Virus record (IMG/VR): IMGVR_UViG_3300035670_000290
Span: 1 to 52,561 of that record
Source: a virus
Lineage: Duplodnaviria; Caudoviricetes
DNA length: 52,561 bases
Direction: 5' to 3' (one strand)
Shown here: piece by piece, positions 1-52,561 of the stretch
Layout of the letters: every line of letters starts with the position of its first letter
Position numbering within the stretch: position 1 is the first letter of the stretch
Made by a program: the position numbers and the translations under genes
Notes under the pieces: generated by a model
The model's input: only the letters and a program-made list of their open reading frames with translations
What the model was told of the DNA's origin: nothing
The model's database searches: none

Positions 1-2
1 AT

Positions 3-323
3 CGTGACTATATTGATGTTAGGGATTGCGCTAAAGCAATCGATCTGGTCGTCAGAAAGGGCGAATTGGACTCTATCTACAATATTGGAAACGGGAAGCC
101 AATAATCTTCCGAGACGTTATTCGCTATGCTCGAGACGCGATGGATTCAGGTTCTGAAATTCGTACAATTGAACAGAAAGAGTTTCATAAGAAAGTTCAA
201 TCCTCTCGCTCTTTCTTCATGGATAACACCAAGTTGATGGCGCTTGGATACCGCCCAGAATACTCAATCAACGAAACGATTGATGATATTATTCGTGGAA
301 TTCTAACTGAAGAAAATAACTAA
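3..323 (+). CDS. NAD-dependent epimerase/dehydratase, C-terminal part (5' truncated by window)
   Basis: Frame +3 is open from base 3 and reads RDYIDVRDCAKAIDLVVRKGELDSIYNIGNG...LMALGYRPEYSINETI. The RDxxxVxD, YNIGxG and LGY/WxP motifs fit extended SDR sugar epimerases. The ORF-track start at 66 is an internal TTG. Confidence 0.8.
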   Translation, partial: RDYIDVRDCAKAIDLVVRKGELDSIYNIGNGKPIIFRDVIRYARDAMDSGSEIRTIEQKEFHKKVQSSRSFFMDNTKLMALGYRPEYSINETIDDIIRGILTEENN

Positions 324-326
324 ATA
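319..326 (+). promoter_or_regulatory. T4-type late promoter-like box (ACTAAATA)
   Basis: Variant of the T4 late consensus TATAAATA at a gene boundary, ~30 nt before ATG 354. The NNTAAATA core recurs at most larger intergenic gaps. Confidence 0.55.
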
Positions 327-353
327 TACAATATCCCACAGTGTGGAGAAAGT

Positions 354-1496
354 ATGTTTGGGTTCAGACAATATATTCCGTTTCTAACAGAGCAAAAAGA
401 ACCTGCTCGCGGAATCCAACACCTTCCACACGCATTTGAACCAACTCTCCACGCGACTCGTGGGGGTGTAAACAAAGCCATCTCATCAATTCAAGGTGTT
501 ATTAGCGGTCGCGCTCCACTGACTCGTAAAATCGACGATCGTATGTCGTTTCAGGCTATTCGTACACCTGAAGGAAAGATCGCTGTCAAGTATAAGGGTC
601 CAGGCGCACAATATAATTATTCTGCAGACGATATAAAGAAGCAGTATAGCGAAAAGCCATATATCGCTGGACCGCTGATGAATACTCTCAAGCACATTCA
701 TAAAGTGCTTCCAGAAGGTCCAGGGGAGTATCAAGGTGGATATCTTAGTGCATTAGAGGATCGCACCGAAGAAGATGGTAAGATTGGGCACAAACCAAAT
801 ACTATTCGCTATTCTATAGATAAAAACTCCCCAGAAGGTAAGAAACTCGCAAAGGCTCCGTTGAGTATCGCCTTACACTCTAAACTGGATGCGGAGGGCA
901 AGCCTTCTCCTATTGAAGCAGGTGAATTGAAAGATCACCCTGATGTTCATGTAATGAGCCATCTCATTTCTCCAGAAGAAAGAAAACTCTCTCCTGAAGC
1001 GAAAAGAAAAGCACTAGAACATATCGCTATGGCTAAAAAGATGGCAAAGGGTCATGGTCACGAACATCATGAAGGGCACGAAGAAACATTACAGAGATAT
1101 GCCAACTCTACAATTGATAGTGGTGAGAAACCTTCGGCTAAAGGTTATACAAAGTTCTTAGAGAAACATCATCAGAAACTTATTGATAAAGTCAAAACAG
1201 AAAAAGCAAAAGCTCGTAAGACTGAAGAGATGAAAGCCGCGATCAATCACGTCAACGATAATCTAGAAAAGTTCGATCGCAGTTTCGACATTCATCGTCA
1301 TGTACAGCAAGCGACTTATACAGTTGCTGACGCTCTATCTAAAACTGCTCATGGTGGATATTCGCATCACATCTTTGGTCAAGAGGCTGCTGGAGAGGGA
1401 TTTGTTTCTGGTAATGCTAAATTTGTACCTCGTAAATTTACTGAAGCAAATCGAAAAAGATCAGCCGAACTCAAAGCGCAAAAGAGTATCATATGA
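354..1496 (+). CDS. Conserved T4-like phage protein with ATP-dependent ligase-like motifs (DUF6267-like)
   Basis: GGAG SD. Motifs TRKIDD (cf. KxDG), YQGG, GEGFV and KFVPR occur in ligase motif order. The gene overlaps a cytidylyltransferase gene, as I recall for this family in T4-like phages. Confidence 0.6.
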   Translation: MFGFRQYIPFLTEQKEPARGIQHLPHAFEPTLHATRGGVNKAISSIQGVISGRAPLTRKIDDRMSFQAIRTPEGKIAVKYKGPGAQYNYSADDIKKQYSEKPYIAGPLMNTLKHIHKVLPEGPGEYQGGYLSALEDRTEEDGKIGHKPNTIRYSIDKNSPEGKKLAKAPLSIALHSKLDAEGKPSPIEAGELKDHPDVHVMSHLISPEERKLSPEAKRKALEHIAMAKKMAKGHGHEHHEGHEETLQRYANSTIDSGEKPSAKGYTKFLEKHHQKLIDKVKTEKAKARKTEEMKAAINHVNDNLEKFDRSFDIHRHVQQATYTVADALSKTAHGGYSHHIFGQEAAGEGFVSGNAKFVPRKFTEANRKRSAELKAQKSII

Positions 1497-4219
1497 GTAA
1501 AGCCACGTTCACTTTTGGTCGCTTCAATCCACCAACTGAAGTTGGTCACGGTAAACTTGTATCAGCTGTTCAAGATCATGCCGAGAAAACTGGTGGTCAT
1601 CATTATATTTTCCCATCACACTCACAAGACGCTAAGAAGAATCCATTGAGTCATGGCGACAAAGTTCACGCTATGAATAGAATGTTTCCAAATGCTAACA
1701 TTGTTTCTCAAGGAAAAGTCAGAACAGCAATTGATGCAATGAAGCATATGGAGAAGAAAGGTCACACCGATGTCACTATGGTTGTCGGTTCTGATCGTGT
1801 TGCAGAGTTCCAGGGACTGCTTTCTAAATACAGAAAGAAAGATTTTCCAGGAATCAAAAAAGTAAGAGTAATCTCAGCAGGTCATCGCGATCCAGATGCA
1901 GAAGGCGCAGAAGGTATGTCTGCTTCTAAACTTCGTGGATTGGTTTCTGCTGGAAAGAAAGACGAATTCGTTTCACACTACAGCGACAAAAAACTTGGCG
2001 CGCATATACATGATAAGGTAAAAGCAGGTATGCAAATGGAATCTACTAATCCTATCGGCATTTTTCTACTTGGCGGTCCAGGCAGCGGGAAAGACTATGT
2101 TTTGAAAAACATTTTTTCTCGTTTTGATTTGACCGAAGTCCAAGCTGATCATATTCTAAATGGTGCTGCTGCAGATTTATTCGAATCCAAGCAAAACATC
2201 GTGATCAATGGTGCGAATGATGAAGAAAAAATTTCTGTCATTCAATCAATGCTTGAAGGATATACCTTTGATTTCGTTCATGTCACTGTAACGAATAAAG
2301 TTTCTCGCATGCGCAATGAGCAGCGCGAACAACCAATCGCTGAATCGAAGCGTATTGATAAATTCCTCAAAGCAGAAAAACTCTCAGACACATATGAGTG
2401 CTTCAAGTTCAATAACTCAATCAATCTAAATGAGTCTTCAGAACTAGAGAAAGTTTTCTTCGCTTCACAAATTGAAAAATTGCTAGAACGTATTGTTGAT
2501 CTTGGTCTTGAAATCAAAACAACACCAGAGCCAAAAACATTCACAGTTCTCAAAGAGAAATATTTTCCACCAGTAGCAAAGCACAAGTCAGGTCTACCAA
2601 AGAAGTATGTTGGCAAACTTTCTGACGCAACGGCTGCTGCTCGTAAGGCTCATTGGAAAAAGATGAGCAAGTTGTCAGATAAAGATCCAAGAGCATATGA
2701 ACCAGCTCCTGGTGATAAAACATCAAAGACGAAACCAAGCAAGCATACAATTGCTGTTCGTAAGATGATGGCAAATGAAGCTGAAGAACTTCCAAAGAAA
2801 CTTCGTCACGTTGCAAAGAGCGGAAATATCACTGCGGTGAAAGAGCGTCAAAGAGAAAATAAAATTGAAGAAGGCACTGATTCCTCACTTGCAGCAAAGG
2901 CAGCAAAGTCTGGCATTTCTGTTGGAACTCTTCGCAAGGTTTACAAGCGTGGTGTTGCTGCTTGGAATTCTGGACATCGTCCAGGAACGACACCACAACA
3001 GTGGGGTCATGCTCGCGTGAATTCTTATATCAATAAGGGTAAGACCTATCATACAGCAGATAAAGATCTTCGTGAAGAACTCGAAAACATTGACGAACTA
3101 TTTGAAATGCAATTGGTTGGTACAGATGAATATCGTAAGCATGCCATTGCTATGACACCAGGACAGGGAGAAATTGAGAATGCTTACAGCACTAAAGCGA
3201 CTACTGAAACCAAGAAATCAATCAACGAACATTGTGGTTGCGAAAGCGAGCCAATTACAGAAACTGGAAAGGGACATGGAGAGAGTGTTCGTCGACGTTT
3301 CAGAGATCTCAGAAGCGAAGCCAAGAAAGAAAAAGAAGTCAGCGGAGACTCAACAGTAAATTTGGAACCAGTCTTTGATCCGAAAAAGAAGAAGCCAAAG
3401 AATAGTCAAATTACTCCTCCAACTCACACTGATGCCGCTCTTCAGGGATTGCCAGTTGCTTCTCGCTATACAGCATTCGAAGAGAAAGAACCAAAGAAAG
3501 ATTTCATGCCAACTCCTCGCCAAGTTCCGCCTCCTCCAGGTGGACATGATGTTCCAAAGGGATTCAAGCGAGTTCGCGATAATATCGCTGGCTGGAAACT
3601 TGTAAAAGAAGAAGAAACAGAACTTACTCTCGAAGAAGCAGTTCAGTATCATCTAGAAAATAAAATTTCCTTCACGGAAAACACATTCCGTCCAGGATCT
3701 GAGATGTTCTTCGATATGATTGGTGAGGCAAAACGTCTTTATAAAGAAGGCAAGTATGAGCCAAAAGATGATTGGGAAAGAGATATGCTTGAGTCAAACA
3801 TCGGAGAAATTGCCGAGTTTGAGGGTCAACAAGTTGTTCTTGATTATCCTATTGAAGAAGGTCTTGAGGAGTGTTGGTCAGGATATACTCAACGCGGAAT
3901 GAAGAAGAAGGGCGATAAAATGGTCCCCAACTGCGTTCCTATGAACGAAGAAGGCAAGAGCGATCCAACAGATGGAAAGGGTATCGGCAAACCATTCCGC
4001 TCTGGTGGTGGTGGTGCTGTCTATGTTCGTGTCGGCGACGGAGTTCGTAAGATCAATTTCAGCCAATCTGGAATGACGAAGAAGTATATGGATCCTGCTG
4101 CAACTCGCAGTTTCGTGGCTCGTCATCATTGCTTGACAAATAAAGATAAAACGTCACGTTCCTATTGGGCGTGTCGTTGGCCAAGATTCTTCAGTAACTC
4201 TGGAAAGACATGGTGGTAA
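1493..4219 (+). CDS. Multidomain protein: cytidylyltransferase-like domain + P-loop kinase-like domain + DUF5824-like and other phage modules
   Basis: N-terminal TFGRFNPPTEVGH..L, KNPL, VVGSDR and MSAS motifs (HxGH nucleotidyltransferase); GGPGSGKD P-loop; VYKRGVAAWNSGHRPGTTPQQWGHARVNS; CWSGY...VPNCVP; C-terminal ARHHC...YWACRW. Confidence 0.75.
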   Translation: MSKATFTFGRFNPPTEVGHGKLVSAVQDHAEKTGGHHYIFPSHSQDAKKNPLSHGDKVHAMNRMFPNANIVSQGKVRTAIDAMKHMEKKGHTDVTMVVGSDRVAEFQGLLSKYRKKDFPGIKKVRVISAGHRDPDAEGAEGMSASKLRGLVSAGKKDEFVSHYSDKKLGAHIHDKVKAGMQMESTNPIGIFLLGGPGSGKDYVLKNIFSRFDLTEVQADHILNGAAADLFESKQNIVINGANDEEKISVIQSMLEGYTFDFVHVTVTNKVSRMRNEQREQPIAESKRIDKFLKAEKLSDTYECFKFNNSINLNESSELEKVFFASQIEKLLERIVDLGLEIKTTPEPKTFTVLKEKYFPPVAKHKSGLPKKYVGKLSDATAAARKAHWKKMSKLSDKDPRAYEPAPGDKTSKTKPSKHTIAVRKMMANEAEELPKKLRHVAKSGNITAVKERQRENKIEEGTDSSLAAKAAKSGISVGTLRKVYKRGVAAWNSGHRPGTTPQQWGHARVNSYINKGKTYHTADKDLREELENIDELFEMQLVGTDEYRKHAIAMTPGQGEIENAYSTKATTETKKSINEHCGCESEPITETGKGHGESVRRRFRDLRSEAKKEKEVSGDSTVNLEPVFDPKKKKPKNSQITPPTHTDAALQGLPVASRYTAFEEKEPKKDFMPTPRQVPPPPGGHDVPKGFKRVRDNIAGWKLVKEEETELTLEEAVQYHLENKISFTENTFRPGSEMFFDMIGEAKRLYKEGKYEPKDDWERDMLESNIGEIAEFEGQQVVLDYPIEEGLEECWSGYTQRGMKKKGDKMVPNCVPMNEEGKSDPTDGKGIGKPFRSGGGGAVYVRVGDGVRKINFSQSGMTKKYMDPAATRSFVARHHCLTNKDKTSRSYWACRWPRFFSNSGKTWW

Positions 4220-4220
4220 T

Positions 4221-4499
4221 GTGGATCAACCATATTTGGATGAAAAACTAAATAATTGGTCGTTCATCCGAACATTCAAACATGATGTTTTGAGCGAAGA
4301 ATTAGTTTGGCATCGAGATGAAAAGGGTAGATATATTGAGGTTTTAGAGGGTAGTGGTTGGGAAATTCAATACGATAATAAACTACCCAAGAAACTTTAT
4401 AAAGGCGATCGGTTTTTTATCCCTGAGAAAACCTTTCATAGAATAAAACGGGGAACGACTGATTTGATCGTAAAGATCGAGGAATTTGATGGAATATAA
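4221..4499 (+). CDS. Small cupin-fold protein
   Basis: GTG start. WHRD...IEVLEGSGW and GDRFFIPEKTFHRI match cupin motifs 1 and 2. Confidence 0.65.
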   Translation: MDQPYLDEKLNNWSFIRTFKHDVLSEELVWHRDEKGRYIEVLEGSGWEIQYDNKLPKKLYKGDRFFIPEKTFHRIKRGTTDLIVKIEEFDGI

Positions 4500-4983
4500 T
4501 AGTTTGATTGAACAAGCGGAACAAATGGTTTCTGAACAAACAGAACCTGCTCTGATCGACGCATTGACTAGTGTGATGTCAGATGCATTTGTCTTTTACT
4601 TCAAGGCTCATTCTTTCCATTGGAATGTAACTGGTAAAGACTTTCCTCAGTTGCATAAATTCTTCGGTAAAATTTATGAAGATGTTTTCGAAAATATCGA
4701 TTCTCTCGCCGAACATCTTCGAGCACTCAATGCTCCAGCTCCGATGAATCTATCAACGATACTTGCTAGTTCAAAGATTATGGAAAACAAAGATCCGTTG
4801 ACCGCAATGGAGATGGTTGCTGCTCTTGAAGCAGATAATACCAAAGTTCTTGCTGGTCTTTTGGCATGCGCAAAAATGGCAGAAGCCGCAGATGAAATTG
4901 GGCTAAATGATTTCCTCACACAGCTTTACGACGAGCACAAGAAATTGGCTTGGATGTTGTCCTCAACACTAAAAGGTCTATAA
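4489..4983 (+). CDS. dps: Dps / ferritin-like DNA-protection protein
   Basis: KAHSFHWNVTGKDFPQLHKFFGKIYE...IDSLAEHLRAL and HKKLAWML are the Dps signature with ferroxidase residues. A GAGGA SD favours ATG 4489. Confidence 0.9.
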   Translation: MEYNSLIEQAEQMVSEQTEPALIDALTSVMSDAFVFYFKAHSFHWNVTGKDFPQLHKFFGKIYEDVFENIDSLAEHLRALNAPAPMNLSTILASSKIMENKDPLTAMEMVAALEADNTKVLAGLLACAKMAEAADEIGLNDFLTQLYDEHKKLAWMLSSTLKGL

Positions 4984-4985
4984 AA

Positions 4986-6485
4986 ATGGCAGTAAAAGTT
5001 CCACCGCTACTTCATAAAATGTCAGCCAGTGCTCAAAAGGCATGGTATAAGAAGCATGGTATGGAGATGCCAGCAAAAGAAAAGTCTGCTGCAACAGCAG
5101 GTAAGATGAAGCCAGCAGCTGCTAAAAAAGCAGAACCTGTTGCCGCTGATAAGCCAAAGACTGCCAGAGAAATTAGTATGGAACGTCAAAAGGCATATTA
5201 CGCCAAAGGCGGTCGTCAGCCAATCGGCGCAGGTGGCAGTGGTGGTCACTCATCAATGGCTGGTGTCGGTCAATCATCTGCAAAAGAAATTATAAAAGGC
5301 ATCCGCGCTGGAATCAATCCTAAGAGTCGCGGAATAGGTGAAGAAGTCTCTCCAATGATCAAGCCACCTACAAATCGATTTGACAAAAAATCAGACGCCT
5401 TTGCGCATGTAGAGAAGCATGGTGGCAAGGTATACAAACAAACATACACTGACTCAAAAGGTCAACAAACAGTATCATATTCTGTCAAGAAAGAAGAAGT
5501 TGAACTTGATGAGGGTAAGATGAAAGATATCGTCACCGATCGCCAAGAAACAGAACGTCTAGAAAAAGATCTACCATTTACACCAGATAAGAATAAAGTC
5601 CGCAGAGGATCAGGAGGAGCAATGTCTCAAGCAAAATGGCTTGCAAAACAAGCAATGATGAAAAAGATGAAATCAATGGGAATGAAAGAAGAAGCAATCG
5701 TAGAAGTCGCAGATGCTGATAAGGGTGAGTATGACTACGAAGGCGATATGGCAAAGTCTCAGTTGAAGAGCATTATCACTAATGCCCAACGTCTACATGA
5801 CATGCTTGAAGACAACACAAATCTTCCTGAGTGGGTTCAAAGCAAGATCACTCTTGCTGAGGATTATGTTCTAACTGCCGCCAGTTACATGGAAGGTAAG
5901 ATGAACGAAGAAGCACTGACGGAATTGGCTGCTTCACTCGATGAAGAAATCGAATTGTTCGAAAAAGCACCTCCAGGATCAAAGTATGAGCGTATGGTCA
6001 AGCATATCAAGAAAGGATATGCAAAGGGCGGCTTGACTCCAAAAGAAAAATCAATCGCTTATGCAACCGCTTGGAAGGCTTATAAGAAGAATGAAGAAGT
6101 TGAGCAGATCGATGAACTCAAAAAATCAACACTTGCTTCTTATGTCAACAAAGCAGCAAATCAAGTGCGCGCAAAATCAGGAATTGCTGCCAGTTTTGAA
6201 ACGCAAGGCGCAAGAAAAAGAAATCCTGAAAATAAAACAGCATATTGGGATGTAGCACAAGACTATAGAAAGGGTGCTAGAAAACGTCTTACTGGTATTG
6301 AAAAGGCAACTTCTAAATTAGCCAAAGAAGAAGTTGAGCAAGTAACAGAAGCCGAAGGCACTGTTGCTGTAACCCCAAAAGAAAAGGCACTCGCTGCGCA
6401 TCACGGCGATCCAAAGAAAATCACTTACGGTGATGTAATCAAAGCACGTCTAAAGTCAGTCGCTGCAAAGAAAATGGGTAAATAA
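4986..6485 (+). CDS. Lys/Glu-rich probable head-internal (poly)protein
   Basis: ATG 4986 follows the dps stop. Repeated EEVELDE/EEVEQIDE/EEVEQVTE linkers separate basic modules, plus an EYDYEGDMAKSQL...LPEWVQSKIT module. Confidence 0.6.
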   Translation: MAVKVPPLLHKMSASAQKAWYKKHGMEMPAKEKSAATAGKMKPAAAKKAEPVAADKPKTAREISMERQKAYYAKGGRQPIGAGGSGGHSSMAGVGQSSAKEIIKGIRAGINPKSRGIGEEVSPMIKPPTNRFDKKSDAFAHVEKHGGKVYKQTYTDSKGQQTVSYSVKKEEVELDEGKMKDIVTDRQETERLEKDLPFTPDKNKVRRGSGGAMSQAKWLAKQAMMKKMKSMGMKEEAIVEVADADKGEYDYEGDMAKSQLKSIITNAQRLHDMLEDNTNLPEWVQSKITLAEDYVLTAASYMEGKMNEEALTELAASLDEEIELFEKAPPGSKYERMVKHIKKGYAKGGLTPKEKSIAYATAWKAYKKNEEVEQIDELKKSTLASYVNKAANQVRAKSGIAASFETQGARKRNPENKTAYWDVAQDYRKGARKRLTGIEKATSKLAKEEVEQVTEAEGTVAVTPKEKALAAHHGDPKKITYGDVIKARLKSVAAKKMGK

Positions 6486-6486
6486 C

Positions 6487-7206
6487 ATGAAGTATCAAGT
6501 ACAAATCTCATACACTAATCCTTCTCACGAACATGTTTCATTGCGTCGTCGAGTTGATACTGTAAATCGTTTGGTTGAAGCATCAAACGAAGATGAAGCC
6601 ATCAATCGCGCAGCAAATCAACAACGTGCTCTTGGATTTAGAATTCAAGAAGCAAAGGTTATCAATGAAGAACAGCGCACAGCCACTTTCCCAATCGGTG
6701 GTGGTGTAGTCAATCTTCCTAAGAATCTACCATCAGAAAAAGATGGCACTGCAAAGGTTTATGACGCAGAGAAAGATGAAAAGAAACTTTCTCCAAAAGG
6801 CGGCTTTGCAGTAAAGAAAGAAGAAGTTGAAGCAGTTACTGAAGCAGACGTAACCAAAGATCTTCGCACTTCAATGAAGGCAATGGATCTTCGTCACGGT
6901 GTTGATGCAGATAAACGCGATGCTGGTTATAAAAAATCACCAGCAGTTGCCGCTGCGCAAAAGAAATTCGACACTCAATCAAAGGGTCAAGGCAAAATGC
7001 GTCCACAGGCTGGAACTCTTGCTGCTGTCCATAAGTCTATGGAACGCACAATGGAACGCGATATGAAGAAAGAAGCAGCAGATCCAGGTTCTGTGAAAGT
7101 GGTAAATAAGAAAGTGAAGGCTGCTGACAAGATGATCAGTGCAGCAAAGAAAGCTGCTACTGTAAATCTAGAGCCAGAACTAAAGATCACACGCCCAATG
7201 GTGTAA
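6487..7206 (+). CDS. Hypothetical protein, probable head-internal protein
   Basis: Tightly packed ORF, Lys-rich, with VINEE and KKEEVEAVTE linkers like the upstream gene. Confidence 0.55.
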   Translation: MKYQVQISYTNPSHEHVSLRRRVDTVNRLVEASNEDEAINRAANQQRALGFRIQEAKVINEEQRTATFPIGGGVVNLPKNLPSEKDGTAKVYDAEKDEKKLSPKGGFAVKKEEVEAVTEADVTKDLRTSMKAMDLRHGVDADKRDAGYKKSPAVAAAQKKFDTQSKGQGKMRPQAGTLAAVHKSMERTMERDMKKEAADPGSVKVVNKKVKAADKMISAAKKAATVNLEPELKITRPMV

Positions 7207-7211
7207 GCAAA

Positions 7212-7673
7212 ATGCTAAAGTTCAAACAATATATCAATGAAGAAGTTGATGATTCAATCTCTACTGATGAGCGTCGTCTAGAAAATAATCTAGATGCGAT
7301 CAATGATGAATTGGATACATTGACAGATAAGCCATATCAAAACGCTCCAGTGTTTCTATCGCAATTGCGTGGAGTTTGCGAGCGTTATGGTATTCAAATT
7401 CCACAATCAGCAACAACAGAGTTCTTGAATCTGGGTGCTGAACTGGTCTATTCTCTTGGTGCATCTGGCAAATATCTCTATATCGTTTTCGATACAAACG
7501 ATGCAGATGGATTTGTTGATGGTTATGCTCAAGTTGTAAACAGCGATGAGCTGGACGACTTGATGGGTATGACTGGTGACGAATTGGCAGCAGAACGCGA
7601 ACCAATTACTATGCGTCCTTCAACCTGGTATGCAAAACGAGACGACGATTCAGGAAACGACGGCGAATACTAA
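7212..7673 (+). CDS. Hypothetical acidic protein with capsid-targeting-like N-terminus
   Basis: Starts MLKFKQYINEE, similar to the T4 internal-protein leader MKTYQEFIAE. Confidence 0.55.
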   Translation: MLKFKQYINEEVDDSISTDERRLENNLDAINDELDTLTDKPYQNAPVFLSQLRGVCERYGIQIPQSATTEFLNLGAELVYSLGASGKYLYIVFDTNDADGFVDGYAQVVNSDELDDLMGMTGDELAAEREPITMRPSTWYAKRDDDSGNDGEY

Positions 7674-7676
7674 TAT

Positions 7677-8066
7677 ATGTTTTTTGATGATTTGAATGAG
7701 TCAAATATTTTGTTATATGCGGCAAAATGCTATGATAAGCCAAACTGCATTGACAGTGAATTCGATGAAGATTATAAAAGAATTCGTTATATAAAGCGAT
7801 TGCTTCATCGATATCGTGTTACTGGAGAGTTGAAAGAAAGGCTTATACTAAACCATCTTGTCGTCGCACAAAATGTATTTGGTGTTGAAGGTTCTACAAG
7901 AATGTTATTTTTGCGAATTGATTCTAAAGATTATAGCGCACTAAAGACATTCTTGATTTATACCTCAGCAATGCCGAACATTGTAAAAGGGATACGTGGA
8001 GAAAATATTATTTCCAGCGATATTCCTTTAGATAATAGAATTGTAGATGTACTGAGAAAACTGTAA
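7677..8066 (+). CDS. Conserved hypothetical protein of T4-like phages
   Basis: LYAAKCYDKPNC...EFDEDYKRIRYIKRL...GELKERLILNH is a pattern I recognise from T4-like cyano/pelagiphage genomes. Function unknown. Confidence 0.65.
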   Translation: MFFDDLNESNILLYAAKCYDKPNCIDSEFDEDYKRIRYIKRLLHRYRVTGELKERLILNHLVVAQNVFGVEGSTRMLFLRIDSKDYSALKTFLIYTSAMPNIVKGIRGENIISSDIPLDNRIVDVLRKL

Positions 8067-8069
8067 CTA

Positions 8070-8438
8070 ATGAAAAGATTCAAACAATTTTCTGAACAAA
8101 TTGCTATGAGCGTCGGTAGCGGTGCAGTCGCAGGAATGCCAACCGCCAGCCCACCCGAGCAAACACCTGTTCCTGCAGGTGTCACAACTAAAAAGAAAAT
8201 GCTCCGTAGAGTCAAACCGCACGATATGTTCGGTGGTATTCCAGTATTCAAAGTCCGCACCGAAGATTATCATAAAGCTGTTCACGGAAAGAAAAAGTTC
8301 AAACACTATACATCATATGTTTCTGGTTCTTTAGGTGAGGATGTACGAGATTTCGCTACGCAAAATCCCAACTCTGGAATTATTGTACAAGATGAAGTTA
8401 CAGGCGCAATGTTTTATTTGAAGCACGGGAAGAAATGA
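8070..8438 (+). CDS. Hypothetical protein with capsid-targeting-like N-terminus
   Basis: Starts MKRFKQFSEQ; basic C-terminal domain ending IIVQDEVTGAMFYLK. Confidence 0.55.
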   Translation: MKRFKQFSEQIAMSVGSGAVAGMPTASPPEQTPVPAGVTTKKKMLRRVKPHDMFGGIPVFKVRTEDYHKAVHGKKKFKHYTSYVSGSLGEDVRDFATQNPNSGIIVQDEVTGAMFYLKHGKK

Positions 8439-8439
8439 A

Positions 8440-8682
8440 ATGAAAAAGATCGCTTTCTTACTTGCTTTGTCATTTACCCTAGTTGGGTGTGAAGAAAGAT
8501 ATAGATATCCATGTCAAGATCCAGAAAATGCTGAAAAGGCAGAGTGCAATCGCCCTGTCTGTGAAGCCGATGGCATGTGCTATGATACACTAAATGGGTT
8601 GCCACCACAGCAATCACCAGTTGAAGAAGAAGCAGCTCCAGCTGCAGATTGTAATTGTAATATTGAATCCACAGGAGAATAA
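8440..8682 (+). CDS. Cys-rich lipoprotein (lysis-cassette associated)
   Basis: MKK + hydrophobic stretch + lipobox LVGC; mature part has RYPCQDP..C...C...C and a Pro/Glu-rich tail. Confidence 0.7.
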   Translation: MKKIAFLLALSFTLVGCEERYRYPCQDPENAEKAECNRPVCEADGMCYDTLNGLPPQQSPVEEEAAPAADCNCNIESTGE

Positions 8683-8684
8683 TT

Positions 8685-9032
8685 ATGTTTAAGGGTCCAC
8701 GTTATACTGAATCAGAATTGATGGCTCGATTGAAATTCACGGTCGGTCTTTCATTGGCATTTACGCTTACGGGAATCGTGTTTGTAGTTCTCTACTCATT
8801 GATTTTTGTCACGCAGCCAATGCAACAATCACCAAACGACGCAAAGTTTTTTGAGTTGATTACACCTATCGCAACATTCTTGACTGGCATTCTCTCAGGC
8901 ATTATGCTTGGTAAACAAGATGATAAAAAAGAAGAACCAAAACCACCAGTTGATGAAGAACCAAAGCCAGAAGATCTACTTCCTGAGCCTGTAAAGGAAC
9001 TCGTCGAAGAAGTTGAAGATCATATCGCTTGA
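8685..9032 (+). CDS. Two-TM membrane protein, holin candidate
   Basis: Hydrophobic segments FTVGLSLAFTLTGIVFVVLYSLIFV and LITPIATFLTGILSGIML, charged C-tail, GGAG SD, directly upstream of the endolysin. Confidence 0.55.
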   Translation: MFKGPRYTESELMARLKFTVGLSLAFTLTGIVFVVLYSLIFVTQPMQQSPNDAKFFELITPIATFLTGILSGIMLGKQDDKKEEPKPPVDEEPKPEDLLPEPVKELVEEVEDHIA

Positions 9033-9040
9033 GGTGACTT

Positions 9041-10249
9041 ATGAGTTTGAAATCACTTCAGCAAAAAATTGGTGTAACAGCAGATGGCTTGTGGGGTCCA
9101 GGAACTCTACGCGCTGCAGCGAAATACTATAAACTATCGCCAGCACGTGCTGCTCACTTCTTTGGTCAAACAGCCCACGAAACTGGCGGCTTCAAAGCAT
9201 TCAGTGAAAATCTAAATTACTCTGCGAAAGGTCTTCGTGGAGTATTTGGTAAATATTTTCCAACTGATGCGATTGCAAAAAGATACGAAAGAAACGCGAA
9301 AGCCATTGCAAATAAGGTTTATGCTAATCGTATGGGTAATGGTCCAGAGGCATCTGGTGATGGCTGGAAGTATCGCGGTCGTGGTGCTCTTCAACTAACA
9401 GGCAAGGATAACTACGCTGCATTTGCAAAATACTGCAATCGTCCAGACGTAATGTCAAACCCTGATCTAGTTGCTACTGAATTGGCATTCGAATCAGCAA
9501 TGTTCTTTTTTGAACGAAACAAACTTTGGAGCATTTGCGATCAGGGAGTGAATGATGCTGCGATATTATCCGTTAGTAAGAAAGTTAATGGTGGTACACA
9601 CGGCTTGGAAGATCGCAAGGCTAAGACGAAAACGTACTTCAGCCAATTGAGTGCACCTGCTGGAGCAGCACCTAAAGTTGTAGCACCTGTTACTGAATCA
9701 AAGGGTATTGTTGTTCCACCTCCAGCACAATTGGCTGCTGCAGCGAAACCAGCAACGATCACTTCTGTATCTCCTGAAATGCAGTTGTCTGAACATTTCA
9801 ATCTGAAAGAGTTTACTAAATCAGAAACTGCAATTCGTAAGAGAATTGATAACACTCCAAATGCTGAACATGCTCAAAATCTAAAGAACGTTTGTGATAA
9901 GATTCTTGAGCCAGTTCGTCGCCATTTCAACAAACCTGTTCGTATCAATAGTGGATATCGCGGACCAGCATTGAATAAGGCTGTTGGCGGTTCTGCTAAA
10001 TCGCAGCATTGCAATGGAGAAGCAGTAGACTTTGAGATTGACGGTCTACCAAATCCAGATCTTGCTAAATGGGTGAGCCAGAATTGCGAATTCGATCAGA
10101 TTATTCTAGAATTTTACGATCCTAAAGAAGGACCAAATAGCGGTTGGGTGCATGCTTCTTATACAAGCAAGGGGACCAATCGTAAACAAATTCTAACTGC
10201 GGTAACTGTAAACGGTAAAACTGTTTACAAACCAGGGTTCGTGGTGTAA
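9041..10249 (+). CDS. Endolysin: glycoside hydrolase family 19 domain fused to peptidase M15 domain
   Basis: GH19 motifs AHFFGQTAHETGG, ENLNYS, YRGRGALQLTGKDNY, VNGGTHGL. Pro/Ala linker. M15A-type motifs LSEHFNLKEF, SGYR, SQHCNGEAVD, WVH. GAGG SD. Confidence 0.9.
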   Translation: MSLKSLQQKIGVTADGLWGPGTLRAAAKYYKLSPARAAHFFGQTAHETGGFKAFSENLNYSAKGLRGVFGKYFPTDAIAKRYERNAKAIANKVYANRMGNGPEASGDGWKYRGRGALQLTGKDNYAAFAKYCNRPDVMSNPDLVATELAFESAMFFFERNKLWSICDQGVNDAAILSVSKKVNGGTHGLEDRKAKTKTYFSQLSAPAGAAPKVVAPVTESKGIVVPPPAQLAAAAKPATITSVSPEMQLSEHFNLKEFTKSETAIRKRIDNTPNAEHAQNLKNVCDKILEPVRRHFNKPVRINSGYRGPALNKAVGGSAKSQHCNGEAVDFEIDGLPNPDLAKWVSQNCEFDQIILEFYDPKEGPNSGWVHASYTSKGTNRKQILTAVTVNGKTVYKPGFVV

Positions 10250-10250
10250 A

Positions 10251-10258
10251 AATAAATA
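10251..10258 (+). promoter_or_regulatory. T4-type late promoter-like box (AATAAATA)
   Basis: One mismatch to TATAAATA, intergenic, at the head of the fibre gene array. Confidence 0.6.
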
Positions 10259-10280
10259 CCAAAAATAACAGTAGTATTCA

Positions 10281-11252
10281 ATGACGACAACATCACTCTC
10301 AGATATCCTTGGTAGCGATAATCCTCCTGGTCCACAAGGACCCCAGGGACCGCAAGGTGTCATAGGTCCTCAGGGTCCATCTGGTCCACAAGGTCCATCT
10401 GGTCCTCTATTCACACTGACTGTTGAAGAAGTTTATGCTTCGAATAATCAGGTAGCGAATACTGTTACCAATGTCAATAAGATTCAATTTGACTTAGAGT
10501 CTGCATTCAATACTGTCGACCAAACAAGTGGAACGGTTCGTGTTGTAACCAGTTCTACTTTCAAATACTGGGAAGTTGATGGTGTTCTAAAACTTACAGC
10601 ACTCGGTCTCGATACGCTCAATTTGCTCTCTGGCGATAACGTCGTAATTGAGGCGAATGCTGCATCTGAGCCACAGAGCATTCGTTTCAGTGTACCGAAC
10701 GTTGATCTGAAAGTTGCAAAATCTGGTGATACTCTCACTGGAACGTTGAATACTACAAGCCTCATTCCTACAACCGATAATGTTTATACTCTTGGTGACT
10801 CTTCGAATCGCTATCGAAAAGTTTCAGTCGGTCCTGCTGGACTTCAAATCGGAACTGCGAATATTACTTACAGCGATGGTCAACTTGTATCAACAGTTCC
10901 CTTTGCATCAGAAGTTTCTGTTATCGGTCCTTCTGTCACGGTGTCAAATACTGTTACAACAACTACAGATTCTGAAGTTGTTATAGATTCATTCCCCTCC
11001 TCTGACTATGTCACGGTGAAATATGTTATTCAGGCTAAAAGCGTCGAAGGCATCCACGCTACAGAATTATTCTGTATGCATGATGGTATGACTGTTCACA
11101 CAACTGAATATGCCATTTTGATTACAAATTATGTTCTTGGAGTCTTTTCTCTCGTTATTGAAAGCGGAATGTGTAAACTCAAGTTTTTCCCAGATAACCC
11201 GCATAATAATTTGATTACAATTCGTTTCCTCAGACAAGCACTAGAGAGCTAG
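10281..11252 (+). CDS. Fibre/virion structural protein with short collagen segment
   Basis: GPQ collagen repeats near the N-terminus; KVAKSGDTLTG fibre motif; C-terminal IDSF...KYVIQA...HATE...EY domain shared with the next gene. Confidence 0.7.
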   Translation: MTTTSLSDILGSDNPPGPQGPQGPQGVIGPQGPSGPQGPSGPLFTLTVEEVYASNNQVANTVTNVNKIQFDLESAFNTVDQTSGTVRVVTSSTFKYWEVDGVLKLTALGLDTLNLLSGDNVVIEANAASEPQSIRFSVPNVDLKVAKSGDTLTGTLNTTSLIPTTDNVYTLGDSSNRYRKVSVGPAGLQIGTANITYSDGQLVSTVPFASEVSVIGPSVTVSNTVTTTTDSEVVIDSFPSSDYVTVKYVIQAKSVEGIHATELFCMHDGMTVHTTEYAILITNYVLGVFSLVIESGMCKLKFFPDNPHNNLITIRFLRQALES

Positions 11253-11265
11253 AAGGGCAAATTTT

Positions 11266-11273
11266 ACTAAATA
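11266..11273 (+). promoter_or_regulatory. T4-type late promoter-like box (ACTAAATA)
   Basis: Same octamer as 319-326, intergenic, ~40 nt before ATG 11316. Confidence 0.55.
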
Positions 11274-11315
11274 TAAAAGCCGATTGGTTCAAGAATCGGC
11301 TCCAGGAGATTCTAA

Positions 11316-13661
11316 ATGGCGACAATGAATAGAACGTTTAGTGTTAAAACAGGTATTGACCTTGCTAACACAATTATCCTCGATTCGAATCGTAACATTA
11401 GCAATGTCAATATTGCTAATGTTCATACGGTAAATGCGAATTCCATTGTAACAATCGATGGTCTGAACGTTGTCGATCAAGCCAATACTGCTCGAACAAC
11501 TGCGAACGACGCTTATGCCCAAGCGAATACCGCTCGCGACACTGCCAATGATTCTTATGCTCAGGCTAATACTGCTAGAGCGACTGCTAATGATGCATAT
11601 GGACAGGCTAACGCCGCATATGGTCAAGCAAACTCTGCTCGCGATCAAGCCAATACAGCATATGGTCAAGCCAATGCAGCATACGGTCAGGCTAACGATG
11701 CATTCGGGCAAGCCAATGCTGCTTATAGCCAAGCAAATGTAGCCGCCAATACAGTTTCTATTACTGTCGGCGGTCTAACATTAGATAATAAGAAACTCCT
11801 ACTACAAAATACCAGCTCGATGACAATCGAGTTACTCGACGATGGCACAAATGCTAATCTCGTCCTAAAGAGCAGCGGTGGTATTGCTTATGATACTGCT
11901 AATGCTGCTTACGCTCAAGCCAATTCTGCTAGAGACCAAGCAAATACCGCACGTGGTACAGCTAACGACGCATATGCTCAGGCTAACACAGCACGCGATA
12001 CTGCTAATGACGCATATGGTCAAGCCAATACCGCTCGTGGTGTTGCGAATGCTGCCTATGGCCAAGCGAATGCCGCCTATGGTCAGGCTAATGACGCATT
12101 CGGTCAAGCCAACGCTGCATACTTGCAAGCCAATAATGCATACGCTGAAGCAAATCTAAAACTCAATCTAACTGGCGGTACAATCACTGGTGACTTGGAT
12201 GTTACTGGTAACTTGTACGTTGGTGGTAATACAACATACATCAATGTATCAACATATACTGTTGAAGATCCATTGATCTATCTTGCTGCCAATAATGATC
12301 TCGATGACATGGTTGACATCGGCTTTATGGGTGGTAAGAATGCCGCAGGCATCTACTCTCATACTGGTCTTATCCGTCATGCTGCTGATGATAAGTGGTA
12401 TCTCTTCGATGGTCTAGCCGAAGAAGGACATGTCAATAACGTCGTTGATATTGCGAATACAAGCCTCGCAACTCTCCGCGCAAATCTAGAAGCCAATAGC
12501 ATCTTGTTGATGGGCAACACTGTTGCCACGCAAGCAAATCTAACGATTGCTAATGATCAAGCGAATGCTGCATATCTTCAAGCAAACACGGCTTATGGAC
12601 AGGCTAACGATGCGTATGCTCAAGCCAATGCTGGTTACAGCCAAGCCAATGCTGCTTATGGACAAGCCAATGCAGCATACGGTCAGGCTAACCTAGCATA
12701 TGCTGAAGCCAATGTATCTGCTAATACTGTTCGTGTTTATGCTAATAGTGCTGGTTCGTTATCGAACAAGCATCTAAACTTCGTCAATACTGCAAGTATC
12801 CAAGTCAGTGTAACTGATAATGGCGATGGTAATGCAAATATTACATTCTTTACAACTGGTGCTGCGGTTGCTGACGCTTACGCTCAAGCCAATGCTGCTT
12901 ATGGTCAAGCCAATGCCGCTTACGGTCAGGCAAACACTGGATACGATCAAGCGAATGCAGCATATGGACAGGCTAATGCTGCTTACGCTCAAGCAAACCT
13001 ATCATACGCTCAAGCAAATGCTGCTTATGATGAAGCCAATACGAAAGTTGAAACGATTGTAACTGGTCTTGGATTGTCCAACAGTGTTGCAACGGTTGCT
13101 AATGTAACAACAGTAACGATTACACCAAATATTGCTTCTACGACAGTAATCGGTGTGACGAAACTCGTTGATTCTATCACCTCCACAGATACTGCAAATG
13201 CTGCTACTGCAAATGCTGTCAACTGGCTAGAAACTAAGAAGGTCGATCGCGCTGGCGATACGATGACTGGCAAGTTGACAATCAACGCTGCTGGTGAAGG
13301 TCTTGAAGTTGCTAATGCTAACGTAACGAACACTCTAACCGTCCAAGCATTGCAAGTTACAACTAACACTGTAACGACAGCGGCTTCTGGTCAGGTTGTT
13401 CTAGACATCTTCCCAACAACTGAACTTGCTTCTGCAAAATACTTTGTCCAAGCCAATAGTGGTTCAACATATCATACCACTGAAATTATTCTTGTCCAAG
13501 AAGGCACGAATATTTGGATAACTGAATATGGCACTATCCTAACTGGTGCTTCACTCGGAACGTTCAATGCTGACATTGATAGCGGAAATGTGAGATTGTT
13601 GTTCAACGCAACGCAGTCAATCAATACAATTCGTGCTGTACGTTATGGCATTGTACCATAA
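11316..13661 (+). CDS. Long fibre protein with heptad (ANAAYGQ) coiled-coil repeats
   Basis: AGGAG SD. Several blocks of 7-residue A-N-x-A-Y/R/F-x-Q/T repeats; ASTTVIGVTKL...AATANAV phage-fibre-repeat-like segment; KVDRAGDTMTG. Confidence 0.75.
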   Translation: MATMNRTFSVKTGIDLANTIILDSNRNISNVNIANVHTVNANSIVTIDGLNVVDQANTARTTANDAYAQANTARDTANDSYAQANTARATANDAYGQANAAYGQANSARDQANTAYGQANAAYGQANDAFGQANAAYSQANVAANTVSITVGGLTLDNKKLLLQNTSSMTIELLDDGTNANLVLKSSGGIAYDTANAAYAQANSARDQANTARGTANDAYAQANTARDTANDAYGQANTARGVANAAYGQANAAYGQANDAFGQANAAYLQANNAYAEANLKLNLTGGTITGDLDVTGNLYVGGNTTYINVSTYTVEDPLIYLAANNDLDDMVDIGFMGGKNAAGIYSHTGLIRHAADDKWYLFDGLAEEGHVNNVVDIANTSLATLRANLEANSILLMGNTVATQANLTIANDQANAAYLQANTAYGQANDAYAQANAGYSQANAAYGQANAAYGQANLAYAEANVSANTVRVYANSAGSLSNKHLNFVNTASIQVSVTDNGDGNANITFFTTGAAVADAYAQANAAYGQANAAYGQANTGYDQANAAYGQANAAYAQANLSYAQANAAYDEANTKVETIVTGLGLSNSVATVANVTTVTITPNIASTTVIGVTKLVDSITSTDTANAATANAVNWLETKKVDRAGDTMTGKLTINAAGEGLEVANANVTNTLTVQALQVTTNTVTTAASGQVVLDIFPTTELASAKYFVQANSGSTYHTTEIILVQEGTNIWITEYGTILTGASLGTFNADIDSGNVRLLFNATQSINTIRAVRYGIVP
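11480..13040 (+). repeat. Degenerate 21-nt coding repeats (heptads) in four blocks
   Basis: Recurring gc(c/t)aa(c/t)gc.gc.ta(c/t)gg.ca(a/g) units around 11480-11740, 11890-12150, 12550-12720 and 12870-13040. Confidence 0.8.
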
Positions 13662-13664
13662 ATA
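13657..13664 (+). promoter_or_regulatory. T4-type late promoter-like box (CATAAATA)
   Basis: One mismatch to TATAAATA, overlaps the upstream stop codon, precedes a ~100 nt leader. Confidence 0.55.
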
Positions 13665-13759
13665 TAGCTGAACTATAAAATCCATTGGAGGATAGTGAAT
13701 CCGATGAGGTCGTGAGTCGCGCTGAAGCGTGATGTTTTACCCATCGCATTCCTTTCAAT

Positions 13760-16700
13760 ATGCCGACCACACCTAAAACATTTAGCGTAAAAAATGGTAT
13801 TGACGTCGCCAATACCATAATTGTCGATTCGAATCGCAATCTCTCCAATGTGGTTTCTGCAAATGTCGCTGGTATTGACGTTGCGCCAGCACTCAATTCA
13901 GCCGCCAATACCGTTGCTGTTTCTGTCAATAATAACAGCGTTCTATACGGCAAGAAACTCAATTTCGTCAACACCGCCAATGTAACTATTTCTATCACCG
14001 ATGCTGGTGAAGGGAATGCAAACATTGCGATTTTTTCTTTAGGTGGTGGAGAAGGTGGTGGTGGCACTGGTACTGGTAATCCTGGATCAACTCGTAATGA
14101 GTTTACAGGTGACGGAAACACAGCAACATTTTCGCTTTCAGTTGTTCCAACCAGTGAAGCGCATACAATCGTCTTTGTAGACGGTGTTGTTCAGCTAAAC
14201 TCAGATTATAATATTTCTGGTCCAATCCTTCAATTTGTGGTGCCACCAGAAGATAACACAGCAATTCTAGTTTATACAATCGGCGATTCTGGTCCGCAAG
14301 GTCCTACTGGTCCTTCAGGTCCTGCTGGTGCAAATGGAACTATTGGTGTAGACGGTGCTGTTGGTCCGCAAGGTCCACAGGGTCCATCAGGTGCCACTGG
14401 TCCAACAGGTCCTGGTGGTACAGGCACAGGTAATCCTGGATCTACACGAGATCAGTTCACTGGTGACGGCGTAAGCAATACATTCACACTTACCGTTCCA
14501 CCAACAAGCGAAGAACACACTCTCGTTTTTGTTGATGCGATACTACAACCTAATTCTGAATATAGTGTTGCGAATGATCAATTGGTGTTTGAAAACACAC
14601 CTGATAGCAACTCACTAATCATTGTTTATACAATTGGTGACTCAGGTCCGCAAGGTCCAACTGGTCCATCAGGTCCAGGAGGAACTGGTCCTCAGGGTCC
14701 ACAAGGACCGCAAGGTCCATCTGGTGTTCAAGGTAATGATGGTCCATCTGGTCCATCTGGTGCTGTTGGTCCTCAAGGTCCTCAAGGTCCGCAAGGTGTA
14801 GCTGGTCCTCAAGGTCCGCAAGGCGACATCGGACCACAAGGACCTCAAGGTCCACAAGGTGTTGCTGGTGACGCTGGTCCGCAAGGTCCACAAGGACCAA
14901 AGGGTGATCCTGGCGACTTCGGTGGTGCAAGTTTCTACTATCAATTTGATACCGATATTGATGTAGAAAATGTTGCTAATGGTTATGTGATTATTGAGAA
15001 TACTGATTTCTCACTAGCCAATACCATGAGTATCTCTGTCATTGACAGAAGTTCATCAAATATTGCATCGTTTATTCAAACAATTGACGATTCTACAAGT
15101 TCCATCAAAGGAACAATCAAGATCACTGAAGAAGCGAACACGGCTAATTTCGTATTCTTCGCAATTATTGGCACTCATACTGATCACAATGATCACTTTG
15201 ATGTCCCTATTTCTTACACATCAGGTGTTACAACACAATTTGCAGATAACGCAAATGTTGTAATTACGTTTGTTGTTACAGGCGATCGTGGTGATGTTGG
15301 TCCACAGGGTCCACAAGGACCGCAAGGACCACAGGGTCCTCAAGGACCACAGGGTGTCGCTGGTCCACAAGGTCCTCAAGGCGATCTAGGTCCACAAGGT
15401 CCACAAGGTCCATCAGGTGTAAACGGTGATGCTGGTCCTCAAGGTCCACAAGGTCCGCAGGGTGATGCATCAACAGTTCCTGGTCCACAGGGTCCTACTG
15501 GTCCAGCAGGTCCGACTGGTCCATCTGGCACAGGCACAGGTAATCCTGGTTCTACGCGCAATGAATATACTGGTGATGGTAACACCACTATATTTGCTCT
15601 CACTGTTCCACCAACAAGTGAAGAACATACTCTCGTCTTTGTTGATGGTCTAATTCAACCTAACTCATCATATAATATCTCAGGCGCAAATGTGGTATTC
15701 ACTACAGCGCCAGATGCTAATACGCAGATTGGAATTTATACCATTGGTGACTCTGGTCCTCAAGGACCAACTGGTCCATCAGGTCCTGCTGGCGCAAACG
15801 GAACTATTGGTGTTGACGGTGCTGTTGGTCCTCAAGGTCCACAGGGTCCAGCAGGTCCGACTGGTCCTAGCGGAACAGGTACTGGTAATCCTGGTGCGTT
15901 CAAAGATTCATTCGTTGGTGATGGAGCGAATACTGTATTCACTCTTACAATTCCACCAACCAGTGAAGCGCATACTCTTGTCTTTGTAGACAGTATTCTA
16001 CAAACGAATTCAGATTATAATGTAGCAGCATCAAATATTGAATTCACTTCGCCACCAGCATCAAATGCTGCAATTGAAGTTATCATCATTGGCGACTCTG
16101 GTCCACAAGGACCAACAGGTCCATCTGGTTCTAATGGTGCTGCAGGTGATGCTGGTCCTCAAGGTCCTACTGGTCCTGCAGGTCCGACTGGTCCATCAGG
16201 AACTGGTACTGGTAATCCTGGATCAACTCGCGATCAATTTACTGGTGATGGCAATACCGATACATTTATACTCACTGTTCCGCCAACTAGTGAAGCGCAT
16301 ACTCTTGTATTCGTAAATGCAGTACTACAGCCAAATGCTTCTTATAATATCTCTGACGCAAATGTAGTATTCACCGCACCACCAGAATCAAACGCATCAA
16401 TTATTGTTTACACAATTGGTGACTCAGGTCCGCAGGGACCAACTGGTGCTGCTGGTCCAACAGGTCCATCTGGTGCCAATGGTGCTGATGGTCCGCAAGG
16501 TCCTCAAGGACCACAAGGTGTTGCTGGCGATACTGGTCCAACAGGTCCATCTGGTGCCAATGGTGCTGATGGTCCACAAGGACCACAAGGTGATGTTGGT
16601 CCAACTGGTCCAGAAGGTCCTCAAGGACCACAAGGTGATGTTGGTCCAACTGGTCCAGAAGGTCCTCAAGGACCACAAGGTCCAGAAGGTCCGCAAGGTC

Positions 16701-17542
16701 CAGAAGGTCCTCAAGGTCCACAAGGTGATGTTGGTCCAACTGGTCCAGAAGGTCCTCAAGGTCCACAAGGTGATGTTGGTCCAACTGGTCCAGAAGGTCC
16801 ACAGGGTCCATCTGGTCCAACAGGTAATTCGATCTTTGTAACGCAAAATAGCGCAGGATCGATTACAACCAATACAATCAATTTTGTCAATACATCAACC
16901 ATTACGATTGAAACATCAAACAATAATGGTATCCTCAATGTAGCCTTCACGAGCATTGGTGGTGGCGGTGGTGGTGATGGTAATGCAAATCTTACCGTTT
17001 CTGTCAGCGCTCCAACCAGCCCACGCGCAAATCAAGACTTGTGGTGGAATAGTAACACAGGCGCATTGAAGATCTATTATGATGATGGAACTTCAAGTCA
17101 GTGGGTTGATGCATTCGTACCAAAAGGTCCATCAGGTCCTTCTGGTCCAAGTGGTCCGTCTGGTCCAGGAGGAACAGGAACAGGTAATCCTGGATCTACG
17201 AGAGATATTTTCCTCGGTGATGGAACAACTGATACGTTTACGTTGAATGTTACACCTACCAGTGAATCACATACAATCGTCTTTGTTGGCGCAATTCTAC
17301 AAGGTAATGGCGAATATAATATTGCGGATGCAAATATTGTCTTCACCACACCACCTGCCAACAATGATGAAGTTATTGTTTATACAATCGGCGATTCTGG
17401 TCCGCAAGGTCCAACAGGTGCTGCTGGACCAACAGGTCCTGCAGGATCAAATGGTGATGCGGGTCCACAAGGTCCACAAGGTCCATCGGGTCCATCAGGT
17501 GCTTCTGGTGGCGCAGATTTTCATCCATTCTTATTCCTGTGA
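13760..17542 (+). CDS. Collagen-like fibre protein with six repeated globular domains
   Basis: Long G-P-X tracts alternate with six ~70-aa GNPGSTR-FTGDG..FTL..VFV..LQ..Y..F..PP..IGDSG domains. N-terminus paralogous to 11316; C-terminal FHPFLFL tail. Confidence 0.8.
16589..16800 (+). repeat. 45-nt near-perfect coding repeats ([15 protein letters not shown])
   Basis: ggtgatgttggtccaactggtccagaaggtcc starts at 16589, 16634, 16724 and 16769. Confidence 0.85.
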
Positions 17543-17551
17543 GATATTCAA

Positions 17552-17884
17552 ATGCCAAGCACATATAAAGTATTAGGTCAAGTTGCTCCTTCTGCAAATA
17601 GCGTTTCAAATGTATACACTGTTCCAGCAGCAACGCAAGCAGTTGTATCTTCTATTATCATTACAAATCGTAATAATGATGCAAATGCAACATACCGACT
17701 TGCTGTTCAACCAGCTGGTGCTGCACTAGCAAATCAACATTACATTGCTTATGATGCTCCAATCACTGCTCTTGACTCAGTGTCATTGCAGTTAGGGTTG
17801 TCACTTGGTAATACTGATGTTCTTTCTGTATCATCAGCAAATGCAAATATTTCATTCAGTGTCTTTGGTGTAGAGATTACCTGA
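17552..17884 (+). CDS. ~110-aa fibre adaptor-like protein (YKVLGQ class)
   Basis: Paralog of 36656 and 48999 (YTVPAATQAV.SS...HYIA(Y/F)D...FG.E.T); always lies between an anchor gene and a Gly-rich gene. Confidence 0.65.
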   Translation: MPSTYKVLGQVAPSANSVSNVYTVPAATQAVVSSIIITNRNNDANATYRLAVQPAGAALANQHYIAYDAPITALDSVSLQLGLSLGNTDVLSVSSANANISFSVFGVEIT

Positions 17885-17891
17885 TAAAATC

Positions 17892-19655
17892 ATGGCTGTA
17901 AAGTATCATTCATTGCAATCTATTCTAACCAGAGGTCTAATACCATCTGTTGTTTATGCAGCACAGAATCCAAATAGAGCAAGAAATCCTAATTGGAGTT
18001 TCGGTAGAACAGTTGTTTTATTATTCAAAGAATCAGCATCATGGACAGCACCAGAAGGTGTTTCTGAGGTTGATTATCTTGTTATCGCTGGCGGTGGCGG
18101 TGGTGGTAAAGGTGGCAGCGCTTCAGCAGGCACAGGCGGTGCTGGTGGTGCTGGTGGTTTTTTAGCAGGTTCTGGTTTTTCAGTAACTCCTGGCAACACA
18201 TACACAATTACAGTTGGTGCTGGTGGCACAGGTGCAACATCACCTGCTGCAGTTGGTGCAAATGGGTCAAATTCTATTTTTGCCACCATTCTTTCTCAAG
18301 GCGGCGGTGGCGGTGGTGGTGAAAGTTCGTACAATGGTCGAAACGGTGGATCTGGTGGTGGAACAAATCATCCATCAGGAGTAGGTGGAAGCGCAAATAC
18401 CACGCCTGTAAGACAGGGATATGATGGAGGTTCTGGTCAAGCAGGACCACCAAATTATGGTAATCCTGGCGCAGGTGGTGCAGGAGGTGCTGGGCAACCT
18501 GGAACATCCACATCTGGTGGTGCTGGAGGATTGGCTTTAGCCACTACGATTACAGGCACAGCTGTCTATTATGCAGGTGGTGGCGGTGGTTCAACATGGG
18601 GCGGATCAGCTCCAGCACTTTCGCCTGGAAGCACTGGTGGTTTAGGTGGAGGCACTTCGACACCTTCTCAGAAAGGTGGTGCTGGTGATGGTGCTGCTGG
18701 ATCAGGTTCTGCTGGTTCTGGGCAAAATAATACTGGTGGTGGCGGCGGTGGCTCTGGTGGTTACTTTGCTGGAGCACCTAATCCATCAAATACTTTAGGA
18801 AATGGTGGTTCTGGTGGTTCAGGTATTGTTATTCTCAAATATTCAATTCCAACAACATCAAATGTGCAAATATTTACATCATCTGTAGATTGGATTTGTC
18901 CAGAGGGCATAACTTCTGTTGATTATCTCGTTGTCGCTGGCGGTGGCGGAGGCGGAGGCTCAGGTGGTGGTGGTGGTGCAGGTGGGTTTAGAACAGGAAC
19001 TGCATACCCAGTCACTGCTGGAAATACTTACACGATTACAGTTGGTGCTGGTGGTGGCGGTGGAGTAGGTAATCCTGGTGGATTTGCAGATGGTGGAGCT
19101 GGTGCTAATGGTTCTAGTTCAATATTTGATACAATAACTTCTGCTGGTGGTGGAGGTGGTGGCGCTCAAAATGCTGCTGCTGGTCGCGCTGGCGGTTCTG
19201 GCGGTGGTGGTAGTGCTGGAACTAACACACCAAAACCAGGTGGCGCGGGAAATACACCTTCCACATCACCTTCACAAGGAAATAATGGTGGATCTGGATT
19301 CACAGGACCAAATGCTTGCGGAGGCGGAGGAGGTGGTGGAGCTGGTGCTACTGGAGGAAACGGATCACCAACTATTGGCGGAAATGGTGGTGTTGGAGTT
19401 GCATCTTCTCTTTCAGGAACATCAGTAACATATGCTGGTGGTGGTGGTGCTGGTGGTGTCGGTGGAGGTGGTACAGGCGGTGCTGGTGGTGGTGGAAATG
19501 GTTCTGGAACTCCACCTGGTGCTGGAACTGCAGGAACAACAAACACTGGCGGTGGTGGAGGTGGATCTGGTTCACCAGGTGCGCCAGCATTTACATCATC
19601 AAATGGTGGTGCTGGTGGCTCTGGTATTGTAATTATCAAACTGAACTCAAACTAA
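17892..19655 (+). CDS. Glycine-rich adhesin-like protein (two Gly-rich domains)
   Basis: Two copies of W..P.G...VDYLV.AGGGGG...YTITVGAGG...YAGGGG...GGSGIVI; N-terminus paralogous to 49333. Confidence 0.7.
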   Translation: MAVKYHSLQSILTRGLIPSVVYAAQNPNRARNPNWSFGRTVVLLFKESASWTAPEGVSEVDYLVIAGGGGGGKGGSASAGTGGAGGAGGFLAGSGFSVTPGNTYTITVGAGGTGATSPAAVGANGSNSIFATILSQGGGGGGGESSYNGRNGGSGGGTNHPSGVGGSANTTPVRQGYDGGSGQAGPPNYGNPGAGGAGGAGQPGTSTSGGAGGLALATTITGTAVYYAGGGGGSTWGGSAPALSPGSTGGLGGGTSTPSQKGGAGDGAAGSGSAGSGQNNTGGGGGGSGGYFAGAPNPSNTLGNGGSGGSGIVILKYSIPTTSNVQIFTSSVDWICPEGITSVDYLVVAGGGGGGGSGGGGGAGGFRTGTAYPVTAGNTYTITVGAGGGGGVGNPGGFADGGAGANGSSSIFDTITSAGGGGGGAQNAAAGRAGGSGGGGSAGTNTPKPGGAGNTPSTSPSQGNNGGSGFTGPNACGGGGGGGAGATGGNGSPTIGGNGGVGVASSLSGTSVTYAGGGGAGGVGGGGTGGAGGGGNGSGTPPGAGTAGTTNTGGGGGGSGSPGAPAFTSSNGGAGGSGIVIIKLNSN

Positions 19656-19659
19656 CCAA

Positions 19660-19667
19660 AATAAATA
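19660..19667 (+). promoter_or_regulatory. T4-type late promoter-like box (AATAAATA)
   Basis: Intergenic, ~25 nt before ATG 19691. Confidence 0.55.
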
Positions 19668-19690
19668 TGAGATAATCGGATAAAGAATTC

Positions 19691-20725
19691 ATGGCAATAA
19701 ATTTTCCAAGTTCACCAAGTCTAAATGACATCTATTCCTACGGTGGTAACACCTGGCAGTGGGACGGTGAGTCTTGGGCATCCGTCGCAGGAACTGGTGG
19801 TGGAGGTTCTGATCTTTATATCACTGCGAATAGCGCATCGAATACACTCACAAATGTAATCAACTTCATCAATACCAGCAGTGTTACTGTAGAAGTTTCA
19901 AATGCTGCTGGTGTCACCAACGTCGCATTTACTAGCCTTGGTGGAGGCGGTGGTGGATCTACTGCTACTCTAAGAGATGAATTTGTTGGTACTGGCGCAT
20001 GTACAACGTTCACATTGAGCACAACACCAAACACTGAGTCTCAAACTCTTGTTTTCGTCAATTATGTTATTCAGGAAAATGCTTCGTATAATATCTCAAA
20101 CGATACGATCGTTTTCAGTTCTCCCCCACCAAATAATTCATCGATCATCGCATACACGATCAGAGATGCTGGTCCAACAGGTCCATCTGGTCCACAGGGT
20201 AACATTGGTAATACAGGTCCTCAAGGTCCACAAGGTCCGATTGGTCCAACAGGTCCATCAGGTGGTCCTCAAGGTCCACAGGGTCCAGTCGGTCCTGTTG
20301 GTTCAGGATCTACAATCAATGTAACTGAAAATAATAACTCACCATACCTCACAAGCACTCTAAACTTTGCGAATACATCAACTGTAAATGTTAGTACATC
20401 TAATGCGAATGGTGTGACAACCATTTCATTTATTGCAGGTAGTGCAAGCGTTGGTATTGCAGAAACACCACCCGCCAGCCCAGAAGCAAATTCATTGTGG
20501 TGGGATAGCAATACTGGTGTGTTGAAAATCTATTATAGTGATGGCACATCAAGTCAGTGGGTTGATGCATCGCCAGCAGGTGCTGTTGGTCCGACTGGTC
20601 CAAGTGGTCCAAGTGGTGCAGCTGGCACTAATGGCACTAACGGTGCTATAGGTCCACAAGGTCCACAGGGTCCTGGTGGTGATCTAAATCTCAGTTTCGC
20701 GTTCTCTTATTTCTTAGGTTTCTAA
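19691..20725 (+). CDS. Collagen-containing fibre/branch protein
   Basis: MAINFPSSPSLND N-terminus; one FxG(D/T)G repeat domain; GPQ tracts; [25 protein letters not shown] domain; hydrophobic C-tail. Confidence 0.7.
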   Translation: MAINFPSSPSLNDIYSYGGNTWQWDGESWASVAGTGGGGSDLYITANSASNTLTNVINFINTSSVTVEVSNAAGVTNVAFTSLGGGGGGSTATLRDEFVGTGACTTFTLSTTPNTESQTLVFVNYVIQENASYNISNDTIVFSSPPPNNSSIIAYTIRDAGPTGPSGPQGNIGNTGPQGPQGPIGPTGPSGGPQGPQGPVGPVGSGSTINVTENNNSPYLTSTLNFANTSTVNVSTSNANGVTTISFIAGSASVGIAETPPASPEANSLWWDSNTGVLKIYYSDGTSSQWVDASPAGAVGPTGPSGPSGAAGTNGTNGAIGPQGPQGPGGDLNLSFAFSYFLGF

Positions 20726-20726
20726 A

Positions 20727-21086
20727 ATGGCAAATCCAAATATTAGACAATTAGTGACAATGACTGGAAATACAGCTGTGATGAATGCCACAACTGAATT
20801 TGCTAATCTTGTTTCAAATGCTGCTGATAGTAATTCAATATACAGAATCATAACACTATCAGCATCAAATCTTGATATAGCTGCAAGTCAAAACGTAAGT
20901 GTTGATTTGTTGCGCAGTTCAGCAAGTTATTCTTTTATTAGAGGCGCAACGATCCCTGCTGGCGCATCACTTGTTGCTGTGTCAAAAGATTCTTCTTTGT
21001 ATCTCGTTGAAGGTGATGTTCTTCAATGTAAGGCTGGAACAAATTCTAATGTTCAAATCATTTGCTCTTATGAGGTTCTCTCATAA
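20727..21086 (+). CDS. ~120-aa fibre adaptor-like protein (MANPNI class)
   Basis: Same size and position as the other adaptors; IPAGASL...YLVEGD.L...SYE pattern. Confidence 0.6.
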   Translation: MANPNIRQLVTMTGNTAVMNATTEFANLVSNAADSNSIYRIITLSASNLDIAASQNVSVDLLRSSASYSFIRGATIPAGASLVAVSKDSSLYLVEGDVLQCKAGTNSNVQIICSYEVLS

Positions 21087-22825
21087 TGAAGTTGAATGGT
21101 GGCATCGTTGGAGCAAACAATAAGCCATCCACTACTGCCGCAAGCGGTATGTGGAAATGGAATGAGTATTTGCTCAACGTTGTCTATGGAACATTTCCTG
21201 GAGGATCATTTGATGTGATTCTAACATTCACATCATCAGGAACTTGGGTTTGCCCAGCTGGTGTCACTGAGGTTGAATATCTAGTCGTCGCTGGTGGTGG
21301 CGGTGGAGCAGATACAGGTGGTGGAGGTGCTGGTGGATTTAGAACTGGCACTGGTCTCGCTGTTGTCGCAGGAAACACATATACAGTAACTGTTGGTGCT
21401 GGTGGCGGTGGTGGTACGAACAATTCACCAGCCAGAGGATCAAATGGTAGCAATAGCACATTCTCAACCATAACATCAAACGGTGGTGGTGGAGGTGGTG
21501 CTGGATTTGCTAATAGTCCAAGTGGCGCAGATGGTGCTGCAGGTGGATCTGGCGGCGGCGGCTCAACCTACGATGGTAGTGGAGTTCAAAGAGTTGGTGG
21601 CGCAGGTAATACACCTGCAACTAGCCCAAGCCAAGGAAATAATGGTGGCGCAAGTTTGCCAAATTATTGGCCAGGTGGTGGCGGTGGTGGTGCAGGCGCT
21701 GTTGGTGGTAATGCAAATCCAAGCACTCAGGCTGGAGGAAACGGTGGCGATGGTGCCGTGTCGACAATCACTGGTACATCAGTAACTTATGCTGGTGGTG
21801 GCGGTGGTGGCGCTTTTGCAGCAGGTGGTGGATTAGGTGGAGCTGGCGGTGGCGGCGTTGGTGAAATCAACACTGGTTCAACTCGGGCACCATCAAGTGG
21901 TAATACAAACACTGGTGGCGGTGGAGGCGGCAGCTGGGAAGCACCCGCTGCAGGATCTGGCGGATCAGGTATTGTAATCATCAAATATAGAATTCCTGCA
22001 ACAGGCGTTCAAGTATTCACATCATCAGCACAATGGACATGTCCAGTAGGTATCACTTCTGTTGGTTATCTCGTCGTTGGTGGCGGTGGTGGCGGTGGCT
22101 TTGATGCTGGCGGTGGTGGTGGCGCAGGTGGATTTAGAACAGGATCAGGATTTGCCGTAACTCCTGGTCAAACGTATACAATTACAGTTGGTGCTGGCGG
22201 ATCTGGCAGTCCAGGCGCAGGTTCATCAGCTGGTGGAAATAGTACATTCTCAACAATCACTTCTAATGGCGGTGGAACAGGTGGTGATGGCATTGCTGGA
22301 AGTGGAAGTGCTGCAGGCGGTAGTGGTGGTTCTGGTGGCGGTGGCTGCGGCGATAATCCAGGAAATGTTGTATTTGCAGGAGGAAACGGAAATACTCCAG
22401 CCACATCTCCATCACAAGGCAATAATGGCGGTTCTGGGTTCCATACTCCAGGATTCAATTCTGGCGGTGGTGGTGGAGGAGGAGCAAGTGCTGTTGGCCA
22501 AAGCCAGCCAAATGCACCATCAGCACCAAATCCACAACCAGGAGGCAACGGTGGCGCTGGATCATCATCAACAATTTCTGGTACGTCAGTAACTTACGCT
22601 GGCGGTGGTGGCGGTGGAATCAATAATGATGGTGGAAATACTGGTGCCGCAGGAGCTGGTGGTGCTGGCGGTGGTGGTAATGGAAATAATAACGGCGTAG
22701 GAAGCGCAGGAACGACAAACACTGGTGGTGGCGGTGGTGGTGGATCAAGAACAGGTCCAGCATATACAGGTGGATTGGGTGGTGCTGGTGGTTCTGGAAT
22801 CGTAATTATCAAACTCAATGGTTGA
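21086..22825 (+). CDS. Glycine-rich adhesin-like protein (two Gly-rich domains)
   Basis: FTSSGTWVCPAGVTEVEYLVVAGGGGG ... GGSGIVIIK framework occurs twice. Confidence 0.7.
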   Translation: MKLNGGIVGANNKPSTTAASGMWKWNEYLLNVVYGTFPGGSFDVILTFTSSGTWVCPAGVTEVEYLVVAGGGGGADTGGGGAGGFRTGTGLAVVAGNTYTVTVGAGGGGGTNNSPARGSNGSNSTFSTITSNGGGGGGAGFANSPSGADGAAGGSGGGGSTYDGSGVQRVGGAGNTPATSPSQGNNGGASLPNYWPGGGGGGAGAVGGNANPSTQAGGNGGDGAVSTITGTSVTYAGGGGGGAFAAGGGLGGAGGGGVGEINTGSTRAPSSGNTNTGGGGGGSWEAPAAGSGGSGIVIIKYRIPATGVQVFTSSAQWTCPVGITSVGYLVVGGGGGGGFDAGGGGGAGGFRTGSGFAVTPGQTYTITVGAGGSGSPGAGSSAGGNSTFSTITSNGGGTGGDGIAGSGSAAGGSGGSGGGGCGDNPGNVVFAGGNGNTPATSPSQGNNGGSGFHTPGFNSGGGGGGGASAVGQSQPNAPSAPNPQPGGNGGAGSSSTISGTSVTYAGGGGGGINNDGGNTGAAGAGGAGGGGNGNNNGVGSAGTTNTGGGGGGGSRTGPAYTGGLGGAGGSGIVIIKLNG

Positions 22826-22826
22826 A

Positions 22827-22834
22827 AATAAATA
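22827..22834 (+). promoter_or_regulatory. T4-type late promoter-like box (AATAAATA)
   Basis: Intergenic, ~27 nt before ATG 22861. Confidence 0.55.
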
Positions 22835-22860
22835 GTATAATACTAGGATACATGCGATAA

Positions 22861-24069
22861 ATGGCAATAAATTTTCCAAATTCACCAAGTCTGAATGACA
22901 CATATTCCTATGGTCAGTTTACCTGGCAATGGAATGGTGTTTCATGGGTCAGCTTGGGTAGAGTGCCATCACAAAATCCTGGTTCAACTCGCAATGAGTT
23001 TACTGGTGATGGAACTACCACAACGTTCTCACTTACATATGCTCCATTAGATCAAGACGCAACAATTGTATTCGTCAATACTGTGCTGCAGCCAAATGCC
23101 GCATATAGTTTGAATGGCGCAAATCTTATCTTTACTACAGCGCCAGCAAATAATGCACCAATTGATGTTTATACAATCAGTGAAGCAGGTCCTCAAGGAC
23201 CGCAAGGACCACAGGGTGTGTTTGGACCACAAGGTCCACAAGGTCCACAGGGACCACAGGGTCCACAAGGTATTCAGGGTGAGTCTGGTGGTCCAACAGG
23301 TCCACAAGGTCCACAGGGACCAACTGGTCCTCGTGGTAATCCAACAACTTATGACTACTACACAGGAACTGGTGCGTGCACAACGTTTGCGCTCAGCACA
23401 ACACCAAATAATGCGAATGGTGTTCTTGTATTTGTCGACAAGGTTCTTCAGAGAAACGTAGATTATTCTATCTCTGGCGCAAATGTTGTATTCTTTGTCG
23501 CACCAGAAGCCAATTCAACAGTTGATGCGTATACAATCGAAGGTGCTGGTCCAACAGGTCCATCTGGTCCATCAGGTCCTGCAGGAACTGCAGATATTAG
23601 CGGAACAACTTCAAATACCGAAATTGTTTTCAATCTTTCTGGTTCTCCAGAAAGCACATCAAACCTCACATTTGACATAACATCAAATGTGTTTTCTGTT
23701 TCAACAACTCTAACTGCGAATGTTTCAAATAACAACGTCACAGTTGGCAATAATATCTACATTGCTGGTGAAGTCAGCTGCAATAATCTAGTTGAAACAT
23801 CAACAGTCTTGGTCAAAGAAAATGTCATCCCAATCACTGATGCATTATCAATAATAGAAAGTTTATCAGGTGTCACATATAATCGTATTGGTGACAGCAG
23901 AAGAGAGGCTGGATTGTTGGCAGAGCAGGTTGCTCCGTTGGCTCCAGAATTAGTACAGTTTGATGCTGCAGGTAATCCAATCGGCATTTATTATACCAAA
24001 CTCACAGCATATTTGATTGAAACGATCAAAGAACTACATACTAAGATCAAGAGACTAGAGAACAAATAA
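22861..24069 (+). CDS. Collagen-containing fibre protein with C-terminal peptidase S74-like intramolecular chaperone domain
   Basis: [14 protein letters not shown]-terminus; two repeat domains; C-terminal [19 protein letters not shown]...GLLAEQV...PELV...Y.KL...LIE.IKEL. Confidence 0.75.
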
Positions 24070-24070
24070 G

Positions 24071-25726
24071 ATGGCAATACTCAAGAATACAGTCATCGAC
24101 GGACATTTGATTCCAGCAAACAACGAATTGTTTGATTTAGGAACAGCAAATGGTCGTTTCCGCGACATGTATCTCAGCGGAAGCACCATTGATCTTGGTG
24201 GTGCTCGATTGTCAATTGATGCGAATACAGGAACTGTTGCTATCATTGGAAAACCAACAGAAAATGTTCCAAATCCAAAAGCATTGATCATCACTACTGA
24301 AGGTAAAACAGCAACTTCTAACACAACAAATGGTTCTCTGAATATTGCTGAAATTGAAAGCGTTGTTGCATCAAACGTTGGTTTTAGCGGTGATGTAATG
24401 GAACTCAACTCTGTTGAAAAATTCCCACCAGAAGTTTTGAACTTCACTCTTGATGCTCATGGAATGGGCGCATCAGGATCATGGTCATGGTCATGGCTTC
24501 CAAATGGTAATCCATATAATAGAACAGAAACAATAGACCAGTTAGATCCAGCCCTCACTCTTCATAGAAAAGGTATCTATACTTGGACTAATAAAGCCAG
24601 CAATCTAAATGTGACGAGCGTCATAGGTGCAACTCATGTCCACAATGCATTCATCAAATGGATTCCAGGCGCAGGTAATGATAATCTAGTTGATGGTGTT
24701 GTGTATGCAAATACAACAATCAACGGAAACGTTGTACAAACTCTTTCTTGGACCATTCCAGAAACTTTTGGTAACGTAGCACCAACTCTAACAGCTCCAA
24801 ATGTCAATATCACCTTCGAAGGAATGATGACGCATGCAGGAGGTGGAGTTCCTGCTCACTGGCATGTGGACGAAAGCCATAACTATAATGAAGAGATTAT
24901 TGTTTATCGGGGTGGCGCATATCAATTTCAAGTCATTGGAGAAGAAACAAATCACCCACTCTATTTGACAACTTCTAGTAATGCAGAATTCGTTTCTGGG
25001 CAGTATGTCGGAGAATATCTAGAAGGTGTTACTGGTTCAAGAGCCACTTCTGGAAACACACTCACATGGGTTGTTGCTGCAAATACACCAAATAACATTT
25101 ATTATTCTTGCGGAAATCATGGAACGATGCGCGGAAATGTCGTTGTTCGTGATTTGCAAGTAAATCTAGGCGCAAACTCAATTCCGAAAGTATATCTCCA
25201 GCATCGTAAGAATGGAATGTATAATGAACTTACGGTTGATAATCCTCTTGCTGGCGATTTGGCGATGTCTTTCTTATGGAAAGATACGCTAACAGGTAAA
25301 TGGATTCCTAAGAACTTTGTTGATTATGCGAATACGACTTCAGAGTTTATCAATTGGGTCGCGGGTCAGGCTGATTCTAGAATCAATGCAAATAAGACCG
25401 TTCTTGAGAGACATTATAATAAGATCGGAAATCTAACGGTTTCTGCAGGAACTCAGAGATGGTATGTCCCAAGTAATATCACTCTTACAGGCGTTCAAAC
25501 CAGACTCGGAACTGCTCCAGAAGGTTCGAATGCTCGATTCGTTATTCTAAAAAATGGTTCGAATTTCTTGACTCTGAATATACTTTCTGGACAAACCTCA
25601 ACAATACTCGGTAATTTATCCTCAAATATAAATACTGGAGATTATATTTCCGTAGATACCGAAGCATTTGGCTCTGGTGTGCCTGGTGCCGATCTTACTG
25701 TAACTTTCTTATATACTAGGAACTAA
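24071..25726 (+). CDS. Virion structural protein with cupredoxin-like motif
   Basis: HLIP....FDLG....RFRD.YLS..TI.LG fibre N-terminus; HPLYL...YYSCGNHGTMRG; C-terminal KNG..GDYISVD..G.DL domain. Confidence 0.6.
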   Translation: MAILKNTVIDGHLIPANNELFDLGTANGRFRDMYLSGSTIDLGGARLSIDANTGTVAIIGKPTENVPNPKALIITTEGKTATSNTTNGSLNIAEIESVVASNVGFSGDVMELNSVEKFPPEVLNFTLDAHGMGASGSWSWSWLPNGNPYNRTETIDQLDPALTLHRKGIYTWTNKASNLNVTSVIGATHVHNAFIKWIPGAGNDNLVDGVVYANTTINGNVVQTLSWTIPETFGNVAPTLTAPNVNITFEGMMTHAGGGVPAHWHVDESHNYNEEIIVYRGGAYQFQVIGEETNHPLYLTTSSNAEFVSGQYVGEYLEGVTGSRATSGNTLTWVVAANTPNNIYYSCGNHGTMRGNVVVRDLQVNLGANSIPKVYLQHRKNGMYNELTVDNPLAGDLAMSFLWKDTLTGKWIPKNFVDYANTTSEFINWVAGQADSRINANKTVLERHYNKIGNLTVSAGTQRWYVPSNITLTGVQTRLGTAPEGSNARFVILKNGSNFLTLNILSGQTSTILGNLSSNINTGDYISVDTEAFGSGVPGADLTVTFLYTRN

Positions 25727-25728
25727 CA

Positions 25729-25923
25729 ATGGCAATTACAACTCATTATAATGATGGTGTTTTTGAGGCTCGAGATGGGGATCAAATTTTGGTTTATCAG
25801 CCATTCAAACCCACCGCAACAGGAGAACAACCTGCATGGGCAAATCAAGAAGAAGCCGATGCTTGGTGGGAATCAGTCAAACACTTGCATGGTGTTCCAG
25901 TAGAAACACCACCGTCAGAATAA
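25729..25923 (+). CDS. Small hypothetical protein (fibre-tip associated)
   Basis: 64 aa, tightly packed; QPFKP.....W...EEADAWW. Confidence 0.55.
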   Translation: MAITTHYNDGVFEARDGDQILVYQPFKPTATGEQPAWANQEEADAWWESVKHLHGVPVETPPSE

Positions 25924-25933
25924 GGAGCGTAAA

Positions 25934-27640
25934 ATGCCAGAAATTGCAGTAAACAGAACACATCAACAGATGTTTGCAATCATCGAAGATGCAAACCTCT
26001 CTAAAAACAGAATTTTCATCGAAGGTCAAGGATATGATGCAAATACTCTATCCCCACTTTGGATGCAAAAATACCACTTCAATCATGCTGAACTCTTCAC
26101 ATATACATCAGATAATTTTGTAGATGTGGGTCTCATCGAACTATCAAAAGGTACAGCAATATGCTGGGGTAACGCTGACGCGCAGCACTATGGAACTAAT
26201 AACTTTGATAGTCGTTGGCGCGCAATGGATTTTCCTAACTTCCCAGTAAAGAGAAGTTGGAAAACAGCAGGTGGTAAATCTTATTATACCATTCCTGGCA
26301 GATGGAGCGTAAATAATGGTGATAATTACAATAATATTCATATTGTCGCCGATGACGCAACTCTTGGAACATCATATCAGTCAGGTAACGGTGAGGGATA
26401 TCCATCACATTTTGTGTTTGAAGATGCATCAAATAATAGAATGTGGGGATTCTTTGGAAATAGAGCTGAAATCGATCGCGTCATGACGTGGACTGGTTAC
26501 GAGTCAGGAATGACAAGTTTGACAAGACCACTCGACATGAGTGGATATAGACACTTCTTCATGGGTCGCGATGATGCTGGCTTCTTGTATTTCCTTTCTT
26601 GCTATATCGGTCAATATAGTCAGTATAACATCTATAAACTGAACGCATCAACACTTGCATCAACGACTGTGATTTCTGGAAGCACTCGCGGAAACACGAC
26701 TTCTTACAGAAACTCATTCCCAAGTAACATCTATCGTGATAGCGCGACTCGTCGCGTATTCTACGGATGCCACTTCGATGCAACTTATTCTGCGCTTGCT
26801 CCTATTCGCTATGTTTGGAATCCATCTGATGGTTCTATCAGTGCTGCAAACACAACAGTAAACTATGCAGGATCAGATACATATGCAACTCATGCTGCTG
26901 CATACACAACTGAAGGCGCTGACGGTTATCAACGTAACAGCTGGCGTATGCAGCCATGGCAGTTTGTTGTCAATGGCACTCGCTACATCAGCTTCTGGTT
27001 GATCGATAAGTCTGCTGCATTTGGTAACGGATCAAGCCGTTGGAGTAGTGCTGCAAAACGTACAATGATCACTTATTCAATTGGATCAGGAACTGGCGAT
27101 GACGTTCTCACTTATCACAGTAAGTTGACATTCTCTAGCGTAAATGATATGCCAAGAGATATTCTACCAATCAATGCTGATGGAACGCACATGGCAGTTC
27201 CTGTGGTAAATGCTTTGAGATTCTACACCTTCAATGCAAATGATGGATGGGTTCTAACTGGAACATATCCAACAGAGTTTAGAATGATTGGTCTCGATCA
27301 AAGCAACAGACTCTGGGGTTCAAGTAGAGAAAAGGGTTATCATACAATTCATATGATCACACCTTCACTACCAATCACAATCAGTGTTGTGATGGCAAAT
27401 ACCAGTTACACATTCACTGGTAATAACATCTCAACGACTGCAGTTGTCAATGCCTATGATAGTCAGGGTGCTCGTGTTGCTGCAAACGTTTCTCTATCGA
27501 TTGACGGTAATGGAATGATCTTTACCGCAAGCAATAGCAAGAATACAACAGTGACGACAAGCAACTCAGCAAATACCACTGTATCTGTAACGATTTCAAG
27601 TGGTGGATTGAATAATATCATTGCTAGTGTTGACATCTGA
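25934..27640 (+). CDS. Aromatic-rich beta-strand protein, possible beta-propeller receptor-binding protein
   Basis: AAGGAG SD; 568 aa rich in W/Y/F with G.D...rlw-like strand ends and an Ig-like C-terminus. The fold is inferred. Confidence 0.5.
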   Translation: MPEIAVNRTHQQMFAIIEDANLSKNRIFIEGQGYDANTLSPLWMQKYHFNHAELFTYTSDNFVDVGLIELSKGTAICWGNADAQHYGTNNFDSRWRAMDFPNFPVKRSWKTAGGKSYYTIPGRWSVNNGDNYNNIHIVADDATLGTSYQSGNGEGYPSHFVFEDASNNRMWGFFGNRAEIDRVMTWTGYESGMTSLTRPLDMSGYRHFFMGRDDAGFLYFLSCYIGQYSQYNIYKLNASTLASTTVISGSTRGNTTSYRNSFPSNIYRDSATRRVFYGCHFDATYSALAPIRYVWNPSDGSISAANTTVNYAGSDTYATHAAAYTTEGADGYQRNSWRMQPWQFVVNGTRYISFWLIDKSAAFGNGSSRWSSAAKRTMITYSIGSGTGDDVLTYHSKLTFSSVNDMPRDILPINADGTHMAVPVVNALRFYTFNANDGWVLTGTYPTEFRMIGLDQSNRLWGSSREKGYHTIHMITPSLPITISVVMANTSYTFTGNNISTTAVVNAYDSQGARVAANVSLSIDGNGMIFTASNSKNTTVTTSNSANTTVSVTISSGGLNNIIASVDI

Positions 27641-28440
27641 TGGCATTAGTTGACACTCGGTTCAACTCTTATCAACCGAACCTAACTGTACTTGCATCGA
27701 ATAATGTAATAAAGTTAGGTTCGGTTATCACAGTTGATGTGAGGTCAACACTGTCTCCTGGTCGAGCAAATGTAAGACCAACTCAGAGTTATAATGCATT
27801 AGTCAAAACTGATTATAGAATTCCCAGTAATATTGGATCAACAACTAACGTTGCGATCTATGTGAATAGTTCTCTGCCATTTGAGTCAAGTAACGCAGGT
27901 TACAGAACATTTAGCACGACTAATCAATTTGTGTCTGTAGTATCTGACGAACAGAACTTCAGAACATATAATCCTAGAGTTGCTGCGGCTGTTCAAGTAA
28001 ATTCTTCTCAAATTATAGCAAACGTTACACCTGTCGTTGTTGAAGAGTCGTCTAGAATTTATGGATATAGAATTCCATATAGAAATAATATGATCTATGT
28101 TGCGATTTCCGAAACTCTTCCTGGAAATAAGAAGTCTGGTATCTTGAGAGAAAATTATGTTTATGTGATGGATGCGAAAAATGAGAATCAAAGTAAGAGT
28201 ATAAAAGAAGATAATCGAATTGTGAATTCTCTTATTGTAAATCGAACAAATTATACCAAAATAACTACGTCATATAAAGACAAAAAACAAGTTCAAGTCA
28301 CAACAAGAAGAACGCCAACATCTATTCAAACATTGATCAAACCAGTCAATGTTATCGATGAAGCAAATGGCGTTTATAGTGGAAGCGGCGCAGGTGGTGG
28401 CGGTGGTGGCGGTGGCGGTATAACAGAATACTGGAGTTAG
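27640..28440 (+). CDS. Hypothetical structural protein
   Basis: TGATG overlap with the previous gene; ends in poly-Gly + ITEYWS. Confidence 0.55.
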   Translation: MALVDTRFNSYQPNLTVLASNNVIKLGSVITVDVRSTLSPGRANVRPTQSYNALVKTDYRIPSNIGSTTNVAIYVNSSLPFESSNAGYRTFSTTNQFVSVVSDEQNFRTYNPRVAAAVQVNSSQIIANVTPVVVEESSRIYGYRIPYRNNMIYVAISETLPGNKKSGILRENYVYVMDAKNENQSKSIKEDNRIVNSLIVNRTNYTKITTSYKDKKQVQVTTRRTPTSIQTLIKPVNVIDEANGVYSGSGAGGGGGGGGGITEYWS

Positions 28441-28447
28441 TTATTCT

Positions 28448-30901
28448 ATGGCTGGCAAATTATCTGGAAATGCTATCGCGAATGGCACAGTCACGACTGT
28501 ACAGTTGGCTGCTGATGTTTCGCAAGTCATCGCTCAGGGCGGTGGTCCAAAAGTCACTGCTATTGAATATGCTAATGGTACTCTTGCCGCAGACAATACA
28601 GGCAACTCAGTTGTAATTGTTACAGGTACTGGATTCAATCCTGGAGTTGCTGTTTATGTGAATGGTGTTGTATCCTCAACAGTCACCAGAGCAAATGCTA
28701 ATTCTCTTTCTTTCACAGTTCCTGCGAATACTCAAGGAACAACAGTTCCGTTTTATGTTGTAAACACAGACGGTGGTTCGGCTGTCTATTTTCCTGGAAT
28801 TACACTATCAGGAACGCCAACATGGTTGACTAATGCAGATCTGGGCACTGTTTCTCCAAATACTGATGTTTCCCTCGCCCCTTTGTTTGCTTATGCAGAA
28901 GGCGATCTAACTCCAATCTATGCAACTGGCGGTACAGTAGCAAATATCAATAACTACACCATTCATACGTTTACATCAACCTCAACATTCAACGTTTCTT
29001 TTGGTGGTGGTGCAGTTGAATATCTCGTTGTCGCTGCGGGCGGCGGTGGTGGTAACGACATGGGCGGTGGTGGAGGTGGTGGCGGTGTACTCGCAAACAC
29101 CGTAAACGTCACTGCTACAAATTATACCATTACTATTGGTGCTGGTGGTGTTGGCGGAACAGGTTATGCTGCCACACCAACTGCAGGTGCTAATGGCAGT
29201 AATACTTCTTTCGGCAACACTATCATTGCAGTTGGTGGTGGTGGTGCTGGATCAGGTCACAGAACTGATGCTCCTTATGTTGGTGGTAATGCTAGAATTG
29301 GTGGTAGTGGCGGTGGTTCTGCTGCACGATATCGTTACTCAGGTGCACCACAATCATTAGGTGCAGATGCAATTGGTGTTCCGTCATGGCAACTTGGTAC
29401 TCGTGGTGGACACTCGCCAGAAACTCAAGTGAGTGATCAATATTACGCTGGCGGTGGTGGTGGCGCAGGTGGCAATACATCATTGGCTGGAATGGCTAAT
29501 GGAACCATCGATGCTGTAAGCGGAACTCGTGCTGGTCATGGTGGCGATGGATATTCTTCAAATATCTCAGGAACATCATACTATTATGCTGGTGGTGGCG
29601 GTGGCGCAAATCACACTGCTGGAACTGCTGGTAAAGGTGGCTATGGTGGTGGCGGTGGTGGTAGCAGCTGGGGCGCACCTGCAGGTATCGGTGGTCTTGG
29701 TGGTATTGCAAACGGATCAAATGGTGGATCTGCAGCTGGTGCTACTGTTGGTGGTGCTGGTGCAAATAATACTGGTGGTGGCGGTGGTGGTGGAAATCAC
29801 CAAGGAAATGGTGGCGCAGGTGGATCAGGTATTGTCTACATCAAATATCCAAAGAATGATACAGTCGTTAGTAATCTAACATATTCACTCGTTTCAGGCT
29901 CACTACCACCTGGACTCAATCTTGCTTCTAATGGTCAAATCACTGGTAACGTAACCAACCCACCAAACGTAAGCACAACTTATAACTTTACTGTTGCTGC
30001 TGGTCCTGACGCTGAAAATCAATACGGCGAAAGAACATTTAGCCTTACTGTGATCAATCCATCATTGGTGGCTACAGGTGGAACGATCACATATTCTGGC
30101 AATTATAAGATTCATACGTTTACATCTTCTGGAAGTTTTGTAGTTTCCGCAAATCCAAACAGTTTGAATCTTGAGTATCTCGTCGTTGGCGGAGGCGGTG
30201 GTGGTGGTGAAACTATCGGCGGTGGCGGTGGTGGCGGTAACGTTCAAACAGGTAATATCACATCTGCTGCTGTACAAACTTATACAATCACAGTTGGTGC
30301 TGGTGGTGCGGCTGGATATGATGGACAAAATAGTTCATATCCAGGCGGTGTGTCAGGAAACAATTCAAGTATCACAGCAACTGGTGTAAGTATTACTGCC
30401 AATGGCGGCGGCGGTGGTGGTGGATATAACAGCGGCGGTACAGGCACTGGTGGTGGTCACGGTGGTGGTCAAGGTGCTGGTGGCGGTGGTGGTGTTGCTG
30501 CTGGTCCTGGAAATAATGCTGGTGGTACATCAGGAACTAACAATAACTCAGGCGCAGGTGGCGGTGGAGCTGGTGGCGCAGGATCTCCATCATCAAGCGG
30601 CGTTTGTGGTGCGGGTGGTGCAGGTGCTGCATCAAGCATCAGCGGAACACTAGCCTACTATGGTGGTGGCGGTGGAGGTGGTGCTCGTGTTCCAAATGGT
30701 GGCAATGGTGCTACTGGTGGATCAAGTGTCGGTGGAACTGGCGGTACTGGTGGTGGCACTGGCACAGTAAGCGGAACTGCTGGCGCAACAAACACAGGTT
30801 CTGGTGGTGGCGGTGGTGGATATACAGATTCTGGTGCGGTAAATGGTAGCGGCGGTGCTGGTGGCTCAGGTGTGGTAATTATCCGTTATTTGGTAACATG
30901 A
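28448..30901 (+). CDS. Fibre tip protein: IPT/TIG + putative Ig + two Gly-rich domains
   Basis: Shared N-terminal motif + GGGPKV; VTGTGF...V.N.DG (IPT); YSLVSGSLPPGLNL..NG.I.G (putative Ig); ATGG...IHTFTS...YLVV.GGGGG domains. Confidence 0.7.
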   Translation: MAGKLSGNAIANGTVTTVQLAADVSQVIAQGGGPKVTAIEYANGTLAADNTGNSVVIVTGTGFNPGVAVYVNGVVSSTVTRANANSLSFTVPANTQGTTVPFYVVNTDGGSAVYFPGITLSGTPTWLTNADLGTVSPNTDVSLAPLFAYAEGDLTPIYATGGTVANINNYTIHTFTSTSTFNVSFGGGAVEYLVVAAGGGGGNDMGGGGGGGGVLANTVNVTATNYTITIGAGGVGGTGYAATPTAGANGSNTSFGNTIIAVGGGGAGSGHRTDAPYVGGNARIGGSGGGSAARYRYSGAPQSLGADAIGVPSWQLGTRGGHSPETQVSDQYYAGGGGGAGGNTSLAGMANGTIDAVSGTRAGHGGDGYSSNISGTSYYYAGGGGGANHTAGTAGKGGYGGGGGGSSWGAPAGIGGLGGIANGSNGGSAAGATVGGAGANNTGGGGGGGNHQGNGGAGGSGIVYIKYPKNDTVVSNLTYSLVSGSLPPGLNLASNGQITGNVTNPPNVSTTYNFTVAAGPDAENQYGERTFSLTVINPSLVATGGTITYSGNYKIHTFTSSGSFVVSANPNSLNLEYLVVGGGGGGGETIGGGGGGGNVQTGNITSAAVQTYTITVGAGGAAGYDGQNSSYPGGVSGNNSSITATGVSITANGGGGGGGYNSGGTGTGGGHGGGQGAGGGGGVAAGPGNNAGGTSGTNNNSGAGGGGAGGAGSPSSSGVCGAGGAGAASSISGTLAYYGGGGGGGARVPNGGNGATGGSSVGGTGGTGGGTGTVSGTAGATNTGSGGGGGGYTDSGAVNGSGGAGGSGVVIIRYLVT

Positions 30902-30902
30902 T

Positions 30903-32405
30903 ATGGCTGGTAAATTAGACGGCACAGCAATTGAAGCTGGAACAGTAGATACAAGTAAACTTGCAGGTGATGTGAGTGCAGTCATTCAGGCTGGCGGCGG
31001 ACCAAAGGTTATTTCAATTGGATATCCTGGAGATGATACTGCTGCGAATACTGGTGGTGGTCAAACAATCACTGTAACTGGATCAGGATTCAATCCTAAC
31101 GTTCGTGTTTTTATTGGAACAGTTTCTGGTGGATCAGAAGCACCAACTGTCTCTAGAGCAAATACAAATTCTCTGTCATTCACAACGCCAGCATTAGCAG
31201 CTGGCATCTACCAGTTATATGTTGTAAATCAGGATGGTGGAGTAGGAACGTTCCCAAGATTTCAGGTTTCTGGTGATCCAACTTGGGTTAGTCCATCATC
31301 GCTCGGACAGTTTGTCATTTCTTCAGGCATGCTCAAGCAACTTGAAGCCACTTCTGACTCAACAATATTGTATACCCTAGCAAACGGAAGTTCGCTCCCT
31401 GCTGGAACTTCATTGGCTTCTAATGGTTTGATTAGTGGATCTTTGACGTCACCTCCTGCAGCAGAAACAACTTATAACTTCAACGTAGTTGCAACTGACC
31501 AAGAAAACCAAAGTTCAGAAAAAGCATTCTCTTATACTGGAATCTTGTTCACGTTTAGCATTTCTCCAGCAGTAAACGGTCAGAGCAATATTGCTCTCAC
31601 AACAGGATCAACATTCAACATTACAACCAATGGCGCATATACTCTAACTCCTCTTGGTGATTTTAGCGCCAATGTTCAGGTTTGGGGAGCTGGAGGCGGC
31701 GGATATGGTGGCGGCACTGGTGGCGGTGGTGGATACTCAACAGGAATAATTTCCTTCAAGAACGGAGTTCAGTATAATGTAGTTGTTGGTTCTGCTGGAG
31801 CCAGCACTCCTTCTGGTCGTGCTGCATCTGGTGCTGGTGCTGGTTCAGGTATTGAATTCAAAACTAACTCAGATCCAATTATTGTTGCAGGTGGTGGCGG
31901 TGGTTCTGCGGGTGGTGGACCAGGACAATCAAGAGGCGGTGCTGGTGGTGGTGGTCCAACTGGCCAAAATGCTCTCAGCGTGGGAGCAGGTGGTTATGGT
32001 GGTACACAATCTGCTGCTGGTGCTGGTGGTTATGGTGGTCGTCGTGCTGGTGCTTCTGGCTCAGGAAGAAATGGTGGCGGTGGCAATACAGGTTCTCCAG
32101 CAGCTGCTGGTGGCGTTGGATTTGGTAATGGCGGAATCGGCACATACAATGGTGGTGACCAAGGCTCTGGTGGTGGCGGTGGTGGATATTGGGGTGGCGG
32201 TGAAGGTGGTGGTGACGCTGGCGGCTTCGGCGGTGGCGGCGGCTCAGGCTTCATAAATACTAATGTTGTGACTAGTGGGAATACGCAACAAGCAAATTAT
32301 AGATGGACTCCAAATACTTCGCCGCAATATTCTCCTAGCATTGGCAATGGTGGTCTTGGAACTTCGAATGGAAGTAACGGAGCAATTATCTTTATAGGAA
32401 TTTGA
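30903..32405 (+). CDS. Fibre tip protein: IPT/TIG + putative Ig + Gly-rich domain
   Basis: YPGDDTAANT.GGQ IPT domain, SSLPAG Ig-like domain, VWGAGGG...IIVAGGGGG...GGGGSG Gly-rich domain. Confidence 0.7.
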   Translation: MAGKLDGTAIEAGTVDTSKLAGDVSAVIQAGGGPKVISIGYPGDDTAANTGGGQTITVTGSGFNPNVRVFIGTVSGGSEAPTVSRANTNSLSFTTPALAAGIYQLYVVNQDGGVGTFPRFQVSGDPTWVSPSSLGQFVISSGMLKQLEATSDSTILYTLANGSSLPAGTSLASNGLISGSLTSPPAAETTYNFNVVATDQENQSSEKAFSYTGILFTFSISPAVNGQSNIALTTGSTFNITTNGAYTLTPLGDFSANVQVWGAGGGGYGGGTGGGGGYSTGIISFKNGVQYNVVVGSAGASTPSGRAASGAGAGSGIEFKTNSDPIIVAGGGGGSAGGGPGQSRGGAGGGGPTGQNALSVGAGGYGGTQSAAGAGGYGGRRAGASGSGRNGGGGNTGSPAAAGGVGFGNGGIGTYNGGDQGSGGGGGGYWGGGEGGGDAGGFGGGGGSGFINTNVVTSGNTQQANYRWTPNTSPQYSPSIGNGGLGTSNGSNGAIIFIGI

Positions 32406-32406
32406 T

Positions 32407-32979
32407 ATGAATCATTATAATGCGTTGACACTCTTTCCGTGTCATGTGATGTATAAAGAAGAAAAAAGTCTAGTCACAAAAGATTTGATTTCTACTTCTA
32501 AAGAGATTGTAATAAACAATGCAGATGCACCCTTTCATAGTAAGTGTATCAGTACTGTTCGAACAAAAAGTGATATTTTAGATTTACCAGAATTCGCCAA
32601 TATAAAGCAGTTTCTAGGTAATCTTGTTTATGTCTATTGCGAACAAATGAAAATCGACTACTCAAAATTACACATTTTAGATAGTTGGTTGAATCTATAT
32701 GAAGAGGGTGGTTATCAAGATTTACATAATCATCACGATTCGATGATTTCTGGAGTATTTTGGCTACAGAGCTCGGAAGAAAAAGACTTTGTTTTTCAGG
32801 CTCCATGGCACTTTATGCAACCAAGATTGCCGAATTATACTGAGAACAATCTAAACAATTGCCATAACGTGGAAATAAATAGCAATGTGGGTAGGGGAAT
32901 GGTGTTTATGAGTCATATGCTCCACCGAACTCTCCCAACGAAACAAGAAAGAATTAGCCTGAGTTTCAATGTAGGATAA
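32407..32979 (+). CDS. 2OG-Fe(II) oxygenase (TIGR02466-like, HxH type)
   Basis: LFP N-terminus; SWLN...GGYQDLHNH..SMISGVFW; F.S.MLH; ERISLSFN. Confidence 0.8.
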   Translation: MNHYNALTLFPCHVMYKEEKSLVTKDLISTSKEIVINNADAPFHSKCISTVRTKSDILDLPEFANIKQFLGNLVYVYCEQMKIDYSKLHILDSWLNLYEEGGYQDLHNHHDSMISGVFWLQSSEEKDFVFQAPWHFMQPRLPNYTENNLNNCHNVEINSNVGRGMVFMSHMLHRTLPTKQERISLSFNVG

Positions 32980-32981
32980 AG

Positions 32982-33212
32982 ATGTCAATAAATCTAATAC
33001 CTGGCGAAGCGATTGAGTCGAATACGATTACGACGACTCAAATGAATGAGGATACTTGGGCTCAAGTTTATGCGGCTCTAGCAGCAGCGAATGCGGCATA
33101 CGCAGCCGCTAATGCAGCGTATAATCAAGCAAATACCGCAAACTCGGGTGTAACAACAATTATCAGTACAGGAACTGGCGCATCTTTGGGTCTTGTGATC
33201 GCATTGAGCTGA
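32982..33212 (+). CDS. Mini anchor protein (N-terminal docking motif + short heptads + hydrophobic tail)
   Basis: IPGEAIESNTITTTQM; ANAAY heptads; ends GASLGLVIALS; paralog of 48788. Confidence 0.6.
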   Translation: MSINLIPGEAIESNTITTTQMNEDTWAQVYAALAAANAAYAAANAAYNQANTANSGVTTIISTGTGASLGLVIALS

Positions 33213-33228
33213 TCAGTCGGAGAATAAA

Positions 33229-33555
33229 ATGGCAGAAGTATTCAAGATGTACAATCAAACACTGACGACGGCGAATGCCAACGTCTATGTTTGCCCAGCC
33301 AACACAACCGCGATCGTTATCATGGGTCAGGTTGCAAATATTGATGGTGCTAACTCTGCTGACGTCTCAGTTTTTGCTACTGATAGCAGCAATACAAGCA
33401 CCAAATATTTGGCTAAAACTGTTCCAGTTCCAGCAGATGCTGCGATCACCTTTCTAACAGGTAAACTAGTCCTAGAAGCAGGTGATTATATTACAGCAAA
33501 CTGCACAGCAAATGATCATCTAGATGTAACAGTAAGCGTACTACAACTATCGTAA
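33229..33555 (+). CDS. ~110-aa fibre adaptor-like protein (MAEVFK class)
   Basis: GGAG SD; VY.CP..TTAIV....VANIDG...VPADA....GKLVLEAGD. Confidence 0.6.
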   Translation: MAEVFKMYNQTLTTANANVYVCPANTTAIVIMGQVANIDGANSADVSVFATDSSNTSTKYLAKTVPVPADAAITFLTGKLVLEAGDYITANCTANDHLDVTVSVLQLS

Positions 33556-33556
33556 A

Positions 33557-35167
33557 ATGACTTCACCATTCATCGGAAAAAGAAATCTTCCTAGTGCTGA
33601 TGCCGCAAATATTGCGGGCATATGGTCAATGAATGACATCGGTGCGTTACGTTATTACAACTTCGTCACTGATACCAGCGGCTATTATGCTGTTTTGGCA
33701 TTCAAGTCATCTGGTGAATGGATATGTCCAGCTGGTGTCAATGAAGTTGAATATCTAATTCTTGCTGGCGGTGGTGGCGGAACCAATGGTGGAAATCCAG
33801 GACTCGGCGTTGGTGGCGGTGGTGGTGGATTTAGAACTGGATCTGGTCTTGCAGTGACTCCTGGAAGTACATACACAATCACCATTGGTGGCGGAGGAGG
33901 AGCCAGTTCTAACGGATCAAATTCATTTTTTGGAATATCACCTGGTGGAATCTTTTCTACTGGTGGTGGCGGTGGCGGTTCAAAATCAGGTGGTTCTGGT
34001 GGCGCACCTGCAGGTCTAGGAAATATAGTTGGATATTCTCCACCAGAAGGCTATGATGCAACTCCTGGACCGACACGTCGTGGTGGTGGTGCTGGTGGTC
34101 CAGGTGGACAAAATGCCACATCAACAATCACTGGCACAACTTTAGGTTATGGTGCTGGTGGTGGTGGAGAAGTATTAGACCCGAATGCAGGAGCACAAGG
34201 AGCATCACCTGGTTCTAGCGGTTTGGCTGATCCTGGTGGATCTGGTGTTGCCAACTTTGGTGGTGGTGGCGGCGGTGGCGGCAGTGGTCCAGGTGGAATG
34301 GGCGGTGGCGGATATGGTGGTCCAGGTGGATCAGGTGTTGTCATCCTTCGATACAAAATTGCATCAGGCAATTCAATTGTTTTCTACAATTCAACTAATT
34401 GGGTTGCTCCACCTGGTTCAGTATCTGTCGATTATCTCATCGTTGGTGGTGGTGGCGGTGGCGGTGCTTGGGTTGGTGGCGGTGGTGGCGCTGGTGGATT
34501 CCGCACTGGAACTGCATATCCAATCACTGCTGGAAATACTTACCCAATTACAATTGGTGCTGGTGGAGTTGGTTGGAGTTTAGGACCAAGTGGAAGTTTG
34601 ACTACAACAGGCACAGTTGGTGGTAATAGTACATTCGCAACTATCACCTCACTTGGTGGTGGATTTGGTGGTGGATACGGTCCGAATAATCCAGGATCTT
34701 CAACAGGTGGTTCTGGTGGTGGTGCTGGTGGTGGCGATGGCTACTCGACCACAGGATCTGCAGGAACTCCAGGACAAGGTTATGCGGGCGGCAATGGAAC
34801 AGGTCAGCCGCTATATTATGGTGGTGGTGGCGGTGGCGCTGGTGCTGCAGGTCAAAATGGCGGAAGTCCATATGGTGGTGGTGCAGGTGGCGCAGGTCTC
34901 TCATCATCACTTTCTGGCGCATCAGTGACCTATGCTGGTGGCGGTGGTGGTGGAAATAATGGAGGAATTCCGAGTGGCGCTGGCGGTGCTGGTGGTGGTG
35001 GATCTGGTTCTGGATTCAATACTAATCCAGCTGGTGGATCAACAGCAAATAATGGAATAGCCAATCTTGGTGGAGGTGGTGGTGGATCAGGTCAAGGGAG
35101 TTCATCACCACAATCCACAGGTGGTAGCGGCGGTTCTGGTATTGTAATTCTAAAAGTAAACTTCTAA
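33557..35167 (+). CDS. Glycine-rich adhesin-like protein (two Gly-rich domains)
   Basis: Same W.CP.GV..VEYL..GGGGG / GGSG.VIL framework, twice. Confidence 0.7.
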   Translation: MTSPFIGKRNLPSADAANIAGIWSMNDIGALRYYNFVTDTSGYYAVLAFKSSGEWICPAGVNEVEYLILAGGGGGTNGGNPGLGVGGGGGGFRTGSGLAVTPGSTYTITIGGGGGASSNGSNSFFGISPGGIFSTGGGGGGSKSGGSGGAPAGLGNIVGYSPPEGYDATPGPTRRGGGAGGPGGQNATSTITGTTLGYGAGGGGEVLDPNAGAQGASPGSSGLADPGGSGVANFGGGGGGGGSGPGGMGGGGYGGPGGSGVVILRYKIASGNSIVFYNSTNWVAPPGSVSVDYLIVGGGGGGGAWVGGGGGAGGFRTGTAYPITAGNTYPITIGAGGVGWSLGPSGSLTTTGTVGGNSTFATITSLGGGFGGGYGPNNPGSSTGGSGGGAGGGDGYSTTGSAGTPGQGYAGGNGTGQPLYYGGGGGGAGAAGQNGGSPYGGGAGGAGLSSSLSGASVTYAGGGGGGNNGGIPSGAGGAGGGGSGSGFNTNPAGGSTANNGIANLGGGGGGSGQGSSSPQSTGGSGGSGIVILKVNF

Positions 35168-35183
35168 TAGAGGGTGAATAATC

Positions 35184-35429
35184 ATGGAATCAAAAATTTA
35201 TCGTTTTTATGGTATCGACACGGCTATGGAATTGCTTCGTCCAGGAGCAAAGTGGGAAATAACGAATTCTCATTTTACACGCTGGGAAGATGAAAGACCT
35301 CAGCCAACTTGGGAAGAAGTAATGGATACCATGGAGAAAATCAAGGCTTTCGAAGACTCCATAAATACTATTTGGACTGAAAAACAGATTGAAGAAATTA
35401 CTGGTATTATGAAATCTATGGAGCAATAA
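35184..35429 (+). CDS. Small fibre-associated hypothetical protein
   Basis: LRPGAKW...RW.D.RPQPTWEEV motif, reminiscent of XkdW-like small tail proteins. Confidence 0.5.
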   Translation: MESKIYRFYGIDTAMELLRPGAKWEITNSHFTRWEDERPQPTWEEVMDTMEKIKAFEDSINTIWTEKQIEEITGIMKSMEQ

Positions 35430-35430
35430 C

Positions 35431-36036
35431 GTGAACTTATATAATATTTTTCCCACGACAGTTGGGATGTTTGATCTAGATCGTACTCTAACAGAATCGG
35501 AAATGAAGTTTATACTCGGGCAAGAACAACGCCCAAATATGGGAAATACAACGAGTGTAAACAACTATCTTCTAAAAGAGAAAAAACTATCTAAACTACA
35601 CGATTTTCTAATTTCTTCAGTAAATAAATACTTCGAAGAAATTTATAAGCCGCAGAATGAAGTGAGTTTGTACATCACTCAATCTTGGGCGAACTATACG
35701 GAAAAGGGGCAGTTTCATCATAAACATGCTCATCCGAATAGTTTTATTTCTGGTGTGTTTTATGTACAATCTGATAATGCAAAAGACAGAATCTATTTTT
35801 ACAAAGATGGATATAGTCAATTGAAAGTGCCGCCAAGAGAATGGAATTTACATAATTCTGACTCTTGGTGGTTCGAGGCGATTACTGGAAGATTGGTTCT
35901 ATTTCCTTCTAGCCTTACACATATGGTGGTGGCTGTAGAGTCGGAACAAACGAGAGTCAGTCTTTCATTCAATACCTTCTTGAAAGGTTATGTTGGTAGC
36001 GAAGATGAACTTACAGGACTACGTTTAGGAGAATAA
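35431..36036 (+). CDS. 2OG-Fe(II) oxygenase (TIGR02466-like, HxH type)
   Basis: GTG start after GGAG; IFPT; ITQSWAN; HHKHAHPNSFISGVFY; LFPSSLTH.V; RVSLSFN. Confidence 0.85.
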   Translation: MNLYNIFPTTVGMFDLDRTLTESEMKFILGQEQRPNMGNTTSVNNYLLKEKKLSKLHDFLISSVNKYFEEIYKPQNEVSLYITQSWANYTEKGQFHHKHAHPNSFISGVFYVQSDNAKDRIYFYKDGYSQLKVPPREWNLHNSDSWWFEAITGRLVLFPSSLTHMVVAVESEQTRVSLSFNTFLKGYVGSEDELTGLRLGE

Positions 36037-36040
36037 AATA

Positions 36041-36412
36041 ATGGCGCATTTTGCTCAATTAGATGCTAACAATGTCGTAACACAAGTTATCGTGGTGGCG
36101 AACAAGGATACTGCTGACGCTAATGGTGTTGAGAAAGAACACATTGGTGCAGCATTCTGCGAGCGTTTGCTCGGCGGTACTTGGAAACAAACATCATACA
36201 ATGCAACCCTCCGCAAAAACTATGCAGGAATTGGTTACACATATGATGCTGATCGCGACGCTTTCATTCCACCAAAACCATACGCTTCTTGGGTGATCAA
36301 TAACGAGACATGCACATGGGAAGCACCAGTTGCTCAGCCAACTGATGGTAAGATGTACAGATGGGATGAAGAAACATTGTCATGGGTTGAAATTCCTGGC
36401 ACTGAAGTCTAA
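36041..36412 (+). CDS. Conserved phage protein (MAHFA family), fibre-tip/assembly associated
   Basis: MAHFAQLD.NNVV.QVIVV...WKQTSYN...RKNYAGIGY.YD...DAFI.PKPY.SW...W.AP...Y.WDE; AGGAG SD. Confidence 0.65.
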   Translation: MAHFAQLDANNVVTQVIVVANKDTADANGVEKEHIGAAFCERLLGGTWKQTSYNATLRKNYAGIGYTYDADRDAFIPPKPYASWVINNETCTWEAPVAQPTDGKMYRWDEETLSWVEIPGTEV

Positions 36413-36654
36413 TGACAATCAGAGAGTTGCCTGGATCTGCTATTCAAGACGCAACAATTACTGTTGCGCAGCTGAGTAATACAGCATTTGCAATCCAGTC
36501 AAATACTACTTTGTCTGTAAATGCGAATAGTATCAACTTTGTAAATTCAGCAACTGTACAAGTGACAGTTGAAGAAGGTCAGAGTGGCGCAGCCAACGTA
36601 ACTCTCCGTGGATCTGATACTGGTTTCAATCCATTTATGTTAGCGGGAATGTAA
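36412..36654 (+). CDS. Mini anchor protein
   Basis: LPGSAIQDATITVAQL N-terminal motif; INFVNS motif; ends GFNPFMLAGM. Confidence 0.6.
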   Translation: MTIRELPGSAIQDATITVAQLSNTAFAIQSNTTLSVNANSINFVNSATVQVTVEEGQSGAANVTLRGSDTGFNPFMLAGM

Positions 36655-36655
36655 A

Positions 36656-36988
36656 ATGCCAACAGAGTATAAAGTTTTAGGACAGGTTGCTCCATCGTCA
36701 AACTCAATGACGACTTTGTATACCGTTCCTGCAGCAACACAAGCCGTTGTTTCTTCTTTGACTGTGTGCAATAGATCACAATCAGCAAAATCATTTACAA
36801 TTGCTGTTCGTCCAGATGGAGCAGTGCTTGCAAATGAGCATTATATTGCTTTCGATACAGCAGTTGCAGCAGTTGATACAGTAACTCTGACTATTGGTAT
36901 GACTCTTGGTGCTGATGATGTTGTATCAGTCGCATCATTTGACGCTCATAATTGCAGCTTCACACTGTTCGGTTCAGAAGTGACGTGA
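36656..36988 (+). CDS. ~110-aa fibre adaptor-like protein (YKVLGQ class)
   Basis: Clear paralog of 17552 and 48999. Confidence 0.65.
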   Translation: MPTEYKVLGQVAPSSNSMTTLYTVPAATQAVVSSLTVCNRSQSAKSFTIAVRPDGAVLANEHYIAFDTAVAAVDTVTLTIGMTLGADDVVSVASFDAHNCSFTLFGSEVT

Positions 36989-36994
36989 TGAAAT

Positions 36995-37927
36995 ATGTCA
37001 ATCAGATCACTCGCTAACACTACAAATTTATCGACGCAGAAATTCAGTGCGCGGCGAGTATCGAGTTCTGCTAATTTATCTTCAAAAAAATTCAATGTTC
37101 GGAGTATTATCAGCCCTGTGCAAGGATATTTTGTCACGATTAGTCCTGCATATAATGGCAATACAACGATTGACTTGACGACAGCGAACATAACACTCGC
37201 AAATTCTGGAACTTGGACAATCGTTCCGCTAGTGACTTTTGCAGTAAATGTTGCTATGTGGGGTGCTGGTGGACAAACAGCATCAAGTGCAGCAGGAACT
37301 GCTGGTGCTGGTGGATATTCACAGGGAACTGTTACGTTCAATTCAGGAACAAGTTACACAATTCGTGTTGGTCAGTGGGATGGCGGCGGTGCTGGTCCTG
37401 GTGATGCTGGTAATGGTGGTGGATATACTGGAGTATTTGCTGGAACCGAAACATTTGCGAACTCTGTCATAATCGCTGGTGGTGGCGGTGGTGGTGCCAA
37501 ATATTATAATTCTACGCAAAATGCTGGAGCTGGTGGAGGACCATCAGGTCAAACAAGTAGTGGTGGTGGTGGAACACAATCTGCTGGTGGTGCTGGTGGT
37601 GTCAATGGTGTATACCCAGCATCAGGTACTGGCGCTGCTGGTGGACAACTGACTGGTGGCGCAGGTGCTACAGGTAATCAAGGATATCCAGGTGGTGGCG
37701 GTGGATCTGGTTATTATGGAGGAGGCGGTGGTTTAGCTCGTGTTGGTGGTGATGGCATTTCTGGTGCTGGTGGTGGTGGATCAGGTTATTTGCATCCGTC
37801 GCTAGTTTCAAACGGAAATACTCAAACTGGATCAACAAGTACTGCAGCAAATAGCGCAAGCAGTTTGAGAGGCACCTCAGGTAATGCAGATTCGAATGGC
37901 AGAATTATACTTCTAAGAGCATTATAA
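36995..37927 (+). CDS. Glycine-rich adhesin-like protein (single domain)
   Basis: MWGAGG...IIAGGGGG...GGGTQSAGG...GYYGGGGG...GGGGSGY; same subtype as the C-terminal domain of 30903. Confidence 0.7.
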   Translation: MSIRSLANTTNLSTQKFSARRVSSSANLSSKKFNVRSIISPVQGYFVTISPAYNGNTTIDLTTANITLANSGTWTIVPLVTFAVNVAMWGAGGQTASSAAGTAGAGGYSQGTVTFNSGTSYTIRVGQWDGGGAGPGDAGNGGGYTGVFAGTETFANSVIIAGGGGGGAKYYNSTQNAGAGGGPSGQTSSGGGGTQSAGGAGGVNGVYPASGTGAAGGQLTGGAGATGNQGYPGGGGGSGYYGGGGGLARVGGDGISGAGGGGSGYLHPSLVSNGNTQTGSTSTAANSASSLRGTSGNADSNGRIILLRAL

Positions 37928-37952
37928 ATTAAGGTATAAAGGAATAAAATAA

Positions 37953-40577
37953 ATGCCTAGACAGTTACTCGGAACCGCGATCGCCGCAAATACGATCACA
38001 ACAACACAGTTACAAACAACTGTTGTGACTCAGATTGAATCTGGTGGTGGACCGAAAGCAAAATCATTAGTTTATCCTGGTGACGATACTGCTGCAAATA
38101 CTGCTGGTGGGCAAACTGTATATCTTTTAGGTTCTGGTTTTGCTGCAAATGCTCAAATTCTTGTGAACGGTTCAGCAGTTCCATCGCAGTCTTTTATCAG
38201 CGCAAGTAATATTGAATTCACAACTCCTGCTCTATCAACTGGAACATATCCAGTTTATGTTGTAAATCCTGAAGATGGTGGAACTGCGATTCTATATCCA
38301 GGATTGCTCGTCTCTGGTGAACCAACATGGGTGACAGAAAGTTCTTTATCAGAAGTTGGAACAACAGATGCGTGGAGTATTTCTCTATCAGCAACTGGTG
38401 ACGCTCCAATAACCTATACACTTGCAAATGGCAGTTCATTGCCATCTGGGATCACACTGGCTGCAAATGGATTGATTAGTGGAACTCTATCACCTGCACC
38501 AGAAAATGATACGCAGTACACATTTAGCGTTATTGCTTCAGATTCACAGAATCAAGATTCAAGCCGACAATTCAATATTACTGCTTCCTCTGGTGAAGGT
38601 TTACCATTTGCTAATAATGTGCTATTGATTCACGCTGATGGCACGAATAATAAGAACAATCACCATTTTATCGATTCTTCAAACAATAATTTTACGATTA
38701 CAAGATATGGGAACACAACACAAGGCACATTTGCTCCTGTCAGCCTAACTGGTTGGAGTAATTACTTCGATGGAAGCGGTGATTGGCTACAAATAGGTAA
38801 CAATTCCGCTCATGAGTTTGGTGGATCTGATTTTACGATTGAGTTTTGGATCAATTTCCCAGTACAACCATCATCTGGCTGGGAGAGCACACAAATTTTG
38901 TTGTCAAAGGGCAATGATCAAAACGGTGGATGGGTTTTCGGTATAGGTCGAGACAATACTGTCTATACATGGTTCGGAAAAGCAAACGCTAGTGACGCAT
39001 TTTCATTCACTTATACACCTATTGCTGGTGTTTGGTATCATGTAGTTTACACTAGAAGTGGGACCGCATTTGCTGCTTATATCAATGGTGCGCGTCAATA
39101 TTATAACGCAAGTTTTGGATCTTCTTGGCCACCTTCTTCTTCTAATGATCTTAGAATTGGAAGAATGCAGAGAGATGACTATCCATATTGGACAAGGGCT
39201 CATATCTCTAATTTCAGAATGGTCAAGGGCAGTTCAGTATACGATCCATCCTCTTCAACAATCACTACACCAGCATCAACTCTTATTGCAGTATCAAATA
39301 CAACACTATTGACTTGTCATTCTAATAGATTTATTGACGGCAGCAACAGTGCATTCTCAATTAGCCGCAACGGTGATGTTCCTGTGCTTCCATATGGACC
39401 ATTTGCCACAAACGTTGCATACTCAGCAGCTACTGTTGGTGGCAGTGGATACTTCGATGGAAGTGGAGACTATTTGACAGTTCCTGCTGGCTCTGCTTTT
39501 GCACCTGGAACTGGCGACTTCACTATTGAGGCGTGGGTATATCCAACAACCAATAGTATTGATCAATACATTTGGACGCAAACAGTTAGTGGAACTAATT
39601 ATTTTCTATTTGCAATGTCCTCAACAGCAGGGTTGACAATGACTACTTCTGGCGGAGGAACGCCAATTAGTGGACCAGCAAATTCTATTAGACCATTTGC
39701 CTGGAATCATGTTGCTGCTGTTCGTTCTGGTGGAACAGTGACAGTGTATGTCAATGGTGTTGCTGGAACACCATCAGTAAATGCACAAGATCTAACGAAT
39801 ACAACATATGTACCAACTATCGGAACATACACCCACAGTACAAGTTCTTCTCCATTGAATGGTTATTTATCAAGTTTACGATATGTCAAAGGAACTGCTG
39901 TTTATACAACTAATTTTACACCATCAGCCACACCATTGACGAATATTGCAAACACATCTTTCTTGTGCAATTTTACCAATGCAGGCATCTTTGATCATAC
40001 AGCGAAAAATATTATTGAGACTGTTGGTGATGCGAAAGTCAGTACTGCACAATACAAGTACGGTACAGGTTCTATGTATTTTGATGGTACTGGAGATTTT
40101 TTGACGATTCCAGACAATATAAATCTAAGAATGGGAACGGGAAATTTCACAATGGAATTCTGGTGGTATCCTGTCAGTATTGCAGGTTATCAAACACCTT
40201 TAGATAAAGGATATACTGGCGCTGGTGCATTGTTATTTCAAACAGGAAATGGTGATGGTAGATTGATAATTTACGCTGGTGGGTCTGGAGTAATCACATC
40301 TAACACAGCAGTCAGCACTAATACTTGGACTCACGTGGCTTTAGTTAGAAATTCATCTACGATGACGTTATATCAAAATGGAAATTCAGTTGGATCAGTT
40401 TCTAACTCTACTGATTTCAGTGATGCAACTATCATGGGTATAGGTTCAAATGCAAGTGGTGCTGGTGGCACACGGTTTGTAATCAATGGATATCTCGATG
40501 ATCTTCGCATCACCAAAGGTTATGCTCGCTACACCTCTAACTTTACTGCACCAACTGCTGCATTGAGAGATAAATAA
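37953..40577 (+). CDS. Fibre tip protein: IPT + putative Ig + three LamG/concanavalin A-like domains
   Basis: Three YFDG.GD.L...DFT.E.W...W.H.A.VR.G...Y.NG...(G.I)S.lR..KG units. Confidence 0.8.
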   Translation: MPRQLLGTAIAANTITTTQLQTTVVTQIESGGGPKAKSLVYPGDDTAANTAGGQTVYLLGSGFAANAQILVNGSAVPSQSFISASNIEFTTPALSTGTYPVYVVNPEDGGTAILYPGLLVSGEPTWVTESSLSEVGTTDAWSISLSATGDAPITYTLANGSSLPSGITLAANGLISGTLSPAPENDTQYTFSVIASDSQNQDSSRQFNITASSGEGLPFANNVLLIHADGTNNKNNHHFIDSSNNNFTITRYGNTTQGTFAPVSLTGWSNYFDGSGDWLQIGNNSAHEFGGSDFTIEFWINFPVQPSSGWESTQILLSKGNDQNGGWVFGIGRDNTVYTWFGKANASDAFSFTYTPIAGVWYHVVYTRSGTAFAAYINGARQYYNASFGSSWPPSSSNDLRIGRMQRDDYPYWTRAHISNFRMVKGSSVYDPSSSTITTPASTLIAVSNTTLLTCHSNRFIDGSNSAFSISRNGDVPVLPYGPFATNVAYSAATVGGSGYFDGSGDYLTVPAGSAFAPGTGDFTIEAWVYPTTNSIDQYIWTQTVSGTNYFLFAMSSTAGLTMTTSGGGTPISGPANSIRPFAWNHVAAVRSGGTVTVYVNGVAGTPSVNAQDLTNTTYVPTIGTYTHSTSSSPLNGYLSSLRYVKGTAVYTTNFTPSATPLTNIANTSFLCNFTNAGIFDHTAKNIIETVGDAKVSTAQYKYGTGSMYFDGTGDFLTIPDNINLRMGTGNFTMEFWWYPVSIAGYQTPLDKGYTGAGALLFQTGNGDGRLIIYAGGSGVITSNTAVSTNTWTHVALVRNSSTMTLYQNGNSVGSVSNSTDFSDATIMGIGSNASGAGGTRFVINGYLDDLRITKGYARYTSNFTAPTAALRDK

Positions 40578-40583
40578 TCTATC

Positions 40584-41912
40584 ATGACAATATTCAAACT
40601 TCCAGGAACATCGATTGTAAGCAACACAATCACCACGACTCAGTTGGTGACGACGGTTGTCAATCAGATTTCTCAAGGTGGTGGACCGAAAGTTTCTGGA
40701 ATCACTTATCCAAACAGCGCGACTGCTGCAGCCAATACAGGAAGTGAAACAGTTGTTCTGACTGGAACAGGATTTGAGTCTGGTGTTCAAATCTATATCA
40801 ACGGAAATGCTGTTCCGTCAGTCACTCGAACAAACTCCAATTCTGTTTCGTTCACAACTGCAGCACTCAGCAGCGCCACATATCCAGTTTATGTTGTCAA
40901 TCCTGACGGCGCAACAGCAATCTTGATTCCAGGGATGCAAGTTTCTGGAAAGCCAGTTTGGATAACGACTTCTCCATTGACATCTTGGAGTAAATCAGCA
41001 GCACTTTCGCGAGTATTGCAGGCAAACAGCGACTCTTCTGTCACATATGCTTTAGCAGATGGAAGTTCGCTGCCTTCTGGAATTACACTTGCAGCAAACG
41101 GACTTTTGAGCGGAACATTATCTTCTCCGCCAGCCGATACAACGACCTATAACTTCACCGTTGTTGCTACTGACGCCGAAGGGCAGACGACATCTAGTGC
41201 ATTCAGCATCGACGCTACTGCAATTGCAGCGTTTGTGAATGACGCTAATACAATATTGTTGATACACGCAGATGGAGCAAATAACTCCACGACGTTCACT
41301 GATGATAATGCTAGTGGAGTAAGATCACCAACAAGCACTGTTGGAGCTGGTGGTGGTGTCAAGATAAGCACTGCTCAATATAAATTTGGTACTGGATCAG
41401 CTGTATTTGATGGTAGTGGTGATCACCTAACAGCCACTATACCTAATGGAGCTCCTCAGCAAGGCGATATAACTATAGAACTTTGGGCAAGATTCAACGC
41501 TCTTCCAAGTACAGGCAGCGGCGGTTATATGATTATCACCAGTTGTTCTGGCGCAGAACCTTATATACTCGTCAGTAATAATGGTAGCGGCAACCCATCA
41601 GTTTCATTCGGCTTCAATGGAAAATATGGAACTGCAAGTCTAACATCTACGACCATCACCACAAATACTTGGTATCATATAGCAGCAGTACGCTATAATG
41701 GTACTTGGAAAGTTTATTGGGATGGTGTTGATATGGGCACTATCAATAATGATAGTAACTGGAATACTCTATCGTCAACATTTGAGCCTCTTGCATCTAC
41801 AACGTTCTTTGGTAAGTTTAGTGACGACAGAGGAAGTTGGAATGGATATATGGACGAAATTCGCGTCAGTAAGGTTGCTAGATACACCAGCAATTTCACA
41901 CCAGGAACATAA
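40584..41912 (+). CDS. Fibre tip protein: IPT + putative Ig + one LamG-like domain
   Basis: Same N-terminal modules; LLIHADG...KFGTGS..FDGSGD...TIELW...WYHIAAVR...GYMDEIRVSK.ARY. Confidence 0.8.
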   Translation: MTIFKLPGTSIVSNTITTTQLVTTVVNQISQGGGPKVSGITYPNSATAAANTGSETVVLTGTGFESGVQIYINGNAVPSVTRTNSNSVSFTTAALSSATYPVYVVNPDGATAILIPGMQVSGKPVWITTSPLTSWSKSAALSRVLQANSDSSVTYALADGSSLPSGITLAANGLLSGTLSSPPADTTTYNFTVVATDAEGQTTSSAFSIDATAIAAFVNDANTILLIHADGANNSTTFTDDNASGVRSPTSTVGAGGGVKISTAQYKFGTGSAVFDGSGDHLTATIPNGAPQQGDITIELWARFNALPSTGSGGYMIITSCSGAEPYILVSNNGSGNPSVSFGFNGKYGTASLTSTTITTNTWYHIAAVRYNGTWKVYWDGVDMGTINNDSNWNTLSSTFEPLASTTFFGKFSDDRGSWNGYMDEIRVSKVARYTSNFTPGT

Positions 41913-41916
41913 GTAA

Positions 41917-44550
41917 ATGCCGCGCAAATTAGATGGAACATACATTCAAACTGGATCAATTACAACGACTCAGTTATCATCGAATGTTACAGAACAAATT
42001 TCTGCGGGCGGTGGACCAAGAGTTTCTTCTCTGATCTATCCTGGTGACGATACTGCTGCGAATACAGTTGGCGGTCAGACAGTTTATATCAACGGTTCTG
42101 GCTTTGAAACAAACAACGCCATCTATATCAATGGCAATGCTGTTCCATCAAAGTCATTTATCAGCGCGAGCAATGTTTCGTTTACGACACCAGCACTTTC
42201 TGCTGGAATCTATCCAGTCTACTTTATCAATACGGATACTGGTGCCACAGCAATTTTTGTTCCAGGTTTGACCGTTTCTGCTGATCCAACATGGGTAACT
42301 GCAGCAGGAAGTCTAAATGCTTCTCAAGATGAAACATCCGCATGGAGTTATTCTTTGTCAGCAACTGGTGATGATCCAATTACATATGCTCTTGCAGATG
42401 GCAGTTCATTGCCAACTGGAATTTCTTTAGCAGCAAATGGTGTTATCTCAGGAACATTATCTTCACCACCAGGTACAGAAACGACTTATACATTCTCTGT
42501 TGTTGCAACAGATGCTCAGAATCAAGATTCTACAAGACAATTTACTGTGACAACGACCAGTGGTGAAGGTGTTCTGTTTGCCAACAACGTTCTCTTGATT
42601 CACGCTGATGGAACTAACAATCAGAACAATCATGCGTTTCTAGATTCTTCGAATAATAACTTCACAATCACAAGATATGGTAATGCTACGCAGGGATCGT
42701 TTAGTCCATTTAGTCAGACTGGATGGAGTAACTATTTTGATGGAAACGGTGATTACTTGTCATTTCCAAGTGATGCAGCCTTTGGTTTTGGCACAGGTGA
42801 TATTACTATAGAATGTTGGTTTTACCATACAAGCAGATCAACAACAGCAACATTATTCTCAAACGCAAATGATACACTAAATTTATATATCAATACTTCT
42901 GGTGTTTTTGGTGTTTATGATGGTTCTGTCAGAAATAGTAGCCAAACAGTTCCTCTAAATTCATGGAATCACTTCGCTTATGTTCGCTCTTCAGGAACAG
43001 CAAAATTATATTATAATGGAACAGAAGTATTATCATTCTCAAGTTCTACAAATTATGGCACTTCTGCAGTTAGAATTGGTGTGAATTATGGTGGTGGTTC
43101 TGGATCGGATTACGCAACAGGTAGCATCAGCAATTTAAGAGTTGTCAAAGGCACTGCACTTTACACAGAAGCCTTCACACCATCAACAACACCACTTCAA
43201 CCTATCGCAAACACTTCTCTGCTAACCTGTCAGTCTAATCGATTTATTGACAATAGCACCAATAATCTAACCATCACTCGTAATGGTGATACTTCTATTC
43301 AAGCCTTCTCTCCATTCGCACCAACTGCTGCATACTCAACAGCGAATGTTGGTGGTAGTGGGTATTTTGATGGAAGTGGAGATTATCTCACATTACCATC
43401 AAATGATTCTGCTTTCAATTGCGGCGCTGATAGTTTTACGCTTGAATTTTGGTATTATGATGATGGAACTTCAACATTATATCCTAATATTTTTGGATCT
43501 AATGATTGGACTTCGGGTGTCGGTGGAATCAATATAAGATACAACAATACTGGTAATGCAAATAAATTTTATGTAGCGAAATATGCTGGGAACTCTACAC
43601 CTAATGGTGGATCTGGTGTAAATGAATTGATGCTAACAGCTAATACATATGCACCAAAATGTTGGCATCATGTAGCCTTCGTGAGAAATGGGAATAACTT
43701 TAGAATTTATGTAAATGGTGTGAAAGATGCAGAAACCACATCTACAATTTCTGTTGACTGGAATTTGAATTCAGCAGGACCAAGAATTGGTGGTGGTAAT
43801 TGGGATGGAGCAAACAGTAATATCAAGGCTTATGTTTCTGGTCTAAGATTGATCAAAGGCGTTGCGCTTTATACAGACAACTTCACACCCCCAACTGCAC
43901 CATTGACAAATATCGCCAACACATCTCTACTCCTCAACTTCACCAACGCTGGTATTTTTGATCAAACTGCGAAGAATGTAATTGAAACACAAAGTGATGC
44001 AAAAATCAGTACTAGCGTGTATAAGTATGGGACTGGCTCAGTGTATTTTGATGGGACTGGAGACTGGTTGTTGGCTCCTAGCAATGTACTTTTTGATATT
44101 GGTGGAGATTTTACTATTGAGATGTGGTTTTATGCCACCTCAGTAGCACCTACATATCAAGGTCTTTGTGGACGCCGAGCGAGTGCTGCATCATTTGGTC
44201 CATTTTCCATGGGTCTCAATGGATCAGCAATTTTGTTTAGTCTCTCAACCTCTGGTAGTTCATGGGCACTAAATTCTACTGGAGGCACGGTTACTGCAAA
44301 TACATGGAATCATGTCGCGTTTGTTCGAAGTGGAACTTCCTGTGTTGCATACCTAAATGGTACGTCTGTAGTTACAGGTACGGTTTCTGGTGCTCTTGCA
44401 AGTAGTTCGCAAAAGTTAGCCATTGGATCATTTACCAGTGATGGTTCTGATTTGTTTACTGGGTATATCGACGATTTCCGATTTACACGTGGTCAGGCTC
44501 GCTACACATCTAACTTCACACCACCAACTTCTGCACTCAAGGACAAATAA
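41917..44550 (+). CDS. Fibre tip protein: IPT + putative Ig + three LamG-like domains
   Basis: Colinear paralog of 37953 and 44550. Confidence 0.8.
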   Translation: MPRKLDGTYIQTGSITTTQLSSNVTEQISAGGGPRVSSLIYPGDDTAANTVGGQTVYINGSGFETNNAIYINGNAVPSKSFISASNVSFTTPALSAGIYPVYFINTDTGATAIFVPGLTVSADPTWVTAAGSLNASQDETSAWSYSLSATGDDPITYALADGSSLPTGISLAANGVISGTLSSPPGTETTYTFSVVATDAQNQDSTRQFTVTTTSGEGVLFANNVLLIHADGTNNQNNHAFLDSSNNNFTITRYGNATQGSFSPFSQTGWSNYFDGNGDYLSFPSDAAFGFGTGDITIECWFYHTSRSTTATLFSNANDTLNLYINTSGVFGVYDGSVRNSSQTVPLNSWNHFAYVRSSGTAKLYYNGTEVLSFSSSTNYGTSAVRIGVNYGGGSGSDYATGSISNLRVVKGTALYTEAFTPSTTPLQPIANTSLLTCQSNRFIDNSTNNLTITRNGDTSIQAFSPFAPTAAYSTANVGGSGYFDGSGDYLTLPSNDSAFNCGADSFTLEFWYYDDGTSTLYPNIFGSNDWTSGVGGINIRYNNTGNANKFYVAKYAGNSTPNGGSGVNELMLTANTYAPKCWHHVAFVRNGNNFRIYVNGVKDAETTSTISVDWNLNSAGPRIGGGNWDGANSNIKAYVSGLRLIKGVALYTDNFTPPTAPLTNIANTSLLLNFTNAGIFDQTAKNVIETQSDAKISTSVYKYGTGSVYFDGTGDWLLAPSNVLFDIGGDFTIEMWFYATSVAPTYQGLCGRRASAASFGPFSMGLNGSAILFSLSTSGSSWALNSTGGTVTANTWNHVAFVRSGTSCVAYLNGTSVVTGTVSGALASSSQKLAIGSFTSDGSDLFTGYIDDFRFTRGQARYTSNFTPPTSALKDK

Positions 44551-47216
44551 TGGCTCGTAAAATTCCAGGTGGCGCGATTCAAGCCAATACAATTACAGTA
44601 ACACAGTTGCAGACGACTGTTGTCAGTCAGATTTCAGCAGGTGGTGGTCCTCGCGTCTCCTCTCTGATCTATCCTGGAGATGATACTGCAGCAAACACTG
44701 CTGGCGGTCAGACAGTGTATATTACAGGTTCTGGTTTCGCTGCAAATGCGAATGTGTATATCAACGGAAACGCTGTTCCTTCGATCTCCTTTATTTCAGC
44801 AGGTAATCTAGCAATTACAACTCCTGCTCTTTCTTCTGCGACTTATCCAGTTTATGTAATCAATCCAGAAGATGGTGCAACAGCCATTCATATTCCAGGA
44901 TTGAGAGTTTCTGGTGAACCAGTCTGGGTCACCTCTGCTGGAAGTCTTGCTGCTTCTCAAGATGAAGGTTCTGCTTGGAGTTATAGTGTATCAGCAACCA
45001 GTGATTCTTCAGTCACTTATGCTCTTGCTGGTGGCAGTTCATTGCCAACAGGAATTACACTGGCTGCTAACGGATTGATCAGCGGAACATTGAGTTCACC
45101 TCCTGGAACTGAGACGACATACAACTTTTCAGTGATTGCAACTGATGCTGAAAATCAAAGCGCATCATCTAGAGAATTTAGTGTGACTGTTTCTTCAGGT
45201 GAGGGTGTGTTGTTTGCTAACAATGTTTTATTGATTCACGCAGATGGAACCAACAATCAGAACAATCATACATTCGTAGATTCTTCGAATAATAATCTAA
45301 CAATCACAAGATATGGTAATGCTACACAAGGAACGTTTAGTCCATTCAGTCAGACTGGATGGAGTAACTATTTTGATGGTAGCGGAGATAGACTAACAAT
45401 AGCTGATAATACAGCATTGCGTTTCGGTACAGGAGATTTTACTATAGAATTTTGGATGTATCCGAGTCAAACAAATGCGTATATGCGTCCAATTGGAACA
45501 GGAAATACTGAAGCAGGTGCGTGGTCTATTATTTTAAACAATGATGCTACATTTACTCTAGCCTTTGCCACTAGTGGAGTATTTTCTTCTGCTATTTCTT
45601 ATTCAGCCAACATTTGGCAACATATCGCTATCGTAAGAAGCGGCACCACTATTTCTTGTTTTGTTAACGGAATCAGACAACAAACAACTACTAGCAGTTA
45701 TGATTTAAATGCAGCAGCAAGTGTGTTCATAGGATATACTGATGCTGCATCAGCTCAAGCATTTTTAGGATATATGTCTAATGTTCGTTTGGTGAAGGGG
45801 ACCGCAGTATATGATCCATCATTATCGACCCTGACAGTACCAACATCACCACTCACCGCTATTACCAACACTTCTCTGCTGACCTGTCAGAGCAACCGCT
45901 TCGTAGACAATAGCACCAATGCATTCACGATTACTCGCGCTGGCGACACTTCAGTTCAAGCCTTCTCTCCATTCGCACCATCAATTGCATACTCACCAGC
46001 TGCTGTTGGTGGTAGTGTATACTTTGATGGATCAGCTGATTATTTGATGCCAGCAAATAGCACAGCGACAGATTTAGGTATCAGTCAACAACCATTTACT
46101 CTGGAGTGGTGGACTTATTTCACAACCTCTTCTGGTGGACAATATATCATATCCAAAGGTGGCGGTGCTGGTGCATGGAATAGTACAAATGGATGGCAAT
46201 ATATTCTTAGTATAGAATTGAGTAGTGGTGTTATAAGTCTTGGTTATTATAACGGAAGTAGTTACACTTATTGGCAACCAGCATTCACTGTTTCTACTGT
46301 TTTAGGTAGATGGTCTCACATGGCTATGTCCTATGATGGAACCAATTTATCTTTCTATATAAACGGAACAAGAATCGGCACAACAACAGCAACCAATTTC
46401 AGCAAACCTTCTGCATCAGACAAGTGTAGTATAGGTTCTACTGCAGGTGTTACTGAGAGTTATCACTATAGCGGTTATGTTTCTGATCTAAGAATAGTTC
46501 GCGGATCAGCTGTCTATAATCCAACACTCTCAACGTTGACTGTTCCAACAGCACCACTGACAAACATCGCAAACACATCTCTACTCCTCAACTTCACCAA
46601 CGCTGGCATCTTCGATCAAACAGCGAAGAATGTAATTGAAACTGTTGGTGATGCGAAAGTTAGCACTTCACAATATAAGTATGGTACTGCTTCGATGTAC
46701 TTTGATGGTAGTGGGGATTATATCCAAACGCCATCGAGCCCTCAATTTGCATTTGGTGGTGTGGATTTTACAATAGAGTGTTGGGTTTATGGTGTAAGTA
46801 AAGTTCGTTCATTCCCATACATTTATTCAAATAACATAGCGTTTGGAAGCAATTTTATTGGGTTGATTCATAACCACGACTCTTATTCAAATAAGGTTGT
46901 ATTTTATGTTTATAACTCATCAACTTCACCAATTTTGCAAAGCACAACTTCTATCGGAAATAATGAATGGTTTCATGTTGCAGTTTCTAGAAGCGGAAAT
47001 ACTTTTAGATTGTTCATAAATGGTGCGCTTGAAGCCAACACCACATACAGTGGATCTATCGATGGTGGTGGGACAAAACAGGCTCGTATAGGATCAGGTC
47101 CTACTTTGAGTAGTGACGAATTTAATGGTTATCTCGATGACTTCCGTATCACCAAGGGCTACGCTCGTTATACTGCTAACTTCACTCCACCAACTGCTGC
47201 GCTGAGGGACAAGTAA
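44550..47216 (+). CDS. Fibre tip protein: IPT + putative Ig + three LamG-like domains
   Basis: Colinear paralog of 37953 and 41917; TAATG overlap. Confidence 0.8.
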   Translation: MARKIPGGAIQANTITVTQLQTTVVSQISAGGGPRVSSLIYPGDDTAANTAGGQTVYITGSGFAANANVYINGNAVPSISFISAGNLAITTPALSSATYPVYVINPEDGATAIHIPGLRVSGEPVWVTSAGSLAASQDEGSAWSYSVSATSDSSVTYALAGGSSLPTGITLAANGLISGTLSSPPGTETTYNFSVIATDAENQSASSREFSVTVSSGEGVLFANNVLLIHADGTNNQNNHTFVDSSNNNLTITRYGNATQGTFSPFSQTGWSNYFDGSGDRLTIADNTALRFGTGDFTIEFWMYPSQTNAYMRPIGTGNTEAGAWSIILNNDATFTLAFATSGVFSSAISYSANIWQHIAIVRSGTTISCFVNGIRQQTTTSSYDLNAAASVFIGYTDAASAQAFLGYMSNVRLVKGTAVYDPSLSTLTVPTSPLTAITNTSLLTCQSNRFVDNSTNAFTITRAGDTSVQAFSPFAPSIAYSPAAVGGSVYFDGSADYLMPANSTATDLGISQQPFTLEWWTYFTTSSGGQYIISKGGGAGAWNSTNGWQYILSIELSSGVISLGYYNGSSYTYWQPAFTVSTVLGRWSHMAMSYDGTNLSFYINGTRIGTTTATNFSKPSASDKCSIGSTAGVTESYHYSGYVSDLRIVRGSAVYNPTLSTLTVPTAPLTNIANTSLLLNFTNAGIFDQTAKNVIETVGDAKVSTSQYKYGTASMYFDGSGDYIQTPSSPQFAFGGVDFTIECWVYGVSKVRSFPYIYSNNIAFGSNFIGLIHNHDSYSNKVVFYVYNSSTSPILQSTTSIGNNEWFHVAVSRSGNTFRLFINGALEANTTYSGSIDGGGTKQARIGSGPTLSSDEFNGYLDDFRITKGYARYTANFTPPTAALRDK

Positions 47217-47774
47217 ATGCCAACAGTTTATAAACTTCCAGGTAGTGCTGTTCAAGCAAATACATTGACCACAACTCAGTTGGCTTCTAATATAGCACCA
47301 ACAGACAGAGTCTTGAAAACTGGCGATACAATGACAGGTCAGTTGACAATTTCTGCTGGTGGTTTGAATATGGAAACTACCACGACTCTTCAGCAAACAA
47401 AAGAACGAGTCAATGTGAGCGCAACAGCAATGAGTGCAAATCTAACTGTTGATCTTCTAAACGGTGCTGTGACTTATCTAACGTCGAATTCTACTGCTAA
47501 TTGTACTCTCAATTTTAGAGGCAATAGCACAACAACATTAGATTCTATTTTGTCGAATGGGCAATCAATGACGTCATTGGTTCTAATCACCAATGGCGCT
47601 ACAGGTTATTTGATTTCTAATGTACAAATTGATGATATTCCCGTAACTCCAAAGTGGTCGGGCAACTCAGCTCCAACAGCAAACACTGACGCTATTGATG
47701 CGTTTGGGTTCACAATCATCAAGACAGCTGCAAATACATATACTGTTCTTGGTTCAAAAACTGAATTTGTGTAA
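47217..47774 (+). CDS. Short fibre/anchor protein
   Basis: Shared N-terminal motif; VLKTGDTMTG; C-terminal KW.G..APT....D...FTIIKTA...YTVL domain typical of fibre ends that precede an adhesin gene. Confidence 0.65.
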   Translation: MPTVYKLPGSAVQANTLTTTQLASNIAPTDRVLKTGDTMTGQLTISAGGLNMETTTTLQQTKERVNVSATAMSANLTVDLLNGAVTYLTSNSTANCTLNFRGNSTTTLDSILSNGQSMTSLVLITNGATGYLISNVQIDDIPVTPKWSGNSAPTANTDAIDAFGFTIIKTAANTYTVLGSKTEFV

Positions 47775-47779
47775 TAATC

Positions 47780-48760
47780 ATGCCTCTGATCTCTACAATT
47801 GCTAGTGGCTCAATTTCTGTCGTTGGTGGTGTAGGAATTCAAATCGCCAGAAGAAAAGTTATTTCTGGTGCTGCTGGACCAATTTTTGTTGAATATCTAG
47901 TTCTTGCTGGTGGTGGTGGAGGCGGCGGCATCGGTGCAGGTGGTGGAGCTGGTGGTTATCGCACAGGTACAGATTTTGAAGTAACTCCAGGAACAACATA
48001 TACCATCACTGTTGGTAGTGGTGGTACTGGCACTGGCTCTCCATACTCAGTCGGTGGAAGTGGAACTCAATCACTATTTGGTGCAATCACATCCGCTGGC
48101 GGTGGAGGTGGTGGAGGCTATAATTTAGCTGGCGGAAATGGTGGTTCAGGCGGCGGTGGTGCTGCCCCAGCAAATGCTGGTGGTTCAGGTAACACTCCAT
48201 CAACTTCTCCATCTCAAGGTAATGGTGGAGGTTCTGGAGCACTAGCAACACAACGTTTTCTTGGTGGTGGTGGAGGCGGCGCAAGTGCTCCTGGCGGCAG
48301 CGCAAGTTCTTCTCCTGCTCCACGTGGTGATGCAGGTGGTGGCGGTGATGGTTTAGCATCAACGATCACAGGCGTTTCTGTGACTCGCGGTGGCGGTGGT
48401 GGTGGTTGTAGCGGAATTCGAGGAGCCAGTCCAAGTAATCCAGGCACTCCTTCGCAGCAAAAGGCTGGTGGAGCAGGTGGTGGTGGGACAGGTGGTGGAT
48501 CAACTCCAGCGACAGGTGCAGCTGGTAATGGTGGCACCAATCTAGGTGGTGGTGGAGGTGGTGGTGGATTCCATGGCACTCCAACTCCTGCAGGTCCTGG
48601 AGGTAGTGTCAGAAATGGTGGAAACGGTGGTTCTGGTGTGGTCATCATCAAATATCCAGACACAAGTCCTGAAGCCACAACAACAGGTAGCCCAACCGTC
48701 ACCGTTTCTGGTGGATTTAGAATTTATGTTTTCAATGCCTCTGGTAGTATCACATTCTAA
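47780..48760 (+). CDS. Glycine-rich adhesin-like protein (single domain)
   Basis: VEYLVLAGGGGG...GGSGVVIIKYP...IYVFNASGSITF. Confidence 0.7.
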   Translation: MPLISTIASGSISVVGGVGIQIARRKVISGAAGPIFVEYLVLAGGGGGGGIGAGGGAGGYRTGTDFEVTPGTTYTITVGSGGTGTGSPYSVGGSGTQSLFGAITSAGGGGGGGYNLAGGNGGSGGGGAAPANAGGSGNTPSTSPSQGNGGGSGALATQRFLGGGGGGASAPGGSASSSPAPRGDAGGGGDGLASTITGVSVTRGGGGGGCSGIRGASPSNPGTPSQQKAGGAGGGGTGGGSTPATGAAGNGGTNLGGGGGGGGFHGTPTPAGPGGSVRNGGNGGSGVVIIKYPDTSPEATTTGSPTVTVSGGFRIYVFNASGSITF

Positions 48761-48763
48761 ATA
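48756..48763 (+). promoter_or_regulatory. T4-type late promoter-like box (TCTAAATA)
   Basis: One mismatch to TATAAATA, overlaps a stop codon, ~25 nt before ATG 48788. Confidence 0.45.
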
Positions 48764-48787
48764 CAGTAGAATTGATAGGGACGAATA

Positions 48788-48997
48788 ATGGCAATATACA
48801 AATTTCCTGGCTCCGCTATTGAAGCCAACACAATTACATCAACGCAGATGGATAGCAATACTTGGAATCAGGTATACACTGCTTTGTCTACTGCGAACAC
48901 TGCATACGATCAAGCCAATGCAGCATTTGCGCAAGCGAATACTGGTGGTGGCGGTAGTGGTGGATTCAGTAAATCTTTCCTCATGAGTGGACTCTAA
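48788..48997 (+). CDS. Mini anchor protein
   Basis: FPGSAIEANTITSTQM..TW.QVY.AL..AN.AY heptads; ends GGFSKSFLMSGL; paralog of 32982. Confidence 0.6.
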   Translation: MAIYKFPGSAIEANTITSTQMDSNTWNQVYTALSTANTAYDQANAAFAQANTGGGGSGGFSKSFLMSGL

Positions 48998-48998
48998 G

Positions 48999-49331
48999 AT
49001 GGCAGAAACATTTAAAATTCTCGGTCAAATTGCAGCAACTGCAAATACCACACATAATGTCTATACAGTTCCTGCTGCAACTCAAGCAGTGATTTCTTCG
49101 ATTGTAATTGTCAATAGAAATGATAATGCCAATTGCACGTATCGTGTTGCAGCGCAGCCAGCTGGAGCAGCACTTGCAAATGATCACTATATCGCATACG
49201 ATGCTCCGATTGCAGCATTGGATACTGTTGCTCTATCATTGGGTGTAACATTGGGAAATACTGATATTATCTCAGTATACAGCGCAAACGCAAATCTATC
49301 GTTCAGTGTATTCGGAACAGAAATAACCTAA
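48999..49331 (+). CDS. ~110-aa fibre adaptor-like protein (Y/FKxLGQ class)
   Basis: ATG 48999 (MAETFKILGQ) aligns with paralog 17552, with long identical stretches such as QPAGAALAN.HYIAYDAPI.ALD. Confidence 0.65.
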   Translation: MAETFKILGQIAATANTTHNVYTVPAATQAVISSIVIVNRNDNANCTYRVAAQPAGAALANDHYIAYDAPIAALDTVALSLGVTLGNTDIISVYSANANLSFSVFGTEIT

Positions 49332-49332
49332 T

Positions 49333-51054
49333 ATGGGCTTCAAGACTGGATCATTTCTTTCTATCGCCAATCGTGGATTGAATCCGCTGATCAGCAGCGC
49401 AGTCACAAGAGCTGTCCGCAATCCATTATGGAATTTCGGTAGAACAGTAATTACCACATTCACATCTTCTGGAACATGGACTTGTCCTGTTGACGTAACT
49501 GAGGTGGAATATTTGGTGATTGCTGGAGGAGGCGGCGGCGGTCCTCGCGGTGGAGGTGGAGGTGCTGGTGGATTTAGAACTGGCGCAGGACTTGCAGTTG
49601 TTCCAGGACAAACATATTCTATTATTGTTGGTGCTGGTGGTGCGCAATCTACCGATAGTTCAACTGGTGGAACAACATATAATGGATCAAATAGTTCATT
49701 TTCCACAATAACATCAAATGGTGGTGGAGCTGGTGGAGTATTTCAGGCACCAGGTAATAGTGGTGGTTCTGGTGGTGGTGCAGGAAGAGATTCGAATAAC
49801 GCAGCTGGTGGTGCTGGTAATACTCCACCAGCATCTCCATCACAAGGTAACAATGGTGGAATAAGTCCATCAAATGCCTACTCTGGTGGTGGCGGTGGTG
49901 GGGGAGCAGGTGGAGTTGGTGGTACTGCTGCAGCAGGACAATATTCAGAATATGGCGGCATGGGTGGTGCTGCAGCTGTAAGTTCAATTTCTGGGACAGC
50001 AGTGTATTATGCTGGTGGTGGGGGAGGCGGTGCATTTTCTGGTTCATTGAGTGTTGCCGATTATGGACTAGGTGGTGGAACATCAGTAACTGCAAATAAA
50101 GGTGGTGCTGGAAATGGCGGATATTCAAATGGCCAAGGTGGGTCAAGAAGACCTACAGCTGCGCTCGCCAATTCAGGCGGTGGCGGCGGTGGTGGTGGCG
50201 ATAGTGGCTCTGGTGGATATGTTGGTGGGTTTGATGGTAGTCCAGGTGGCTCTGGCATTGTAATTCTCAAGTATATACTTCCAACATCAAGCGGAATTGT
50301 TTTCACAACAACATCACAATGGACTGTTCCAGAAGGTGTCACTTCTGTTGATTATCTTGTCATTGCTGGCGGTGGTGGTGGTGGATTTGATATAAGGGGT
50401 AATCGTGGTGCTGGTGGTGGTGGCGCAGGTGGCTATCGCGCAGGAGCAAACTTATCTGTAACTCCAGGAAACACATATACAATCACTGTTGGTGCTGGTG
50501 GAGCTGGAGGCAATGGTTCTACAATAAAAGGGACTAATGGTTCTGTTTCAATCTTCAATGATATAACTTCTGCAGGCGGTGGCGGAGGTGGTGGCACAAA
50601 TACAGGCGGAGATCCTGTTCCCAGCCCATCTGCACCTTCTGGTGGCTCAGGTGGAGGTGGATATACCGCAGGTGGTGCTGGAAATACTCCATCAACATCT
50701 CCATCTCAAGGAAATAATGGTGGAAATGGTGGGTATAATCCTGGATTGTTCGGAAGTGGAGGTGGTGGAGCAGGCACTGCTGGTTCAGATGCAACTGGTA
50801 GTTCTGCTGGTAACGGTGGTGATGGAGCAACATCTTCAATTTCTGGTGAAGCAGTTGTACGCGCTGGTGGTGGAGGAGGAGGTCGTGGTGGCTTGGGTGG
50901 TAGCGGCGGTGGTGGAAATGGAAATCCAGGCAGTGGCGGCGGCAACGGATCAGACGGATTGACCAATTATGGTGGCGGTGGTGGGGGTGGAACATCACCT
51001 GGATCTTTTGGTGGTTCTGGTGGCTCTGGTATCGTAATCATCAAACTGAACTAA
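49333..51054 (+). CDS. Glycine-rich adhesin-like protein (two Gly-rich domains)
   Basis: RNP.W.FGRTV N-terminal motif shared with 17892; double Gly-rich framework. Confidence 0.7.
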   Translation: MGFKTGSFLSIANRGLNPLISSAVTRAVRNPLWNFGRTVITTFTSSGTWTCPVDVTEVEYLVIAGGGGGGPRGGGGGAGGFRTGAGLAVVPGQTYSIIVGAGGAQSTDSSTGGTTYNGSNSSFSTITSNGGGAGGVFQAPGNSGGSGGGAGRDSNNAAGGAGNTPPASPSQGNNGGISPSNAYSGGGGGGGAGGVGGTAAAGQYSEYGGMGGAAAVSSISGTAVYYAGGGGGGAFSGSLSVADYGLGGGTSVTANKGGAGNGGYSNGQGGSRRPTAALANSGGGGGGGGDSGSGGYVGGFDGSPGGSGIVILKYILPTSSGIVFTTTSQWTVPEGVTSVDYLVIAGGGGGGFDIRGNRGAGGGGAGGYRAGANLSVTPGNTYTITVGAGGAGGNGSTIKGTNGSVSIFNDITSAGGGGGGGTNTGGDPVPSPSAPSGGSGGGGYTAGGAGNTPSTSPSQGNNGGNGGYNPGLFGSGGGGAGTAGSDATGSSAGNGGDGATSSISGEAVVRAGGGGGGRGGLGGSGGGGNGNPGSGGGNGSDGLTNYGGGGGGGTSPGSFGGSGGSGIVIIKLN

Positions 51055-51058
51055 AATT

Positions 51059-51883
51059 ATGAAATCACTTGAAGAAAAGAAATTGCTCGTCAAAATGGCT
51101 CGAGCATTTGGTCAGCCAGTCGATCAGGCTTTGATTGAATCCATTGAGAAAGAAGAACGACTCGCTAAACTTCTTTTCAAAGAGTCTGCTGCTGCACCAA
51201 AACCAGTAGAGCAAACTCCAATCGTTGAGGTCGTAGAACCAGCACCAAAACCTGCTGAGACGAATCTACAACCGCCAGAAGATTATCAAGTGCAGCAAGT
51301 CGCTGCTTATCTCGACACAGTCGCAAATACCAAGAAGCCGCCATTAGCCACTGCGTTGATGGATAAGGAATTCGAAGCACTACGCAAGACTGTAATGGAC
51401 TTGCTCAAGAAGGTCAATACACTGTCTTGGGGTGGTGGTGGCACTGGTATTGTTCGTATTTGGGACGCAGATGATCTAGATCGCACTTCTGCCTCAGATG
51501 GATTATATGTCAAATATGATGGTGTGAATCGAATTTTCACATTTGATTCTGGTGGAGGTGGTGGTGGCGGTCCACAAGGTCCACAAGGTCCACAAGGTCC
51601 AGCAGGAACTGGTTTAGTCAATACTGTTCTCATCACTTCCTCAACATACACTGTTGACGCAAATGACTATTACATTGGCGTCAATTATGCTGGTAATGTG
51701 ACAATCACAGTTCCTGCCTCAACAAACGGCAGAATGATTGTTATCAAAGATGAATCTGGTAATTGTTCAAATAATCCAATCATTGCTCTAGGAACAATAG
51801 ATAATGATGCCAATGGTTTCAATCTACAAATAGATAATGGAGCGGTGCATATGCTTTATCGCTCTGGCTGGAGAATCGTCTAA
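51059..51883 (+). CDS. Virion structural protein with short collagen segment
   Basis: Helical N-terminus, WGGGGTG.VR..D.DD.D motif, GPQ x3, C-terminal YYIGV...T.P...G..IVIKDE.G domain. Confidence 0.6.
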   Translation: MKSLEEKKLLVKMARAFGQPVDQALIESIEKEERLAKLLFKESAAAPKPVEQTPIVEVVEPAPKPAETNLQPPEDYQVQQVAAYLDTVANTKKPPLATALMDKEFEALRKTVMDLLKKVNTLSWGGGGTGIVRIWDADDLDRTSASDGLYVKYDGVNRIFTFDSGGGGGGGPQGPQGPQGPAGTGLVNTVLITSSTYTVDANDYYIGVNYAGNVTITVPASTNGRMIVIKDESGNCSNNPIIALGTIDNDANGFNLQIDNGAVHMLYRSGWRIV

Positions 51884-52561
51884 TGACTTATCTATACAAT
51901 AAAAACGTGAACGTTCTCAATGCGAATGTAATCGTATCGAATACAAATCCATTGCCTGTTACTGCAATTACTAATATCTACAATGCTACAGGTAATCTTG
52001 ATACAACCAAAGACGCATTTGGGAAAGCTCGTGTGGTTGAGCCATATACTCTCTTTGACTCTAATTTTATTTACTCAGATAATTCTCGAGACTGGAACTC
52101 AAATACTGTAAACAGTGGCTCTACTGCATTCGTTGCAAATCAATCTCACATTGCAATGACTGTCACAGGAAGTTCTGGCAGTAAAGTGATTCGAGAAACA
52201 AAGAAAGCGTTCAAGTATCAGCCAGGAAAAAGTTTGCTCACGATGAGTTCTTTTCAAATGGCTCCGATCAATGCTTATGGCGCGAATACAGAACTACGTC
52301 AAAGAGTCGGATATTTCGATGAGAATAACGGAACATATTTGGAAGCCAATGGAAACACGCTGATTCTTGTAATGCGTTCCAACAAGACCAATACAGTAGA
52401 AGAAGTTCGTGTTCCGCAGTCTCAGTGGAGCGTTGATAAACTTGATGGAACTGGTGGGTCGAATCTCACAATCAATATTGCAAACTCACAGATCTTCTGG
52501 ACCGATACTGAATGGCTCGGTGTCGGTTCTGTTCGTGCTGGATTCGTAATCGACGGTCAGT
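51883..52561 (+). CDS. Conserved phage virion structural protein (3' truncated; absent from the ORF track)
   Basis: TAATG overlap; open to the window end: MTYLYNKN...DAFGKARVVEPYTLFDS...YQPGKS...RVGYFDENNG...DKLDGTG...EWLGVGSVRAGF. Confidence 0.7.
   Translation, partial: MTYLYNKNVNVLNANVIVSNTNPLPVTAITNIYNATGNLDTTKDAFGKARVVEPYTLFDSNFIYSDNSRDWNSNTVNSGSTAFVANQSHIAMTVTGSSGSKVIRETKKAFKYQPGKSLLTMSSFQMAPINAYGANTELRQRVGYFDENNGTYLEANGNTLILVMRSNKTNTVEEVRVPQSQWSVDKLDGTGGSNLTINIANSQIFWTDTEWLGVGSVRAGFVIDGQ

Follow-up and report, generated by a model that had tools for sequence, protein, structure and literature searches.

How does a single phage join some twenty different tail-fiber genes into working adhesins? 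The window, that is, the whole stretch of DNA that was analyzed (52,561 nucleotides of an IMG/VR virus record that is 23% complete), contains ~20 tail-fiber genes assembled from interchangeable end-pieces and carries no baseplate genes; its last gene has relatives, none above 49% identity, in 133 phage records, of which 104 are from Synechococcus phages. The initial annotation read positions 10,281 to 51,054 as a tree-like apparatus in which four classes of motifs (A–D) pair as plugs and sockets. A regex scan locates all four classes where they had been placed; because they are near-identical stretches of 20–45 residues or whole domains, chance matches are excluded, and the order of the modules is preserved in related viral contigs. 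The plug-and-socket principle stands for classes A and D, as linear joints; the proposed branching is unsupported. Most likely, the end-pieces connect directly at their ends and by way of a small adaptor protein.

On balance we favor the explanation that the window is a genome fragment of a T4-like marine myovirus that is uncultured and whose host-adhesin supermodule encodes several separate fiber systems made of shuffled modules: a three-segment long fiber, stalks of collagen, tips coupled by adaptors, and ten short fibers with a common virion anchor. The motifs, the domain families, a gp9-like fold, and the gene adjacencies and covariation across genomes are observed directly; we infer the physical contacts, the stoichiometry, and the positions in the virion. 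All of the genes described are on the + strand.

A probable gp9-like socket and gp34-like plug

The first three fiber genes would encode a three-segment long fiber with coaxial joints like that between T4 gp9 and gp34. The first protein (10281..11252) has a short N-terminal collagen repeat (the Pfam Collagen match is weak), a β-rich middle, and a C-terminal gp9-C-like β-sandwich (residues ~217–323). The second (11316..13661), the putative proximal rod, starts with a gp34-like plug (residues 1–30), continues as alanine-zipper coiled coils with two INFVN-type hairpin modules and a GDTMTG fiber repeat, and ends in a second gp9-C-like socket (residues ~660–781). The third (13760..17542), a distal collagen-like stalk, has a gp34-like plug, six DUF4183 beads between collagen runs, an LWW hairpin motif, and the C-terminal tail HPFLFL; its Pfam matches are Collagen (3.9e-52), DUF4183 (78 bits; cut-off 25.1), and, at the N-terminus, Phage_T7_tail (26.7 bits). 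The socket motif is located at residues 235–277 of the first protein (nt 10983–11111) and 696–738 of the second (nt 13401–13529), and the plug motif TFSVK.GID.ANTII.DSNRN at residues 7–27 of the second and third (both by regex).

Residues 219–282 of the first protein match phrog_967, ‘baseplate wedge tail fiber protein connector’ (E 6e-6). The AF2 model of its C-terminal domain (pLDDT 87.2) has T4 gp9 as the top Foldseek match (E 3e-5); in VIA-align, model residues 22–128 superimpose on gp9 170–284 with Z 14.5 and an rmsd of 1.8 Å over 104 residues, and the second match is a KP1 baseplate chain (Z 12.1). The predicted fold is thus the eight-stranded β-sandwich of gp9 residues ~170–288. A profile alignment (hhalign) places the sequence on gp9 182–242, within the region of the structural match (P 0.004, 57 columns, 26% identity). 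The plug aligns without gaps to T4 gp34 from residue 1; compared as profiles, the two are weakly similar (P 0.03, 19 columns). The long tail fibers of T4 are joined coaxially to the gp9 C-terminal domain (accessible part of PMC3004832), and the structure of gp9 resembles that of the gp34 N-terminal region (accessible part of PMC12143355). The first protein would then be a gp9-like socket on which the N-terminus of the rod docks, and the collagen/DUF4183 beaded stalk would dock likewise on the second socket at the end of the rod.

The pairing of classes had been presented as different from docking of the T4-baseplate type. For class A the pairing holds and the difference does not, because the socket has the gp9-C fold and the plug resembles the gp34 N-terminus; joint A is an already known kind of socket. 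Compared with T4, the first two proteins have C-terminal domains that share the fold of gp9 with weak sequence similarity, the N-terminal motif type of gp34 is present in the protein after the socket, and the segments are encoded in order, as in the T4 long tail fiber (gp9 > gp34 > gp35 > gp36 > gp37). The N-terminus of the first protein is collagen-like, however, whereas that of gp9 is a coiled coil that, with the middle sandwich, binds baseplate gp7. Also unlike T4, a fiber segment itself ends in a socket, the rods consist of alanine-zipper coiled coil and of collagen carrying DUF4183 beads, homologues of gp35 and gp36 are absent here, and the socket and plug genes are adjacent (genes 9 and 34 of T4 are far apart).

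The adjacency recurs in diverse phages. A plug-type N-terminus comes next after 28 of the 48 distinct ORFs that end in the socket domain and have an ORF downstream, down to 29% socket identity, compared with 107 of 2944 background ORFs; the regex for this N-terminus, M.{1,7}F.[VAI][KQREH].G[LIFV], also fits T4 gp34 and, like the tail regex given below, was written with the data already in view. When loci were selected by the plug instead, every plug gene directly follows a socket-ending ORF in 17 of 22. In the remaining five, which form one group (L120–L124), no socket is found within 4 kb of the plug-type fiber, nor in the records G020–G023 that contain L120, L121, L123, and L124 (9–29% complete).

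These five loci are consistent with another explanation, which we regard as unlikely: every fiber attaches independently to the baseplate by its N-terminus, so that classes A, B, and C are classes of anchors, the gp9-like domain is a distal knob or trimerization cap, and the order of sockets and plugs is a by-product of tandem duplication. A β-sandwich of the same fold ends tailspikes and fibers of Acinetobacter and Klebsiella phages (Z 8–10), and a single protein can contain up to 9 such domains in tandem, so the domain is not always a socket; and the rod protein combines plug and socket, as expected of a duplicated unit. The two plugs share 55% identity and the two sockets just 30%, no visible feature fixes the order of the three segments, and a tandem duplication of a plug-and-socket gene would likewise yield the alternation. 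Against independent attachment, the gene order in the window and its relatives is socket only, then both, then plug only; the adjacency persists in the 28 diverse cases; and in T4 the domain is the fiber socket and gp34 has the plug motif.

Hydrophobic tails, a probable 110-residue adaptor, and tips

The second kind of joint, class D, is found five times in the window: a fiber with a hydrophobic C-terminal tail is followed in 5/5 cases by a gene for a protein of ~110 residues and this, again in 5/5, by a gene for a Gly-rich protein. The beaded stalk (tail HPFLFL) is followed by a canonical adaptor (17552..17884; AF2 model with pLDDT 85.8 and 8 strands) and a tip with two Gly_rich_2 domains (17892..19655; PF21722, 3.9e-45) whose N-terminus, MAVKYHSLQSI, is of the conserved tip type. 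A short stalk (19691..20725) with a MAINFP N-terminus, one DUF4183, collagen, an LWW motif, and the variant tail SYFLGF precedes a divergent adaptor (20727..21086; matched by the adaptor HMM, 23–28% identical to canonical adaptors) and a tip with two Gly_rich_2 domains (2.5e-44) and a divergent N-terminus (21086..22825).

The other three triads start with mini-fibers that carry the anchor peptide of the short fibers (see below). The first (32982-33209, 76 aa) continues as an ANAAY coiled coil with tail LVIALS and is followed by a divergent adaptor (33229-33555) and a Gly_rich_2 tip (33557-35167); the second (36412-36654, 80 aa) has an INFVN module and the canonical tail FMLAGM, followed by a canonical adaptor (36656-36988) and a Gly-rich tip (36995-37927; N-terminus MSIRSL); the third (48788-48994, 69 aa) has a coiled coil and the canonical tail FLMSGL, followed by a canonical adaptor (48987-49331) and a Gly_rich_2 tip (49333-51054; N-terminus MGFKTGSF). 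In the window, six proteins score above the Gly_rich_2 gathering threshold, the tip at 36995 is just under it (23.0 vs 24.3), and the domain copies number ten.

The proposed device would work as follows: the fiber ends in a short Gly-linker and a hydrophobic C-terminal motif, the 110-residue jelly-roll adaptor encoded next binds this tail, and the tip encoded after the adaptor joins by its conserved N-terminus; the tips in the window carry Gly-rich domains of the polyglycine type. We collected 2126 homologues of the adaptor, all ~110 aa. At 78 loci selected by the adaptor, the upstream ORF ends in the tail motif ([FLMIV][LMFIV][LMTFIV][MAIGSL]G[AMGVLI], e.g., FLLMGA) in 74, compared with 9 of 1930 background ORFs; this canonical motif fits just two of the five tails in the window. 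The fiber bodies upstream are mutually unrelated (collagen, coiled coil, Mtd_N, and others), and the same arrangement is found in Pontimonas phage phiPsal1 and Prochlorococcus phage P-SSM2. Adaptor identity covaries with the identity of the last six tail residues (Mantel r 0.46, a value that 2 of 2000 permutations reached), and r is 0.45 for the pairs whose fiber bodies are unrelated (720 of 780). Between the window and its collinear relative G001, a tail type keeps its adaptor type while the carrier fiber differs. The tips have a common N-terminus of the type M-[AGS]-[IVF]-[KRS] irrespective of their bodies (judged by eye); 32 of 74 downstream ORFs have a Gly content of at least 0.25 (counted from the locus table), so roughly half of the tips are not Gly-rich. 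The tail-adaptor-tip coupling, located at fiber ends and strongly supported across unrelated phages, is the best-supported part of the earlier idea; we found no description of this arrangement in print.

The adaptor matches no Pfam family and, among PHROGs, phrog_1276 (unknown function). The modeled fold is a small jelly roll that matches the HFTV1 turret (Z 10.4) and the KHP40 cement protein (Z 9.9); BxpB (8d02) is among the Foldseek matches (E 6e-4, TMq 0.43), and the fold match is generic. The phiPsal1 homologue is a ‘putative virion structural protein’ according to its depositors and matches a ‘virion structural protein’ of HTVC010P, a Pelagibacter phage.

Genes just downstream of fiber genes often encode chaperones (e.g., T4 gp38 and lambda Tfa). 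The 110-residue protein has this position, so it might act outside the virion as a fiber-assembly chaperone for the hydrophobic motif, with the tips independent of it; a Gly_rich_2 protein (47780-48760) that directly follows a 185-residue fiber (47217-47774; anchor peptide and GDTMTG repeat), with no adaptor in between, points the same way. We think this quite unlikely: the depositors' annotation is structural, small jelly rolls of this kind form oligomeric virion-surface proteins such as the turret and cement proteins named above, and the tip N-terminus, conserved whatever the body, suggests a third docking element.

The arrangement partly resembles known systems. In T2/S16 (gp38 on gp37) and in the Pam3 fiber, a separately encoded Gly-rich tip follows the fiber gene, as it does here, and polyglycine/PPII bundles are cited for S16 gp38 and a cyanophage fiber (accessible part of PMC13243192); in the window, by contrast, a 110-residue jelly-roll gene lies between fiber and tip and the fiber end is conserved and hydrophobic. 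In the exosporium, a small jelly-roll protein (ExsF/BxpB) holds the collagen-like fibers BclA/F-Anchor by a short terminal peptide, and a leader peptide docks in a trimer cleft (accessible part of PMC12357932); the peptide is N-terminal there and C-terminal here, where adaptor binding is putative.

DUF4183 beads, anchor peptides, and the MAINFP stalks

The remaining question is whether the short fibers branch from the stalks. The anchor peptide LxGxAIxxxTITxxQL is found in eight ORFs of at least 80 aa (28448, 30903, 36412, 37953, 40584, 41917, 44550, and 47217), and the count of ten that had been given is reached once two small ORFs (32982-33209, 76 aa, and 48788-48994, 69 aa) are included. 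Besides the mini-fibers and the fiber at 47217, these are two proteins (28448-30901 and 30903-32405) in which the peptide, TIG, and a Gly-rich domain are fused, and four (37953, 40584, 41917, and 44550, in 37953..47216) with TIG, also matched by Pfam, and one to three lectin-like Laminin_G_3 domains (up to 6.7e-54). The FxG(D/T)G domain occurs nine times (six in 13760, one in 19691, two in 22861) and is Pfam DUF4183 (PF13799), the family of the F-ENA subunit from endospore appendages of Bacillota (Nat Commun 2025); the copies in 19691 and 22861 score just under the cut-off (21.0 and 22.6 bits).

If the beads were sockets of the F-ENA type, with the hooks of the anchor fibers and/or the MAINFP stalks docking laterally, one long fiber would show a dozen different tips by a spore-appendage docking chemistry, a dendritic phage adhesin; trimeric heads at the DUF4183 nodes would take the peptides in their inter-protomer clefts, and the stalk would carry ~10 side fibers. 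This has a published basis: a hydrophobic cleft of DUF4183 trimers binds a seven-residue N-terminal hook (M-P-psi-psi-$-P-psi), and the collagen-like F-Anchor and F-BclA dock by the same hook (accessible part of PMC12357932, in which the word ‘phage’ is absent). The ratio of beads to anchors is 9/10 for the window and 6/7 for G001. Some anchor peptides start M-x-I-[FY]-K-[LF]-P, and some (MTIFKLPG, MAIYKFPG), like the stalk start MAINFPS, loosely resemble the F-ENA hook. The phage domains have the same collagen-like triple-helix association as F-Anchor (accessible part of PMC12357932), and the expected look is beads on a string.

The relatives argue against it. G007, which shares upstream genes with the window at 30–90% identity, has seven anchor fibers and, in its 65 kb, no DUF4183 by Pfam or our own HMM: its endolysin homologue runs directly into the anchor fibers, and the stalk cassette is missing at the syntenic place (at 37% completeness, the cassette could lie elsewhere). 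The counts are 0/3 in both G005 and G006, and 8/0, 4/0, and 3/0 in G008, G012, and G013 by the anchor HMM. In G008, two variant N-termini are visible by eye. The near-match of nine sockets to ten plugs thus does not hold generally among relatives, and neither the anchor nor the MAINFP class of N-termini follows DUF4183 from genome to genome, so that no hook partner tracks the domain here, a difference from F-ENA. Also, the conserved core of the anchor (KLxGxAIxxxTITxxQL) lies past the first residues, and G008 has an in-line fusion in which a DUF4183 stalk stands upstream of a TIG-LamG body, replacing the anchor. F-ENA is far removed from the phage domains, with no F-ENA-named chain among the 52 PDB sequences they match at E ≤1 (the best match is the N-terminus of a ‘Phage particle protein’, E 0.007). 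All nine copies sit inside collagen-like proteins of 344–1260 aa and the window has no free DUF4183 subunit gene, as a filament of stacked ~10-kDa subunits would need; in F-ENA, by contrast, the domain is at an end or a free 10-kDa subunit. That the anchor peptides plug into the beads is not supported, and lateral docking of this type is in our judgment highly improbable.

We favor instead the explanation that the ten short fibers, which have in common an N-terminal anchor of ~20 residues and bear TIG together with heads that are lectin-like or Gly-rich, are fixed at a conserved site on the virion, probably the baseplate, rather than on the DUF4183 beads, and that the DUF4183 domains and the LWW and MAINFP hairpin motifs are structural modules of fibers. 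Branched complexes in CBA120, G7C, and RaK2 also have many receptor-binding proteins per phage with conserved N-terminal docking segments, and, in the parts of the sources available, their docking domain is akin to T4 baseplate connector proteins (gp10-like), a likeness to the gp9-like domain here. No gp10-like domain is identified here, however, since no Pfam or PHROG match of the stalk proteins is so labeled, and the gp9-like domain is C-terminal and would join coaxially rather than laterally.

The proposed chain continued from 22861 to 24071, a link that is unsupported: the protein encoded at 22861..24069 has a MAINFP N-terminus, two DUF4183, and collagen, and ends as a self-contained fiber in a Peptidase_S74 intramolecular chaperone (PF13884, residues 319–365, 31.5 bits vs a cut-off of 22), a domain that in its family gets cleaved off. 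Its C-terminus matches those of PHROG long-tail-fiber distal subunits, and only through the S74 C-terminus does it match ‘baseplate wedge subunit/initiator’ families. The three fiber-associated genes that follow (24071..28440, that is, 24071-25726, with a cupredoxin-like stretch, 25934-27640, and 27640-28440) belong to the stalk cassette that is missing from G007.

For class C, support is weak. By regex, the LWW motif is located at 17039-17113 and 20495-20569, exactly as claimed, MAINFP.SPSLND.YSYG..TWQW starts genes 19691 and 22861, and both motifs are widespread; they are seldom coupled, since among 72 MAINFP-type genes just 17 have a gene with the LWW motif directly upstream. Neither the two LWW regions nor the MAINFP N-terminus matches Mtd_N (PF18454) at E ≤1; the mini-fiber of locus L143 matches this family at 1e-18.

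Fibre genes and their modules

The window is an entire IMG/VR record (52,561 bases; completeness estimate 23%) with all genes on the + strand; proteins are named here by the first base of their genes. The last gene (51883 onward) has relatives in 133 phage records, 104 of them from Synechococcus phages, with a best identity of 49% and the annotation 'virion structural protein'; upstream of the fibre genes are genes resembling a cytidyltransferase and an endolysin (9041-10249, + strand). Based on these phage relatives, the upstream genes, and the record data, the region encodes the fibres of a T4-like marine myovirus that has not been cultured. Searches of phage records gave no DNA-level match to 9041-24069 by megablast, except for trivial collagen repeats, and no tblastn match to protein 10281 or to the N-terminal 'plug' peptide (vide infra); a PDB sequence search with 11316 and 22861 gave nothing useful.

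A lipoprotein-signal gene (8440-8682, + strand; it begins MKKIAFLLALSFTLVGCE), a membrane-span gene (8685-9032), and, immediately after, the GH19/M15 endolysin-like gene (9041-10249) look like a lysis cassette that adjoins the fibre module; all three are 82-90% kept in the related viral records G001 (collinear with the window) and G007. Two genes for 2OG-Fe(II) oxygenases (32407-32979 and 35431-36036; Pfam 2OG-FeII_Oxy_5, E 2e-15 and 1.6e-22) stand among the collagen-like fibre genes and are also kept in G001; their products might modify the fibre proteins, for example, by prolyl hydroxylation.

The motifs reported in the initial annotation are all present at their positions. The FxG(D/T)G domain (~70 aa) occurs in nine copies in three stalk genes (6, 1, and 2) and is DUF4183 in Pfam (78 bits for protein 13760, cut-off 25.1); 13760 also has a marginal Pfam match to the T7 tail fibre N-terminal domain. 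The stalks are collagen-like (Pfam, E 3.9e-52), and the Gly-rich proteins contain Gly_rich_2 (Pfam), with 10 domain copies across the window. The N-terminal anchor peptide of the short fibres, LxGxAIxxxTITxxQL, is found in eight ORFs of at least 80 aa; the ten originally counted are reached with two small ORFs (32982-33209 and 48788-48994) that are matched by an HMM built from the eight larger ones. In six anchor-peptide fibres, a TIG-type region aligns after the peptide (Pfam TIG scores in four); the C-terminal ends of the same six are Laminin_G_3 domains (one to three) in four and Gly-rich domains in two. Protein 22861 ends with the Peptidase_S74 intramolecular chaperone (Pfam), so it is a fibre complete in itself, distal end included; therefore, the proposed continuation of the stalk from 22861 to 24071 has no basis.

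The two small ORFs (76 and 69 aa) fall below the usual ORF cut-offs; both combine the anchor peptide with an ANAAY coiled coil plus a hydrophobic tail, and both are followed by an adaptor gene and then a tip gene. Together with the ORF at 36412-36654, they make up a 'mini-fibre' class.

Tails, putative adaptors, and tips at the fibre ends

Five window proteins end in hydrophobic tails, and in all five cases a gene for a ~110-aa protein (the putative adaptor) and then one for a Gly-rich protein (the tip) follow. The adaptor has 2126 homologues at E <=1e-3 (~110 aa in all 120 listed), and an estimated ~3100 IMG/VR stretches have a pattern match; no Pfam family covers it, a sequence search found no relative in the PDB, and an ESM Atlas search returned only unnamed viral clusters. 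Its model is a small eight-stranded jelly roll (pLDDT 85.8) with generic fold matches (HFTV1 turret, Z 10.4; KHP40 cement, 9.9; Ena1B, 9.9); Foldseek matches the model to BxpB at E 6e-4.

Using the adaptor as the sole criterion for choosing loci, we confirmed 404 relatives and retained 79 loci. In 74 of 78 adaptor loci, the upstream ORF (ending no more than 160 nt upstream) has a C-terminus that fits [FLMIV][LMFIV][LMTFIV][MAIGSL]G[AMGVLI] (e.g., FLLMGA, FMLGGM, FLLAGM, LMLMGG), compared with a background of 9/1930 ORFs from the same loci, by an expression that was composed after the data had been seen; of the four tails that do not fit, two are nonetheless hydrophobic. The proteins that carry these tails range from 57 aa up to ORFs that leave the fetched stretch (~1000 aa read), and their bodies are mutually unrelated, that is, collagen, ANAAY coiled coil, or Mtd_N (locus L143). 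The same arrangement is found in the Pontimonas siphovirus phiPsal1 (gp020, ending NALMLMGG, then gp021) and in P-SSM2 (gp301, ending SEFFVGQI, then gp302). Downstream, the ORF is Gly-rich (Gly fraction at least 0.25) in 32 of the 74 loci that have a downstream ORF, counted by hand; by eye and uncounted, the tip N-termini are alike across differing bodies (MAVSKLNP, MSIRSL.., MAIKSF.., MGFKTGSF..).

The tails and adaptors also covary. We took 40 tail/adaptor pairs, five from the window and 35 from the 79 loci, picked so that they were diverse and had an unambiguous upstream ORF. Among them, the more alike two adaptors are, the more alike the last six residues of their tails tend to be (identity against identity, Mantel r 0.46; 2 of 2000 permutations reach this value, with phage kinship ignored); in the 720 of 780 comparisons with unrelated fibre bodies, r is 0.45. 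Within the window, the three canonical adaptors pair with canonical tip N-termini, and the two divergent adaptors (23-28% identity) pair with divergent tails and divergent tips. In G001, the HPFL-type tail keeps its canonical adaptor and tip even though its carrier is a 1260-aa stalk in the window and an 84-aa mini-fibre in G001; the other tail type keeps the divergent adaptor.

Thus, the suggestion that hydrophobic tails precede adaptor/tip pairs is borne out by both the 74/78 loci and the covariation, and this association, located at the fibre ends, is the best support in these data for a 'code'. The data support a putative fibre-tail/adaptor/tip coupling that is very widespread and apparently undescribed; literature searches for the tail strings FLLMGA, FLLAGM, FMLMGA, and LMLMGG returned only an unrelated rice match, those for HTVC010P with cryo-EM and tail fiber returned none, and a description of such coupling was not found. 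If real, the coupling would be general and exchangeable and would let highly dissimilar fibres carry highly dissimilar receptor-binding tips; for uncultured marine phages, it would become possible to parse host-range modules from sequence, and a large family without annotation (the adaptor and its homologues) would gain a function.

A complex prediction with three copies of the adaptor (alignment A8, 36656 first) and three of the last 40 aa of a mini-fibre (alignment A7, 36412 first; its rows for 32982 and 48788 are each one residue short) gave two ipSAE values, both 0.01 (threshold 0.32), without controls and with partner pLDDT <50; it argues neither for nor against binding and bears on nothing. 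A relationship between the adaptor and the gp9-like domain described below was rejected (hhalign finds nothing), as was a fused adaptor in 47217, in which the likeness is confined to the N-terminal 13 residues (hhalign P 0.011, 13 columns). The adaptor N-terminus MPTEYKVLGQ (36656-36988) resembles the anchor peptide MPTVYKLPGS of some short fibres (47217-47774); the likeness may be coincidental or may reflect a strand-docking element common to both.

A proposed gp9-like socket and gp34-like plug

The initial annotation also paired a C-terminal domain (10281 and 11316) with the N-terminus TFSVK.GID of the next gene (11316 and 13760) as socket and plug. Using an alignment of the two C-terminal domains and eight relatives (A3), we obtained a predicted eight-stranded sandwich (pLDDT 87.2) for which T4 gp9 ranks first in Foldseek; in VIA-align, the model matches gp9 residues 170-284 with Z 14.5 and rmsd 1.8 A over 104 residues, the next matches being a Klebsiella phage KP1 baseplate chain (Z 12.1) and, at Z 8-10, several tailspike C-terminal domains. 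In T4, this part of gp9 is where the long tail fibres are attached, coaxially (PMC3004832). A profile-to-sequence alignment with gp9 covers the same region (P 0.004). The plug aligns with the N-terminus of T4 gp34 gap-free from residue 1, with M1, F8, G13, and [IL]14 in common and D15 matched in all plug rows but one; by profile comparison alone, the similarity is weak (P 0.03, 19 columns). A structural likeness between gp9 and the N-terminal part of gp34 is noted in a published account (PMC12143355).

The socket domain family has 6539 cluster representatives at E <=1e-3; among the 150 listed, the domain is mostly C-terminal, some have arrays of up to nine copies, and a Pfam scan of 15 matched no family. 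Selection by the socket (158 confirmed relatives, 68 loci) gave 48 distinct domain-ending ORFs with a downstream ORF of at least 60 aa; in 28 of these, at socket identities down to 29%, the downstream N-terminus (e.g., MANSNFVVQNGLQVG) fits M.{1,7}F.[VAI][KQREH].G[LIFV], an expression composed after the data had been seen and with a background of 107/2944 ORFs, the plug genes themselves counted in. T4 gp34 fits this expression; within the window, just 11316 and 13760 do. Selection by the plug places each plug gene directly after a socket-ending ORF in 17/22 loci, many of the 17 from near-identical populations; in the remaining five, all of one group (L120-L124), no socket lies within 4 kb of the plug-type fibre, and the records searched, those of L120, L121, L123, and L124 (9-29% complete), contain none.

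We propose that 10281 would be a socket protein resembling gp9, with a collagenous N-terminus. Protein 11316 would be a coiled-coil rod that starts with a plug and ends in a second socket, into which 13760 would plug. The pairing is supported by the gp9-like fold and the 28/48 adjacency, as a predicted linear joint of the known gp9/gp34 kind in a new place; the idea of a new kind of joint is not. If true, this use of a gp9-type socket to terminate a fibre segment would make the T4 fibre socket a reusable joint, beyond its role as a baseplate part.

DUF4183 domains, anchor peptides, and other repeats

A 2025 study characterised DUF4183 as the subunit of F-ENA endospore appendages: the trimers stack, the hydrophobic cleft between their protomers receives an N-terminal hook of seven residues, and the collagen-like F-Anchor and F-BclA dock in the same way (PMC12357932). 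Because F-ENA trimers accept N-terminal hooks, the proposal of a tree-like apparatus, in which anchor-peptide fibres dock on DUF4183 sockets, has a real precedent. However, the numbers of DUF4183 domains and anchor peptides part ways across relatives: they are 9/10 in the window and 6/7 in G001, but 0/7 in G007, 0/3 in G005 and G006, 8/0 in G008 (with two variant N-termini by eye), 4/0 in G012, and 3/0 in G013. The copy numbers of socket and plug, suggested at the outset as a check, thus fail to track, the comparative counts do not support the apparatus, and we consider branching on DUF4183 improbable.

G007, which shares upstream genes with the window (30-90% identity), passes from its endolysin homologue directly to a mini-fibre/adaptor/tip triad, and the stalk cassette (10281-28440 in the window) is absent there. 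This evidence against DUF4183/anchor pairing is decisive in kind; because the record is just 37% complete, a stalk may be located elsewhere in the G007 genome. In G008 (the record of locus L073), a 1773-aa protein (local 24863-30181 of bases 30001-101244) has an IKRTS..GELALN-type N-terminus, five DUF4183 domains, and then a region homologous to 41917 aa 24-877 (TIG and three LamG), that is, a stalk in line where the anchor would be, fused to a short-fibre body. We read the DUF4183 domains as bead modules and predict that the anchor peptide binds a conserved virion site. DUF4183 ties phage collagen-like fibres to F-ENA spore appendages, a link we did not find in print; among the matches listed, the literature naming DUF4183 is the F-ENA study, and the word 'phage' is absent from its published version (PMC12357932).

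In relatives G003, G008, G013, and G001, DUF4183 often occurs as three direct tandem copies, ~75 aa apart with no collagen between; these triplets resemble the 'triad of DUF4183 domains' of clostridial F-Anchor-3, as described in that study (PMC12357932).

The LWW hairpin motif (17039-17113 and 20495-20569), proposed to couple to the N-terminal MAINFP motif of the next stalk gene (19691 and 22861), is a widespread fibre repeat, often with 2-4 copies per protein; MAINFP is also widespread (577 confirmed stretches). In 80 loci with 74 distinct MAINFP ORFs, LWW is found in the ORF directly upstream in 17/72 (72-643 aa from its end) and within the MAINFP ORF itself in 18/74; because this coupling is loose, we regard both as common fibre modules. 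Three other assignments were rejected: MAINFP as an F-ENA-type hook for DUF4183 (DUF4183 is present in just 4/80 MAINFP loci, all close relatives of the window), homology of LWW to MAINFP (hhalign, 6 columns, probability 0.9%), and LWW as the Mtd_N hairpin (no Pfam match).

An additional module missing from the initial annotation, 'INFVN' (xLNFVNTxxVxVxVxxxxGxxNVxF, ~35 aa, about eight copies by eye), occurs in 11316-13661, 13760-17542, 19691-20725, and 36412-36654, where it adjoins Gly runs and often just precedes LWW. Protein 24071 (24071-25726) matches phrog_677, 'baseplate wedge tail fiber protein connector', at E 6.6e-10 and contains a cupredoxin-like stretch (..HP.Y/W..YY.C..H..M.G..), also seen within the stalk homologues of loci L010, L016, and L017; a gene beginning MAILKNT comes after an S74-ending fibre in G008, as 24071 does in the window. 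Finally, at 47217-48760, a 185-aa fibre (phrog_5906) is followed directly by a Gly_rich_2 protein, without an adaptor or a canonical tail; G007 has the same type of pair, with the Gly-rich gene duplicated.
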